From Phyllobates terribilis (lineage: Eukaryota): DNA of 64,000 bases. Numbering within the stretch: position 1 is the stretch's first letter; each line of letters opens with the position of its first letter. A program made the position numbers and the translations under genes. Below, one piece after another: positions 1-64,000 of the stretch. The stretch lies in the NCBI RefSeq assembly GCF_046119375.1, contig NW_027362768.1:14570001-14634000 (forward strand), given 5' to 3'. The notes under the pieces are model-generated. The model did no database searches. It saw only the letters and a list, made by a program, of their open reading frames with translations, and was not told the DNA's origin.

Positions 1-1181
1 CAGATTTTCATCTAGATTCAGTTCTGAGCTCTGGCTGGGACATTTCAAAATGTTCACCTTCTTGTGGAAAAGTCATTCTTTTGTTGATTTGGAGGTATGC
101 TTAGGGTCCTTGTTGTGCTGAAAAGTGAAATTCCTCTTCGTCTTCAGATTTAAAGCAGAGCCCTGAAGGTTTTGCTGTATGATTGACTGAAATTGAAAAA
201 CTGTTATGTTTTCTCTCCACCCTAACTAAAGCCACAGTTACAGTTGCCAAAAAAACAGCCCCAAAGAATAATGCTGCCTCCACTATGCTCCATTATGGGT
301 ATGGTGTTCTTTTTGTTATGTACATTTTTGCCAAACATACCTTTTAGAGTTATGGCAAAAAAAATTCCACCTTGATCTTATCTGACCTTAATTCGTTTTT
401 CCACATGCTTGTGGCAGAGTTGATGCAGGTTTTGGCTTAACAAACTGGCTACGATATTTTACTTTTTATGTTTTTCCATCTTGCCACCCTATCCTACAGG
501 TCAGATATATAAAGAATATGAGAGATTGTTGTCACAACCAGTTCTTGCCAGAAGTACCTGCAGCTTCTTTAATGTCTTTATTGGCCTCTTGGCAGCCTCT
601 CCGACCAATTTTCTTCATGTCTTTTCATCAATGTTTGAGGGATGTCCAGTTTTAGATAATGCCAAATTTAAGCCACTTCTTGATGACCATCTTCACAATG
701 TTCCATAATATATCTAATGCCTTGGAATTCTTTGTACTCTTCCCCTAACTGATAACTTTTGACAATGATATCCTTTTGCTGTGTTGTAAGCTGTTTATCG
801 GATATGGCTTGTGCTGTAATATGCAACTAATAAAATGTCAGGAAAATCCTACTAGAACAGCTAAACTTTTTATGGGCTTATTCTGAATCACTTAAAATGA
901 TAGCAGCTGTGTACTGACTACTATGTAAAACAAATTTAAATGTGATTGGCTTATTCTGAACACAACCGCATCCCCAATTATAAGAGACTGTTCACAGATA
1001 TGCAACCATAATTTTAGTTTTATTATATTTTCCCTCAAAATGATTTACCCTCAATGGATTTGTACAGATTATGGATGACATTAAAGATGGAAAAAGTTCA
1101 GAAATTTGTCTCCTTTTTAAGACAATTTTAATGGCATTTATGACATTTTAACAGGGGTGTGTAGTCTTTTTATATCCACAT
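1..1181 (-). mobile_element. Decayed Tc1/mariner transposon, runs off the window start
   Basis: Minus-strand Tc1-type transposase remnants (gatttggaggtatgcttagggtc; aaaacagccccaaagaataatgctgcc). Terminal sequence aggggtgtgtagtctttttatatccac at 1153-1179 resembles a Tc1 TIR. Confidence 0.7.
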
Positions 1182-1289
1182 TATAGATAAATACAGGTGT
1201 GGTAAAATGCTGCAAAGTATAAATGCTTTCAAACATAAATGTGTTGAAAGCTTATCTGTATCAATTAAAAACATGTAACGGAATGCTGA

Positions 1290-1500
1290 GTGAACAAAAC
1301 AGAAACTTAAATTAATATTTGGTGTGTCCGTCCTTTGCCTTCAAAACAACATCAATTCTTCTAGGTACACATGCACAAAGTCAGGGATTTTGTAGGATTA
1401 TAGACAGTTGTATGAGTAACCAATTATACCAAAACAGGCGATAATCATCATTTTCACATATGGTTGAAACACAGACATTAACTGAAACAGATACAGCTGG
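1290..1500. mobile_element. Tc1-derived non-coding fragment
   Basis: aatatttggtgtgtccgtcctttgccttcaaaacaacatcaattcttctaggtacac resembles Tc1 subterminal sequence; no ORF. Confidence 0.45.
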
Positions 1501-1509
1501 TAGGAGGAT

Positions 1510-2099
1510 TTTTATAGATCAGACTTTTATGAATGCAGCAATACAAAATAGGTGTATTTTTTATTGTTTTAATTTGTAATGGGGCAAAAATGAGGGTGAT
1601 TTGAACTTTTGTGTTTTTTAATTTAATTTATATTTTTAAAAACTTTTTTTTTTACTGTACTTGTTAGTATCATTAAGGGACTTGAAGCTGTGATCGTCTG
1701 ATTGCTTGTGCTATATATAGTGAAAATCACAGTCTTCTATGAATGCCAGCTACAGGCTGCCTTTCACAGGAGAATCGTAATGACAGACATAGGAGTCTTC
1801 TGCCGACCACCGGCTGTCCTGACATCCCACCAGCTACCTGCAATCACGTCATGGGCGCGCAGATTGGTGCGTGGAATGACGCGCCAGTGTGTGTTAAATG
1901 CAATTGTCACAGATACAGCAGCATTTAATGGGTTAACAGCCACGCGTGGAGCTCTGCTCCATCCTCGGCTATTAAAGGCACATGATGGATGATTAAATCA
2001 GCCATCACCTGCCGAAAAAGATGTGTGCTCATTGTGTGAGACTGCATCAAAGGCAGGAACATGACATATGATGTACTTGTACATGTTTTCAAGGGTTAA
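1510..2099. mobile_element. Partial TTAA-type (T2/Kolobok-like) MITE, right part
   Basis: Ends in aagggttaa (2091-2099). The internal T-rich and palindromic blocks are of the same style as the complete MITE at 39003-40272. Confidence 0.5.
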
Positions 2100-2114
2100 C
2101 CTTATGGGATATGC

Positions 2115-3023
2115 TAGAGGTGTATGTCAAATAGAGCAAGCCAATTAATAACAAATCTATTTTTTACAAATTGCTAAAAAACAATTCAGATTTGCAGAAT
2201 CACAATTTTTCAGGACTTGCCTCAAATGAATCCAGCAAAATTGCTGGCTAAAATTTTATTTGATTCTTTTGAGGGTCAGAAATAAAAAAAAGGTTATACT
2301 TATATGTCCTAGGCCTGCCACTCATGTGTCTTCCAAATGAAGCTCTTCGCTCAGTTTTCTCTTTGATATTCTTATTTTTCATCTCTTTGATCTTTGGTAC
2401 TGGTCTGCCGGTGCTGACTACACCACACATGACATCCATAATGTGCGTTGCGACCCACATTACTATGTGAGGCTTAGTAAGGGCTGGTTATGAATAACAA
2501 GTATCACTTCGAAATGCGCCAGCCTTAATTGTTAATCTTTTTTGGGACTTTTTCTTCTGATTAATTATGCCATTTTTTGTCACATGATTTTAACTGGACA
2601 CAAATAAATGTTTTACATTTTATGAAAGTGCTGGATCTACTATTATCTTTGGATTCCCTTTGTCGTGGACTTGAGATCCTTTGCACCCACTGGATAGGTG
2701 AGCTGATCATTTCTCTTCTAAGGGCTGGAAGATCCCAACCAAATAGTAGACTAAAGAGAAGACCAATCTGAAGCAAACACAGGATTTGGCAGGGAGCTGT
2801 GGCCTCAAAACAGGTGAGGGGCAGGCCTAAGATGGGTTAGTATATATTTTTAACCCCTTCCTGGTCCTTCATTTATTTTACTTTGGGGTCAAGTGAGACC
2901 TCACATGATGTCAATGACGTGTTTCATGCCCCACATGACCACATGAGGCAAATCGAATCTAATCTTCTGGCCAATTCGAGTGAATTTAACAGAAACAAAT
3001 ATTTGAATATTTGCTCATTTCTA
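2115..3023. mobile_element. Decayed non-autonomous hAT-type element
   Basis: Right end ttgctcatttcta (3011-3023) resembles the TAGAGATGAGC TIR of the large hAT. The left end is degenerate and no TSD was found. Confidence 0.35.
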
Positions 3024-4011
3024 ATGCCAAACTATTATGAGATAAGACTACTGTTGTAAAGTAAATCTAATTAATTCAGGCTTTTTTTGGTCAAGCATTT
3101 AACAATACCTCTATCATAGATCATGCCCTACCTTTGCTACTATCTTTGCAAATAACAAGGTATAAATATTTGAATTTTACATTAAAATAACATGAATTCC
3201 ATGCATGTAAGATGTGCTGAAAATTGTTTCTGCATTTGAGTCCTATTTCATGTATTGTGAAGACTTATTTCTGGAACAGATGATTCAGTATATTTGGTAC
3301 TTTGTGAACATCAGACCCCTTTTATCAATACAACTGATAATTCTCTGTATTGGCACTGTTGTACATACTGTTATTTGTGGTTTGAGACAATACAAAGAAG
3401 AACGCTAAGAGTTCATTCTATAAACATGACCACAAGATGAACAATTATCATACCTCACTCTCATTTCCATGCCATATAATTTGTAAATATTTAGCATAGC
3501 ATGTCATTTATTGAACAGACACCATGCAATTAACGCTTGTCACTTACACACACTTGATTGAATTGATTAGTGTACATCCAATTATGGTGATGAATGAATA
3601 GTGAAATTAACATCTACTGAAGCAGTAATTGTCAGATGATTAGAGTTGGTTATAGTGTGCAAACAAATGAAAATCCCTATTTATTTTGTTCTGATTTCAC
3701 ATCGTTAAATATGAGACTTTTTCAATACATAGACAAATCTTAAAGGGGTTCTCTGAGAATAGGAAAACAAATGTTAACCAAAGTAAATAAAGCTTTAAAT
3801 AAATTCCTACATTTCTTAATTAGCAAATTAAACTAGTTTTGTCTACATTAGTAAATAATTTAGAATTGAAATGGTCCTATCTTGTTATACTGAGTAAAAA
3901 TGGACCTAGAATGTTAAATAAGACAGGTGCCTGTGAGCATACATAAAGTAGTAGCCTCACTCCCTTTCTCCAAGAGTAAAAGAATGTGCTTCCTGTGGAC
4001 ATTCTGATACA

Positions 4012-5494
4012 CACTGCTCAAAAAAAATAAAGGGAACACTTAAACAACAGAATATAACTCCAAGTAAATCAAACTTCTGTGAAATCAAACTGTCCGCTTA
4101 GGAAGCAACACTGATTGACAATCAATTTCACATGCTGTTGTGCAAATGGAATAGACAATAGATGGAAATTATTGGCAATTATCAAGACACCCTCAATAAA
4201 GGAGTGGTTCTGCAGGTGGGGATTGCAGACCACATCTCAGTACCAATGCTTTCTGGCTGATGTTTTGGTCACTTTTGAATGTTGGTTGTACTTTCACACT
4301 CGTGGTAGCATGAGACGGACTCTACAACCCACAGAAGTTGCTCAGTTAGTGGAGCTCATCCAGGATGGCACATCAATGCGAGCTGTGGCAAGAAGATTTG
4401 CTGTGTCTGTCAGCGTAGTGTCCAGAGGCTGGAGACGCTACCAGGAGACAGGCCAGTACACCAGGAGACATGGAGGGGGCCGTAGGAGGGCAACAACCCA
4501 GCAGCAGGGCCGCTACCTCCGCCTTTGTGCAAGGAGGAACAGGAGGAGCACTGCCAGAGCCCTGTACAATGACCTCCAGCAGGCCACAAATGTGCATGTC
4601 TGCACAAATGGTTAGAAACCGACTCCATGAGGGTGGAATGAGGGCCCAACGCCCACTTGCACCCTGTGCACCCTGTGCTCTTCACAGATGAAAGCAGGTT
4701 CACACTGAGCACATGTGACAGACGTGACAGAGTCTGGAGATGCCGTGGAGAGCGATCTGCTGCTTGCAACATATTTCAGCATGACCGGTTTGGCAGTGGG
4801 TCAGTAATGGTGTGTGGTGGAATTTCCATGTGCTCGCCAGAGGTAGCATGACTGCCATTAGGTACCGAGATGAGATCCTCAGACCCCTTGTGAGACCATA
4901 TGCTGGTGCGGTTGGCCCTGCGTTCCTCCTAATGCAGGACAATGTCAGACCTCATGGGGCTGGAGTGTGTCAGCAGTTCCTGCAAGATGAAGGCATTGAA
5001 GCAGTGGACTGGCCCACCCATTCCCCAGACCTGAATCCGATTGAGCACATATAGGACATCATGTGTCGCTCCATCCACCAACGTCACGTTGCACCACAGA
5101 CTGTTCAGGAGTTTGCAGATGCTTTAGTCCAGGTCTGGGAGGAGATCCCACAGGAGACCATCTGCAACCTCATCAGGAGCATGCCCAGGCATTGTAGGGA
5201 GGTCATACAGGCACGTGGAGGCCACACAGAATACTGAGCCTCATTTTGACTTGTTTTAAGGACATTACATCAAAGTTGGATCAGCCTGTAGTGTGTTTTT
5301 CCACTTTAATTTTGGGGTGACTTCAAATCCAGGCCTTCATCGGTTAATAAATTTGATTTCCATTGATGATTTTTGTTTGATTTTGTTGTCAGCATATTCG
5401 ACTTTGTACAGAACAAAGTATTCAATGAGAATATTTCATTCATTCAGATCTAGGATGTGTTATTTGAGTGTTCCCTTTATTTTTTTGAGCAGTG
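4012..5494 (+). mobile_element. Tc1 transposon, near full length, transposase disrupted
   Basis: TIRs cactgctcaaaaaaaataaagggaacact and agtgttccctttatttttttgagcagtg, TA on the right flank. ORF pieces contain a paired-like HTH ([20 protein letters not shown]...), FTDESRF, MQDNVRPH and SPDLNPIEH. Confidence 0.92.
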
Positions 5495-5664
5495 TATTAC
5501 TGGAGATACTAGGAGTATTGAGCAAAGAGGAGGCAGCTCACTCTGCTGTCTACCCTGATTATCTTATGTAATTCTGGAGACACCATGAGTTAGAAGAGGC
5601 TGCTCACATTGTCTTTTTTATTTAATACTTGAGATACCAGGGATGCTGAGGTAAAAAGAGGTTG

Positions 5665-7240
5665 TGTTATGCCCCTGGATTCGATCTCTTGAATTTGTGG
5701 TCTGTGGTCGGGTTCTCTTTTGCCGAGCCACAGGAGACACACCTTTTCTCTGGGTGTTTGAGTTCTGCTATTCTGGTTACAGTATGTCTAGCTTAACACA
5801 GGTGTTCATTTAAACTGTTTGTCTGTACTATCACATTTCAAGTGCAGCTTTAAATACCTTCCCATACTGGCGTTTCCTGCTCGTAATAGACTTTTGTTGG
5901 TTTGTGTTGGTTGCAGTTGTTTTGTGTGATATTCCTTTACTCCTTAGGAAACTGATACTCTAGCGACCTAGGAGCTGCTAAGGACATTCAGAGTTAGCCG
6001 CCATCGAGTGAGGGCGCCATTGTGTTATCTTGGGATGCCAACTTTCGCAGTCAGGCAGGGTCAGATCAGGATCAGAGAAGGGCTTTTTCTTGTCAGAACA
6101 GGGACCTGTCAGATTCAGGTGGTTGCCTCCCTGGTTTGTACATTACCCTTATGAAACACTTTGGCAGTCATAACATTATCACCAGCCCACTGTATTATTT
6201 TTTTTGTGCTAAGTAGCCATCATAGTAGCTATCCTTGTCCTTGGGGGTGGCAAATATCAAGCAGCAATATCAGCATGTGCCGCGATGCAGGTTCTACAAC
6301 ACCTAAAACCGCCTTCTGAGCCTAAGGTAAATATGCTGGATTGATTCGACAGGGACCAAAGTAAGTTTTCTATCTTTCTTTCTTCATGTAAATAGTTTTT
6401 TCATCTCTGCCCTATTTCATCTGGAAGTGAGAGTCAACGTGTGGGTATTGTTCCGGCATTGCTCTGTGAGATCCTCAGGCCTGGGCATTTTCTCTGCCTG
6501 AGGATTCTCCAGTGCTTTCCTTAGTAGATATTTTTTTCTCTGCTCTGGGGCTTATTTATGATGACCCTGATAAAGTGGCAGATGCTGATTCAATGAACCA
6601 AAAGTTGGTTCAGGGAAAACATAGTGTGGAGGAGTACTGCTCTCAGTATAGATGCTGGGCAGTGGAGACCTCCTGGAATGACCCATCTTTCCGCAGTCAA
6701 TTTTGCCAGGGTCTTACTAGTCAGATACAAGATATGATGGCTTATGGTCCTTCCCCATTGTGCCTAGAGACCATTTCAGTGGCAGTGCATTTCATAAGAT
6801 GTCTTAGGGATAAGAAAAAATTTGAGGGTATTTTTGTAACTCCTTCCTCTCATTCTACTAAGGCAGGAGAACCGATGCAGATTGGGGCCTGCAGAGCTTC
6901 CAAGGAGGGAGAAAAACTTGAAACACCTGCTCGTTTCAGTCTATACTGTGGTAGAATGGGTCATGTAATGGTTCAGTGTTTCAGATTCAATAATGAATTT
7001 CTTAAAGCTAAGGAAAGAAAGTGTCACTAATATGTAAGGACACTGATTCTAAAGTTTTGAAGTTATCTCACATACAGACTGCTGGTTGTTTTTTTTACAA
7101 GTAGCGTTGGCTACCAAATCTGGAGCCATAGTCACCTATGCATTTGTTGATTCAGGTTCTGCCTTAGATCTCATTGACAGTGATTTTGCTGCCGAGTGTG
7201 GGTATACAGTTGCAACTCTTGGTCATCTGTTCAAGTAGCC
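5665..7240 (+). mobile_element. 3'-truncated Ty3/Gypsy (sushi/PEG10-like) retrotransposon: 5' LTR + gag + protease start
   Basis: LTR 5665-6175 begins TGTTATG and ends CATAACA. A Retrotrans_gag-like ORF follows, then a protease-like FVDSGS motif near 7144. Confidence 0.8.
6280..7030 (+). pseudogene. gag: Gag (retrotransposon gag domain plus degenerate zinc knuckle), frameshifted upstream of 6512
   Basis: ORF 6512-7030: LVQGKHSVEEYCSQYRCWAVETSWNDPSFRSQFCQGL, EPMQIG, and a knuckle remnant LYCGRMGHVMVQC. Confidence 0.75.
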
Positions 7241-9080
7241 GCTTAGAGGTTCTAAGGTAAGAAGAGGTAGCTAACACTGCTCTTCTTCATGTCTTTACGA
7301 TATAATACTGGAAATACCATGGGTGCTGATGTAAGAAGAGGCTGCTCATACTGCTGTCTACCATGTCTTTCTGTTCCAATACCTGAGATACCAGGAGTGC
7401 CGACATATGAAGAGGATGCTCACACTGCTGTCCTCACTGTCCTTCTGATCCAATTTTGGAAATACCAGTGGTGCTGAAGAAAGTAGAGGCTGCTTGCACC
7501 ACTGTCCACCTTGTCTTTCTTATCTCATACTGGAGATACCAGGGTGCTGAGGTATGAAAAGGCTCTTCACACAGTTTCCCTCCATGTCCTTCTGATCCAT
7601 TTTTGGAAATACCAGTGATGCTAAAGTAAAGTAGAGGCCGCTTACATTGCCCTCCACACTTTCTCTCTGTTGCAATGTGAGAGTGTGAACTGTGATAGCA
7701 GCAGGAGAGCATTAGGACCCTGGAGTTTTGCCTGGCTGAGGTCAGAGCAGGGGCAGATCAGGAGACCCTGTGTGTTCTCAGAGTGTCTGCTGTGTGAGAC
7801 GCTGGATGGGGTGTCTGAGGAGAACTACGAGGATTGAACTGCAACAAGACTCTCTCACTACAAGATTTCCTGTGGGGGTTGAACAAGTGCTGAGCTGGGG
7901 AAAGCTGTGTGGCTCTTTGGAGTTTTTTTTGGAAGTCCATGCTGAGTGACTAGAGACTTTGTGCTGAAGCAGCCAAATGTTGAGTGAGAGTGAAAGAGAC
8001 TGAGGATATCATCTCTGTGACGGAGTGCGTGGTCGGTGGTCTGGAAACAGTGAGTGACTGCGAGAGGAGAGAAGGGGTCCAGTACCATTCACATTGAGAG
8101 GATATTGACAAGCCTTGTGAAGAGTTCTTCCCAGACCTTAACCTGAGGCTACAGGACTAAAGTCCCCGGCGTGTGGGCTCGGCATCGGCCGACAAGACAA
8201 GGAACCTTTGCTGTTTTTGTGAACATTGCTTTTTATTTGGCGCCAAACTTTTCCCAGGACTAGCTGCAGCCACCGCGATTCACAGGCCTGTGATAGACCA
8301 CATCTGAAGTTAACGGTACCGCAACTTTAAGATATCCGGGTATCCCTGTACTAGGGGAATAAAAGCAATTGGTATAGTTTCATTAATTTTTATTGCTAAT
8401 AGTGGTAGGATTGTACTCAGTGTGCCATCTCAGGGATCCATATAGATCACCCTCACTAGATCGACACAGTGTTTGGGTAAAATTGTTCCAGATCTTTAGA
8501 ATAATTCACATAAACTGGAAACCTTGAGATTGGCACATTAATTTCAGCTTTTGCTGATTGTGTGTAGTTAGTAGAGACTAGTGTTGAGCCACCCCCGTAG
8601 TGTTCGAGTTCGGTTCGGTTCGTCGAACACCCGTGTGTTCGCCGAACTGTTCGTCGAACTGTTCGTCGAACACCTTCGAACACCGTTAAAACCAATGGCA
8701 GGCAAACAAAAACACATAGAAACACATAGAAAACACCTTCAAAGGTGTCCAAAAGCTGACAAACTGCTCAGAAGACACAACTAACACATGGAAAAGTGAC
8801 AAGTACATATAGTCATGCGAAAAGAAAAGAGGTGGAGGAGTAAAAGGAGGGGGAGACACAGATATAGGCATGTCATGCCCTTCTAAAATCCAAAAAGTGA
8901 GAAGCCGAGACGGCCAGTCCGCTCCTGCCCGTGCCACCTCCGTGTCGCCGGGTTTGTGCCAGAGCCGCGGTGAACCCTGACGGCCAGCCCCCCTCTCCCA
9001 ATACTGGTGCCTGTCCGCTGGTGGGTCGAGAGAGCCCCCCTGTGGTGGAGGCAGCTCTAAGCTTTTTAATTTAAATTGTC

Positions 9081-9386
9081 CCTCTAATTTGAATGAATAC
9101 ACTTTAAATCCATTTACAAGGATCTATTGGCGGGCAAGTCTCATGCCAGCAGCCGCGTAATTCCAGCTCCAGTAGCGTCCACTAAAGCTGCTGCAGTTAA
9201 AAAGCTTTTATAAGGATCGAGCTCGGCTGTCCAATGCAAGGCATCCTAGTGCCAGTCCCAGCCCCTATGCCTTGGGGTGCCTCCTGATGCTCTTCACTAA
9301 GTATCCCGTGGTCCCGAAGCATTTCCTTTGAAAAAATTAAGTGTCCAAACTACAGGTGGTGTAGCTTGCTTAACAGCCGGGATAAT
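9081..9386 (+). pseudogene. Decayed 18S rRNA fragment (helix 17-18 region into ES6/V4) carried by hAT copy 1
   Basis: gaatgaatacactttaaatcc...gatctattggcgggcaagtctcatgccagcagccgcgtaattccagctcc...gctgcagttaaaaagct...cccgaagcatttcctttgaaaaaatta is collinear with the recalled vertebrate 18S sequence, including the GCCAGCAGCCGC motif. Confidence 0.88.
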
Positions 9387-9460
9387 CCGCTGACTAGCAG
9401 ACACTGCTACTAGGCACAAAGTATTTCCTGGGCTAGATGCAGTTAAAAATTTGTAAGTAG

Positions 9461-11280
9461 ATACTCTCGTTGGATGCTGAGAAAGCATTCCATAGAGTCT
9501 CCTGGCACGCCATATATGATTCTCTTAAAAAGCTTGGGGTAGGGGTCTAGGGGACCCTTTTATAGCCAAAATCACGGCCCTGTATCACAATACGTCACCT
9601 AGGCTGAAGATAAATGGAACTGTAGCACCGAGGGCTCGGTTGCTACAGACGTATTGCACCTCACCCAGAGGTGTGATATCTCACTCTCAGATAAGGATGG
9701 AGTGTGGATCAGGACCCGACACCTGCATGCATTACACCACATTGCCGTGGGGCAGGGCGACCAATATGCCCCTGAGATGGGCACGACAGTCCCTGTCCCT
9801 GGCTGGAGTGGGGGGAGGGAACACTGAGGAAGGGGAACCCTGCAGTGCAGGAGCAGGGAGGAAGCAGTTCCTGGGTGCATTGAGAAGGGAGTATAAAAGG
9901 TGGGCACCATCTTAGTTCAGTGCAGAGAAGTCTGAGCAGAAGTGGCAGGGAGCAGGGGCTCTGCATGAGCTCTGCTCCGGAGGCGGGCCTAGTAACAGAG
10001 GCCCAGGCCTGCAAGAGGGAGAAGGAAGGAAGAGGAGCGGAGAAGGCTCCAGGAACGAGGAATGAAGGGATCCCAGGGGTGCGGACGGGCGAGTCGCCAC
10101 CGCACGCCCGAATCCACCTGCGTGGAGGGGTCAGGCCAAAGGGGGAGACCGGTCCCCGAACTAGTGGAGGCAGGAAACGACCCTCAGCTAGAAACCGGAG
10201 GCTCTGACATTTTATGTGGCGCAGCCCCTTGCTCCACCCGCTAGGAAGGCACCACATAGGGTCAGGGAAACTGGCGCCAAGTTTACCAAGAGGAGGCCCG
10301 AGGCAGCCGGACAGAAGTGTTGGTAAGAAAGGCCAGACAAAGGACACACAAAGGGGGTCCTGTGAAGCGCTCCAAAGTTATCTGGGAGTTGTCTGAGCCC
10401 CTCACCTGGTGAGCACAGTACGACGTGGGAAGCCGTTACCTGCAGACGTGGTCTGGATAATAAGAACTGTGAGTAAAGGCCCTGAACTGCATCACTGACT
10501 CCGTGTCGTTACTGCTGCTGCCCTGCACCATCACCCCCATCCTCCGCATACACTGCCCTGAGGCTATACTCCTCCCGTGGGGAGTTATGCTACGCTCTGC
10601 TGCACCCACAACACCAGCCTTAGCGGTCTGCCCTGTAGCGGCGGTTCACTCTGACCGCAATCCACGGGTGGCGTAGTCGGACATTTAAACATCAAAACCA
10701 CATAAATAGTTCCGCCACTGGTTTGACCGCCCTGAGCCACGGAACCGGATCGCCGCCACGAAGACTACAACCACCAGCATCCACCAAAAAGGGTCCGGCT
10801 CCGGGTGTCCCAAGGCCCAGGGGGTGCGTCAGAACATTTTCATCACCTTTCACAATCACCAATGGGACAAGGCAGGGATGTCCTCTGTCCCCTCTCTTAT
10901 ACATCCTAGTGACGGAGCACCTGCTCTCATCAATTCGCCATAACCCCAATATTAGGTGGATTGAGGTGGGAGGCACCGAGTACAAGTGCTCTCTATTTGC
11001 TGATGATGTCCTAGTATATATCACTCAATCACATATATCCATCCCTGCTGTTATGGCTGAAATAGATCACTTTGTTACATGGTAAAATTTTAAAATCAAT
11101 GCAGCGAAGTCTGAGGCCCTCGATGTCTCCCTCCCTAAATCCATATAGGATTCCATCCAGTCCAACTTTCCCTTTGCCTGGCCCTCACAGGGTATCAAAT
11201 ACTTAGGAATTCCTATTCATAGAGACCTCTCCCATCTATGTTATCTTAATTTTGGGCCCTTTATTGAACAATTCCATACA
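9461..11280 (+). mobile_element. L1/Tx1-clade LINE reverse-transcriptase fragment, split by a solo LTR
   Basis: LSLDAEKAFHRVSW before the LTR. After it: NGTRQGCPLSPLLY, SLFADDVLVY and GIKYL. Confidence 0.9.
9621..10831 (+). mobile_element. Solo LTR (1211 bp), homologous to the LTRs at 48883-52924
   Basis: TGTAGCA...GCGTCA ends; 4-bp TSD GAAC at 9617-9620 and 10832-10835. Removing it rejoins the L1 frame (RLKINGTFSSPF). Confidence 0.9.
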
Positions 11281-11353
11281 GACCACGGTTGGCAAGTTAG
11301 AACTGTAAGATTCACTACGTGAACCACTGGTGTTTTGTGGAAAAGCACATGTA

Positions 11354-12715
11354 CACCGCGTTCCAAATTATTATGCAAAAAGTGTTTAGGAGTGATAAGG
11401 GAAGAATTTGTTTGTTTGTCAGTTAAACTCATTGATGGTGATGTGTGTCAGGGCTCTTTATATCACTGTAAGCAATTGCAGACACCTGTGCTAATTAGTT
11501 TGGCAGGTGTGTCCAATGTAAGGCAAGACTACTTAAGAAGGCTCTCTCACATTATTAAGCAGCCTACATTTTCTGCCAAAATGGGAAAGAAAAAGGATGT
11601 GTCGGCTGCTGAGAAGCAACAAATTGTGGAGTGTTTAGGTCAAGGCATGACTACAATCAACATTGTGCGATGATCAGGATGAAGTGTCTTGGCAATCAAG
11701 AAGTATGTAGCTGATTCACAGTACACACGTGTGCGTGCTGATAAGGGCAAATTGAGGACTCTTTCCTACAGGCAATTACGTCAGGTTGAAACAGCAGCGG
11801 CAAAAAAGCCTTGTCATAGCAGCAGACAAGTTTTTGAAGCTGCTTGTGCCTCCAACGTCCCCCGAACAACAAGATGCAGGGTCCTTCAGAGGTTTGCAGC
11901 TGTGCATATGCCATCCTGTCGACCTCCTCTATCCACTTCACACAAGCAGAAACGGCTCCAGTGGGCCAAACATTACATGAAGACTGATTTCAAAACTGTT
12001 TTGTTCACGGATGAGTGCCGTGCAGCGCTCGATGGTCCAGATGAATGGAGTGGAGGATGGCTGGTTGATGGACACCCCACGCAAACACGGCTACAGCGCT
12101 AACAAGGAGGAGGTGGAGTAATGTTTTGGGCTGGAATCATGGGGAGAGAGATTGTCGGCCCCTTTAGGATCCCTGAAGGCGCTAAAGATGAACTCCATAA
12201 TGTATGTGGATTTTCTCAAACAGCACTTCCTGCCATGGTTCAAGAAGAAGAACCGTGTATTTCACAGCAAGATCATTTTTCTGCATGATAATGCACCATC
12301 TCATGCTGCACATAAAACATCTGCATCTCTGGCTGATATGGGCATAAAAGGGGACAAACTTATGGTGTGACCCCCATGCTCCCCTGACCTCTACCCCATT
12401 CAGAACCTTTGGAGCATCATTAAAAGGAGTGTCTATGATGGCGGGAGGCAGTTCACATCTAAGCAACAGCTCTGGGAGGGTATTCTGTCCTCATGCAAAA
12501 CAATTGAAGCAGAAACCATCCAAAACCTGACAAATTCAATGGACGAGAGAGTTCAGAAGCTCCTTTCGAACAAGGGGTCCTATGTGAAAATGTAACATCA
12601 CCTAGAATAAAGTTTTGAGTTGAAAACTGTTTGATTTCAGTTTCTAACAACCTGCTAATGCTTATAATTTCAAAAATGACCATTTTTTTGGTCTTTATTA
12701 AAATGAAAAGGTTGA
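11354..12715 (+). mobile_element. Tc1 transposon lacking its right end, inside hAT copy 1
   Basis: Starts TA|caccgcgttccaaattattatgcaaa. Transposase pieces MGKKKDVSAAEKQQIV, VLFTDEC, LHDNAPSH and SPDLYPIQNLW are broken by stops and frameshifts. Confidence 0.88.
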
Positions 12716-13052
12716 TCGAAAAGTTTGGGGGATCTAAGAGTGTGGCAACCCAGTAGTCATGATTACTTCGAATTCTGACAATATGAGGGTCATGCTGCAG
12801 GTAGTGCAGCAAGAAGGCACTTATGTGTCTTGCGCATCTCGGAGCCCCAAAATTATTTTCCGGGCTAGATGCAGCTAAAAATTATTTTTAATTTTAAATC
12901 TGGTGAAGCTTATTATAGATGGCCTAATAGGATCAGTGCTGCACACTGCTACAAAGCCCAAATTATTTTGCAGTCAAGATACAGATAAACATGATTAGTA
13001 ATTTGAAAGCTTAAAACGGTTGGTAGGGTGATTTTAACCAATCATCAAGCTT

Positions 13053-16000
13053 TTACTCTCCCCAGGATGACACAGGGGTAGAAAAGTCGTTTCGGATCCA
13101 TGATTTGTTCATCTTTATGAACGTGAGTCTGTCTACATTATCAGTGGAGAGCCGCGTGCGCTTATCTGTCAGCACACCACCAGCAGCGCTGAACACACGT
13201 TCAGACAGAACGCTGGCTGCGGGGCATGACAAGATCTCCAAGGCGTAAGTGGCTAGCTCCGGCCATTTATCCAGATTGGAAGCCCAAAAAGAGCAAGGGT
13301 CCAGTGACACAGTCGTGGCTTCAATGTTTACTTGGAGATACTCCTGTACCATCGTCTCTAGGCGTTGACTATGTGTCAGACTTCTTGTCTCCTGTGGCCT
13401 TGCAAAGGATGGGCTAAAAAAGTGGTGAAATGATTCCGCAAAATTGATGTTACCAGCAGATACTGTGGTTCTGTTACGGTTTGAGTGCTGAACACTTGAC
13501 GGTCCCACGGTTGGCAAGTTGGAACTGTGAGATTCACTACGTGCACCACTGGTATTTTGTGGAAAAGCACATGTAAGATTCTGCAACAGTCTCTGCTGAT
13601 ACTCCTGCATGCGTGCATCCCTTTCTATGGCAGGAATAATTTCTGCAAATTTACTTTTGTACCGGGGATCTAACAGTGTGGCAACCCAGTAGTCAGGATT
13701 ATTTCTAATTCTCACAATTCGAGGGTCATGTTGCAGGTAGTGCAGCAAGAAGGCACTCATGTGTGTTGCGCATCCAGGAGCACCAAGTCCCTGTTGTGTT
13801 GGTGGCGAGGTAGCAATCATGCTTCCTTCCTCTGTCCTCTCCCCCCAACCTCGCACAACAGAAATGTGATCAAGGTCTCCCTCATCTGATGAGTCTTCCA
13901 TCAGTTCGTCCTCCACTTCTTCCTGGGCTCCTGCACCTTCCTCACTAGTTTGGCTGCTACCATGCGCCCTGGTAAAATCATCTCCCCCACCCTCACATGC
14001 CTGCCGCCTTGGTGCTGCCGACCGTCTGGACCTTGCAGATGTTAGCCCTTCCGCATACAACTCCTCCTCCTCTACTTCCTCCACCTCCTCTTGTGCCACC
14101 ACCTGACTCCGAATTCTGTTTAACATGTGCTCCAGCATGTAAATCACCGGAATAGTCATGCTGATAATGGCATCGTCAGCACTAAACATCTTCGTCGCCA
14201 TTTCAAAACTGTGCAGAAGGGTGCATAGGTCCCTGATCTGAGACCACTCCTCCAGCGTGATTTGCCCCACCTCTGAATCTCGTTGGCCCAGGCTATACGT
14301 CAGAACGTATTGCACCAGGGCTTGTCGGTGCTGCCACAGTCGCTGCAACATGTGCAGAGTTGAATTCCACCGGGTAGGCACATCGCATTTTAGCCGGTGA
14401 AGTGGCAGGCCCAACGACTTCTGTAGAGATGTAAGTCGCTGAGCTGCGGGATGCGAACGGCGGAAGTGAGCACACAGCGACCGTGCCCTCTGCAGAAGGC
14501 CATCTAGTCTGGGATAGTGGGCTAAAAATTGCTGGACAACCAGGTTCAACACGTGAGCCATACAAGGCACGTGTGTGACATTGCCCCGGCGAAGGGCCGC
14601 ACCCAGGTTTGCAGCATTGTCGCACACGGCCTTCCCTGGTTTCAGGTCCAGTGGAGACAACCATTCATGAAATTGGTTCTCCAGAGCTGACCACAACTCC
14701 TCAGCTGTGTGACTCACATTTCCCAGACATTTCAATGTAAAAACCGCCTGATGACGTTGAGCCCTACTGCCAGCATAGTAAGGAGGTGTGCAGGATCCCT
14801 TCTGCGCAGTTAGAAAGCTTGTGGCATGACCAGACAGGCTTTGGGTGCAGGTGGAAGACCGAGAGGAGGTTGAGGAGGCAGAAGCAGTGGAGGAAAAATG
14901 ACATAAAGAGGATTGACGCACAACTCGTGGGGACGGCAAGACTTGGACAGCAGCCCCTTGTCCTGCTGTCACCATAGTTACCCAGTGCCCAGTCAGCGAC
15001 ATGTAACGCCCCTGTCCATGCCTACTCGTCCAAGTGTCTGTGGTGAAATGCACCCTGTCACACATAGAGTTTCTCAAAGAAGCGGTGATGTTGTGTGCGA
15101 CATGCTGGTGGAGCGCAGGCACACCTTTCTTTGAGAAGTAGTGCCGACTGGGCATCTGGTACTGGGGCACTGCGACGGACATAAGGTCTCGAAAATCCTC
15201 TGTGTCCACCAGGCGGAAAGGCAGCATTTCTGTAGCCAAGAGCTTGCAGATGGTGAAATTCAACCTCTTAGCTTTCTCATGGCTAGGAGGAAATGGTCTT
15301 TTACTTGTCCACATCTGAGGGACCGAGGGCTGGCTATTGTGCTTAGACGGGGTTGATAAGGGTGTCCCCGGCAAACTGCCGGTCTGTGAGGAAGATGCAG
15401 GCGGACATGTTAGGTTGCCTTGATCCAAAGGTGGTGCTATCGATGTCGGACAGCGCTCAAGACCAGCTGGTGTTACCACCTCCAAAGAAAATGATGACCT
15501 GCCAATCACGCTGGCTGTTGCGGGTAAAGAGGTGGCAGGTCTGCGCCCCAAAACAGGTGTGACTGCTGTCCCCCCAGTCACAGAGGATGAAGAGGCCGCG
15601 GATGCACAAGATATGGCAGACGGTGGTTGGCCCGGCCGGCTAGACCGCATTGTAGCACACTGAGCTTCCCACTGCAACTTATGCTTCATGTCCATGTGCC
15701 GGTTCATGCATGAAGTACTCAAACTATGTATTTTTTGGCCTCTACTTAGCTTTTGCTGACAAATGTTACAGATAACACGAGTTGGGTCATCTTTATCGAT
15801 CTGAAAAAATGCCCAGGCTATGCAAGGCTTAGCACCCATGCGACCTGAAGAGCCACCACGACTTGTGGTGAGAGGCAGAGTTGTGTTTGAGGATGCAGTT
15901 GTTGACGTGCTTCCAGTACTACATCTCTGTCCAGGAAGGCGCAACCTGACCTCGTCGTCACTAGCATCTTCCTCCACCTCCTCTGCTGACCTCATCTCTT

Positions 16001-16733
16001 GGCTGACTGTGGGTTGACAGTAAGTGGGATCTCCGACCTCATCATCATCACCCTGTGCGTTATCACACCCGTCGTCCTCAGAGCCTACCTGTTCCTGCCC
16101 TGACAAAAAACTAAAGTTGTCGCTCCAATCAGGTATTTGAGTCTTATCATCGTCTTCCTCATTGTCTCCACCAACAGGAGTTACAGTTTGGGAATGAGGG
16201 TCTACATTATGGTCAGAACCTTCTGCGTCTGGTCCTGGATCCGACTCATAAAGATTCTGGGCATCAGTGCAGATCATTTCCTCGTCTGGATTCACAGAAG
16301 CGCTGGAGTCGACCTCTGATTCCCAGGCTATAGTATGAGTAAACAGCTCTGCAGACTCAACCATCTGTTCTACCTCATACTCAGACGGGCAGCTGGAGAT
16401 TTGGGAGCTGTGAGGAAGCAAGTGCGATTTGGGTGACACCTTTGAGGACTGGAGTATTTGTGATGTTGAAGTTGATGTGGAGGAGAGCCCACTTAAAGGA
16501 GCACTTGATATCCGTTGAAGCACCTGCTGTTTTTGTGCCTCATCTGGAATTTGTAGCGATTGGCGTGGCCGTAAGAAAGGGATCTTATCACATTGTCCGC
16601 TAAAAGAAGTAGACATTTTAGTTTGGCTGGAAGATGGTCTTTCTTCTGCACCTACCCCACGGACACAACCTTTTTTCCCCTTCCCAACACGCCTATTCCC
16701 CTTTCCACCAGCAGCAGGCCTTTTTCCACTCAT
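13053..16733 (-). CDS. Intact hAT transposase (ZBED/Ac-like), 1226 aa
   Basis: ATG-to-TAA open frame. BED finger (AWAFF...CNIC...MNRHMDMKH), catalytic FTTDTW, CDNAAN and SERVFS, CMAH, DVPTRWNST, and the C-terminal hATC dimerisation region. Confidence 0.95.
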   Translation of the reverse strand: MSGKRPAAGGKGNRRVGKGKKGCVRGVGAEERPSSSQTKMSTSFSGQCDKIPFLRPRQSLQIPDEAQKQQVLQRISSAPLSGLSSTSTSTSQILQSSKVSPKSHLLPHSSQISSCPSEYEVEQMVESAELFTHTIAWESEVDSSASVNPDEEMICTDAQNLYESDPGPDAEGSDHNVDPHSQTVTPVGGDNEEDDDKTQIPDWSDNFSFLSGQEQVGSEDDGCDNAQGDDDEVGDPTYCQPTVSQEMRSAEEVEEDASDDEVRLRLPGQRCSTGSTSTTASSNTTLPLTTSRGGSSGRMGAKPCIAWAFFQIDKDDPTRVICNICQQKLSRGQKIHSLSTSCMNRHMDMKHKLQWEAQCATMRSSRPGQPPSAISCASAASSSSVTGGTAVTPVLGRRPATSLPATASVIGRSSFSLEVVTPAGLERCPTSIAPPLDQGNLTCPPASSSQTGSLPGTPLSTPSKHNSQPSVPQMWTSKRPFPPSHEKAKRLNFTICKLLATEMLPFRLVDTEDFRDLMSVAVPQYQMPSRHYFSKKGVPALHQHVAHNITASLRNSMCDRVHFTTDTWTSRHGQGRYMSLTGHWVTMVTAGQGAAVQVLPSPRVVRQSSLCHFSSTASASSTSSRSSTCTQSLSGHATSFLTAQKGSCTPPYYAGSRAQRHQAVFTLKCLGNVSHTAEELWSALENQFHEWLSPLDLKPGKAVCDNAANLGAALRRGNVTHVPCMAHVLNLVVQQFLAHYPRLDGLLQRARSLCAHFRRSHPAAQRLTSLQKSLGLPLHRLKCDVPTRWNSTLHMLQRLWQHRQALVQYVLTYSLGQRDSEVGQITLEEWSQIRDLCTLLHSFEMATKMFSADDAIISMTIPVIYMLEHMLNRIRSQVVAQEEVEEVEEEELYAEGLTSARSRRSAAPRRQACEGGGDDFTRAHGSSQTSEEGAGAQEEVEDELMEDSSDEGDLDHISVVRGWGERTEEGSMIATSPPTQQGLGAPGCATHMSAFLLHYLQHDPRIVRIRNNPDYWVATLLDPRYKSKFAEIIPAIERDARMQEYQQRLLQNLTCAFPQNTSGARSESHSSNLPTVGPSSVQHSNRNRTTVSAGNINFAESFHHFFSPSFARPQETRSLTHSQRLETMVQEYLQVNIEATTVSLDPCSFWASNLDKWPELATYALEILSCPAASVLSERVFSAAGGVLTDKRTRLSTDNVDRLTFIKMNKSWIRNDFSTPVSSWGE

Positions 16734-16844
16734 TTTGGTGGTTAACTAATTCACAACTCTGGAGTTGTTTGCACAAAAAAACAATGGATGGTAACCGAGC
16801 AGAGCTGAGTGGCCAAACTGTGGTATTAGGCCAAAACTATTGGC

Positions 16845-18675
16845 TGGGTTAGATGCAGAAAAAAATTATTTTTAATTTGCAACCTGATGGAGGTCAGTAT
16901 AGATGGACTAATAGACCAAGTCCCACACACCGCTAGAAGCCCAAATATTTTTTCAGAGCTAGATGCAGAAAAATTTTTTATTCAATTTGCAACCTGATGG
17001 AGGTCAGTATAGATGGACTAATAGACCAAGTCCCACACACTGCTAGAAGCCCAAATATTTTTTCAGAGCTAGATGCAGAAAAAAATTATTTTTAATTTGC
17101 AACCTGATGGAGGTCAGTATAGATGGACTAATAGACCAAGTCCCACACACCGCTAGAAGCCCAAATATTTTTTCAGAGCTAGATGCAGAAAAAAATTATT
17201 TTTAATTTGCAACCTGATGGAGGTCAGTATAGATGGACTAATAGACCAAGTCCCACACACCGCTAGAAGCCCAAATATTTTTTCAGAGCTAGATGCAGAA
17301 AAAAATTATATTCAATTTGCAACCTGCTGGAGGTCAGTATAGAAGGACTAATAGAACAAGTCCCACACACTGCTAGAAGCCCAAATATTTTTTCAGAGCT
17401 AAATGAAGAAAAAAATTATTTTTAATTTGCAACCTGATGGAGGTCAGTATAGATGGACTAATAGACCAAGTCCCACATACTGCTAGAAGCCCAAATATTT
17501 TTCCAGAGCTAGATGCAGAAAAAAATTATTTTTAATTTGCAACCTGATGGAGGTTAGTATAGATGGACTAATAGACCAAGTCCCACACACTGCTAGAAGC
17601 CCAAATATTTTTTCAGAGCTAGATGCAGAAAAAAATTATTTTTAATTTGCAACCTGATGGAGGTCAGTATAGATGGACTAATAGACCAAGTCCCACACAC
17701 CGCTAGAAGCCCAAATATTTTTTCAGAGCTAGATGCAGAAAAAAATTATATTCAATTTGCAACCTGCTGGACGTCAGTATAGAAGGACTAATAGAACAAG
17801 TCCCACACACTGCTAGAAGCCCAAATATTTTTTCAGAGCTAAATGAAGAAAAAAATTATTTTTAATTTGCAACCTGATGGAGGTCAGTATAGATGGACTA
17901 ATAGACCAAGTCCCACACACTGCTAGAAGCCCAAATATTTTTTCAGAGCTAGATGCAGAAAAAAATTATTTTTAATTTGCAACCTGATGGAGGTCAGTAT
18001 AGATGGACTAATAGACCAAGTCCCACACACCGCTAGAAGCCCAAATATTTTTTCAGAGCTAGATGCAGAAAATTTTTTTATTCAATTTGCAACCTGATGG
18101 AGGTCAGTATAGATGGACTAATAGACCAAGTCCCACACACTGCTAGAAGCCCAAATATTTTTTCAGAGCTAGATGCAGAAAAAAATTATTTTTAATTTGC
18201 AACCTGATGGAGGTCAGTATAGATGGACTAATAGACCAAGTCCCACACACTGCTAGAAGCCCAAATATTTTTTCAGAGCTAGATGCAGAAAAAAATTATT
18301 TTTAATTTGCAACCTGATGGAGGTCAGTATAGATGGACTAATAGACCAAGTCCCACACACCGCTAGAAGCCCAAATATTTTTTCAGAGCTAGATGCAGAA
18401 AAAAATTATATTCAATTTGCAACCTGCTGGAGGTCAGTATAGAAGGACTAATAGAACAAGTCCCACACACTGCTAGAAGCCCAAATATTTTTTCAGAGCT
18501 AAATGAAGAAAAAAATTATTTTTAATTTGCAACCTGATGGAGGTCAGTATAGATGGACTAATAGACCAAGTCCCACACACTGCTAGAAGCCCAAATATTT
18601 TTTCAGAGCTAGATGCAGAAAAAAATTATATTCAGTTTGCAACCTGATGGAGGTCAGTATAGATGGACTAATAGA
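16845..18675. repeat. 110-bp tandem array (~17 units) upstream of the hAT transposase
   Basis: gcaacctg recurs at exactly 110-bp intervals from 16879 to 18639. Confidence 0.97.
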
Positions 18676-19748
18676 ATGATGCTATGCCCAAAAGATTTTA
18701 CTTCACTAGGTGCAGTAAAAAAATTGGTATTCTATACACAGGTGGTATATCTTGCAACACAGATAGGCTACTCCACTGACTAACACACTCTGCAATAGGC
18801 CAAAAAGGATTAGCTTTGCTAGATTCAGCCAAATGCTGTGAAAAAAACTTGCACAGCACTGGCACAGACCTGCCTGGCAAAAACTGATAGGAACTGATGT
18901 AACCTAGTCCTGAAAAGGACTCCAATTACAATTAGTCTTTACTCCCACAATCTATCTATTTAAGAGCACAGACCTGCCTGATAAAAGTCGTAGGAAATGC
19001 TGTAACCTAGTCCTTAAAAGGACTGCAATCACAACTATTCCCTACTCCCAAGCTATCTGTATATTTGTGCGAAAATTGGCTTGAAATTAACAAGGTATAG
19101 CGCACACAGCAACAGCGGTGCCGTCTAACACGCAGCTGCAGCAGTGAGAAAATGGTGGCGACGGGGAAAATGGCTTGGTCTTATAGGGCAAGGACATGTG
19201 ACATACACTGCCAATCACACATGCCCTTGCTTGTGTGAAAAAAAGCACTTCGCTCCGTGTGTGCGCTGCTGATAGGCTGACAGATTGCACCTCCCCACTG
19301 CAAATGCGGGAAAGAGAAAAAAAAATGGAGATCTTCATTGTTCCTGCAGAGATCCATCCCCTGCCCCTCCCCCCGCCCCGCTGTACACTCAAACTGCGTA
19401 TTAACATTAATTTTCATCATTACTGAGAAAAAATCCAGTTATGATTTTGGTGCACGAACAGTTATCGAACATAACCTCGAACAGCCGAATTTTTCTCAAA
19501 TTGTTCGTGTTCGCCGACCGGCTCGAACACCGCCCAAAACAGCTCGAATTTGAGATTGGCGAACAGTTCGAGTAGAACAACGCTCATCTCTAGTAGAGAC
19601 AGTGTCCCAGGTAGAACCTGAGACTGATTCATGCAATACTGAATTTTAGACTAATCCCTGTTTTAGTAAAGAAAGTGTTGTTTATTTCTGTCTCTGTCTC
19701 AGTTTGTGACTCACTGGATCCCTCTCGGACCTCCGGTCATCACATTTT

Positions 19749-19766
19749 TGGCGTAGTCGGCAGGAT
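19749..19766 (+). promoter_or_regulatory. Primer-binding site complementary to the tRNA-Ser 3' end
   Basis: TGGCGTAGTCGGCAGGAT, 4 nt after the LTR end. Complement of the recalled tRNA-Ser terminus ATCCTGCCGACTACGCCA. Confidence 0.85.
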
Positions 19767-19834
19767 CCAGTGTTTGTCATGGACGGAGGCAAGAGAAGAA
19801 ATGACTCTGCCGCACCAGCTGGCCCCCACTGGTA

Positions 19835-20758
19835 GTGGAACCTCTGGCAGCCGCGGCGACTTTGGGAGGATATGTGCAGGTAGGAGCTTTACTCCAGCAC
19901 ATGCCGAAATACGGCGGGCGTAACATGCCCTTGCAGGATTGGGCTGAGACGGTCCGGAGTGTTCCGCGGATGTGTAATCTGGCCCCCACGTTACGAGCCG
20001 AGTTGGCATTAAATGCACTAGAGGGCGACGCTAGGCGGATGGTGATGGTACGTCCAGAGTCAGAGAGGAGCACTTTAGAGAAAATTTTGGAGCTGTTAGA
20101 GGCGAGTTCGGGAGGCCGGGCTCGCGTGGCCTAGCTTCGTTCCTTATTTTTTCCCCAAAGGGAATGTGAGACCTTGATGCAGTACTCGAATACCTTACAG
20201 GAAACGTTGAATGAGGTACAGCGACTAGACCCAGGGGCCAAGGGGCATTCTGAGAGGTAGACCACTTGCTCCGGGATCAATTCATAACAGGGTTAGCCAA
20301 TAAACTCCTTCGAGACAAACTGATGGAGATGACCCAAGCTACCCCGGAATTATCCTTCTGGCTGATTTATGGAAAGGGAGGAGGAGTCTACTCTGGTGGT
20401 CGAGGGGGCAGTGGACAGTGCACAGCTGGAGGGAGGTCGGGCGCCAGTTTCAGGAGGGGGAGGACTGGTAAACGTTGTACAGGCTCTGTGTGCCGAACTG
20501 AAGGAGCTAAAGCTGGAGGTGTCTAAACTCAGAGCTGGGCTCGTCCCTACTCCCGCGGAAGGGCCACCCGCCGCGTCCTCTGGAATGGTGGTTCCGCAGT
20601 CTGCCAGGTCATCCTCCTCGAATGATTCAAGTTCACGTCCACGAGGGGCAGTCACCTGCTGGAGGTGTGGGCGTCGAGGACACATATCCCGATACTGCCG
20701 GATGTCTGCAGCCCCGGAGCCTCCGTCGCCGGCGTTAAACTCCAAGCCGCTGCTATGA
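19835..20758 (+). pseudogene. gag: Gypsy gag, disrupted
   Basis: ORF pieces include LRDQFITGL and the CCHC knuckle CWRCGRRGHISRYC. Confidence 0.88.
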
Positions 20759-20779
20759 GAGGGCGAGCAGCAGCGGCCC

Positions 20780-23700
20780 ACCCCCCACAAAGCCCTCGAC
20801 GGGAAGAACAAGATTTGTTCGCATTCAGTCCAGAGTTTGAAGGGTGGAAAATGAGATGCTTGGTTGACACAGGATCTGAATGTACCATAATGCCCTTAGA
20901 GGTGTACGAAAGGCACTTCAGTCAACTAGTGGTTTCTGAGGACGCCGAGTGATACGACTTACTGCCTCTAACAATGGCCAACTGACAGAGAAGGGGATCG
21001 TGTGGATGCAACTGAAAATGTTTGGTCAAGAGCTGGGTCAGAAAGGGATAGAACTGGTGGTCCACCCTCCTAGAAGAAGGATGGAGGTGACGCTCGGAAT
21101 GAATGTTCTGCGAGATTTAAATCATCAGATGTATGCCAGTGAGGAACCCCGATACTGAGCTCGTGCTACCCACCATCGACCCACACAGAGAATGTTACAC
21201 TGTCTAGTGCTGAGCTGCAATCTCCTGAAGAGTGTGGTCCCTGGGGGTCGAGTGGGCCTGGTCCGAGTGCCATCGCGGACCACTATCTCGCTAGCACCCC
21301 ACATAAACTTTTAATGCTACCAGTGGGGGCTGTGCAGAGACTGAATGGGCTTGAAGTACTACTTGAGCCAGCCACAGAGAAGTCCTCGTTCGCCAAGGCG
21401 CATGTGGCCCGGTCTCTGGCGATTGTGAAGAATGGACAGGTGCCGGTCAGATGCATCAACATTCTAGATGAGGCTGTTACAATTCCTGCTTGGACCATTC
21501 TGGCAGAACTGTTTGTGCCAGCAGAGAAGGTGCCTGACAAGACAGCGTTCGAACTGTGCCGAGATGAGCAGCCTTCCTGGACATACGCAATTGAAGTAGG
21601 CCAGACCGAACCTCCTACCGAAGAATGGAATGGTCGTGTGATCATGGACCAGATGGGATTGGATCGGGAGAAACTGACCCCCGTGTAATTGGAGCAGCTG
21701 GAGAGGGTCTTGTGGGAACATCAAGAGACATGCGGAGAATTTCGGTTGTTCCCGGATGATTGAGCATTAGATTCCCACGGGGGATACCCCTCCTATTAGG
21801 GAACATTATCGTCAAATTCCCCCAACGCTCTATCAAGAGGTGAAGCGCATGGTGGCCAGTATGCTTGACAACCAAGTGATCCAAGAGATCCATAGACTCT
21901 GGGCGGCCCCTTTGGTCTTGGTGCGGAAGAAGGATGGGACCCTTCGGTTTTGTGTGGACTATCACAAATTAAATGCTCACACGGTGCGGGACGCATATCC
22001 ATTACCTCGCATAGAAGAGTCTCTGTTGGCATTGGGTCAGGCCAAATATTTCTCTACGTTGGATTTAGCAAGTGGCTATTGGCAGGTACCAATGGCCAAA
22101 AAAGATTGGGCCAAGACGGCGTTTGTCCTACCAATGGGGCTCTATGAATTCAACCAGATGCCCTTCGGGCTCACTAACTCCTCGGGAAGCTTCCAACGCC
22201 TGATGGAACATTGCTTAGGCTTAGGCGATCTGAATTTTGAATTAGTCCTGATATATCTAGATGACATTGTGGTGTTCGGGACCTCATTTGAAGACCATCT
22301 TGAGAAGTTACGTCAAGTTCTCCGGCGGCTCAGTTGTTACGGCCTAAAAATAAAACCAAAGAAGTGCCAACTGTTACAGAGTCAGATTGAGTATTTAGGC
22401 CACATGGTGCTGCCCGTGACCAGTTAGGTCATGGTCGTGCAGTAGTGGCCACCTCCCCGTACCCTGCGAGAGGTTCGGGCCTTCTTGGGTTTAGTGGGGT
22501 ACTATCGGCGATTTTTACCTAAGTTTTCACAAGTAGTGAGTCCCCTGAATAAGCTTTTAAGAGGCCCCCAAAATCGCCCCATCCCATGGGGACCCCAGCA
22601 GCAAAAGGCATTTGAGGAGGTGAAAGCCACCCTAACTAGTGCTCCATTGTTGGCGTATGCCCAGTTTGATTCCCCTTTCCTGTTATACACCGATGGCAGT
22701 CTGCATGGGCTGGGGGCGGTACTAGCACAAGTACAGGATGGTCAGGAGTGAGTAATTGCCTATGGCAGCAGGTCTTTAAGAGACACTGAATGCAACCCAG
22801 CTAACTACAGCTCACTTGGCCTAGAGCTACTGGCCCTGGTGTGGGCGATGACAGAACGCTTTGCCGAGTATTTAACAGGAGCTGAGGTGCTAGTCATGAC
22901 TGATAATAACCCTCTGGCTCACCTAGAAAGCGCAAAACTGGGAGCGTTGGAGCAGCGGTGGGTCGCTCGCCTTGCTAAGTTTAACTATCAAATTACGTTT
23001 CACTCTGGACGGGAAAACGGAAATGCGGATGCACTCTCAAGGGTGCTTCTTGGGTCCTCGGGGGAAAATGTTGATGACCAGCTTGAGGACACTGAAACCC
23101 CTGACTTGGGGCAGGTACCTATCTTCTGAAGTGTGGTACATCCAAGTGGGGTGGCGTCAGGGATGCCGTTTTTTTTGGGAAAAGCACCCTCGGATTGGGC
23201 GAAAGACCAAAACGATTGCCCTGACATTGCACTAGTGCGCAATTTGGTACAAAAAGGGGTCTGGCCGCGTGCAGAGGAAAAGTCACAGCTGTCTGCGGAA
23301 GGAATGAAACTACTGCGACAGTAGGATAAGTTGTGTGTGGAACAGGGCCTCTTGTACCGTAAGGTGTACCTGCCATCTGAGCTACAGCACCGTTACCAGC
23401 TAGTAATCCCTATGGGGATGAGTCCGGTGGTCAATCGCGAGGCGCATGAGAAGGGGGCCCACTTTGGGAGTGAAAAGACACTCCAGTGGCTACAGCGAGT
23501 CCTCTATTGTCCTGAATTGGGGGGGATGGTGACAGAGGCGTGTTGGCTGTATCGGGTCTGTGGGCTCAGTAAGAGCCCTGAGCAGCGGGCGCCCACGCAA
23601 TCTATTAAGACTTCCGCTCCCTTAGAGCTGCTCATGATTGACTATGTCTTCATAGGATACTCAACGTCTGGGTATTCCTATTGCTTGGTAATGACAGACC

Positions 23701-24011
23701 ACTTCACCAAGTATGCTGTAGCAGTACTGACAAAAGGTCAGACTTCGGAGTCGGCGGCTGAGGCCGTGTGTCGACATTTCATCCAGGTGTTTGGGTGTCC
23801 GCAAAAAATACACTCGGATCAAGGGACATGTTTTCAGGGGGCACTGATGAAGGAGTTGTACCAGCTGTATGGTATCGCACCATCGAGAATGACACCTTAC
23901 CATCCCCAAGGTAGCGGAGCTTGTGAGCGCTTTAATCGGACTCTGTTGCAGATGTTGAGGACGTTAGAGGGTAAACAGCAGGTACACTGGCCTGAGTATC
24001 TCCCCGAATAG
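20780..24011 (+). pseudogene. pol: Gypsy pol (protease, RT, RNase H, integrase) with multiple stops and frameshifts
   Basis: PR LVDTGSECT. RT LRFCVDYHKLN, MPFGL, YLDDIVVF. RNase H YTDGSLHGLGAVL. Integrase HFG...C..C, IHSDQG, ERFNRTL. Confidence 0.92.
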
Positions 24012-27000
24012 AGTGCACAGGACTACTGGCTACTCACCACACTTGTTGATATTCGGGAGGCCAGGGACATTGAGGATTTGAGCATGCCAGGTCCCTCCTC
24101 CAATCCCCCTTGGACCGCATCAGAATGTGTTTAAGAACACCGGCGGTTATTAAGGGTGGTGCATCAGGTGGTGGGTCATCGACTCAGTCAGGTGACCCAT
24201 AGGGACGCGCGTCCCGTGCAAGCCGAGCCTTTCTCCCTGGGGGATAGAGTGTTGGTGAGAATCAAACGATGGTCCGGAAAGCTGAGTGAATGATGGGAGT
24301 TGACTCCGTACCTGGTAAAAAAAAAGGGTGAGCAATGAGATTACAGTCTACGAGGTCGAGCCGGTGGGAACAGGGGGACCAACCCTTAATCTTCATCGTA
24401 ACATGCTACAACAGTGCTGGTTTAAAGATGCGGTCCCCGTTTCCACGGAACCACAGGCCTTGTCCCAAGGGATGGGCATTTCTAATGCTCTTGAATTTAA
24501 TGGTGAGTCTGCCTCTATGCCTGCTTACTTGCCCCCTGCGATCAATCTGTCCCCTTGAGGAGATAGTGTTGAGAATGTGGTATGTCCTTCAGAGAACAGG
24601 GAATCAGGTCAGTTACCTGACCCGGATGATGTGGCACAGGGCGCCACACCTCAGGAGGGAGCAGCCTCATTTGCTCCCTCTGATGATACCGCTGAAAAGA
24701 CTTCTGCCCCCTCGGGGAACGAGCCTGCTGGGGTGGGTCTCAGGAGAACTACTTGAGCTACGGTGGGTATACCCCCACAGCACTATGCACAAGACGACTT
24801 TGATTGAGGAGGTGTGTCAAGGACACCAACCTCTAGTGGTGTGGCATGTGAGAGTGTGAACTATAATAGCAGCAGGAGAACATTAGGACCCTGTGAGTTT
24901 TGCCTGGCTGAGCTCAGAGCAGGGGAAGATCAGGAGACCCTGTGTGTTCTGAGGGTGTCAGCTGTGTGAGACGCTGGATGGGGCATCTGAGGAGAACTAA
25001 GACGACTGAACTGCAACAAGACTCTCTCTCTACAAGCTTTCCTGTGGGGGTTGATAACCCCTGGCCCTGGTGAAGCTGTGTCCCTGCTTAAGAACAAGTG
25101 CTGAGCTGGGGAAAGCTGTGTGGCTCTTTGGAGTTTTGTGGAAGTCCATGCTGAGTGACTAGAGACTTTCTGCTGAAGGAGCCAAGTGTCGAGTGAGAGG
25201 GAAAGAGACTGAGGATATCATCTCTGTGATGGAGCGCGTGGTCAGTAGTCTGGAAAACAGTGAGTGACTGCGAGAGGAGAGAAGGGGTCCGGTGCCATTC
25301 ACATTGAGAGGATACTGACAAGCCTTGTGAAGAGTTCTTCCCAGACCTTAACCTGAGGCTACAGGACTAAAGTCCCCGGTGTGTGGGCTCGGCATCGGCC
25401 GACAAGACAAGGAACCTTTGCTGTTTTTGTGAACGTTGCTTTTTATTTGGCGCAAAGTTTTCCCAGGACTAGCTGCAGCCACCGCGATTCACAGGCCTGT
25501 GATAGACCACATCTGAGGTTAACGGTACCGTAACTTTAAGATACCCGGGTATCCCTATACTAGGGGAAAAAGAGCAATTGGTATAGTTTCATGCATTGTT
25601 ATTGTTAATAGTGGTAGGATTGTACTCAGTGTGCCATCTCAGGGGTCCCTATAGAACACCCTCACTAGATCGACACAGTGTTTAGGTAAAATTGTTCCAG
25701 ATCTTTAGAATAATTCACATAAACTGGAAACCATGAGATTGGCACATTGATTTCAGCTTTTGCTGATTGTATTTAGTAGAGACAGTGTCCCAGGTAGAAC
25801 CTGAGACTGATTCATGCAATACTGAATTTTAGACTAATCCCTGTTTTAATAAAGAAAGTGTTGTTTATTTCTGTCTCTGTCTCAGTTTGTGACTCACTGG
25901 ATCCCTCTCGGACCTCCGGTCATTACAGCAATACTGCAGGTACTATGGCAGCTGATGAAAAAAGAAACTGCATACTCTGCTGTCCTCATCCATTTTTGAT
26001 CTAACACTGAAGATATCAAGGGTGCTAAGGAAAGAAGAGGCTACTCACAATGCTGTCCACCCTCTCTTTCTGTAGGATGAGTTACTGCTGCAATTTGGAA
26101 ATAACCTATACTGTCAAGATATCTCCAGCTCACAACACTGGTGCTTTCTACTGTACATGCTCACAGCCACCAACCTAACAACATTCTAGGACAGGTTTCT
26201 GTCAACGTAACAAGATGGCGGCCATCTTAATTCTAAAGTGATTACTTCCCTGAACAAAATTGATAATTAAAGCTACTGTATTTCCAAAAATATTTGTAAT
26301 TTATATTTTCATTGGTTATTAATTGTTTCTATTCCCAGAGAACTCCTTTAAGAACCTTAAAAGAACCAAGCAAATGTATTATTCCCCTTTTTACTTCTGT
26401 AAGCTGCAAGAAGACTTCTTCTTTCAAGCTAATAAATTTCCACAAAAAAAGTGATCAAAACATATAATACATGGTTGCTGTCTTGAGTCCCGCAAGCAAT
26501 CTGATCATTTCTAACCCTTCCATTGAATCATGCTCATTTTCCTGCCCAGTGAAATGAAAAATCCTGGGAAGCGATGAGAAGATTTCTACTGCTTGACATT
26601 ACCCACCTCTGGTTTATAAAATATCTAAGCTTACTGCCCTGTGCTTCTAAGAATCTCTCTTCCATTCCTAATTGGAGTCTCCAGCTCCATAGGGGCTAAG
26701 ACAGAAATAAAGTTAACTCAGACACAGCGCACCACAATAAGACAGCATATTGCTGCTTATGGCTAGAGCATGTGGATTTACTTTTACATATGTAATTCTG
26801 AAATTAAGTGATTGTCAAATACATTCAGTGAAACATTAACATCCACTAGCCTTTCATCTCTCCTGCCTAGACTTTCCTTATATATCTTAGCATGTAGCAC
26901 CAGCAGGAGTCTTATATTTTCACAAACAAGACATGGACTATATTATGTATATGTCTTCCTGTAATTTATTATATTGTAAAGTAAAATTTACTTATTATAT

Positions 27001-27653
27001 CATTTGACTTTGCCATAGGGTAAACATATTTCTGTTGGGTTCTCAATACTTTGATTTACAGTATAAATACCTAATTATACACAATGGTCTGTTAGTTGAT
27101 GAATTCTAAGTATCGTGTGGGTCTAAAAATTATTTCTTAGGTAGTTATAGGTAGTGTTGAGCCACCCCCGTAGTGTTCGAGTTCGGTTCGGTTCGTCGAA
27201 CACCCGTGTGTTCGCCGAACTGTTCGTCGAACTGTTCGTCGAACACCTTCGAACACCGTTAAAACCAATGGCAGGCAAACAAAAACACATAGAAACACAT
27301 AGAAAACACCTTCAAAGGTGTCCAAAAGCTGACAAACTGCTCAGAAGACATAACTAACACATGGAAAAGTGACAAGTACATATAGTCATGCGAAAAGAAA
27401 AGAGGTGGAGGAGTAAAAGGAGGGGGAGACACAGATATAGGCATGTCATGCCCTTCTAAAATCCAAAAAGTGAGAAGCCGACACGGCCAGTCCGCTCCTG
27501 CCCGTGCCACCTCCGTGTCGCCGGGTTTGTGCCAGAGCCGCGGTGAACCCTGACGGCCAGCCCCCCTCTCCCAATACTGGTGCCTGTCTGCTGGTGGGTC
27601 GAGCGAGCCCCCCTGTGGTGGAGGCAGCTCTAAGCTTTTTAATTTAAATTGTC

Positions 27654-27959
27654 TCTCTAATTTGAATGAATACACTTTAAATCCATTTACAAGGATCTAT
27701 TGGAGGGCAAGTCTCATGCCAGCAGCCGCGTAATTCCAGCTCCAGTAGTGTCCACTAAAGCTGCTGCAGTTAAAAAGCTTTTATAAGGATCGAGCTCGGC
27801 TGTCCACCGCAAGGCATCCTACTGCCAGTCCCAGCCCCTATGCCTTGGGGTGCCTCCTGATGCTCTTCACTGAGTATCCCGTGGTCCTGAAGCATTTCCT
27901 TTGAAAAAATTAAGTGTCCAAACTACAGGTGGTGTAGCTTGCTTAACAGCCGGGATAAT
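27654..27959 (+). pseudogene. Decayed 18S rRNA fragment in hAT copy 2
   Basis: As at 9081-9386. Here it reads ggatctattggagggcaagtct and ggatcgagctcggctgtccaccgcaaggc, slightly closer to the recalled amphibian 18S. Confidence 0.88.
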
Positions 27960-28032
27960 CCGCTGACTAGCAGACACTGCTACTAGGCACAAAGTGTTTC
28001 CTGGGCTAGATGCAGTTAAAAATTTGTAATTA

Positions 28033-29855
28033 GATACTCTCGTTGGATGCTGAGAAAGCATTCCATAGAGTCTCCTGGCACGCCATATATTATTCTCTTA
28101 AAAAGTTTGGGGTAGGGGTCTAGGGGACCCTTTTATAGCCAAAATCACGGGCCTGTATCGCAATACGTAACCTAGGCTGAAGATAAATGGAACTGTAGCA
28201 CCCTGAGGGCTCGGTTGCTACAGAGGTATTGCACCTCACCCAGAGGTGTGATATCTCACTCTCAGGTAAGGATGGAGTGTGGATCAGGACCCGACACCTG
28301 CATGCATTACACCACATTGCCGTGGGGCAGGGCGACCAATATGCCCCTGAGATGGGCCCGACAGTCCCTGTCCCTGGCTGGAGTGGGGGGAGGGAACACT
28401 GAGGAAGGGGAACCCTGTAGTGCAGGAGCAGGGAGGAAGCAGTTCCTGGGTGCATTGAGAAGGGAGTATAAAAGGTGGGCACCATCTTAGTTCAATGCAG
28501 AGAAGTCTGAGCAGAAGTGACAGGGAGCAGGGGCTCTGCATGAGCTCTGCTCCGGAGGCGGGCCTAGTAACAGAGGCCCAGGCCTGGAAGAGGGAGAAGG
28601 AAGGAAGAGGAGCGGAGAAGGCTCCAGGAACGAGGAACGAAGGGATCCCAGGGGTGCGGACGGGCAAGTCGCCACCGCACGCCCGAATCTACCTGCGTGG
28701 AGGGGTCAGGCCAAAGGGGGAGACCGGTCCCCAAAACTAGTGGAGGCGGGAAACGACCCTCAGCTAGAAACCGGAGGCTGTGACATTTTATGTGGTGCAG
28801 CCCCTCGCTACACCCGCTAGGAAGGCACCACATAGGGTCAGGGAAACTGGCGCCAAGTTTACCAAGAGGAGGCCCGAGGCAGCCGGACAGAAGGGTTGGT
28901 AAGAAAGGCCAGACATAGGACACACAAAGGGGGTCCTGTGAAGCGCTCCAAAGTTATCTGGGAGTTGTCTGAAACCCTCACCTGGTGAGCACAGTACGAC
29001 GTGGGCAGCCGTTACCTGCAGACGTGGTCTGGATAATAAGAACTGTGAGTAAAGGCCCTGGACTGCATCACTGACTCCGTGTCGTTACTGCTGCTGCCCT
29101 GCACCATCACCCCCATCCTCCGCATACACTGCCCTGAGGCTATACTCCTCCCGTGGGGAGTTATGCTACGCTCTGCTGCACCCACAACACCAGCCTCAGC
29201 GGTCTGCCCTGCAGCGGCGGTTCACTCTGACCGCAATCCACGGGTGGCGTAGTCGGACATTTAAACATCAAAACCACATAAATAGTTCCGCCACTTGTTT
29301 GACCGCCCTGAGCCACGGAACCGGGTCGCCGCCACGGAGACTACAACCACCAGCATCCACCAAAAAGGGTCCGGCTCAGGGTGTCCCAAGGCCCAGGGGG
29401 CGCGTCAGAACATTTTCATCACCTTTCATAATCACCAATGGGACAAGGCAGGGATGTCCTCTGTCCCCTCTCTTATACATCCTAGTGACGGAGCACCTGC
29501 TCTCATCAATTCGCCATAACCCCAATATTAGGTGGATTGAGGTGGGAGGCACCGAGTACAAGTGCTGTCTATTTGCTGATGATGTCCTAGTATATATCAC
29601 TCAATCACATATATCCATCCCTGCTGTTATGGCTGAAATAGATCACTTTGTTACATGGTCAAATTTTAAAATCAATGCAGCGAAGTCTGAGGCCCTCGAT
29701 GTCTCTCTCCCCAAATCCATACAGGATTCCATCCAGTCCAACTTTCCCTTTGCCTGGCCCTCACAGGGTATCAAATACTTAAGAATTCCTATTCATAGAG
29801 ACCTCTCCCATCTATGTTATCTTAATTTTGGGCCCTTTATTGAACAACTCCATAC
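28033..29855 (+). mobile_element. L1 RT fragment with solo LTR (28194-29407) in hAT copy 2
   Basis: Same GAAC TSD (28190-28193 and 29408-29411). ORF 29299-29898 contains QGCPLSP, FADD and GIKYL. Confidence 0.9.
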
Positions 29856-29929
29856 AGACCACGGGTGGCAAGTTAGAACTGTAAGATTCACTACGTGAAC
29901 CACTGGTGTTTTGTGGAAAAGCACATGTA

Positions 29930-31290
29930 CACTGTGTTCCAAATTATTATGCAAAAAGTGTTTAGGAGTGATAAGGGAAGAATTTGTTTGTTTGTCAGTT
30001 AAACTCATTGATGGTGATGTGTGTCAGGGCTCTTTATATCACTGTAAGCAATTGCAGACACCTGTGCTAATTAGTTTGGCAGGTGTGTCCAATGAAAGGC
30101 AAGACTACTTAAGAAGGCTGTCCCACATTATTAAGCAGCCTACATTTTCTGCCAAAATGGGAAAGAAAAAGGATGTATCGGCTGCTGAGAACAACAAATT
30201 GTGGAGTGTTTAGGTCAAGGCATGACTACAATTAACATTGTGCGATGATCAGGATGAAGTGTCTTGGCAATCAAGAAGTATGTAGCTGATTCACAGTACA
30301 CACGTGTGCGTGCTGATAAGGGCAAATTGAGGACTCTTTCCTACAGGCAATTACGTCAGGTTAAAAGAGCAGCGGCAAAAAAGCCTTGTCATAGCAGCAG
30401 ATAAGTTTTTGAAGCTGCTGGTGCCTCCAACGTCCCCCGAACAACAAGATGCAGGGTCCTTCAGAGGTTTGCAGCTGTGCATACGCCATCCTGTCGACCT
30501 CCTCTATCCACTTCACACAAGCAGAAACGGCTCCAGTGGGCCAAACATTACATGAAGACTGATTTCAAAACTGTTTTGTTCACGGATGAGTGCCGTGCAA
30601 CGCTCGATGGTCCAGATGGATGGAGTGGAGGATGGCTGGTTGATGGACACCCCACGCAAACACGGCTACAGCGCCAACAAGGAGGAGGTGGAGTAATGTT
30701 TTGGGCTGGAATCATGGGGAGAGAGATTTCGGCCCCTTTCGGATCCCTGAAGGGGTAAAGATGAACTCCATAATGTATGTGGAGTTTCTCAAACAGCACT
30801 TCCTGCCATGGTTCAAGAAGAAGAACCGTGTATTCCACAGCAAGATCATTTTTATGCATGATAATGCACCGTCTCATGCTGCACATAACACATCTGCATC
30901 TCTGGCTGATATGGGCATAAAAAGGGACAAACTTATGGTGTGACCCCCATGCTCCCCTGACCTCTACCCCATTCAGAACCTCTGGAGCATCATCAAAAGG
31001 AGTGTCTATGATGGTGGGAGGCAGTTCACATCTAAGCAACAGCTCTGGGAGGGTATTCTGTCCTCATGCAAAACAATTGAAGCAGAAACCATCCAAAACC
31101 TGACAAATTCAATGGACGAGAGAGTTCAGAAGCTCCTTTCGAACAAGGGGTCCTATGTGCAAATGTAACTTCACCTAGAATAAAGTTTTGAGTTGAAAAC
31201 TGTTTGATTTCAGTTTCTAATAACCTGCTAATGTTTATAATTTCAAAAATGACCATTTTTTTGGTCTTTATTAAAATGAAAAGGTTGATC
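29930..31290 (+). mobile_element. Truncated Tc1 in hAT copy 2
   Basis: TA|cactgtgttccaaattattatgcaaa. ORF pieces contain FTDEC and MHDNAPSH. Confidence 0.87.
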
Positions 31291-31625
31291 GAAGAGTGTG
31301 GGGGATCTAAGAGTGTGGCAACCCAGTAGTCAGGATTACTTCGAATTCTGACAATCTGAGGGTCATGTTGCAGGTAGTGCAGCAAGAAGGCACTCATGTG
31401 TCTTGCGCATCTCGGAGCCCCAAAATTATTTTCCGGGCTAGATGCAGCTAAAAATTATTAATAATTTTAAATCTGGTGGAGCTTAGTATAGATGGCCTAA
31501 TAGAATCAGTACTGCACACTGCTACAAAGCCCAAATTATTTTCCAGCCAAGATACAGATAAACATGATTAGTAATTTGAAAGCTTAAAATGGTTGGTGAG
31601 GTGATTTTAACCAATCATCAAGCTT

Positions 31626-34600
31626 TTACTCTCCCCAGGATGACACAGGGGTAGAAAAGTCATTTCGGATCCATGATTTGTTCATCTTTATAAACGTGAG
31701 TCTGTCTACATTATCAGTGGAGAGCCACGTGCGCTTATCTGTCAGCACACCACCAGCAGCGCTGAACACACGTTCAGACAGAACGCTGGCTGCGGGGCAT
31801 GACAAGATCTCCAAGGCGTAAGTGGCTAGCTCTGGCCATTTATCCAGATTGGAAGCCCAAAAAGAGCAAAGGTCCAGTGACACAGTCATGGCTTCAATGT
31901 TTACTTGGAAATACTCCTGTACCATCGTCTCTAGGCGTTGACTATGTGTCAGACTTCTTGTCTCCTGTGGCCTTGCAAAGGATGGGCTAAAAAAGTGGTG
32001 AAATGATTCCGCAAAATTGATGTTACCAGCAGATACTGTGTTTCTGTTATGGTTTGAGTGCTGAACACTCGACGGTCCCACGGTTGGCAAGTTGGAACTG
32101 TGAGATTCAGTACGTGCACCGCTGGTGTTTTGTGGAAAAGCACATGTAAGATTCTGCAACAGTCTCTGCTGATACTCCTGCATGCGTGCATCCCTTTCTA
32201 TGGCAGGAATATTTTCTGCAAATTTACTTTTGTACCGGGGATCTAACAGTGTGGCAACCCAGTAGTCAGGATTATTTCTAATTATCACAATTCGAGGGTC
32301 ATGTTGCAGGTAGTGCAGCAAAAAGGCACTCATGTGTGTTGGGCATCCAGGAGCACCAAGTCCCTGTTGTGTTGGTGGCGAGGTAACAATCATGCTTCCT
32401 TCCTCTGTCCTCTCCCCCCAACCTCGCACAACAGAAATGTGATCAAGGTCTCCCTCATCTGATGAGTCTTCCATCAGTTCGTCCTCCACTTCTTCCTGGG
32501 CTCCTGCACCTTCCTCACTAGTTTGGCTGCTACCATGCGCCCTGGTAAAACCATCTCCCCCACCCTCACATGCCTGCCGTCTTGGTGCTGCTGACCGTCT
32601 GGACCTTGCAGATGTTAGCCCTTCCGCATACAACTCCTCCTCCTCTACTTCCTCCACCTCCTCTTGTGCCACCACCTGACTCCGAATTCTGTTTAACATG
32701 TGCTCCAGCATGTAAATCACCGGAATAGTCATGCTGATAATGGCATCGTCAGCACTAAACATCTTCGTCGCCATTTCAAAACTGTGCAGAAGGGTGCATA
32801 GGTCCCTGATCTGAGACCACTCCTCCAGCGTGATTTGCCCCACCTCTGGATCTCGTTGGCCCAGGCTATACGTCAGAACGTATTGCACCAGGGCTGCCAC
32901 AGTCGCTGCAACATGTGCAGAGTTGAATTCCACCGAGTAGGCACATCGCATTTTAGCCGGTGAAGTGGCAGGCCCAACGACTTCTGTAGAGATGTAAGTC
33001 GCTGAGCTGCGGGATGCGAACGGCAGAAGTGAGCACACAGCGACCGTGCCCTCTGCAGAAGGCCATCTAGTCCGGGATAGTTGGCTAAAAATTGCTGGAC
33101 AACCAGGTTCAACACGTGAGCCATACAAGGCACGTGTGTGACATTGCCCCGATGAAGGGCCGCACCCAGGTTTGCAGCATTGTCGCACACGGCCTTCCCT
33201 GGTTTCAGGTCCAGTGGAGACAACCATTCATGAAATTGGTGCTCCAGAGCTGACCACAACTCCTCAGCTGTGTGACTCACATTTCCCAGACATTTCAAAG
33301 TAAAAACCGCCTGATGACGTTGAGCCCTACTGCCAGCATAGTAAGGAGGTATGCAGGATCCCTTCTGCGCAGTTAGAAAGCTTGTGGCATGACCAGACAG
33401 GTTTTGGGTGCAGGTGGAGGACCGAGAGGAGGTTGAGGAGGCAAAAGCAGTGGAGGAACTTTGAGATAAAGAGGATTGACGCACAACTTGTGGGGACGGC
33501 AAGACTTGGACAGCAGCCCCTTGTCCTGCTGTCACCATAGTTACCCAGTGCCCAGTCAGCGACATGTAACGCCCCTGTCCATGCCTACTCATCCAAGTGT
33601 CTGTGGTGAAATGCACCCTGTCACACACAGAGTTTCTCAAAGAAGCGGTGATGTTGTGTGCGACATGCTGGTGGAGCGCAGGCACACCTTTCTTTGAGAA
33701 GTATTGCCGACTGGGCATCTGGTACTGGGGCACTGCGACGGACATAAGGTCTCGAAAATCCTCTGTGTCCACCAGGCGGAAAGGCAGCATTTCTGTAGCC
33801 AAGAGCTTGCAGATGGTGAAATTCAACCTCTTAGCTTTCTCATGGCTAGGAGGAAATGGTCTTTTACTTGTCCACATCTGAGGGACCGCGGGCTGGCTAT
33901 TGTGCTTAGACGGGGTTGATAAGGGTGTCCCCGGCAAACTGCCGGTCTGTGAGGAAGATGCAGGCGGACATGTTAGGTTGCCTTGATCCAAAGGTGGTAC
34001 TATCGATGTCGGACAGCGCCCAACACCAGCTGGTGTTACCACCTCCAAAGAAAATGATGACCTGCCAATCACGCTGGCTGTTGCGGGTAAAGAGGTGGCA
34101 GGTCTGCGCCCCAAAACAGGTGTGACTGCTGTCCCCCCAGTCACAGAGGATGAAGAGGATGCGGATGCACAAGATATGGCAGATGGTGGTTGGCCCGGAC
34201 GGCTAGGCCACATTGTAGCACAGTGAGCTTCCCACTGCAACTTATGCTTCATGTCCATGTGCCGGTTCATGCATGAAGTACTCAAACTATGTATTTTTTG
34301 GCCTCTACTTAGCTTTTGCTGACAAATGTTACAGATAACACGAGTTGGGTCATCTTTATCGATCTGAAAAAATGCCCAGGCTATGGAAGGCTTAGCACCC
34401 ATGCGACCTGAAGAGCCACCACGACTTGTGGTGAGAGGCAGAGTTGTGTTTGAGGATGCAGTTGTTGACGTGCTTCCAGTACTACGTCTCTGTCCAGGAA
34501 GGCGCAACCTGACCTCGTCGTCACTAGCATTCTCCTCCACCTCCTCTGCTGACCTCATCTCTTGGCTGACTGTGGGTTGACAGTAAGTGGGATCTCCAAC

Positions 34601-35317
34601 CTCATCATCATCACCCTGTGCGTTATCACACCCGTCGTCCTCAGAGCCAACCTGTTCCTGCCCTGACAAAAAACTAAAGTTGTCGCTCCAATCAGGTATT
34701 TGAGTCTCATCATCATCTTCCTTATTGTCTCCACCAACAGGAGTTACAGTTTGGGAATGAGGGTCTACATTATGGTCAGAACCTTCAGCGTCTGGTCCTG
34801 GATCCGACTCATAAAGATTCTGGGCATCAGTGCAGATCATTTCCTCGTCTGGATTCACAGAAGCACTGGAGCCGACCTCTGATTCCCAGGCTATAGTATG
34901 AGTAAACATCTCTGCAGACTCAACCATCTGTTCTACCTCATACTCAGACGGGCAGCTGGAGATTTGGGAGCTGTGAGGAAGCAAGTGCGATTGGGGTGAC
35001 ACCTTTGAGGACTGGAGTATTTGTGATGTTGAAGTTGATGTGGAGGAGAGCCCACTTAAAGGAACACTTGATATCCGTTGAAGCACCTGCTGTTTTTGTG
35101 CCTCATCTGGAATTTGTAGCGATTGGCGTGGCCGTAAGAAAGGGATCTTATCACATTGTCCGCTAAAAGAAGTAGACATTTTAGTTTGGCTGGAAGATGG
35201 TCTTTCTTCTGCAGATGTTACTGTTGCTTTAACACCTATCCCACGGACACAACCTTTTTTCCCCTTCCCAACACACCTATTCCCCTTTCCACCAGCAGCA
35301 GGCCTTTTTCCACTCAT
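31626..35317 (-). pseudogene. hAT transposase, frameshifted
   Basis: A 10-bp deletion (tgtcggtgct, present at 14323-14332 in copy 1) at ~32895 splits the frame into an 814-aa ORF and a downstream ORF. Confidence 0.92.
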
Positions 35318-35429
35318 TTTGGTGGTTAACTAATTCACAACTCTGGAGTTGTTTGCACAAAAAAACAATGGATGGGAACCGAGTAGAGCTGAGTGGCCAA
35401 ACTGTGGTATTAGGCCAAAACTATTGGCT

Positions 35430-36930
35430 GGGTTAGATGCAGAAAAAAATTATATTCAATTTGCAACCTGATGGAGGTCAGTATAGATGGACTAATAGAA
35501 CAAGTCCCACACACTGCTAGAAGTCCAAATATTTTTTCAGAGGTAGATGCAGAAAAAAATTATATTCAGTTTGCAACCTGATGGAGGTCAGTATAGAGGG
35601 ACTAATAGACCAAGTCCCACACACTGCTAGAAGCCCAAATATTTTTTCAGAGCTAGATGCAGAAAAAAATTGTATTCAATTTGCAACCTGATGGAGGTCA
35701 GTATAGATTGACTAATAGAACAAGTCCCACACACAGCTAGAAGCCCAAATATTTTTTCAGAGGTAGATGCAGAAAAAAATTATATTCAGTTTGCAACCTG
35801 ATGGAGGTCAGTATAGATGGACTAGTAGAACAAGTCCCACACACTGCTAGAAGGACAAATATTTTTTCAGAGCTAGATGGAGAAAAAAATTATTTTCAAT
35901 TTGCAACCAGATGGAGGTCAGTATAGATGGACTAATAGAACAAGTCCCAAACACTGCTAGAAGGCCAAATATTTTTTCAGAGCTAGATGCAGACAAAAAA
36001 TTATTTTTAATTTGCAACCTGATGGAGGTCAGTATAGATGGACTAATAGAACAAGTCCCACACACTGCTAGAAGGCCAAATATTTTTTCAGAGCTAGATG
36101 CAGATAAAAATTATTTTTAATTTGCAACCTGATGGAGGTCAGTATAGATGGACTAATAGAACAAGTCCCACACACTGCTAGAAGGCCAAATATTTTTTCA
36201 GAGCTAGATGCATATAAAAATTATTTTTAATTTGCAACCTGATGGAGGTCAGTATAGATGGACTAATAGAACAAGTCCCACACACTGCTAGAAGCCCAAA
36301 TATTTTTTCAGAGCTAGATGCAGATAAAAATTATTTTTAATTTGCAACCTGATGGAGGTCAGTATAGATGGACTAATAGAACAAGTCCCATACACTGCTA
36401 GAAGGCCAAATATTTTTTCAGAGCTAGATGCAGATAAAAAATATTTTTAATTTGCAACCTGATGGAGGTCAGTATAGATGGACTAATAGAACAAGTCCCA
36501 TACACTGCTAGAAGGCCAAATATTTTTTCAGAGCTAGATGCAGACAAAAAAATATTTTTAATTTGCAACCTGATGGAGGTCAGTATAGATGGACTAATAG
36601 ACCAAGTCCCACACACTGCTAGAAGGCCAAATATTTTTTCAGAGCTAGATGCAGACAAAAAAATATTTTTAATTTGCAACCTGATGGAGGTCAGTATAGA
36701 TCGACTAATAGAACAAGTCCCACACACTGCTAGAAGCCCAAATATTTTTTCAGAGCTAGATGCAGACAAAAAATTAATTTGAATTTGCAACCTGATGGAG
36801 GTCAGTATAGATGGACTAGTAGAACAAGTCCCACACACTGCTAGAAGGACAAATATTTTTTCAGATCTAGATGCAGAAAAAAATTATATTCAATTTGCAA
36901 CCTTATGGAGGTCAGTATAGATGGACTAAT
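35430..36930. repeat. 110/111-bp tandem array (~14 units) in hAT copy 2
   Basis: gcaacc recurs from 35463 to 36897 at 110 or 111 bp spacing. Confidence 0.96.
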
Positions 36931-39002
36931 AGAATAGTGCTATGCCCAAAAGGTTTTACTTCACTAGGTGCAGTAAAAAAATTGGTATTCTATACACAGG
37001 TGGTGTAGCTTGCAACACAGATAGGCTACTCCACTGACTAACATACTCTGCAATAGGCCAAAAAGGATTAGATTTGCTAGATTCAGCCAAATGCTGTGAA
37101 AAAAACTTGCACAGCACTGGCACAGACCTGCCTGGCAAAAACTGATAGGAACTGATGTAATTTAGTCCTGAAAAGGACTGCAATTACAATTAGTCTTTAC
37201 TCCCACAACCTATCTATTTAAGAGCACAGACCAGCCTGATAAAAGTCGTAGGAAATGCTGTAACCTAGTCCTTAAAAGGACTGCAATCACAACTATTCCC
37301 TACTCCCAAGCTATCTGTAGATTTGTGCGAAAATTGGCTTGAAATTAACAAGGTATAGCGCACACAGCAACAGCGGTGCCGTCTAACAAGCAGCTGCAGC
37401 AGTGAGAAAATGGTGGCGACGGGGAAAATGGCTGGGTCTTATAGGGCAAGGACATGTGACATACACTGCCAATGACACATGCCCTTGCTTGTGTGAAAAA
37501 AAGCACTTCGCTCCGTGTGTGCGCTGCTGATAGGCTGACAGATTGCACCTCCCCACTGTAAATGCGGGAAAGAGAAAAAAAAATGGAGATCTTCATTATT
37601 CCTGCAGAGATCCATCCCCTGCCCCTCCCCCCGCCCCGCTGTACACTCAAACTGCGTATTAACATTAATTTTCATCATTACTGAGAAAAAATCCAGTTAT
37701 GATTTTGGTGCACGAACAGTTATCGAACATAACCTCGAACAGCCGAATTTTTCTCAAATCGTTCGTGTTCGCCGAACGGCTCGAACACCGCTCAAAACAG
37801 CTCGAATTTGAGATTGGCGAACAGTTCGAGTCGAACAACGCTCAACTCTAGTTATAAGGCAGAATGTTAATAGTATACTTCCCAAGGAATATTTAAATTT
37901 TACTTAAGCTGTTAAAATTTCACAAATACAGTATACAAAGGGGAAGTTTAACTGTCACTCTACAATTTACATTTTTTTTTAGTTTTAGTAACAAAATATC
38001 GTCTTGCTTCTATTAAAGGAATCCTAAAATATAGCTAATTAAAATATATGTTTTGTAAATCTAGTGTTGTTTAGAAAAAATGTGATATAGTAGACATATT
38101 TACAGCTAACAATGTTTTAAATAGCTCCTTGGTGACCATGTTAAATTGTGTACCAGGATAGACCAGGATAGACCCTCTAACAATTTCATGCCATTATATA
38201 CATTGACTTTATTCACTTCTATACATTTATGTCTGTTTCTATTACAGGTGTGACTATCATGAAGCACCAATACACCTCTGTGTTCCCCTATTTTTAATTT
38301 TGCTGTCCTCTTTTGCTGTGGGGAGCTGTTGAGCCCCCTAAAGCACTAGGGTCCATGTGTGACTATACCCTTTACACTCCTCATAGTTACACCTCTATAT
38401 GTAAATGAACAGACAATTTGCAATTAAAAATGGATAGTGTGTTGTGTTGTAGCTACAGTAATGAGGAATGGTAAAGCTATACAAAGTATACAGACCATCA
38501 TCTCAACAACCACGTTTTAGCAGAGTTGACTTTCTCATTAACAAAGTGTTTATTGCCTGCAATAAAAGAGAAAATTTGTTTCATTTTGAGCTTGATATTA
38601 TCATTCAACCCCTTTCTTGTCCGTGACTCCATCCCTTCTCGTTAGAGCACAGCTGCTTGATGTACAAATGAGAAATGAAGAAGCTTTTAGCAGAAGCGAA
38701 GGTTCATAAGAGACTAAAAAGTTCAGTGCAACCTTGAAACAAGTTTAGATGAGGGAAGGCAAACAATGTGGTCATCCATTTGGTAGAACGATTAACACTG
38801 TGAGTTCGTAATGCAAGTTTCCAAAAAATTGAATAAATGAATAAAACATAATTGTGATATTGAGCATTTGTATGGCATTTGTTGTAGGATAACCAGTAAA
38901 TAGAATAGCAAGTGACAGAACAACAGTACCTGTTTCATACCATGTACTGTAGCTCTTTTTAATATGAATAGAAGGAGAGGGCAGAGTGGAGGGTGCACTT
39001 AA

Positions 39003-40272
39003 CCCCTTTAAAGCCTGGGGCATATTAGTACGCCCCAGGCCATCACCCCCAGTTCAATGAGGGCTCCGGCGGTGAGCCCGCATTGAACCGAGCACATGTC
39101 AGCTGATTATTACAGCTGACATGTGCCCGCAACAGCCGCGAGTGGAATCGCGATCCACCTGTGGCTGTTAACCAGTTAAATGCCGCTGTCAATCTCTGAC
39201 AGCGGCATTTAACAGCGCCGCTCCGGAAGGGCGTCACTTACCCTGCCCATCGGTGACCCAGTCACGTGATCGCGGGTCACTGATGGGTGGGCATGACAAC
39301 CCTGGGTCTGCAGCAGACCCCAGTGGTTGTCATGTAATGATCGCTACAAGCGCCACCTAGTGGTCGGTGCTCATAGCACAGGAGCATTTCTGCTACATAG
39401 AGGTGATCTGTTCATCACCTCTATGTAGCAGAGGCGATCGGACAGTTGCTGCTTCTAGTCTCCTATGGAGACTATAGAAGCAAGCAAAAAGTGTAAAAAA
39501 AATGTTTTTAAAAATATAAAAAAAGGGAAAAAATATAAAGTTTAAATCACCCCCCCTTTCGCCCCATTCAAAATAAAATAATAAAAAAAAAAACCAGATA
39601 CACATATTTGGTATCGCCGCATTCAGAATCGCCCGATCTATCAATATAAAAAAAGAACTAATTTGAATGATAAACGGCGTAACGATAAAAAAATTGTAAA
39701 CGAAAGAATTAAGTTTTTTGGTCGCCGCAACATTGCAATAAAATGTAATAATAGAAAATCAAAACATCAGATCTACCCCAAAATGATATCAATAAAAATG
39801 TCAGCTTGGCGCACAAAAAATAAGCCCTCACCCGGCCCCAGATCTTGAAAAATGGAGACGCTACGGGTCTCGGAAAATGGCGCCATTATTATTTTTTTTT
39901 TTATGAACTTTGTATTTTTTTTTCACCGCTTAAATAAAAAAGAACCTATACATGTTTTATATCTACGAACTCGTAATGACCTGGAGAATAATAATGGCAG
40001 GTCGGTTTTAGCATTCAGTGAATGTGGTAAAAAAAACAAACATCTGTGTTATTGCACTTTTTTTGCAATTTCACCGCATTTGGAATTTTTTCCCGCTTTC
40101 CCATACACGATATGGTAAAACCAGTAATGTCGTTCAAAAGAACAACTCATCCCACAAAAAATAAGCCCTCACATGGCCATATTAACCAAAAAATTAAAAC
40201 GCTATGGCTCGGGGAACAAGGGAAGCAAAAAACGAAAATGCTAAAGTGGAAAATCCCAGGGTCTTTAAGGGG
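39003..40272. mobile_element. Complete TTAA-flanked (T2/Kolobok-like) MITE, ~1.27 kb
   Basis: TTAA at 38999-39002 and 40273-40276. TIRs cccctttaaagcctggg / cccagggtctttaagggg. Several internal palindromes; no ORF. Confidence 0.85.
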
Positions 40273-40976
40273 TTAAAAATAACAGCGTGATTATAATACT
40301 CCTGAATAAAAATATCTGTCCCTGAAGGATTGACTCTCACTATGCTCCCTGCACAAAATATGGCTCCCACACAGTCCCTCTTTTGGTACATGCCCACCAT
40401 TATGTCAACTTCTTTCCATACTGGCACCTGTCTTTACACTATTCCATCACACTGTGCCCCCTTATACTGCCAAGTCTGTATACTAGTATACATGCAACAG
40501 CCTTAAGTACATGCACAAGAGCAAACATAGCTGATAAACCATAAGATCTAGGTCAGCATGAGCTCCACTCCAAAAGCATACTTAAACCAAGGAGAAAATA
40601 TGGAGTAGCTTAGGTAAGAAACAATCTTTATTGAACACATAAACATCAAAAATTAATAATCAAATCACAGCATTTACACAGATAGGGGTAAAAAGGGAGT
40701 CGAGGAGAAGCAGCACTGAACAGCTCGTGAACCCCCACACACCCACATCATATTTGTAAATTGCGGGGTGAAGACTCCTAAGGTGAGGTGGCTTATCAGA
40801 GTTTAGAAAACATGGACAGGGAACAGTCAATCATTCATTGTAACCAGGACTAAGAAACGTCCATAGTCTCATATTAGGTCCACAGTCCCAGTATATATAG
40901 ATAAAAAAGAACCTTACCAGAGGAGATGGGACACGAAGCTAAAGTGCTGAGTGCAATAGACCCATGGAAGGAGCCG

Positions 40977-41021
40977 CCTCAACGCGCGTTTCGCCTGAGT
41001 AGATGTGGCTTTCTCAAGAGG
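40977..41021 (-). ncRNA. Minimal type I hammerhead-like ribozyme motif (U3-A8 variant)
   Basis: Minus strand reads CCTC TTGAGAA A GCC acatctactca GGC GAAA CGCGCG TT GAGG, with stems I-III and a GUU cleavage triplet. Confidence 0.6.
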
Positions 41022-41706
41022 CTGGGGCAACAATGCATGAAAGGACCTTAAATATGTTAATTCTGTGGTCATGTGACACATCACATGACCATCTAGTGAT
41101 GTCAGACTTCCGCACAGTGGCGCATGCGCCGTAGGTGTCCTGTCGCGCGCGTCCAAGCTGTCATACCTACCGCGCGTGTGCATAGCGCACTGAGCAGAAG
41201 GCTACAGACAGCGGGGCGCGCGCACTCCGAGGGAAACCGACGGTCCGCATGTGCACAATGTTAGTCAGCATACCAGCAGCAAGATATGTAACAAGATGGT
41301 AAACCATATTGATTATTGTCGAACATATTCAATATTGGTGTGAGCATCCAGTACAATTTACCAGGACGTCAGCAACATTGCACATAGTAGCAATTCCTAT
41401 ACATCATCAGATGGCATAAAGTTATTTCCACATTAAATTTACAACATAACTCATCACATAGATATTATAAAATTCTGGGCAGAAGATGTTCTTCCCAGTA
41501 GCTGAAGGTGAAATGTAGAAATGAACATGACCACAGAAAAAGTCTGTATAGGGGTATACAGCGCATCATCACTAGAATAAGAATAAAAGAATGTAAAAGT
41601 TACACTCAAAACATAAGAAACTATACTGTTAAAAACATATTAAAATTGATCACATGGGGTTACGTTACAGAGAGAGCAGGAGAGTAGAGCCAGGAACCAT
41701 TGTAAA

Positions 41707-42015
41707 TCATAAGAACGCGGCAAAACTAAAAGCCTCATTTAATCCACGTGGGCTAACCGTGTCCAGATTGACCATCCATCTCACCTCCCTTTGGGCTAAA
41801 TGTTTAATGTTCCCACCCCGAGAGCCGAGACGCACCACTTCTATACCACGTATCTGCACTGACCTCGGATCACAGTCGTGTACTGCCTTAAAATGTCGTG
41901 GTAGCGTCTTCAGCTCCCGGGTTTCCCGTGCGGTCGCTGTCTTGCCTGCGCCAATGTCCTGCGCAGTGTTTCTTTCACGTCCTCTGACGGCTCCCGTGAA
42001 TTTAAAATCTTGCAA
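41707..42015 (-). pseudogene. GIY-YIG endonuclease C-terminal fragment (left arm)
   Basis: ...LAQREVRWMVNLDTVSPRGLNE, a near-copy of 42010-42378 that degrades near the palindrome centre. Confidence 0.8.
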
Positions 42016-42378
42016 TATATTTCATGTAACACCAATAATGTTATATATTACGCGACTTGTGGGTGCAATTTTATCTACATAGGTCTGACATCACGGAAGC
42101 TTCGTGTCAGGGTACGTGAGCACGTGCGGGACATTGGTGTGGCCAGGACGGCGGCCGATCCCCGGGAGCTGAAGACGCTACCACGACATTTTAAGGCAGT
42201 ACACGACTGTGATCCGAGGTCACTGCAGATACGTGGTATAGAAGTGGTGTGTCTCGGCTCTCGGGGTGGGAACATTAAACAACGTTTTGCCCAAAGGGAG
42301 GTGAGATGGATGGTCAATCTGGACACGGTTAGCCCACGTGGATTAAATGAGGCTTTTAGTTTTGCCGCGTTCTTATGA
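42010..42378 (+). pseudogene. Penelope GIY-YIG endonuclease domain (5'-truncated ORF)
   Basis: SCNTNNVIYYATCGCNFIYIGLTSRKLRVRVREH...QREVRWMVNLDTVSPRGLNE. Confidence 0.9.
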
Positions 42379-43063
42379 TTTAGAATTGTTCCTGGCTCTA
42401 CTCTCCTGCTCTCTTTGTAACGTAACCCCATGTGATCAATTTTAATATGTTTTTAACAGTATAGTTTCTTATGTTTTGGGTGTAACTTTTACATTCTTTT
42501 AGTCTTATTCTAGTGATGATGCGTTGTATACCCCTATACAGAGTTTTTCTGTGGTCATGTTCATTTCTACATTTCACCTTCAGCTACTTGGAAGAACATC
42601 TTCTGCCCAGAATTTTATAATATCTATGTGATGAGTTATGTTGTAAATTTAATGTGGAAATAACTTTATGCCATCTGATGATGTATTCGAATTGCTACTA
42701 TGTGCAATGTTGCTGATGTCCTGGTAAATTGTACTGGATGCTCACATCAATATTGAATATGTTCCACAATAATCAATATGGTTTACAATCTTGTTACATA
42801 TCTTGCTGCTGGCATGCTGACTAATGTTGTGCGCATGCGGACCGTCGGTTTCCCTCGGAGTGCGCGCACCCCGCTGTCTGTCGCCTTCTGCTCAGTGCGC
42901 TTTGCGCACGCACGGTAGGCATGACAGCTTGGACGGGCGCGACAGGACACCTACGGCGCATGCGCCGCTGTGCGGAAGTCTGACATCACAAGATGGTCAT
43001 GTGATGTGTCACATGACCACAGAATTAACTTATTTAAGGTCCTTACATGCATTGTTGCCCCAG

Positions 43064-43108
43064 CCTCTTGAGAAAGCCACATCTACTCAGGCGAAATGCG
43101 CATTGAGG
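43064..43108 (+). ncRNA. Minimal hammerhead-like motif, second arm
   Basis: CCTC TTGAGAA A GCC...GGC GAAA TGCGCA TT GAGG. Confidence 0.55.
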
Positions 43109-43514
43109 CGGCTCCTTCCATGGGTCTATTGCACTCAGCACTTTAGCTTCGTGTCCCATCTCCTCTGGTAAGGTTCTTTTTTATCTATATATACTGGGAC
43201 TGTGGAACTAATATGAGACTATGCACGTTTCTTAGTCCTGGTTACAATGAATGATTGACTGTTCCCTGTCCATGTTTTCTAAACTCTGATAAGTCACCTC
43301 ACCTCAGGAGTCCTCACCCCGCAATTTACAAATATGATGTGGGTGTGTGGGGGTTCACGAGCTGTTCAGTGCTGTTTCTTCTCGACTCCCTTTTTACCCC
43401 TATCTGTGTAAATGCTGTGATTTGATTATTCATTTTTGATATTTATGTATTCAATAAAGATTGTTTCTTACCTAAGCTACTCCATATTTTCTCCTAGGTT
43501 CAAGTCTGTATACT

Positions 43515-43960
43515 GTGGCCCCTCCTCCCTCTGAATATTGTGCCCGCCATGCTGTGCCCTCACACTGTTTCCCCCTCTATACTGTCCCCTCACACTACTT
43601 AGTCTTTATACTGATACTATGCACACTCACATTTTTCTCCCTCCGTAGTACTCCCTCACACATTTCTCTCCATTTATTTCTCCATCATACTGTCCTCTCA
43701 CACTCACCAATACTTACCCCTCACAAATTTCTTCCCCCCTACATCTCCTCATACATTCCCCCACAATACCCATACTCTATTCTCACACATTTACCTCCTC
43801 CCATCATAATGACTCCCCACACATTCACTCCCCCTCCCCCCTTCCCAATAATGTCTCATCACACATTTTCTCATACGGTCTCCCAACACATTTCCCTTTC
43901 CTCATACTTTCTTCTAACACTCCTCCTCATAGCCTCTCATACTGCCCCCTCATAAGATTC
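43515..43960. repeat. C/A/T-rich low-complexity degenerate repeat
   Basis: G-poor short units such as catactgtcccctcacac. A similar tract lies at 40330-40484 on the other side of the Penelope insertion. Confidence 0.6.
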
Positions 43961-46097
43961 CCCATGATAATAAAACTTTGGTTTCTTCATTTCTATTGGA
44001 GCGCTTATCATGCCGACATTCACCGCCAATGCGGTGCAGGAAAATGGCATCAGCAGCGTGATCAGGTTACCTGATTCAGACATTGCCTTGACCAAGAAGT
44101 GCCAGTGGTCAGGGCTTCAATTGTACAACGCCTGAAAGAACCCTACCAGTATCACTCTTATCAAATTATACTCCTCTTCTATCTGCTATTTTTCTAACTA
44201 GTTCACTGTACCCATTCAAATAGGGCTTTGGATAACACTCCCTCATTAGCGCGGTAGTTATTATCTATATTCATATATATTTTTTGCTAACAAAGGTTAT
44301 TTCTTCATATTTATTATTGTTGTGTGATTATTACCATTATGTTTTTCCTCCTACGTTTGTGTATCTAGATCTAAATCCAGAGATCAGTGAGGAGAGGAGG
44401 GTGTGTTCTTTTCTTCCCTGCATGACACTGCCTGCTCATAATTGGTCGACATAAAGCAGAGGAAGAAGTAAACACCCCACAGTGACAAATCTTTGGTAAC
44501 ACCCAATTGAACAATAGCATGAATCATAACCTATACTTTACAAGCTGATATCACCATACTAGAGAGGAGAAATTAAAAACAATGCTTTGCTCAGCTCTGC
44601 AGCCACTATTCCATGATGTAGCCAATTTAACATACTCATACTAATGAAATGTCATCTTTAAATAAAAATAAAGAAAGAAACATTAACGTCAAAAGAAAGT
44701 TAGACTGAATTTAGCTAATTTGCAAAAGTGCACATCATTTTATTTACCTAAAAGATGTTTTGGTTTGACAAATTGATCCAAATTGCCAACTGATTCTTAT
44801 AGAAGCGCAAGTTTCTTCAAATGACAGCAAACATTAAGGCATTTTATATAGTAATAATTACTTATTCTTCCAGGTACACACCGCTGAATAGTAAGCCAAA
44901 CACCTTGTTTCTTCATCACTCACAAATAAATAGAACAAAATTATTTCCTGCGTGTTAAACCTGTAGATGTGGATGCGAAGTTACGTGTGACAACGGGAAG
45001 ACGCCAGATGTCTCTGTATTCGGTCCTTTCTCTGTCTGTCTGAATTACATTAAACCCCATCTTGGCAAGTTCATTATTTATAATCCACGGAGACACTATC
45101 ATTTCGATAACCCTCTTTCCAGTGCTGGATAACAAAGAGATGGACCCTATAAGAGGCAGTTAAATACGGCTAGTGATAAGAACAGTCAGCAAGGCCTCTT
45201 TACAAGCTTTGTGAGAGACTAGTAATCCTCTAATCTACAGCGTGTGTCTCCCAGCTCTCTTTTCATGCTCTATTACTTATGCGCTTGCCTGTCTTTCTTC
45301 CTTGAGCCTCTCTACAAAACCGTGTCTGTTTTTATTACCTGACGAAATACGTTTCAGTAACCTGGCTGAACTTTGACATTTTTGTTTAAATATATAGGCC
45401 ATACAATGAATGGGAAAAACTCTTCTTAGATGTTTTTTTTTCTGTCAGACAAATTGAAAGCGTTAGGGAAAAAAGAAATCAGAAGAGAGGTGCTATAACT
45501 ACATTTTCTATCAAATAATTTTTCATCCTAAACCACTTAAGAACAGAATCGCAGACAGTATTCAAAAACTGCTATCTAAGACTGTATAATGCGGTGTATA
45601 CAGTGAATGAAATTCTAAGAAGATACATAGAGGGATATTAGAGAATGTGAAAAATGACAATGGAAAAGCTTCTTTTTTTCTGAGACGATCCTTACATTTT
45701 AAGATTGTAATTTGACTGAGCCCAGATCCCCAATAATTCATTAATGGGACAATAGTCTAGGTCAGCCTTTTACAAACCACATTTGTTAGCCTGAAAATTT
45801 TTCTGCATGAAATAATACTTTATACAGAAAGGGTTTTCCGGGATTGAACAAAATTTGCCTAAAGGTGAAAGTGGGAAACAATAATTAAAAACCAAATATT
45901 CACCTGTAAATTTCCCTCAAATCCTCTCCTCTAGTTACAAAATGAGGTGCAGTCTATTACACATGGTTGCCTCAGTCAATTATTGATGTCAGAGTTGTGT
46001 AATGCAAGATCATGTAAGATTTTCTTTATCTTTCTATCTTTACCACTTTAAATATAAGAAAGTTCTGCTCATATAAGATATAGCAGATTAGTATTTA

Positions 46098-47490
46098 TCG
46101 TATATACTCGAGTATAAGCAGAGTGTTTCAGCACATTATTTGTGCTGAAAAAGCCCCCCTTGGCTTATACTCGGGTATATACTTGAGTCTATAGAAATTC
46201 CGTTGGTGGATAGTGGGGGGGTTGCGGTGGCGGAGGAGTGGGGTGCATGCAGAAGCCGCTGCTGCTGCTACCACGTGTGCCTGCTGCTAAAATGAAATGA
46301 ATATCCCCTCTTCTCCACTCCCATGGGCGTAGAGAAGAATGAATATTCATTCTCTTTAGTAGCGGGCACAGAGGAGCGCTGAGCCGCAGCTCCTGCTGAC
46401 AGTGCCCGCTACTAAAGAGAATGCATATTCACTCCTCTCCACGCACATACTGTAGTTCCGGCGTGGAGAGGAGTAAATATGCCGGCTGTTCACATCAGCA
46501 TCTGAGAGCAAATGGCTGTAATGCCATGCGCTGCTCAGATGCTGACATGAGCTGCTGGCAGGCAGAACGCAGCTCTTAAGCAAAGGTGAGGAAGGAAGGT
46601 GAGTATAAGTGTTTATTTTTTTATGTGTGCAGTGAGGGGGGCATACATACCAGGATTGGGGGATGAGGGGTGCCATACATACCAGGATTGGGGGATGAGG
46701 AGGCCACACATACCAGGATTGGGGGATGAGGGGTGCCATACATACCAGGATTGGAGGATGAGGGGGCCATACATACCAGGATTGGGGATGAGGAGGCCAT
46801 GCATTCCAGGATTGGGGATGAGGGGGGCCATGCATACCAGGATTGGGGATGAGGGTGCCATACATACCAGAATTGGAGATGAGGGTGCCATACATACCAG
46901 GATTGGGGATGAGGGGGCCATGCATACCAGGATTGGGGATGAGGGGGGCATGCATACCAGGATTAGGGATGAGGGGGCCATACATACCAGGATTGTAGAT
47001 GAGAGTGCAATGCACACCAGGATTGGGGATGAGGGGGGCCATGCATACCAGAATTGGGGATGAGGTTGCCAGGCATACCATGATTGGGGAAGGGGGAGCC
47101 ATGCATACCAGGATTGGAGATGAGGGGGCCATGCATACCAGGATTGGGGATGAGGGGGGCCATGCATATGAGGATTGGGGATGAGAGGGGCCATGCATGC
47201 TAGGATTGGGGATGAGGAGTGCCATGCATACCAGGATTGGGGATGAGGGGGCCATGCATACCTGGATTGGGGATGAGGGAGCAATGCCTACCAGGATTGG
47301 GGATGAGGGGACCATGTATACCAGGATTGGGGATGAGTGGGCAATACTTACCAGGATGGGTAAATTTACCAGTAGCTGCTGCATTCCCACCCTAGGCTTA
47401 TACTCGAGTCAATAAGTTTTCCCATTGTTTTGCGGTAAAATTAGGTACCTCGGCTTATACTCGGGTTGGCTTTTACTCGAGTATACATGG
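46098..47490. mobile_element. Non-autonomous Tc1/pogo-type MITE
   Basis: TA|tcgtatatactcgagtataagc ... gcttttactcgagtatacatgg|TA. Internal repeats of ggcttatactcg(a/g). Confidence 0.8.
46640..47360. repeat. 30-bp G-rich minisatellite (~23 units) inside the MITE
   Basis: Consensus gccatgcataccaggattggggatgagggg. Confidence 0.93.
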
Positions 47491-50400
47491 TAGTTTATAG
47501 ATATGACCATTTTTGACAACTACCTCTTACTCTAATAACAGACCAAACAGAGGAAGAACTTTGCAGTAAATGAGGTGCAGGACACTGCATGTAAGTTCAC
47601 GTGTGACTCCTTGCCAATGCCTGTTATTCTATCACTGTACTATCCTAGTGCTCTTATTCATCGATTTATCTCTCTGTCTGATCCTTTGTTCAACGTTTAT
47701 TCTATTATATAATTCTTCTGGACTTGACTTAGGGATTGTTGAACGCTATCTGCCTGACGTCTCTGCCTGACCTCCTTGTCTTGAAATCTGCTCCTTTCTG
47801 ACCAAGTTATAGGCTCCAATTTTGCCTTTATCCCTGTTTATCTGGCACCAATTTGGTTGGTTAACATTCTCATCTCGATTGGCTAGCAGCTAGTCTATGA
47901 ACACAATCCAGGGGTCCCTGCAGTGAAGACCACAAAAAAAGGATATATAGCATCCATATCTCAACTCTACTACCTCTGCATTCATTGCTAGTTGATGCTG
48001 CACTTTCATTTTGGATGATGGGGAATGACACAAGAGCAGTGGATTTCTGGACTTGTGGTGTCGTCCAGGCAGGGAACTTGTGGTTTAATACCTAACTTTG
48101 TTGTAATTAGCTCCTTGCTGTGAAATTGGCATACATATTTCTAAAAACAATAGAGGAGATTTATCAAGCCGAAAAGCAAACTTTATCCCAATAAAGAAAT
48201 GTCTTCAAAAGGATTGTAAGAGCATAGGTATTTGATGACTTAACTGCACGATATGTTATCAAAAGCATATCGGTGGAGGTCCAACACCCGATGCACCACA
48301 ACAATCTGTTGTTTTTTGCTCCGGCAGCTTCATGCAAAGTGCAACTGTATTCAAAGTTTAATGGCCACTGCCGGCTGTTGTCAGTTATTGCAGTAGAGCT
48401 TCTATTCAAAAGAACAGGAGCCATGCTGCAGAATGAAACTGCACTTATGTCTCTATTAAAAGTGTTTATATCCAGGCAATGCTTTTGCAAAAAACAGCTT
48501 GGGGGTGGGTATTGGCCTTAGACCAATCTGCTTTTGATTATGTATTCATGAGATAGGTCATCTAAAACCTATGTTTGGACTACTACTTAAATGATTACAC
48601 CATATTTACCATGTGTTTTGTACACTTTATGTGCCTTTTGCTATAAAAATATCAAATTAAATGGAGTGCTCCATAGTGTAAATCTGAATGGTAAATAATG
48701 CTAAGATGGTAATTACTCGTCCTGGGGAGTTGTACAGACATCAGGCGCATCTCTGGGATGCGCCTAGGAAAATCCTCGCTCAGCCTGGTTGCTGCTCCAC
48801 TATGATGGACTATCAACTATGAGTATAATGAATCCAGGAAGGTGCTACAAAAAAGAAGCGCCGCTGAGAAAGGCGTGCATAGTGACGCGCCCCTGGGCCT
48901 GCTGTGTCGTGCGGCATCGCGTGCACGGGGCTTACCCGGAGCCGGATCAGATGGGGGTAGTAGTCTCGTGGCGGTGACCCGGTCCGTGCCCAGGGAGTCA
49001 AGCTGAGTGGCAGTCTTTAGCAGTAGATGTTAGAATGTTCGACTACGCCACCCGTTGAATGCGGCTATGAAGCCGCCGCTGCAGGGCAGACCGCTGAGGC
49101 CGGTGGTAAGGTTGTGCAGCGTAGCTGGTATAACCCCCAACGGGAGGGGTATGGCCTCAGGGCAGCAGATGTGGAGATTGTGGTAGTGATGGTGCAGCAA
49201 GGAAGCTCAGAGACGTGTGGTGCAGTTCAAGGCTTTTACTCACAGGTGTTGCTCCGGTCACTTCGGCCAGCAGTGACCACCCGAGCCGTGCTGCGTCCAC
49301 GAGGTGCGGGACTCGGCCAACCCCCAGGCAGTTCCAGAGCGTGGTCCCAAGCTCCCCTCTATTCCTTCCTACGGGCCGTCCTCACCAGGGACCCACCTTT
49401 GTCCGGCTCCCTCGGGTCTTTTGGTGGCGAAACCTTTCCCGGCTTCCCTGACCCTATGCGTGGTTTGCCTTCCTGGTGGATATGGTGAGGGGTCGCGCCA
49501 AAACTTGTCCACGACCTCCGGTTCCTGGCTAAGGATGTTTAGCCTCTACCAGTTTGGGATCCGGTACCCTCTTCTGCCAACCCTTCACCCGTCTTAGTTC
49601 ACTTGTGGGATCTCAGGGTTCCCTCTAATTGTGTCTCTGGGCCTTTCACTGGGTTTTTCCTCTTCTTCCTCTTTCTCTGCGCTTCAGGCCTGGCCCTGGA
49701 GCTGGGCCCAGCCGGAGCCACAGCTCCCTGTCAGCCCTCTCTGGCTGAACTCTCCCTCAGCTTCTCCTCAGACTCAACCCCCTCTCTCCAGATGGTGCCC
49801 ACCTCTTATACTCCCTCTGACACCCGAGCCCAGGTGACTAGCACCCAATGGGCTCCTACCAATGCCCAGAGTCCCTCCCCTGTCTGCTCCTACACTACTG
49901 GGATGTTCCTCCCCACCTCCCACTCCAGCCAGGGACAGACGCTGTCGTACCTGCACATCTATCTGGTGGGAGTACCGTTGTTCTGTCCCCCGGAAATGGG
50001 ATGAGTGTAGTGCATGCAGCTAACTGAGCTCGGTCCCACACTCCATCCTTACCCGGGAGTGGAATACCACACCTCTGGTTCGAGGTGCAATACCCCTGTA
50101 GCAGCCGAGTCCTCGGGGTGCTACATTCCCCCCTGGTAAATCACAGCACGTCCTCGGGCTGTAAAAGAATAAAACAAAACATACAAAATTTTTTTTTAAA
50201 GTACACACTAACATATAAAACATTATAAAAAACATTATCAGAAAAATATAACGTTACAGGTAACTTTTTTTTTTAGATTACTATCTTAGCAGCATAAACT
50301 TTTGATATAAAACTTTTCCATATAAAGCATTCTTGTTCCTCCGGCCACGGTGCAACTTATGACCGGGTAAAGTGCAACAGTCACTAGAGAAAAACAGTTC

Positions 50401-50652
50401 TTTATAAAACCAAAAGGGGGCGCTTTAGGAAGCGCAACTATTTACAGGGTATGGCCGCTCTCAGTCCTTGGCCAGTGGGGATAGGGGAATGGCTGCTCAC
50501 AGTCCTCAGCCTGGTAAGGGATAGGGGCACACAGGAAACAGTTCTTTTAAACAGTTCCACACTAGTCCCAACGGGGACCATACTCTGATTAGCAGCATGT
50601 CAAGTACCCTTACGGGTAACTATTTACAGTACTTTATTTGGGCTACTTCCCT

Positions 50653-51219
50653 TCAGTAGCGGTGTTCTCTCCGTGCTCCCTCCTGAGGGTAGTCTTCAGA
50701 CCCGTCCGGGTCCTCTTGGCTTTCCTCATACTGCAACTCCTCCTCAGTTAGCCGGTGTACGTGAAGGGCGTACGGTCCTTCGGCACACTCATGCCGGGTG
50801 AAGACTTGCGGCAGGGTCTGGAGAAGGCCGCTGTTGATGACGCCCGGGGTCAGAGGGTGCGACTTTGGGCCTGGGCTGGTGGTGGTGGTGCCCAGGGCTG
50901 GAGGGCTCGGCTGCAGGGCTTGTGGCGGGGTCTGAAGCAGGTCGGTGTCTGCAGCGCCCGGGATCGGCGGCTCCACCAGGGGGCCCGGGAGCAGGCTGAC
51001 GCTGGCAGCGTCCGGGACAGGGAGACTCCTTTTACCTGCTCCCGCGACCGCTCCTTCGTCACGCGTCTTCTCCTGGCGCTGGTCGGGGCCGGAGACGACT
51101 GGGGCACTGCCGATGCTGGGCAGCTTAGTCTGCTGCCGGTCCGCCATCTTGCTGTCCGTTCCTGGTGTCCTCCTCCCCCCTGGTGGACCGTGGCCTACCT
51201 TCCGGAGATCCGCTTCCAT
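50653..51219 (-). CDS. Hypothetical Pro/Gly-rich 188-aa ORF on the sense strand of the LTR element; no recognisable domain
   Basis: ATG-initiated ORF in the internal region. The high GC content makes a chance ORF plausible. Confidence 0.25.
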   Translation of the reverse strand: MEADLRKVGHGPPGGRRTPGTDSKMADRQQTKLPSIGSAPVVSGPDQRQEKTRDEGAVAGAGKRSLPVPDAASVSLLPGPLVEPPIPGAADTDLLQTPPQALQPSPPALGTTTTSPGPKSHPLTPGVINSGLLQTLPQVFTRHECAEGPYALHVHRLTEEELQYEESQEDPDGSEDYPQEGARREHRY

Positions 51220-51407
51220 AGGCCGCGGCTCCGCAGTGGATCGTCAGGGTTGAGGACCTTCCGTCGCGCTCCTGTGACGTCGGCGTCTGCTGGGCTCCTT
51301 CCAGGACCTTACGCAACGTCCGGACGTGAGGCGGAGCTTCAGTTCTCGCGCGCTTTCAGAGTCCACGCCCCTCTTCTTCCCGCGCGGCGTCTTCAAGATG
51401 GAGCCCA

Positions 51408-51590
51408 ATGGCGGGAAAACTCCACGGATGGCGGGAAGAAGGCAGAAGATGGCGCCGGATGGCGGGAAAACTTCGCGGATGGCGGGAAGAAGGCAGAAGA
51501 TGGCGCCGGATGGCGGGAAAACTTCGCGGATGGCGGGAAGAAGGTAGAAGATGGCGCCGGATGGCGGGAAACCTCCACGGATGGCGGAAA
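51408..51590. repeat. 51-bp tandem repeat (~3.5 units) rich in ATGGCG motifs
   Basis: atggcgggaaaacttcgcgg-atggcgggaagaaggcagaag-atggcgccgg, repeated. Confidence 0.9.
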
Positions 51591-53153
51591 TCTTCACCAC
51601 TGGTAAGTTTGAACAGTCTTTTTCAGGCACGCAGTACCCGATGGTTGCGGGCACGAAATCCTGCCGACTACGCAAAAAGTTGACGCGCCCCTGGGCCTGC
51701 TGTGTCGTGCGGCATCGCGCGCACGGGGGCTTACCCGGAGCCGGATCAGATGGGGGTAGTAGTCTCGTGGCGGTGACCCGGTCCTTGCCCAGGGAGTCAA
51801 GCTGAGCGGCAGTCTTTAGCAGTAGATGTTAGAATGTTCGACTACGCCACCCGTTGAATGCGGCTATGAAGCCGCCGCTGCAGGGCAGACCGCTGAGGCC
51901 AGTGGTAAGGTTGTGCAGCATAGCTGGTATAACCCCCAACGGGAGGGGTATGGCCTCAGGGCAGCAGATGTGGAGATTGTGGTAGTGATGGTGCAGCAAG
52001 GAAGCTCAGAGACGTGTGGTGCAGTTCAAGGCTTTTACTCACAGGTGTTGCTCCGGTCACTTCGGCCAGCAGTGACCACCCGAGCCGTGCTGCGTCCACC
52101 AGGTGCGGGACTCGGCCAACCCCCAGGCAGTTCCAGAGCGTGGTCCCAAGCTCCCCTCTATTCCTTCCTACGGGCCGTCCTCACCAGGGACCCACCTTTG
52201 TCCGGCTCCCTCGGGTCTTTTGGTGGCGAAACCTTTCCCGGCTTCCCTGACCCTATGCGTGGTTTGCCTTCCTGGTGGATATGGTGAGGGGTCGCGCCAA
52301 AACTTGTCCACGACCTCCGGTTCCTGGCTAAGGATGTTTAGCCTCTACCAGTTTGGGATCCGGTACCCTCTTCTGCCAACCCTTCACCCGTCTTAGTTCA
52401 CTTGTGGGATCTCAGGGTTCCCTCTAATTGTGTCTCTGGGCCTTTCACTGGGTTTTTCCTCTTCTTCCTCTTTCTCTGCGCTTCAGGCCTGGCCCTGGAG
52501 CTGGGCCCAGCCGGAGCCACAGCTCCCTGTCAGCCCTCTCTGGCTGAACTCTCCCTCAGCTTCTCCTCAGACTCAACCCCCTCTCTCCAGATGGTGCCCA
52601 CCTCTTATACTCCCTCTGACACCCGAGCCCAGGTGACTAGCACCCAATGGGCTCCTACCAATGCCCAGAGTCCCTCCCCTGTCTGCTCCTACACTACTGG
52701 GATGTTCCTCCCCCCCTCCCACTCCAGCCAGGGACAGACGCTGTCGTACCTGCACATCTATCTGGTGGGAGTACCGTTGTTCTGTCCCCCGGAAATGGGA
52801 TGAGTGTAGTGCATGCAGCTAACTGAGCTCGGTCCCACACTCCATCCTTACCCGGGAGTGGAATACCACACCTCTGGTTCGAGGTGCAATACCCCTGTAG
52901 CAGCCGAGTCCTCGGGGTGCTACAATAGCATGAATAAAAAATGTATATGAAGTAACCTGATCGAAACGTGTTGTGTGTGTTTATAATATAATAAATCACA
53001 TGGTAAAACTGGAGAGACAAAAAGAGCACATAGGGTCTTACCTGATAACCAAGTGATATAAAATATTATAGATACGCTCACCTGATGGGGTTGTGACAGT
53101 CATAACTCCTATAGATGCATATAAAGGCTGCAGCAGGACCACCAAGGAGATAC

Positions 53154-53330
53154 ATTACAATAAATGAGGAATATGGTGGTTCAGAGTCCGTGCTGCCCAA
53201 GGTTCAATGATACTATCACACACGGAGGTGAAGCCTTAACTGCATTCATGCTTCAACTCCATGTGTGATAGTATCTTTGAACCTTGGGCAGCCCAGACTC
53301 TGAACTACCATATCCCTCATTTATTGCAAT
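53154..53330. repeat. Inverted repeat, ~80-bp arms with a 15-nt loop
   Basis: attacaataaatgagg...ggaggtgaagc pairs with gcttcaactcc...cctcatttattgcaat with ~8 mismatches. Confidence 0.85.
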
Positions 53331-54459
53331 TTATAATATAATACACATTTTTTTTATTTATGGCATATCACATATGCCTGTTTTGGAAGTGCTTCTATAT
53401 TTTTATAGTACATAGGTGGATCCCATTACAGCTGTAATATATTATTTTGCTATTCAGCGATCATGACTGTTTCAGCATTGTAAATTGTGGTTACTCTATA
53501 TTTTGATCTTATGAAACCAGCCTTATTCATATACTGCTTAGATAGTGCTTAGGTAAGCCAAAACAAATTTGATGGGGTAGTCAGAAACATAGATAATGAT
53601 GACCATTCCAAAGGATGGGTCATCAATATGAGATTGGTGGTGGCCTGGCACTTGCACAGGACATTGCTTACATGTGGATGCTGAAAATATCAGATGTTCG
53701 TTGGGAATGCTGGAGATTGGACTCCTCAGGATCACATATCAATGGCTTATCCAATGAATAGGCCATTAATATATCAGTCGTGGAAACTCTTTTAATTTAT
53801 ATTTTAATGAGCATTATGCTTGGTTGGTTCCAGATGTAGCTAATATGCAACCACCGATGACCCACCATTTAGCACGTTCTCTGACCCATTTATGTAGCTG
53901 TTATATTAAAATATGTAATACTGAATTAGAAAAATATCGCTTACTAATAACATCACCTTATGAAGTCTATATCCCTGATATCAAGATAATTATGATGCTC
54001 CATAGAGCCAGTGCCATGCTAAATTAAAGCTAAATCAATTTTTTCATACATGCGATCCCAATACTTAGAGAATCTATTCATTTCAGATTGATGAGTGGCT
54101 GAACAGATGGATAATAAGTAGAGTTCAGCAAAAATATTTGCAGGACTCTGGTTAAGCCACCACATCAGTAGTCCATGACCAACAGTCCAATAACCTCATA
54201 ACCTCCTACTAACTGTAACCTTCCAAGTATCTTGTTTAAGTAGAAAGCCACCATGACATCCTACGTGCGTTGAGCCACCACATATTGATGTCATGGTATT
54301 CTACTAATTCTACTAATAGCAAGAGAAGCAAGGGATGTTATAGCTAGTAGGAAGTTCAAGGGGCTCTGGCCACAGATTAAGTATATGACCTTTGTGTTCA
54401 ACTCTGATAGATAGAAATATAGATAGATGGATGCATAGATAGATATATAGATAGAGAGA

Positions 54460-54612
54460 NNNNNNNNNNNNNNNNNNNNNNNNNNNNNNNNNNNNNNNNN
54501 NNNNNNNNNNNNNNNNNNNNNNNNNNNNNNNNNNNNNNNNNNNNNNNNNNNNNNNNNNNNNNNNNNNNNNNNNNNNNNNNNNNNNNNNNNNNNNNNNNNN
54601 NNNNNNNNNNNN
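54460..54612. other. Assembly gap next to a GATA repeat
   Basis: Run of N. Confidence 1.
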
Positions 54613-54882
54613 AAAAGAGTGTACAGAAGTTGATATCTATTTATAAGCCCATTGTGGCGACGTTTTGGTTCCAACATGTGAACCTTTTTCAAGCAGTCAG
54701 CATAGTGCAAAGACCATATATTTAAAGGTGCAGTGATTACAAAAATAATTATTGATCATCAATAAAACACATGTACATCACATATAGCATCATAATACAA
54801 AATAATATGCCTTTATGAATACATTTTTTTTTACCTGGATGGTTTGGTATGTATTTCTTGAAGTTTCTGCTCTATTTTTCTA

Positions 54883-54907
54883 GATAGATAGATATATGGA
54901 TAAAGAT

Positions 54908-54948
<41 letters not shown>

Positions 54949-54957
54949 GGATAAATA
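54883..54957. repeat. (GATA)n microsatellite, left of the Tc1
   Basis: Direct reading. Confidence 0.95.
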
Positions 54958-54959
54958 TA

Positions 54960-56516
54960 CACTGCTTAAAAAAAGTAAAGGGAACACTTAAACAACACAA
55001 TGTAACTCCAAGTCAATAACACTTCTGTGAAATCACCCTGTCCAGTTATGAAGCAACACTGATTGTGAAACAATTTCTCCTGCTGTTGTGCAAATGGAAT
55101 AGACAATCGGTAGAAATTATAGACAATTAGTAAGATACCCCCTATAAAGGAGTGGTTCTGCAGGTGGTGACCAAAGACCATTTCTCTGTTCTCATCCTTT
55201 TTGGCTGCTGTTTTGGTCACGTTTTCATTTTGCCATTGCTCTCACCCCTAGAGGTACAGTAGCATGAGGCGGTGTCTACAGTACAACCCACAGAAGTTGC
55301 TCAGGTAGTGCAGTTCATTCAGGACGGCACATCAGTGCAAGCTGTGGCAAGAAGGGTAGCTTTGTCTAGAGCATGTAGCAGATACCAGGAGATGTGGAGG
55401 GAGCCATAGGAGGGCAACAACCCAGCAGCAGGACCGTTACCTCCTCATTTGTGCAAAGAGGAACCGGAGGAGCACTCCCAGAGCCCTGCAAAATGACCTC
55501 CAGCAGGCCACAAATGTGCATGTGTCTACACAAACAGTTAGAAACCGACTCCATGAGGGTGGTATGAGGGCTCGACGTCCACAGATGGGGGTTGTACTCA
55601 CAGTCCAACACCATGCAGGACGCTTGGCATTTGCCAGAGAACACCAGGATTGGCAAAGTCGCCACAGGCGCCCTGTGCTCTTCACAGATGAAAGCAGGTT
55701 CACACTGAGCACATGTGACGGACGTGACAGAGGCTGGAGACGCTGTGGAGAGCGATCTGCTGCCTGCAACATCCTTCAGCATGACCGGTTTGGCAGTGGG
55801 ACAGTAATGGTGTGGGGTGGCATTTCTTTGGAGGGCCGCACAGCCCTCCATGTGCGCGCCAGAGGTAGTATGACTGCCATTAGGTACCGAGATGAGATCG
55901 TCAGACCCCTTGTGAGACCATATGCTGGTGCGGTTGGCCCTGGGTTCCTCCTAATGCAAGACAATGCCAGACCTCATGTGCCTGGAGTGTGTCAGCAGTT
56001 CCTGCAAGATGAAGGCATTGAAGCTATGGACTGGCCCGCCCATTCCCCAGACGTGAATCCGATTGAGCACATCTGGGACATCATGTCTCGCTCCTTCCAC
56101 CAACGTCACGTTGCACCACAGACTGTCCAGGAGTTGGCAGATGCTTTAGTCCAGGTCTGAGTGGAGATCCCACAGGAGACCATCCGCAACCTCCTCAGGA
56201 GCATGCCCAGGCGTTGTAGGGAGGTCAGACAGGCACGTGGAGGCCACACAGAATACTGAGCCTCATTTTGACTTGTTTTAAGGACATTACATCAAAGTTG
56301 GATCAGTCTGTAGTGTGTTTTTACACTTGAATTTTGGGGGTGACTCCAAATCCAGGCCTCCATTGGTTAATAGATTTGATTTCCATTGATGATTTTTGTG
56401 TGATTTTGTTGTCAGCACATTCAACTTTGTACAGAACAAAGTATTCAATGAGAATATTTCATTCATACAGATCTAGGATGTGTTATTTGAGTGTTCCCTT
56501 TATTTTTTGAGCAGTG
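54960..56516 (+). mobile_element. Tc1 transposon, same family as 4012-5494, 5' part of transposase disrupted
   Basis: TA|cactgcttaaaaaaagtaaagggaacact ... agtgttccctttattttttgagcagtg|TA. The 214-aa ORF 55516-56160 contains [15 protein letters not shown] and SPDVNPIEH (DD34E type). Confidence 0.93.
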
Positions 56517-56526
56517 TAGATAGATG

Positions 56527-56596
<70 letters not shown>
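56517..56596. repeat. (GATA)n microsatellite, right of the Tc1
   Basis: Direct reading. Confidence 0.97.
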
Positions 56597-57350
56597 AAGA
56601 AAATGAAAAAAGAGGCAGCACTCCAATATAAGCAAAAAGAAAAAAGGCCCTTTAATAGCCCATGTGGCGTGGCAACGTTTCGGTGACATAGAACCTTTCT
56701 CAAGCAGTGAACATAGCCATGTGAGAGGTATATATAGGAGTGTTACAACTTTGTATAATCACAGTCTCATTAATATAAGTATCAAAAAATCCATACTACA
56801 TATCATCATGTGCAGTATGTAAAAAAAAATACAGAACAATTAAAGTGCTAGTGACAAAATAGAACGTTGAGAAACATAAATATTTAATTTATCCATCATA
56901 AAGTGCTACAGTACATTAATAGAACAATATTGAGTACATGTGTGCGCATGATTAGAAGAAAGACTCACCCATCATTATAATCATTATAATCAGAGGGATA
57001 AAAATGCCAATATCTGCATCCAAGAAGTGCTACTGCACATGTCTGCGCTTTTCATAGCTTGTTAGCGAATAGAAAATCATCTAACTCAAAAAAACTTTTG
57101 TGCAGGCGTGAGCACCTGAGGATCGTGGACGCCATCTTGGAAAAGGGCAAATCTTCCCAAAGTTGTTTACATCAATGCTGCAAGTATTTGAATCGAAAAA
57201 AAATACATAGAAGCTGTTTCAGGAGGGAAACAAATCCCTATGCAGCAGTTATTATGATGATATAAGCATTTTAGCAATAGATTATATATTTAAAGGGGCC
57301 ATGCTGAAGGAAGATATAACTTTCTATTATGCCCATTTAATTTGAGTCAT
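56597..57350 (-). mobile_element. Probable Penelope-like 3' terminal remnant with a hammerhead-like motif at 56672-56705
   Basis: Minus strand reads GC TTGAGAA A GGT tctatgtc ACC GAAA CGTT GC. Related motifs occur at 54657-54694 and 60718-60752. Confidence 0.5.
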
Positions 57351-57358
57351 CCACCATA

Positions 57359-58455
57359 TGACGCGCCCCCAGGGCCGTGGGGTACTCGGCAGCCGGGCCT
57401 CTGGTTGCCGGGGGATATCATGGCGGCTTTCCCGGTCCGTGGCCCAGGGCGGTCACTTAAAAGGGGGGAATGTTTATAGGGGATTTGTCGTGACGCTACC
57501 TGTGGATTCTGGTAAGAGGTTACCAGCGCTGCGGCAGTCCACTGAGGCTGATGTTAGGGGCAGCTATGATGGGACGGCTCCCCACAGGTGAAGCAGGACT
57601 CACGGCAGTGTAGAGGTGTAGAAAGATGGTGGAAGCAGGAGAGAGACGGCAGGACGGTCCCAGAGGAAGTACAGGCACACACACAAGGGCAAACTTCAAT
57701 ACCTTTACTTGTGGTGATGCAAGTACGGTCCAGGGCACTCAGGGCGAAGGGCACACTTCTGGACTCTCCCCAGTGAGCGGGTGTAAGGCCTCCTGATCTG
57801 TGTCTTTTACTCTCTAAGCTTCGGGCCTGCCTGGAGCTAGGCCTGGCTTGCTTACTGCTTCCTTCTTGTACCTACTGACCTGGCGGTAGGGTTTTCTCCT
57901 GGTTCCCACTATTCCTGGTCGCTGGAGCCTTAGTGGTACCTAACCCTGTTGCTGTGGTCAGCGGTTGGTTAACCAGGGATTACGGTTGTTCCTATTGGTC
58001 ATAAAGATCCCTGTAGGCGCGGACCCGGTGTCCGGTATATGGTTCGGGGTGAGCCTGTTATGCTCCTCTGCCCCCTATGCGTTTCTCTTTCTTCTCCTCA
58101 GTCTGCAGACTCTCTCATGCAGACTCCCTGAGCAGACTCTCTGAGTTCTGTCCCTGTCTGTGCCTGACAGGAAATCTCACTTGCCTTCTAGCCCTCTCCT
58201 GGCTCTCACTGGCCAGACTAGCCCGCAGCTTGGGCCTAGCCTGGCCTTCAGCCACACAGACTTCAGGTTGTCTGGATCTGCAGCATGGTGTCACACTGTC
58301 TGACTTACTGAACTTCAGCCCCCAGTATATATATACCTGACAGGGCTCCATCTAGTGGACTTGGGTGGAGGTGTCTGCATGTATTGAGGCCACTGAGAAT
58401 TCCATCCATACACCCCTCTGGGATCTGTGGCACCAGTGCGCAGCAGGGCGCCACA
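57359..58455 (-). mobile_element. Solo LTR (1097 bp), distantly related to the LTRs at 48883 and 9621
   Basis: TGACGCG...GCCACA ends; TSD CATA at 57355-57358 and 58456-58459. Confidence 0.85.
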
Positions 58456-58584
58456 CATATCCAGTGCATTACACAAGCACCAAGGAGATAATGGGAAAGT
58501 CACTGTAAACAAATAGGTGGAGAGAGTTAGAAAAAATATATTTAGAAAGACAGAATAGATAGAAAGGCAAACAGACTGATCGAT

Positions 58585-58840
58585 CATACTTGCCAACTTT
58601 TGGTGGCTTGGTCTTTAAGGGCATCGAAAAATATTTCCCGCATAATCATGACCCTTTTTCTGCTTGTGCCCCTTAACATTCTGCTTTTTATCCCCTTAAT
58701 ATGTGTTTTGATGACTGGCATTATGTAGAAGAGACTTTCAGAAGTGAGACTTTTTGGGAGGTTTTCCAGCCCTCTCCTAGTTTGTGATGTCTCTCTTTTT
58801 CAGGAGCCTCCTAGAAATTAAGGGAGAGTTGGGTGATATG
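58585..58840. mobile_element. Small MITE-like element between GATA/GACA repeats
   Basis: Imperfect terminal inverted repeats catacttgccaac / gttgggtgatatg. Confidence 0.4.
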
Positions 58841-60077
58841 AAATAGATAGATTAGATAGACAGACGGACAGATAGATAAGCATTATGTTGAATACAATCA
58901 TTTTAGCACAAAACTTTTCCAGTGAGCAAACAACTTAGATCCATGCATCTCTATGAACTTGTGTCAGTCATTTATAACACTGCTGTATTTAAAGCAGGTC
59001 ACTCAAATAAAACTAAATATATTACAAAAAAGCAACTAGATGACAATGTTATTCAAACCACACCTGTTTTGATGATAATATTAGTACAGTTTCTGCATAA
59101 AATGTACCTGCAGGAATTTTTATCTGCGTATTTTCTACCCATTCTCTCAGCAAATCCCATTACCAAGCAGCACCCTTGGGTGCAAGCCTTGTCAAAATTT
59201 ATCAAGCGGAGAGGCGGCTGCTATGCTTCTGACCCTGTGCTCTGACACTGCAGATCCTAATCTGTGACTACAGCTTTCACTTAGAATCCAGACTTCAAGC
59301 AGCAAGTGTAATGCATAATTCAGCAGGTACAATATGTCCTAACTCTGCATCCAGGGAACGGAAAAAAAAATATCTCTGTGCAGACGTCCCCTTGTTTCAA
59401 AGAGTCAAAAAGTGCTCCAGATGTCAGGATCCTCCTCAGAGCGCATCCTCTCGGTTTTCCCCTGGGCCGCATGAACTGATTTCCCTCCCAAAGATGTTTC
59501 TTTTTCAGTTTTTCTCATAGGTTCTTTCTTTGTTTTGCCATTCCGTCAAGGGCGGGGGTTGCCATGGAGATGGAATGAGATGTCCTGCTGTTTTCACCTT
59601 TGCTGTCTTGTTTGGTACAGATCGCTGTCCTCAGACCAAACGTGGTGGATGAGATGCACATACAGATGTCTGATTTCCTGGCAGCTGGTCTCCAGGGCCT
59701 GCTATAACACAGCACTTCACAATCTGGCATTCATCCTCTCTCTCACTCTCTAATGGCCCCATCACATGTCTCTCTGCCTTTCTGATCTTTCTTTTAAGTG
59801 GGACAAAGCATCGCATGAAAGTATATTTCTGAAAGCTTTCATGTCCGACCCCTTTACCTAAACTGTTAAAATAACGGAGCTTCTACCTGCTAATATAAAA
59901 ACCCTTAGTAAAGAGGTCAAATTCTATAGGATCAGATTAATCACTTGTAATAGCTTACATCTCTATTGCTAACACATTATTATTCAAGCACATCATTATT
60001 TGTCTAAGACTATGAAAAGAGAGCAACGCAATAGGATGTACTGCAGTATGGCACTAAATCCTAGTCCTTACATTATG

Positions 60078-60286
60078 NNNNNNNNNNNNNNNNNNNNNNN
60101 NNNNNNNNNNNNNNNNNNNNNNNNNNNNNNNNNNNNNNNNNNNNNNNNNNNNNNNNNNNNNNNNNNNNNNNNNNNNNNNNNNNNNNNNNNNNNNNNNNNN
60201 NNNNNNNNNNNNNNNNNNNNNNNNNNNNNNNNNNNNNNNNNNNNNNNNNNNNNNNNNNNNNNNNNNNNNNNNNNNNNNNNNNNNNN
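60078..60286. other. Assembly gap
   Basis: Run of N. Confidence 1.
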
Positions 60287-60859
60287 TTCCTTTGCCTAAA
60301 CTCTAATATCGGCAAAATGATTCTAGTATTTACCTAGGCCCCAAAACCTCATGAGGTATCATGAAACCCAGTTCCAGGCTTCATGCGTCACAATGGCATA
60401 CATCACACTACAACATCATGATGTCCCCGGGGTCTTGCTAATGCTAGAGATGCCCAGGATATCGAAATTCAAGCTCCATCAGAGGAAGTTCAAAGGACAA
60501 TGGTCTGGCTTCCCCAGGGTAGCTACATCGATGCCAGATCAGGGTCTTGCAAATCTTTTTGCTCTGATAGATAAGTAAAGAAGCAGCACCAGCAAGAGAA
60601 CAGGGGTGCCAAGCCTCCCAGGCAAACACCATTCCACCAATATAGAGATAAAAAAACAGAAGCAACACAACAACTGAAAAAATAGAAAAAAATTTAGATT
60701 TAATAGCCTATAATGATGGCATTTTGGTTCAAGATGAGAACCTTTTTCAAGCTTTTACAACTTAAATAAGATGTGTTTTCTCCAAATTCAATGCGAAATG
60801 CCACTTTTTATAACTACTGCACTCTCAGGATTAGTCAATTCATTCACAATAAGCATCTA

Positions 60860-61690
60860 TAGTATTTAATAGAACCCGTTTGGCTGTTATGATCTGTTAC
60901 AAACGTGGTGCATAGCTAGACTCCAGATTATAACAGTGTTCTTAAGGAATCTTAGCTCATTTCCTATGGGCAATAGTCTCCAGTTCACTAATATCTTTGG
61001 ATTTGCATACTGCAACCACCTGATTCAAATTTGAACTAAGATTTTCAATGGGGTTCAAATTAAGTGACTGTGATGGCCACTCCAGAGTCTTCCAAAACTT
61101 CTGAAACTAAGCTTTGGTAGACTTAGAGGTATGTTTGGGATCCTTGTCTTTTTGGAAGTTCCAAGGATGAACAAGCTTCAGTTTCTCTACAAAAGGTTTG
61201 ATGTTTTATATTAAGATTTCCTAATATTTGATAGAATCCATCCTGCCCTCCAAATGCTGCAGGTTGTCAGTGCCAGAGGAAGCAAAACAGTCCCAGAGCA
61301 TCAACCACACTGCCATGCTTCATGCTTTTCAGTATATGCTTCATTCTCCCTCTTCCAGAAATATGGCAGATTCACAGGTCCGAAAAGTTCCAGCTATGTC
61401 TGATCACTCCACAGAACAATATCAAAAACTTAGACGGGAAATTTAAATGGTTTCGTGCAAATTCAAGCTGACTTTTCTTGGCTTCAGGTTTAGCAGATAT
61501 GTCTGCCTTGGAACATAGGAATTTGGAGCACAGAAACCTTCAGCATTTAGTGTGCATCTTATTATGTAAACTGAAACTTCAGTGCCTACTACCACCAAAT
61601 TATGTTTCAGATCTTACAGTCATTCAAGGTCTTTCACCCTCCTCAGGTCCCTCTTGGCAATTGTTTATTTGCATCTGGAAGCAACACCTG
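60860..61690 (-). mobile_element. Highly decayed Tc1 transposase remnant
   Basis: gactgtgatggccactcca, gacttagaggtatgtttgggatccttgtc and aaaacagtcccagagcat are minus-strand Tc1-type blocks. Confidence 0.65.
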
Positions 61691-61714
61691 AATGTGCCCT
61701 CTTGGGTGTACCCT

Positions 61715-62300
61715 TTGTAGCTTAAACAGCTTCCACTCTTCTGGAGAAGCTTTCTACAAAATTTTGGAGTGTGTCTGCTCGGCAGCCCCTATCTTGTTTA
61801 TAGACCTTGTCCACTATGTAATTATCTTCATCATCATCCCTAACTCAGCTAACAGTGGCTTCTGTGTGGAAAATAGACTTACCTGTTTCTCACCAAGAGA
61901 CTTGCCCTTGCTCAGAGTTTCTCTACCATTGCCAATGCAACTACCACCATGGCTTGCAGAAAAGCTTTCTACAAGATTTTGGAGTGTGTCTGTGGGAATT
62001 TTGCCCATACATACAGAAGAGCAATTGTCTAGTCTGATATTAATGTTCATCTATAGAGACTGGCTCGCAATCTCTATTTTAGTTCCCAAAGGTGTACAAG
62101 TGAGATTAAGGTCAGTGCTCTGTTTAGGCAAGCCAAGTTCTTCCACATCGAATTTGACATGAAACTTGCTTTGTTCGACATGGTACAGTCATGATGATAC
62201 AGAAAAAGGCCTTACCCAAACTGTTCCCACAATTTTTTGAAGCATTCAACTATTCAAACTGTCTTAATATTCTGAAACATTAAAGGACCAATTCATCAAG
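61715..62300 (-). mobile_element. Second decayed Tc1 remnant interrupted by a ~180-bp segment
   Basis: acagcttccactcttctggagaagctttctac...ttcccaaaggtg...aagttcttccacatcg. Confidence 0.6.
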
Positions 62301-63124
62301 CCTGGCAATTTTCTCACCAGTCTTGAGGAGGTGTGTTGTAGTCACACACTGGGGATTTATTAAGAGGCGCATGGAGTGTCGGACAAGTGGCATACATCTT
62401 CATGCTCCAATTTAGACATCTTACACCAGTCACAACAAGAGTTTTCAGGCAATGTTGGTTCTCCTCCACCAACAGATCATTCGGAATCACCTGCACCTGA
62501 ACTGACCACAGAAGAAGCAAATTTTGCCTGGAGGATCTTTTTACCGCACATTGCCTCCACTTTGTATTACTGAGGCCAACACCTACTTGGCAGCCCCTAT
62601 CTTGTTTATAGTCCTTGTCCACTATGCAATTATCTTCATCATCATCCCTAACTCAGCTAACAGTGGCCTCTGTGTGGAAAATCACCTCACCTGTTTCTCA
62701 CCAAGAGACTTGCCCTTGCTCAGAGTTTCTCTTCCATTGCCAATGCGACTACTACCATGGCTTGCAGAGCCAACAACACCACTAGGTTTTTGAATTATCT
62801 CCTCCTAACCAATTTCATCTGAGTACAAAGGTTGACATCATCTCTTTCAATAAATCAAATGGAAGAATGTGTTCAAGTGAAATATTTTTCTTAGCCCCCA
62901 ATGTGTTGTAGTTTAGGGGACTAAGGGAAATAACAGATACAGTTGTCATTGAAGGATTTGAAATCATGCTGTGTACAACATTAAATGTTATGGTGGAGGT
63001 GACTAAGCAGAACATTAACTGAAGCTGACATTGCTGCTGTTAGAAGTAACATTATGCCCTCTGCTTCCTCACCACTAGCAGACTCTGTGGATACAAAGGA
63101 GATGGTACATGTTAAAAGATAATA

Positions 63125-63375
63125 AGAAACTAGTTCAATGGTTAGTACTGCAGCTTTGCAGCACTGGGGTCCTCCTGGGTTCAAATCCCACCAAGACAAC
63201 ATCTGCAAGGAGTTTGTATGTTTTCCCTGTATTTGCGTGGGTTTCCTCCCACACTCCAAAGACATACAGATAGGGAATCTAGATTGTGAGTCCCAATGGG
63301 GACAGTGATGATAATATCTGTAAAGCAATGTGGAATTAATAGCGCTATATAATTGAGTAAACTAAATAAATAAAC
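63125..63375 (+). mobile_element. tRNA-derived V-SINE-like element
   Basis: A-box-like tagttcaatggttag and B-box ggttcaaatcc. V-domain-like gtttgtatgttttccctgtatttgcgtgggtttcctcccaca. Tail tgtaaagc...gcgctatata ending in (taaa)n. Confidence 0.8.
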
Positions 63376-63406
63376 TAAAGGCGAGTGTATGAGGTTTAAT
63401 GGTTAA

Positions 63407-64000
63407 CCACTTCGCGCCAGAGCCTGTTTTTGCCTTCGTGACCGGGCCAATTTTTTCAATTCTGACCAGTGTCACTTTATGAAGTAATTACTCTGGAACG
63501 CTTCAACGGATTCCCCTGATTCTGAGAATATTTTTTGTGCCATATTGTGCTTCATGATAGTGGTAAAATTTCTTTGATATCACTTGCGTTTATTTGTGAA
63601 AAAATATGAAATTTGGCAAAAATTTTTAAAATTTTGCAATTTTCAAACTTTGAATTTTCATGCCCTTAAATCAGAGAGATATGTCACACAAAATAGTTAA
63701 TAAATGACATTTACCACATGTCTACTTTACATCAGCATAATTTTCGAACCAAAATTTTTTTTTGTTAGGAAGCTATAAGGGTTAAAATATGACCAGCGAT
63801 TTCTCATTTTTTCAACAAAATTTACATAAACATTTTTTTAGGGACCACATCTTATTTGAAGTGATTTTGAGGGGCCTTTATGACAGAAAATACCCAAAAG
63901 AGACACCATTCTAAAAACTGCACCCCTCAAGGTGCTTAAAACCACATTCAAGAAGTTTATTAACCCTTCAGGTGTTTCACGGGAATTTTTGGAATATGGA
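63407..64000. mobile_element. TTAA-type (T2/Kolobok-like) non-autonomous element, runs off the window end
   Basis: Starts TTAA|ccacttcgcgccag. AT-rich internal sequence of the same style as the other TTAA MITEs. Confidence 0.7.

Follow-up and report, generated by a model that had tools for sequence, protein, structure and literature searches.

The window, that is, the whole 64,000-nucleotide stretch analysed here, carries two copies of a composite hAT transposon, lying in the same orientation, collinear from end to end and 7.6 kb apart. The first copy sits in the 5' LTR of a Gypsy/Ty3-type retroelement. The features are as follows, with the strand given where one applies.

7676..25927, plus strand: host Gypsy/Ty3-type LTR element with a 4-bp TSD, GCAA
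8571..8578: left TSD of copy 1, GTAGAGAC, fitting the Ac-type nTnnnnAn consensus
8579..19592, minus strand (from the transposase): composite hAT copy 1, 11,014 bp
8579..8889: left end, the element's 3' end; 11-bp TIR and subterminal region rich in TTCG/CGAA
8890..9061: GC-rich segment, 172 bp, boundaries approximate
9062..9349, plus strand: decayed 18S rRNA fragment (Rfam RF01960, model positions ~477-790)
9331..9455, plus strand: degenerate satellite-like unit, 71% to 18718-18833
9456..9620, plus strand: L1 RT fragment, first part, with a frameshift common to both copies
9621..10831, plus strand: solo LTR, 1,211 bp, TG...CA, 4-bp TSD GAAC; interrupts the L1 fragment
10832..11282, plus strand: L1 RT fragment, second part (Pfam and tblastn)
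11283..11353, minus strand: sister-hAT transposase fragment A, 94% to 13505-13575
11354..12727, plus strand: Tc1-type, TRT-like element of DD37E spacing that keeps its left TIR but has lost its right end
12728..12850, minus strand: sister-hAT transposase fragment B, 89% to 13664-13786
12838..13011, plus strand: degenerate satellite units, 77% to the array
13053..16733, minus strand: intronless hAT transposase of copy 1, 1,226 aa
16850..18675, plus strand: 110-bp satellite, 16.6 units (TRF), in higher-order blocks
18676..19592: right arm, the 5' end; degenerate satellite unit, 103-bp repeat pair, subterminal repeats and TIR
19593..19600: right TSD of copy 1, GTAGAGAC
25776..25783: empty site, where the host 3' LTR has GTAGAGAC only once
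27144..27151: left TSD of copy 2, GTTATAGG
27152..37850, minus strand: composite hAT copy 2, 10,699 bp
27635-27922: 18S fragment of copy 2
28029-28193 and 29408-29858: L1 fragment of copy 2, two parts
28194-29407: solo LTR of copy 2
29859-29929 and 31301-31423: fragments A and B of copy 2
29930-31300: Tc1 of copy 2
31626-35317, minus strand: transposase of copy 2, with a 10-bp frameshifting deletion near 32892
35434-36934: satellite of copy 2, 13.6 units
37851..37858: right TSD of copy 2, GTTATAAG

Both copies end in the same 11-bp TIRs, which are imperfect (two mismatches in copy 1, one in copy 2), and each is flanked by its own 8-bp TSD. The copy 1 pair, GTAGAGAC/GTAGAGAC, matches at 8 of 8 positions (chance about 1.5e-5) and the copy 2 pair, GTTATAGG/GTTATAAG, at 7 of 8 (about 4e-4). 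The target sites of both copies fit nTnnnnAn (chance about 0.005), with a G at position 7 of the left TSD of copy 2. GTAGAGAC occurs three times in the window: on both sides of copy 1 and at the corresponding position of the host's 3' LTR. When the 500-bp flanks of the two copies were compared, only chance matches of 12 and 26 columns were found. The initial annotation had given the coordinates of both copies exactly and was also right about the shared TIRs, the different TSDs and the unrelated host sites, copy 1 being in an LTR; flank sharing beyond the TIRs, which it had named beforehand as the sign against transposition, was not found.

Outside the satellite, 199 of 9,175 sites (2.2%) differ between the two copies, and the divergence is 2.36% in the cargo (91 of 3,852 sites, so that the cargo is not "identical", as had been claimed), 2.30% in other non-coding DNA and 1.91% in the ORF. 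Cargo and backbone are therefore equal in this respect (cargo versus ORF, Fisher p=0.18). In the left end, only 1 of 311 sites differs. The host Gypsy, which retains remains of a zinc knuckle, RT, RNase H and integrase, has LTRs that differ at 50 of 1,041 sites (4.8%), and the 2.2% between the copies thus makes copy 1 the younger insertion. Because the same cargo and the same ends are found at unrelated sites with equal cargo and backbone divergence, the composite moved as a unit, as had been proposed. It transposed whole at least once; what is strictly proven is one move only. A segmental or tandem duplication of a region that held a hAT with nested repeats, or its misassembly, might explain why the copies lie near each other in direct orientation, and the assembly is gapped (two N runs, 54460-54612 and 60078-60286, both outside the hAT copies). 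However, similarity ends at the TIRs on both sides, and the 2.2% divergence is accompanied by private stops and indels along the full length. Since the flanks are unrelated, the TSDs differ and the empty site survives, duplication or misassembly is practically excluded.

Pfam detected a BED finger (PF02892, E=4e-10) and a dimerisation domain (PF05699, E=2e-14) in the predicted transposase, and a match to Hermes (E=3e-19) aligned the second D, the CxxH, the RW and the E. The residues concerned are C322/C325/H346/H351 of the BED finger, D566-D705-E1178, C724xxH727 and R788-W789, followed by the C-terminal dimerisation domain. D566, which we take to be the first catalytic D, is retained in 42 of 44 homologues, and at each of the 12 zinc-finger and catalytic positions examined the transposase has the majority residue of these 44. 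The element also has the other hallmarks of hAT/Ac elements: an 8-bp TSD, the nTnnnnAn target, short TIRs (the hAT/Ac range being 10-25 bp; PMC8961557) and asymmetric subterminal repeats at both ends, in addition to the BED and dimerisation domains and the DDE triad, CxxH and RW motifs. The TTCG/CGAA motif, a candidate binding repeat chosen by eye, reaches 10.7 and 6.5 per 100 bp at the two ends versus 0.22 in the ORF. Judged by the Hermes match and the TSD consensus, the element is an Ac-type hAT; its length of 11 kb, like that of Xenopus hAT-10, exceeds the typical 2.5-5 kb, a range that is descriptive and not defining.

The cargo of about 3.9-4 kb (3,852 aligned sites) occupies the 3' arm. 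The passenger types named in the initial annotation were recovered: 18S rRNA by Rfam (55-67 bits against a gathering score of 50 for RF01960), L1 RT by Pfam and tblastn, Tc1 by Pfam (below the cut-off) and translation, and the satellite by TRF. Their arrangement is different in part. The LTR at 9621-10831 does not follow the L1 fragment but splits it; the Tc1 had correctly been called truncated, but the sister-hAT transposase piece around it (11283-11353 and 12728-12850) had been overlooked; and the main satellite array had been recognised without the degenerate units at 9331-9455 and 12838-13011. The first of these units overlaps the 18S end at AAAAAATT, and the second meets fragment B via imperfect microhomology. 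The GC-rich segment at 8890..9061 might, as a guess, be rDNA spacer; Rfam gave no credible match for its copy 2 equivalent. The second L1 part has neither 3' end nor poly(A) and carries two private stops in copy 1 and none in copy 2, while the solo LTR is about 70% similar to LTRs at 48883-52924. Fragment A terminates in the TA used by the Tc1, which has 37 residues from the second D to the E position and is TRT-like (DD37E) in this spacing. Its TA target and left TIR were found and its right end is deleted, leaving 1,374 bp versus about 1.56 kb in TRT; a micro-inversion, a Trp-to-stop change and a Gln at the catalytic Glu position are common to both copies. Pfam found only RT and Tc1 domains in the cargo ORFs scanned, and no host protein-coding gene. 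All passengers are dead, being immobile on their own and with no evident function.

Since the LTR lies inside the L1 fragment and the Tc1 inside the sister-hAT piece, the cargo must have been put together in several steps (about six or more events), not "assembled once" as first stated. An LTR element entered the L1 piece and then shrank to a solo LTR; the Tc1 entered a related hAT transposase at a TA, and a deletion took its right end together with 88 bp of the transposase. Fragments A and B show a synonymous excess relative to the resident transposase (pN/pS 0.28-0.32, p=0.011-0.027), and fragment B has R990 and S1011 as in sister proteins and not as in the resident; because of both, the fragments are taken to derive from another functional lineage. 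The blocks were probably joined as DNA, either through template switching in the course of gap repair or through microhomology-mediated deletion among nested or adjacent sister elements, with satellite-like units as frequent joining points; at the Tc1/fragment B junction, microhomology was looked for and none was clear. As hAT transposases require just TIRs and subterminal repeats, and as Tol2 moves 10-11 kb, interior cargo rides along.

A different origin, the fusion of two neighbouring hATs into a macrotransposon, which is compatible with movement as a unit, is possible but doubtful: the left end and the decayed hAT pieces would come from an older sister element and the transposase and right end from the resident, the inner ends having been deleted and the intervening DNA carried off. 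Fragments A and B and the satellite-like units do lie in whole-element order and in the resident's orientation, with internal deletions, and the accessible parts of two papers describe a pair model for plant Pack-TYPE elements (PMC8903248) and a precedent in the compound Ds-l4-483 (PMC3260210). However, no internal TIR was found at up to one mismatch, and both arms may have had satellite-like units of their own.

The p-values of the tests for selection and lesions are all uncorrected and drawn from many tests. Between the copies, pS (2.5%) equals the cargo rate (2.36%, p=0.81), and pN (1.7%) is lower (one-sided p=0.042). A direct comparison of pN and pS between the copies was not significant (ratio 0.68, p=0.16), nor was any of five measures in a context-aware simulation (p=0.06-0.24), nor a branch test in which 1 of 17 changes in copy 1 and 7 of 23 in copy 2 fell in conserved columns (p=0.11; 7 of 47 changes were not placed on either branch). 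Frame or stop lesions common to both copies number 3 in about 550 cargo codons versus 0 in 1,226 transposase codons (p=0.03), and under neutral decay an open transposase ORF has a probability of about 0.28 x 0.19 = 0.05 per copy. Retention of the cargo in both copies, with a complete LTR, could mean that it is functional and selected, for example as an LTR promoter or terminator or with the 18S and TE pieces as small-RNA decoys. This is very unlikely, as the cargo diverges at the synonymous rate and has acquired private stops and frameshifts in both copies. As for the element's supposed autonomy, it would hold as coding capacity only, for copy 1, open over all 1,226 codons, and for the common ancestor; it does not hold for the frameshifted copy 2.

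The satellite array, which in copy 1 lies 117 bp upstream of the transposase ATG, has 5 singleton variants in 1,760 bp of copy 1 versus 14 in 1,430 bp of copy 2 (p=0.018, uncorrected). Given this homogeneity and its 17 derived residues, copy 1 looks young, yet not like a fresh daughter of copy 2; satellite arrays can become uniform where they stand or during assembly. Cargo decay common to both copies next to an intact ORF, together with the younger satellite of copy 1 (p about 0.02-0.04, uncorrected), suggests a longer-lived cargo-bearing lineage, which probably underwent further rounds of transposition beyond those seen in the two copies. Alternatively, a single copy might have gathered nested insertions and made one short-range replicative jump, leaving a pair and no family. 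Local hopping of hATs is known, the copies lie near one another in one orientation, derived changes occur on both branches (17 and 23), and the between-copy selection tests are weak. Even so, this is an unlikely account: at least six events would have occurred in place without the 3.7-kb ORF ever acquiring a stop or frameshift, simple insertion into a resident copy cannot put a Tc1 inside a sister transposase piece, the copy 1 array is more homogeneous than expected of a frozen daughter, and the ORF would seldom stay open under neutral decay.

Our preferred reading, a probable one, is that an Ac-family hAT of a hyloid (poison-frog-like) frog gathered about 4 kb of dead cargo stepwise in its 3' arm, kept its transposase intact and transposed with all of it. 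For a multicopy, recently active, self-mobilising pack-hAT family that spreads L1, LTR, Tc1, sister-hAT and 18S debris genome-wide in poison-frog-like genomes, the chances appear about even. That the element "amplifies" its cargo is, as originally worded, unproven by two copies this close together. A search with a junction-spanning ORF found no junction-bearing relative among 126 matches, the best listed having at most 57% identity and all lying in the RT domain.

Should the family be large, repeat annotation would break every copy up into separate hits to L1, LTR, Tc1, rRNA, satellite and hAT, and false young insertions would be counted. In the giant genomes of poison-frog-like species, hitch-hiking, and not activity of those elements, would then account for some of what look like recent bursts of L1, LTR and Tc1 and for some of the scattered rDNA fragments. 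The effect may be large enough to measure, since hATs account for 3.9% of the Dendrobates tinctorius assembly and a figure of 1.1 Gb is cited for them in Ranitomeya imitator. Partial-cargo copies would reveal the order of capture and bear on template-switching models, and an intact 1,226-aa amphibian hAT with a natural 11-kb load is a candidate vector. Host protein-coding genes are absent from the cargo, and every ingredient has precedent.

The published systems are compared here as described in the accessible portions of the papers cited. Among the closest is Pack-hAT-N8_XT of Xenopus, a multicopy Pack-hAT (Tan et al. 2021, PMC8277862): likewise a frog hAT with foreign DNA, amplified by transposition according to its distinct TSDs, for which template switching was proposed, but with 291 bp of cargo from one host gene (CAPSL 5' UTR). 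In that Pack-TIR survey the median cargo is 224 bp and, in its accessible text, no transposase-bearing case was found. Our element agrees with the Pack-TIR definition in its foreign DNA (about 3.9 kb, within 100-5,000 bp between the ends) and in distinct TSDs for 2 of 2 window copies. A parental copy unique at >=90% identity, with flanks free of TEs, was also required there; the frog composite is unlikely to have one because its cargo is itself repeats, and repeat-made cargo would be missed by that pipeline for the same reason. A vertebrate hAT that moves 4 kb of multi-source cargo with its own transposase thus represents a class that the main animal survey would miss (PMC8277862).

The Xenopus tropicalis hAT-10 resembles our element, by description, in its long BED transposase (1,033 aa; PMC9250109), and its consensus coordinates reach at least 9,323 (at least 9.3 kb; PMC9250109, supplement), so large non-coding arms in frog hATs were already known; no description of arm content was found in the accessible part of that paper. 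Anuran ZBED4-like and ZBED6-like transposases in NCBI annotation share the BED and hAT architecture with 33-50% core identity, and gene models of Ranitomeya imitator and Phyllobates terribilis hold fragments matching at 74-82%; they are known here as annotated proteins alone, outside their DNA context. Tol2 of medaka is an autonomous vertebrate hAT with a passenger, an internal Angel element, and takes a 10-11 kb load without loss of efficiency, but it is 4.7 kb long, with one small passenger type and a spliced transposase (PMC8151067). ToxhAT/ToxTA, a class II element of 14 kb with cargo, is no hAT precedent, having a TA target duplication and having been reassigned to Tc1/mariner (PMC12506042).

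In plants, maize Ds2/Ds-l4 elements place hAT ends around filler, LTR retroelements, DNA transposons and a truncated self-copy, reach up to 12.7-24 kb and in some sets moved after capture, but are non-autonomous, with filler in place of transposase (PMC3260210). Pack-TYPE elements likewise carry and multiply captured DNA between TIRs; they are, however, defined as non-autonomous and carry host coding fragments, whereas copy 1 has a full-length transposase and the frog cargo ORFs scanned gave RT and Tc1 only (PMC8903248). The novelty first supposed is thus reduced by the published multicopy Xenopus Pack-hAT (PMC8277862) and the frog hAT of at least 9.3 kb (PMC9250109), and stands in so far as our literature search gave no vertebrate hAT that keeps its own transposase together with multi-source cargo. 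What is new is a self-powered form of the cargo-carrying transposons known from plants and clawed frogs.

Self-comparison of the window agreed with the initial annotation in finding two collinear copies of a composite element, which lie as direct copies at 8579-19592 (copy 1) and 27152-37850 (copy 2). With their 110-bp satellite arrays excluded, 199 of 9,175 aligned sites (2.17%) and 7 small indels separate them. The copies are alike only up to their termini, with nothing but chance matches in the 500-bp flanks, and each has its own 8-bp duplication of the target site (TSD), as had been claimed, that of copy 1 being perfect and that of copy 2 matching at 7/8 positions. Chance comes nowhere near explaining the paired copies, and the observation stands. 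The ends consist of imperfect 11-bp TIRs followed by TTCG/CGAA clusters, and both target sites match nTnnnnAn, the Ac-family target consensus (PMC10368747, PMC8961557). The element belongs to the hAT superfamily, probably to its Ac family. At its left end, the terminal 311 bp (8579-8889) differ between the copies at 1 site when about 7 would be expected (p=0.009, uncorrected), and no such conservation is seen at the right end.

Copy 1 does sit in an LTR, as first described: it splits the 5' LTR of a Gypsy-type element (the host Gypsy, 7676-25927, TSD GCAA), and the window also holds an empty site, with the 8-mer of the copy 1 TSD occurring once in the host Gypsy 3' LTR (25776-25783). The host Gypsy is itself inserted in a 74-bp tandem repeat (7257-7657 and 25928-26080), so that the locus has three levels of nesting, and the left flank of copy 2, thought to be non-repetitive, is not wholly unique DNA. 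A rate borrowed from Xenopus (PMC9250109) gives rough ages of about 3.5 million years for the split of the copies and about 8 million years for the insertion of the host Gypsy.

The cargo does not form the simple row initially proposed, as its passengers are nested, with an LTR inside L1 sequence and a Tc1 inside hAT-transposase sequence. The parts are as follows (copy 1 positions unless stated):

8890-9061, and 27463-27634 in copy 2: GC-rich segment beside the 18S piece
9062-9349: decayed 18S piece, followed by a satellite-like unit (a degenerate relative of the 110-bp satellite)
9456-9620 and 10832-11282: L1 RT fragment, interrupted by a solo LTR of 1,211 bp that has a TSD of its own
11283-11353: hAT transposase fragment A (71 bp)
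11354-12727: passenger Tc1, between fragments A and B
12728-12850: hAT transposase fragment B (123 bp)
16733 to 13053, minus strand: resident transposase gene, a single intronless ORF of 1,226 codons
16850-18675, and 35434-36934 in copy 2: 110-bp satellite array

An Rfam search gave no credible match to the GC-rich segment. The L1 RT motifs run on across the nested solo LTR. The Tc1 starts at a TA, and the resident gene has a TA at the same place (13574-13575); the right end of the Tc1 has been deleted together with 88 bp of the hAT transposase piece. In its spacing, DD37E, the passenger Tc1 resembles the TRT family (PMC5630946). No passenger is able to move on its own. A short micro-inversion in the Tc1 gene (about 11663-11700 and 30238-30275), common to both copies, is a useful marker for tracing this cargo. 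Fragments A and B differ from the resident gene by 5.6% and 10.6%, respectively, with an excess of synonymous changes (pN/pS about 0.3, p=0.011-0.027), and fragment B residues R990 and S1011 are common to three sister proteins (R990 to two of them). The two fragments derive from a sister lineage or from an older stage of the resident's own lineage.

The copy 1 transposase has a BED finger and a hAT dimerisation domain and matches Hermes (E=3e-19); such sequence matches settle its fold. At 12/12 zinc-finger and catalytic positions examined, it carries the majority residue of 44 homologues, and it deviates at 12 of 150 columns invariant in ten distant homologues, 11 of these deviations being common to copy 2 and one falling within the 10-bp deletion that copy 2 carries near 32892. 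Most of its relatives are anuran proteins annotated as ZBED4-like or ZBED6-like; close relatives at 72-89% exist, and the closest named protein fragments are from Ranitomeya and Phyllobates (74-82%), which makes a poison frog or close kin the probable host. A 21-bp in-frame indel lies near the N-terminus (16648 / 35212). Three frog gene models (P0002-P0004) join pieces of the resident hAT family to host or retroelement coding sequence; these are probably annotation chimeras, though possibly exonisation.

Cargo, other non-coding sequence and ORF have diverged alike between the copies (91/3,852, 38/1,652 and 70/3,671 sites, respectively), so the whole composite was copied together, which upholds the earlier proposal that it moves as one unit. 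Since the first site may be older than the cargo, what two copies strictly prove is a single move of the complete composite. Three lines of evidence suggest that it moved more than once: shared lesions, substitution rates and satellite uniformity. The copies have in common three frame or stop lesions across roughly 550 codons of cargo but no such lesion in the transposase (p=0.03); their ancestor was thus a functional element whose cargo had by then decayed. Synonymous sites have diverged at the cargo rate and non-synonymous sites less (p=0.042); where 93 substitutions would be expected in the ORF, there are 70 (p=0.034). Of the two satellites, that of copy 1 is by far the more uniform, with 5 singletons in 1,760 bp versus 14 in 1,430 bp in copy 2 (p=0.018). 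Majority variants also differ between the arrays, with exact higher-order blocks in copy 1 and, at positions 28 and 52 of the unit, majority variants peculiar to copy 2; the two arrays turned over separately. Weighing against more than one move, a direct pN/pS test between the copies (0.68, p=0.16), five simulation measures of selection (p=0.06-0.24) and a branch test (p=0.11) were not significant, and the p-values of the lineage and selection tests are uncorrected for multiple testing. Divergence is mildly uneven by segment (chi-square p=0.018; 10/14 segments, those >150 bp), owing to the conserved left end and to the segment adjoining the stop codon. The cargo behaves as neutral baggage.

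The LTR and the Tc1 are two true insertions; the assembly history also includes the reduction to a solo LTR and one or more deletions. Template switching in the course of gap repair may have brought the blocks into the 3' arm, or they may have arrived through deletion-fusion with a sister element, nested or adjacent, and the LTR and Tc1 could have inserted either before or after this uptake. Satellite-like units hold two of the junctions, and these two match both parents over short stretches; the Tc1/fragment B junction has no short match to its parents. No internal TIR was found in the element at up to one mismatch, and an inverted-repeat scan gave nothing beyond the element ends among the 25 pairs listed of 729. 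Direct L1 retrotransposition into the element is disfavoured, since only an internal 616-bp RT piece is present, without a tail or TSD, although that piece may have been trimmed later. The substrates of hAT transposases are TIRs and subterminal repeats (PMC10368747), and Tol2 moves 10-11 kb with no drop in efficiency (PMC8151067).

Relatives of the cargo junctions were sought with a 281-aa ORF running across LTR, L1 and fragment A in copy 2 (29053-29898). Among the 120 matches listed of 126 (606 candidates), none spans the junction, all being RT proteins at no more than 57% identity; this search is uninformative because such spurious ORFs are seldom annotated. When 65 hAT-like proteins were compared with the window by tblastn, there was no cargo read-through outside fragment B, the exceptions being three chimeric proteins, through their host-Gypsy and Penelope domains. 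Of 41 pattern matches in a scan of prokaryotic genome contigs, 0 were confirmed.

Other repeats occur in the window. A near-perfect 2.9-kb palindrome (40577-43508, 93%), with a weak central GIY-YIG match below the cut-off (Pfam E=0.009), is presumably an inverted, tail-to-tail Penelope-like element. At about 39000-40277 is an element whose matching inverted ends, read by eye, start TTAACCCCTT, and which we take to resemble a TTAA-type MITE. A short LTR element of young age occupies the minus strand at 48883-52924 (TSD ATAG, 4 bp). Its 1.24-kb LTRs are 99.4% identical and about 70% like the cargo solo LTR, and its 1.55-kb interior contains a 51-bp repeat and gave no Pfam match; another fragment is present at 57359-57612. 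There are also two decayed copies of a Tc1 family distinct from the passenger (4007-5496 and about 54955-56518) and a G-rich minisatellite (46633-47357, 24 units of 30 bp).

In the open-access literature we found no vertebrate hAT combining an intact transposase with multi-source cargo, Repbase and Dfam being the most likely home for such a consensus, and no such element in the available parts of two frog genome papers (PMC11152451, PMC12822217). ToxhAT is ruled out as a hAT precedent, having been reassigned to Tc1/mariner (PMC12506042). Among known systems, the hAT Pack-hAT-N8_XT of Xenopus occurs in multiple copies and carries 291 bp of cargo; it comes from a survey that demanded a parental copy both unique and free of TEs (PMC8277862). 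In maize, Ds elements hold filler, LTR elements and truncated copies of themselves, and some moved after capture (PMC3260210); Tol2 is autonomous and contains an Angel element (PMC8151067); and Xenopus hAT-10 has a 1,033-aa transposase, with consensus coordinates reaching at least 9,323 (PMC9250109). The composite hAT works like a multicopy Pack-TIR, while lying outside the definition of the plant Pack-TYPE elements, which are non-autonomous by definition (PMC8903248).
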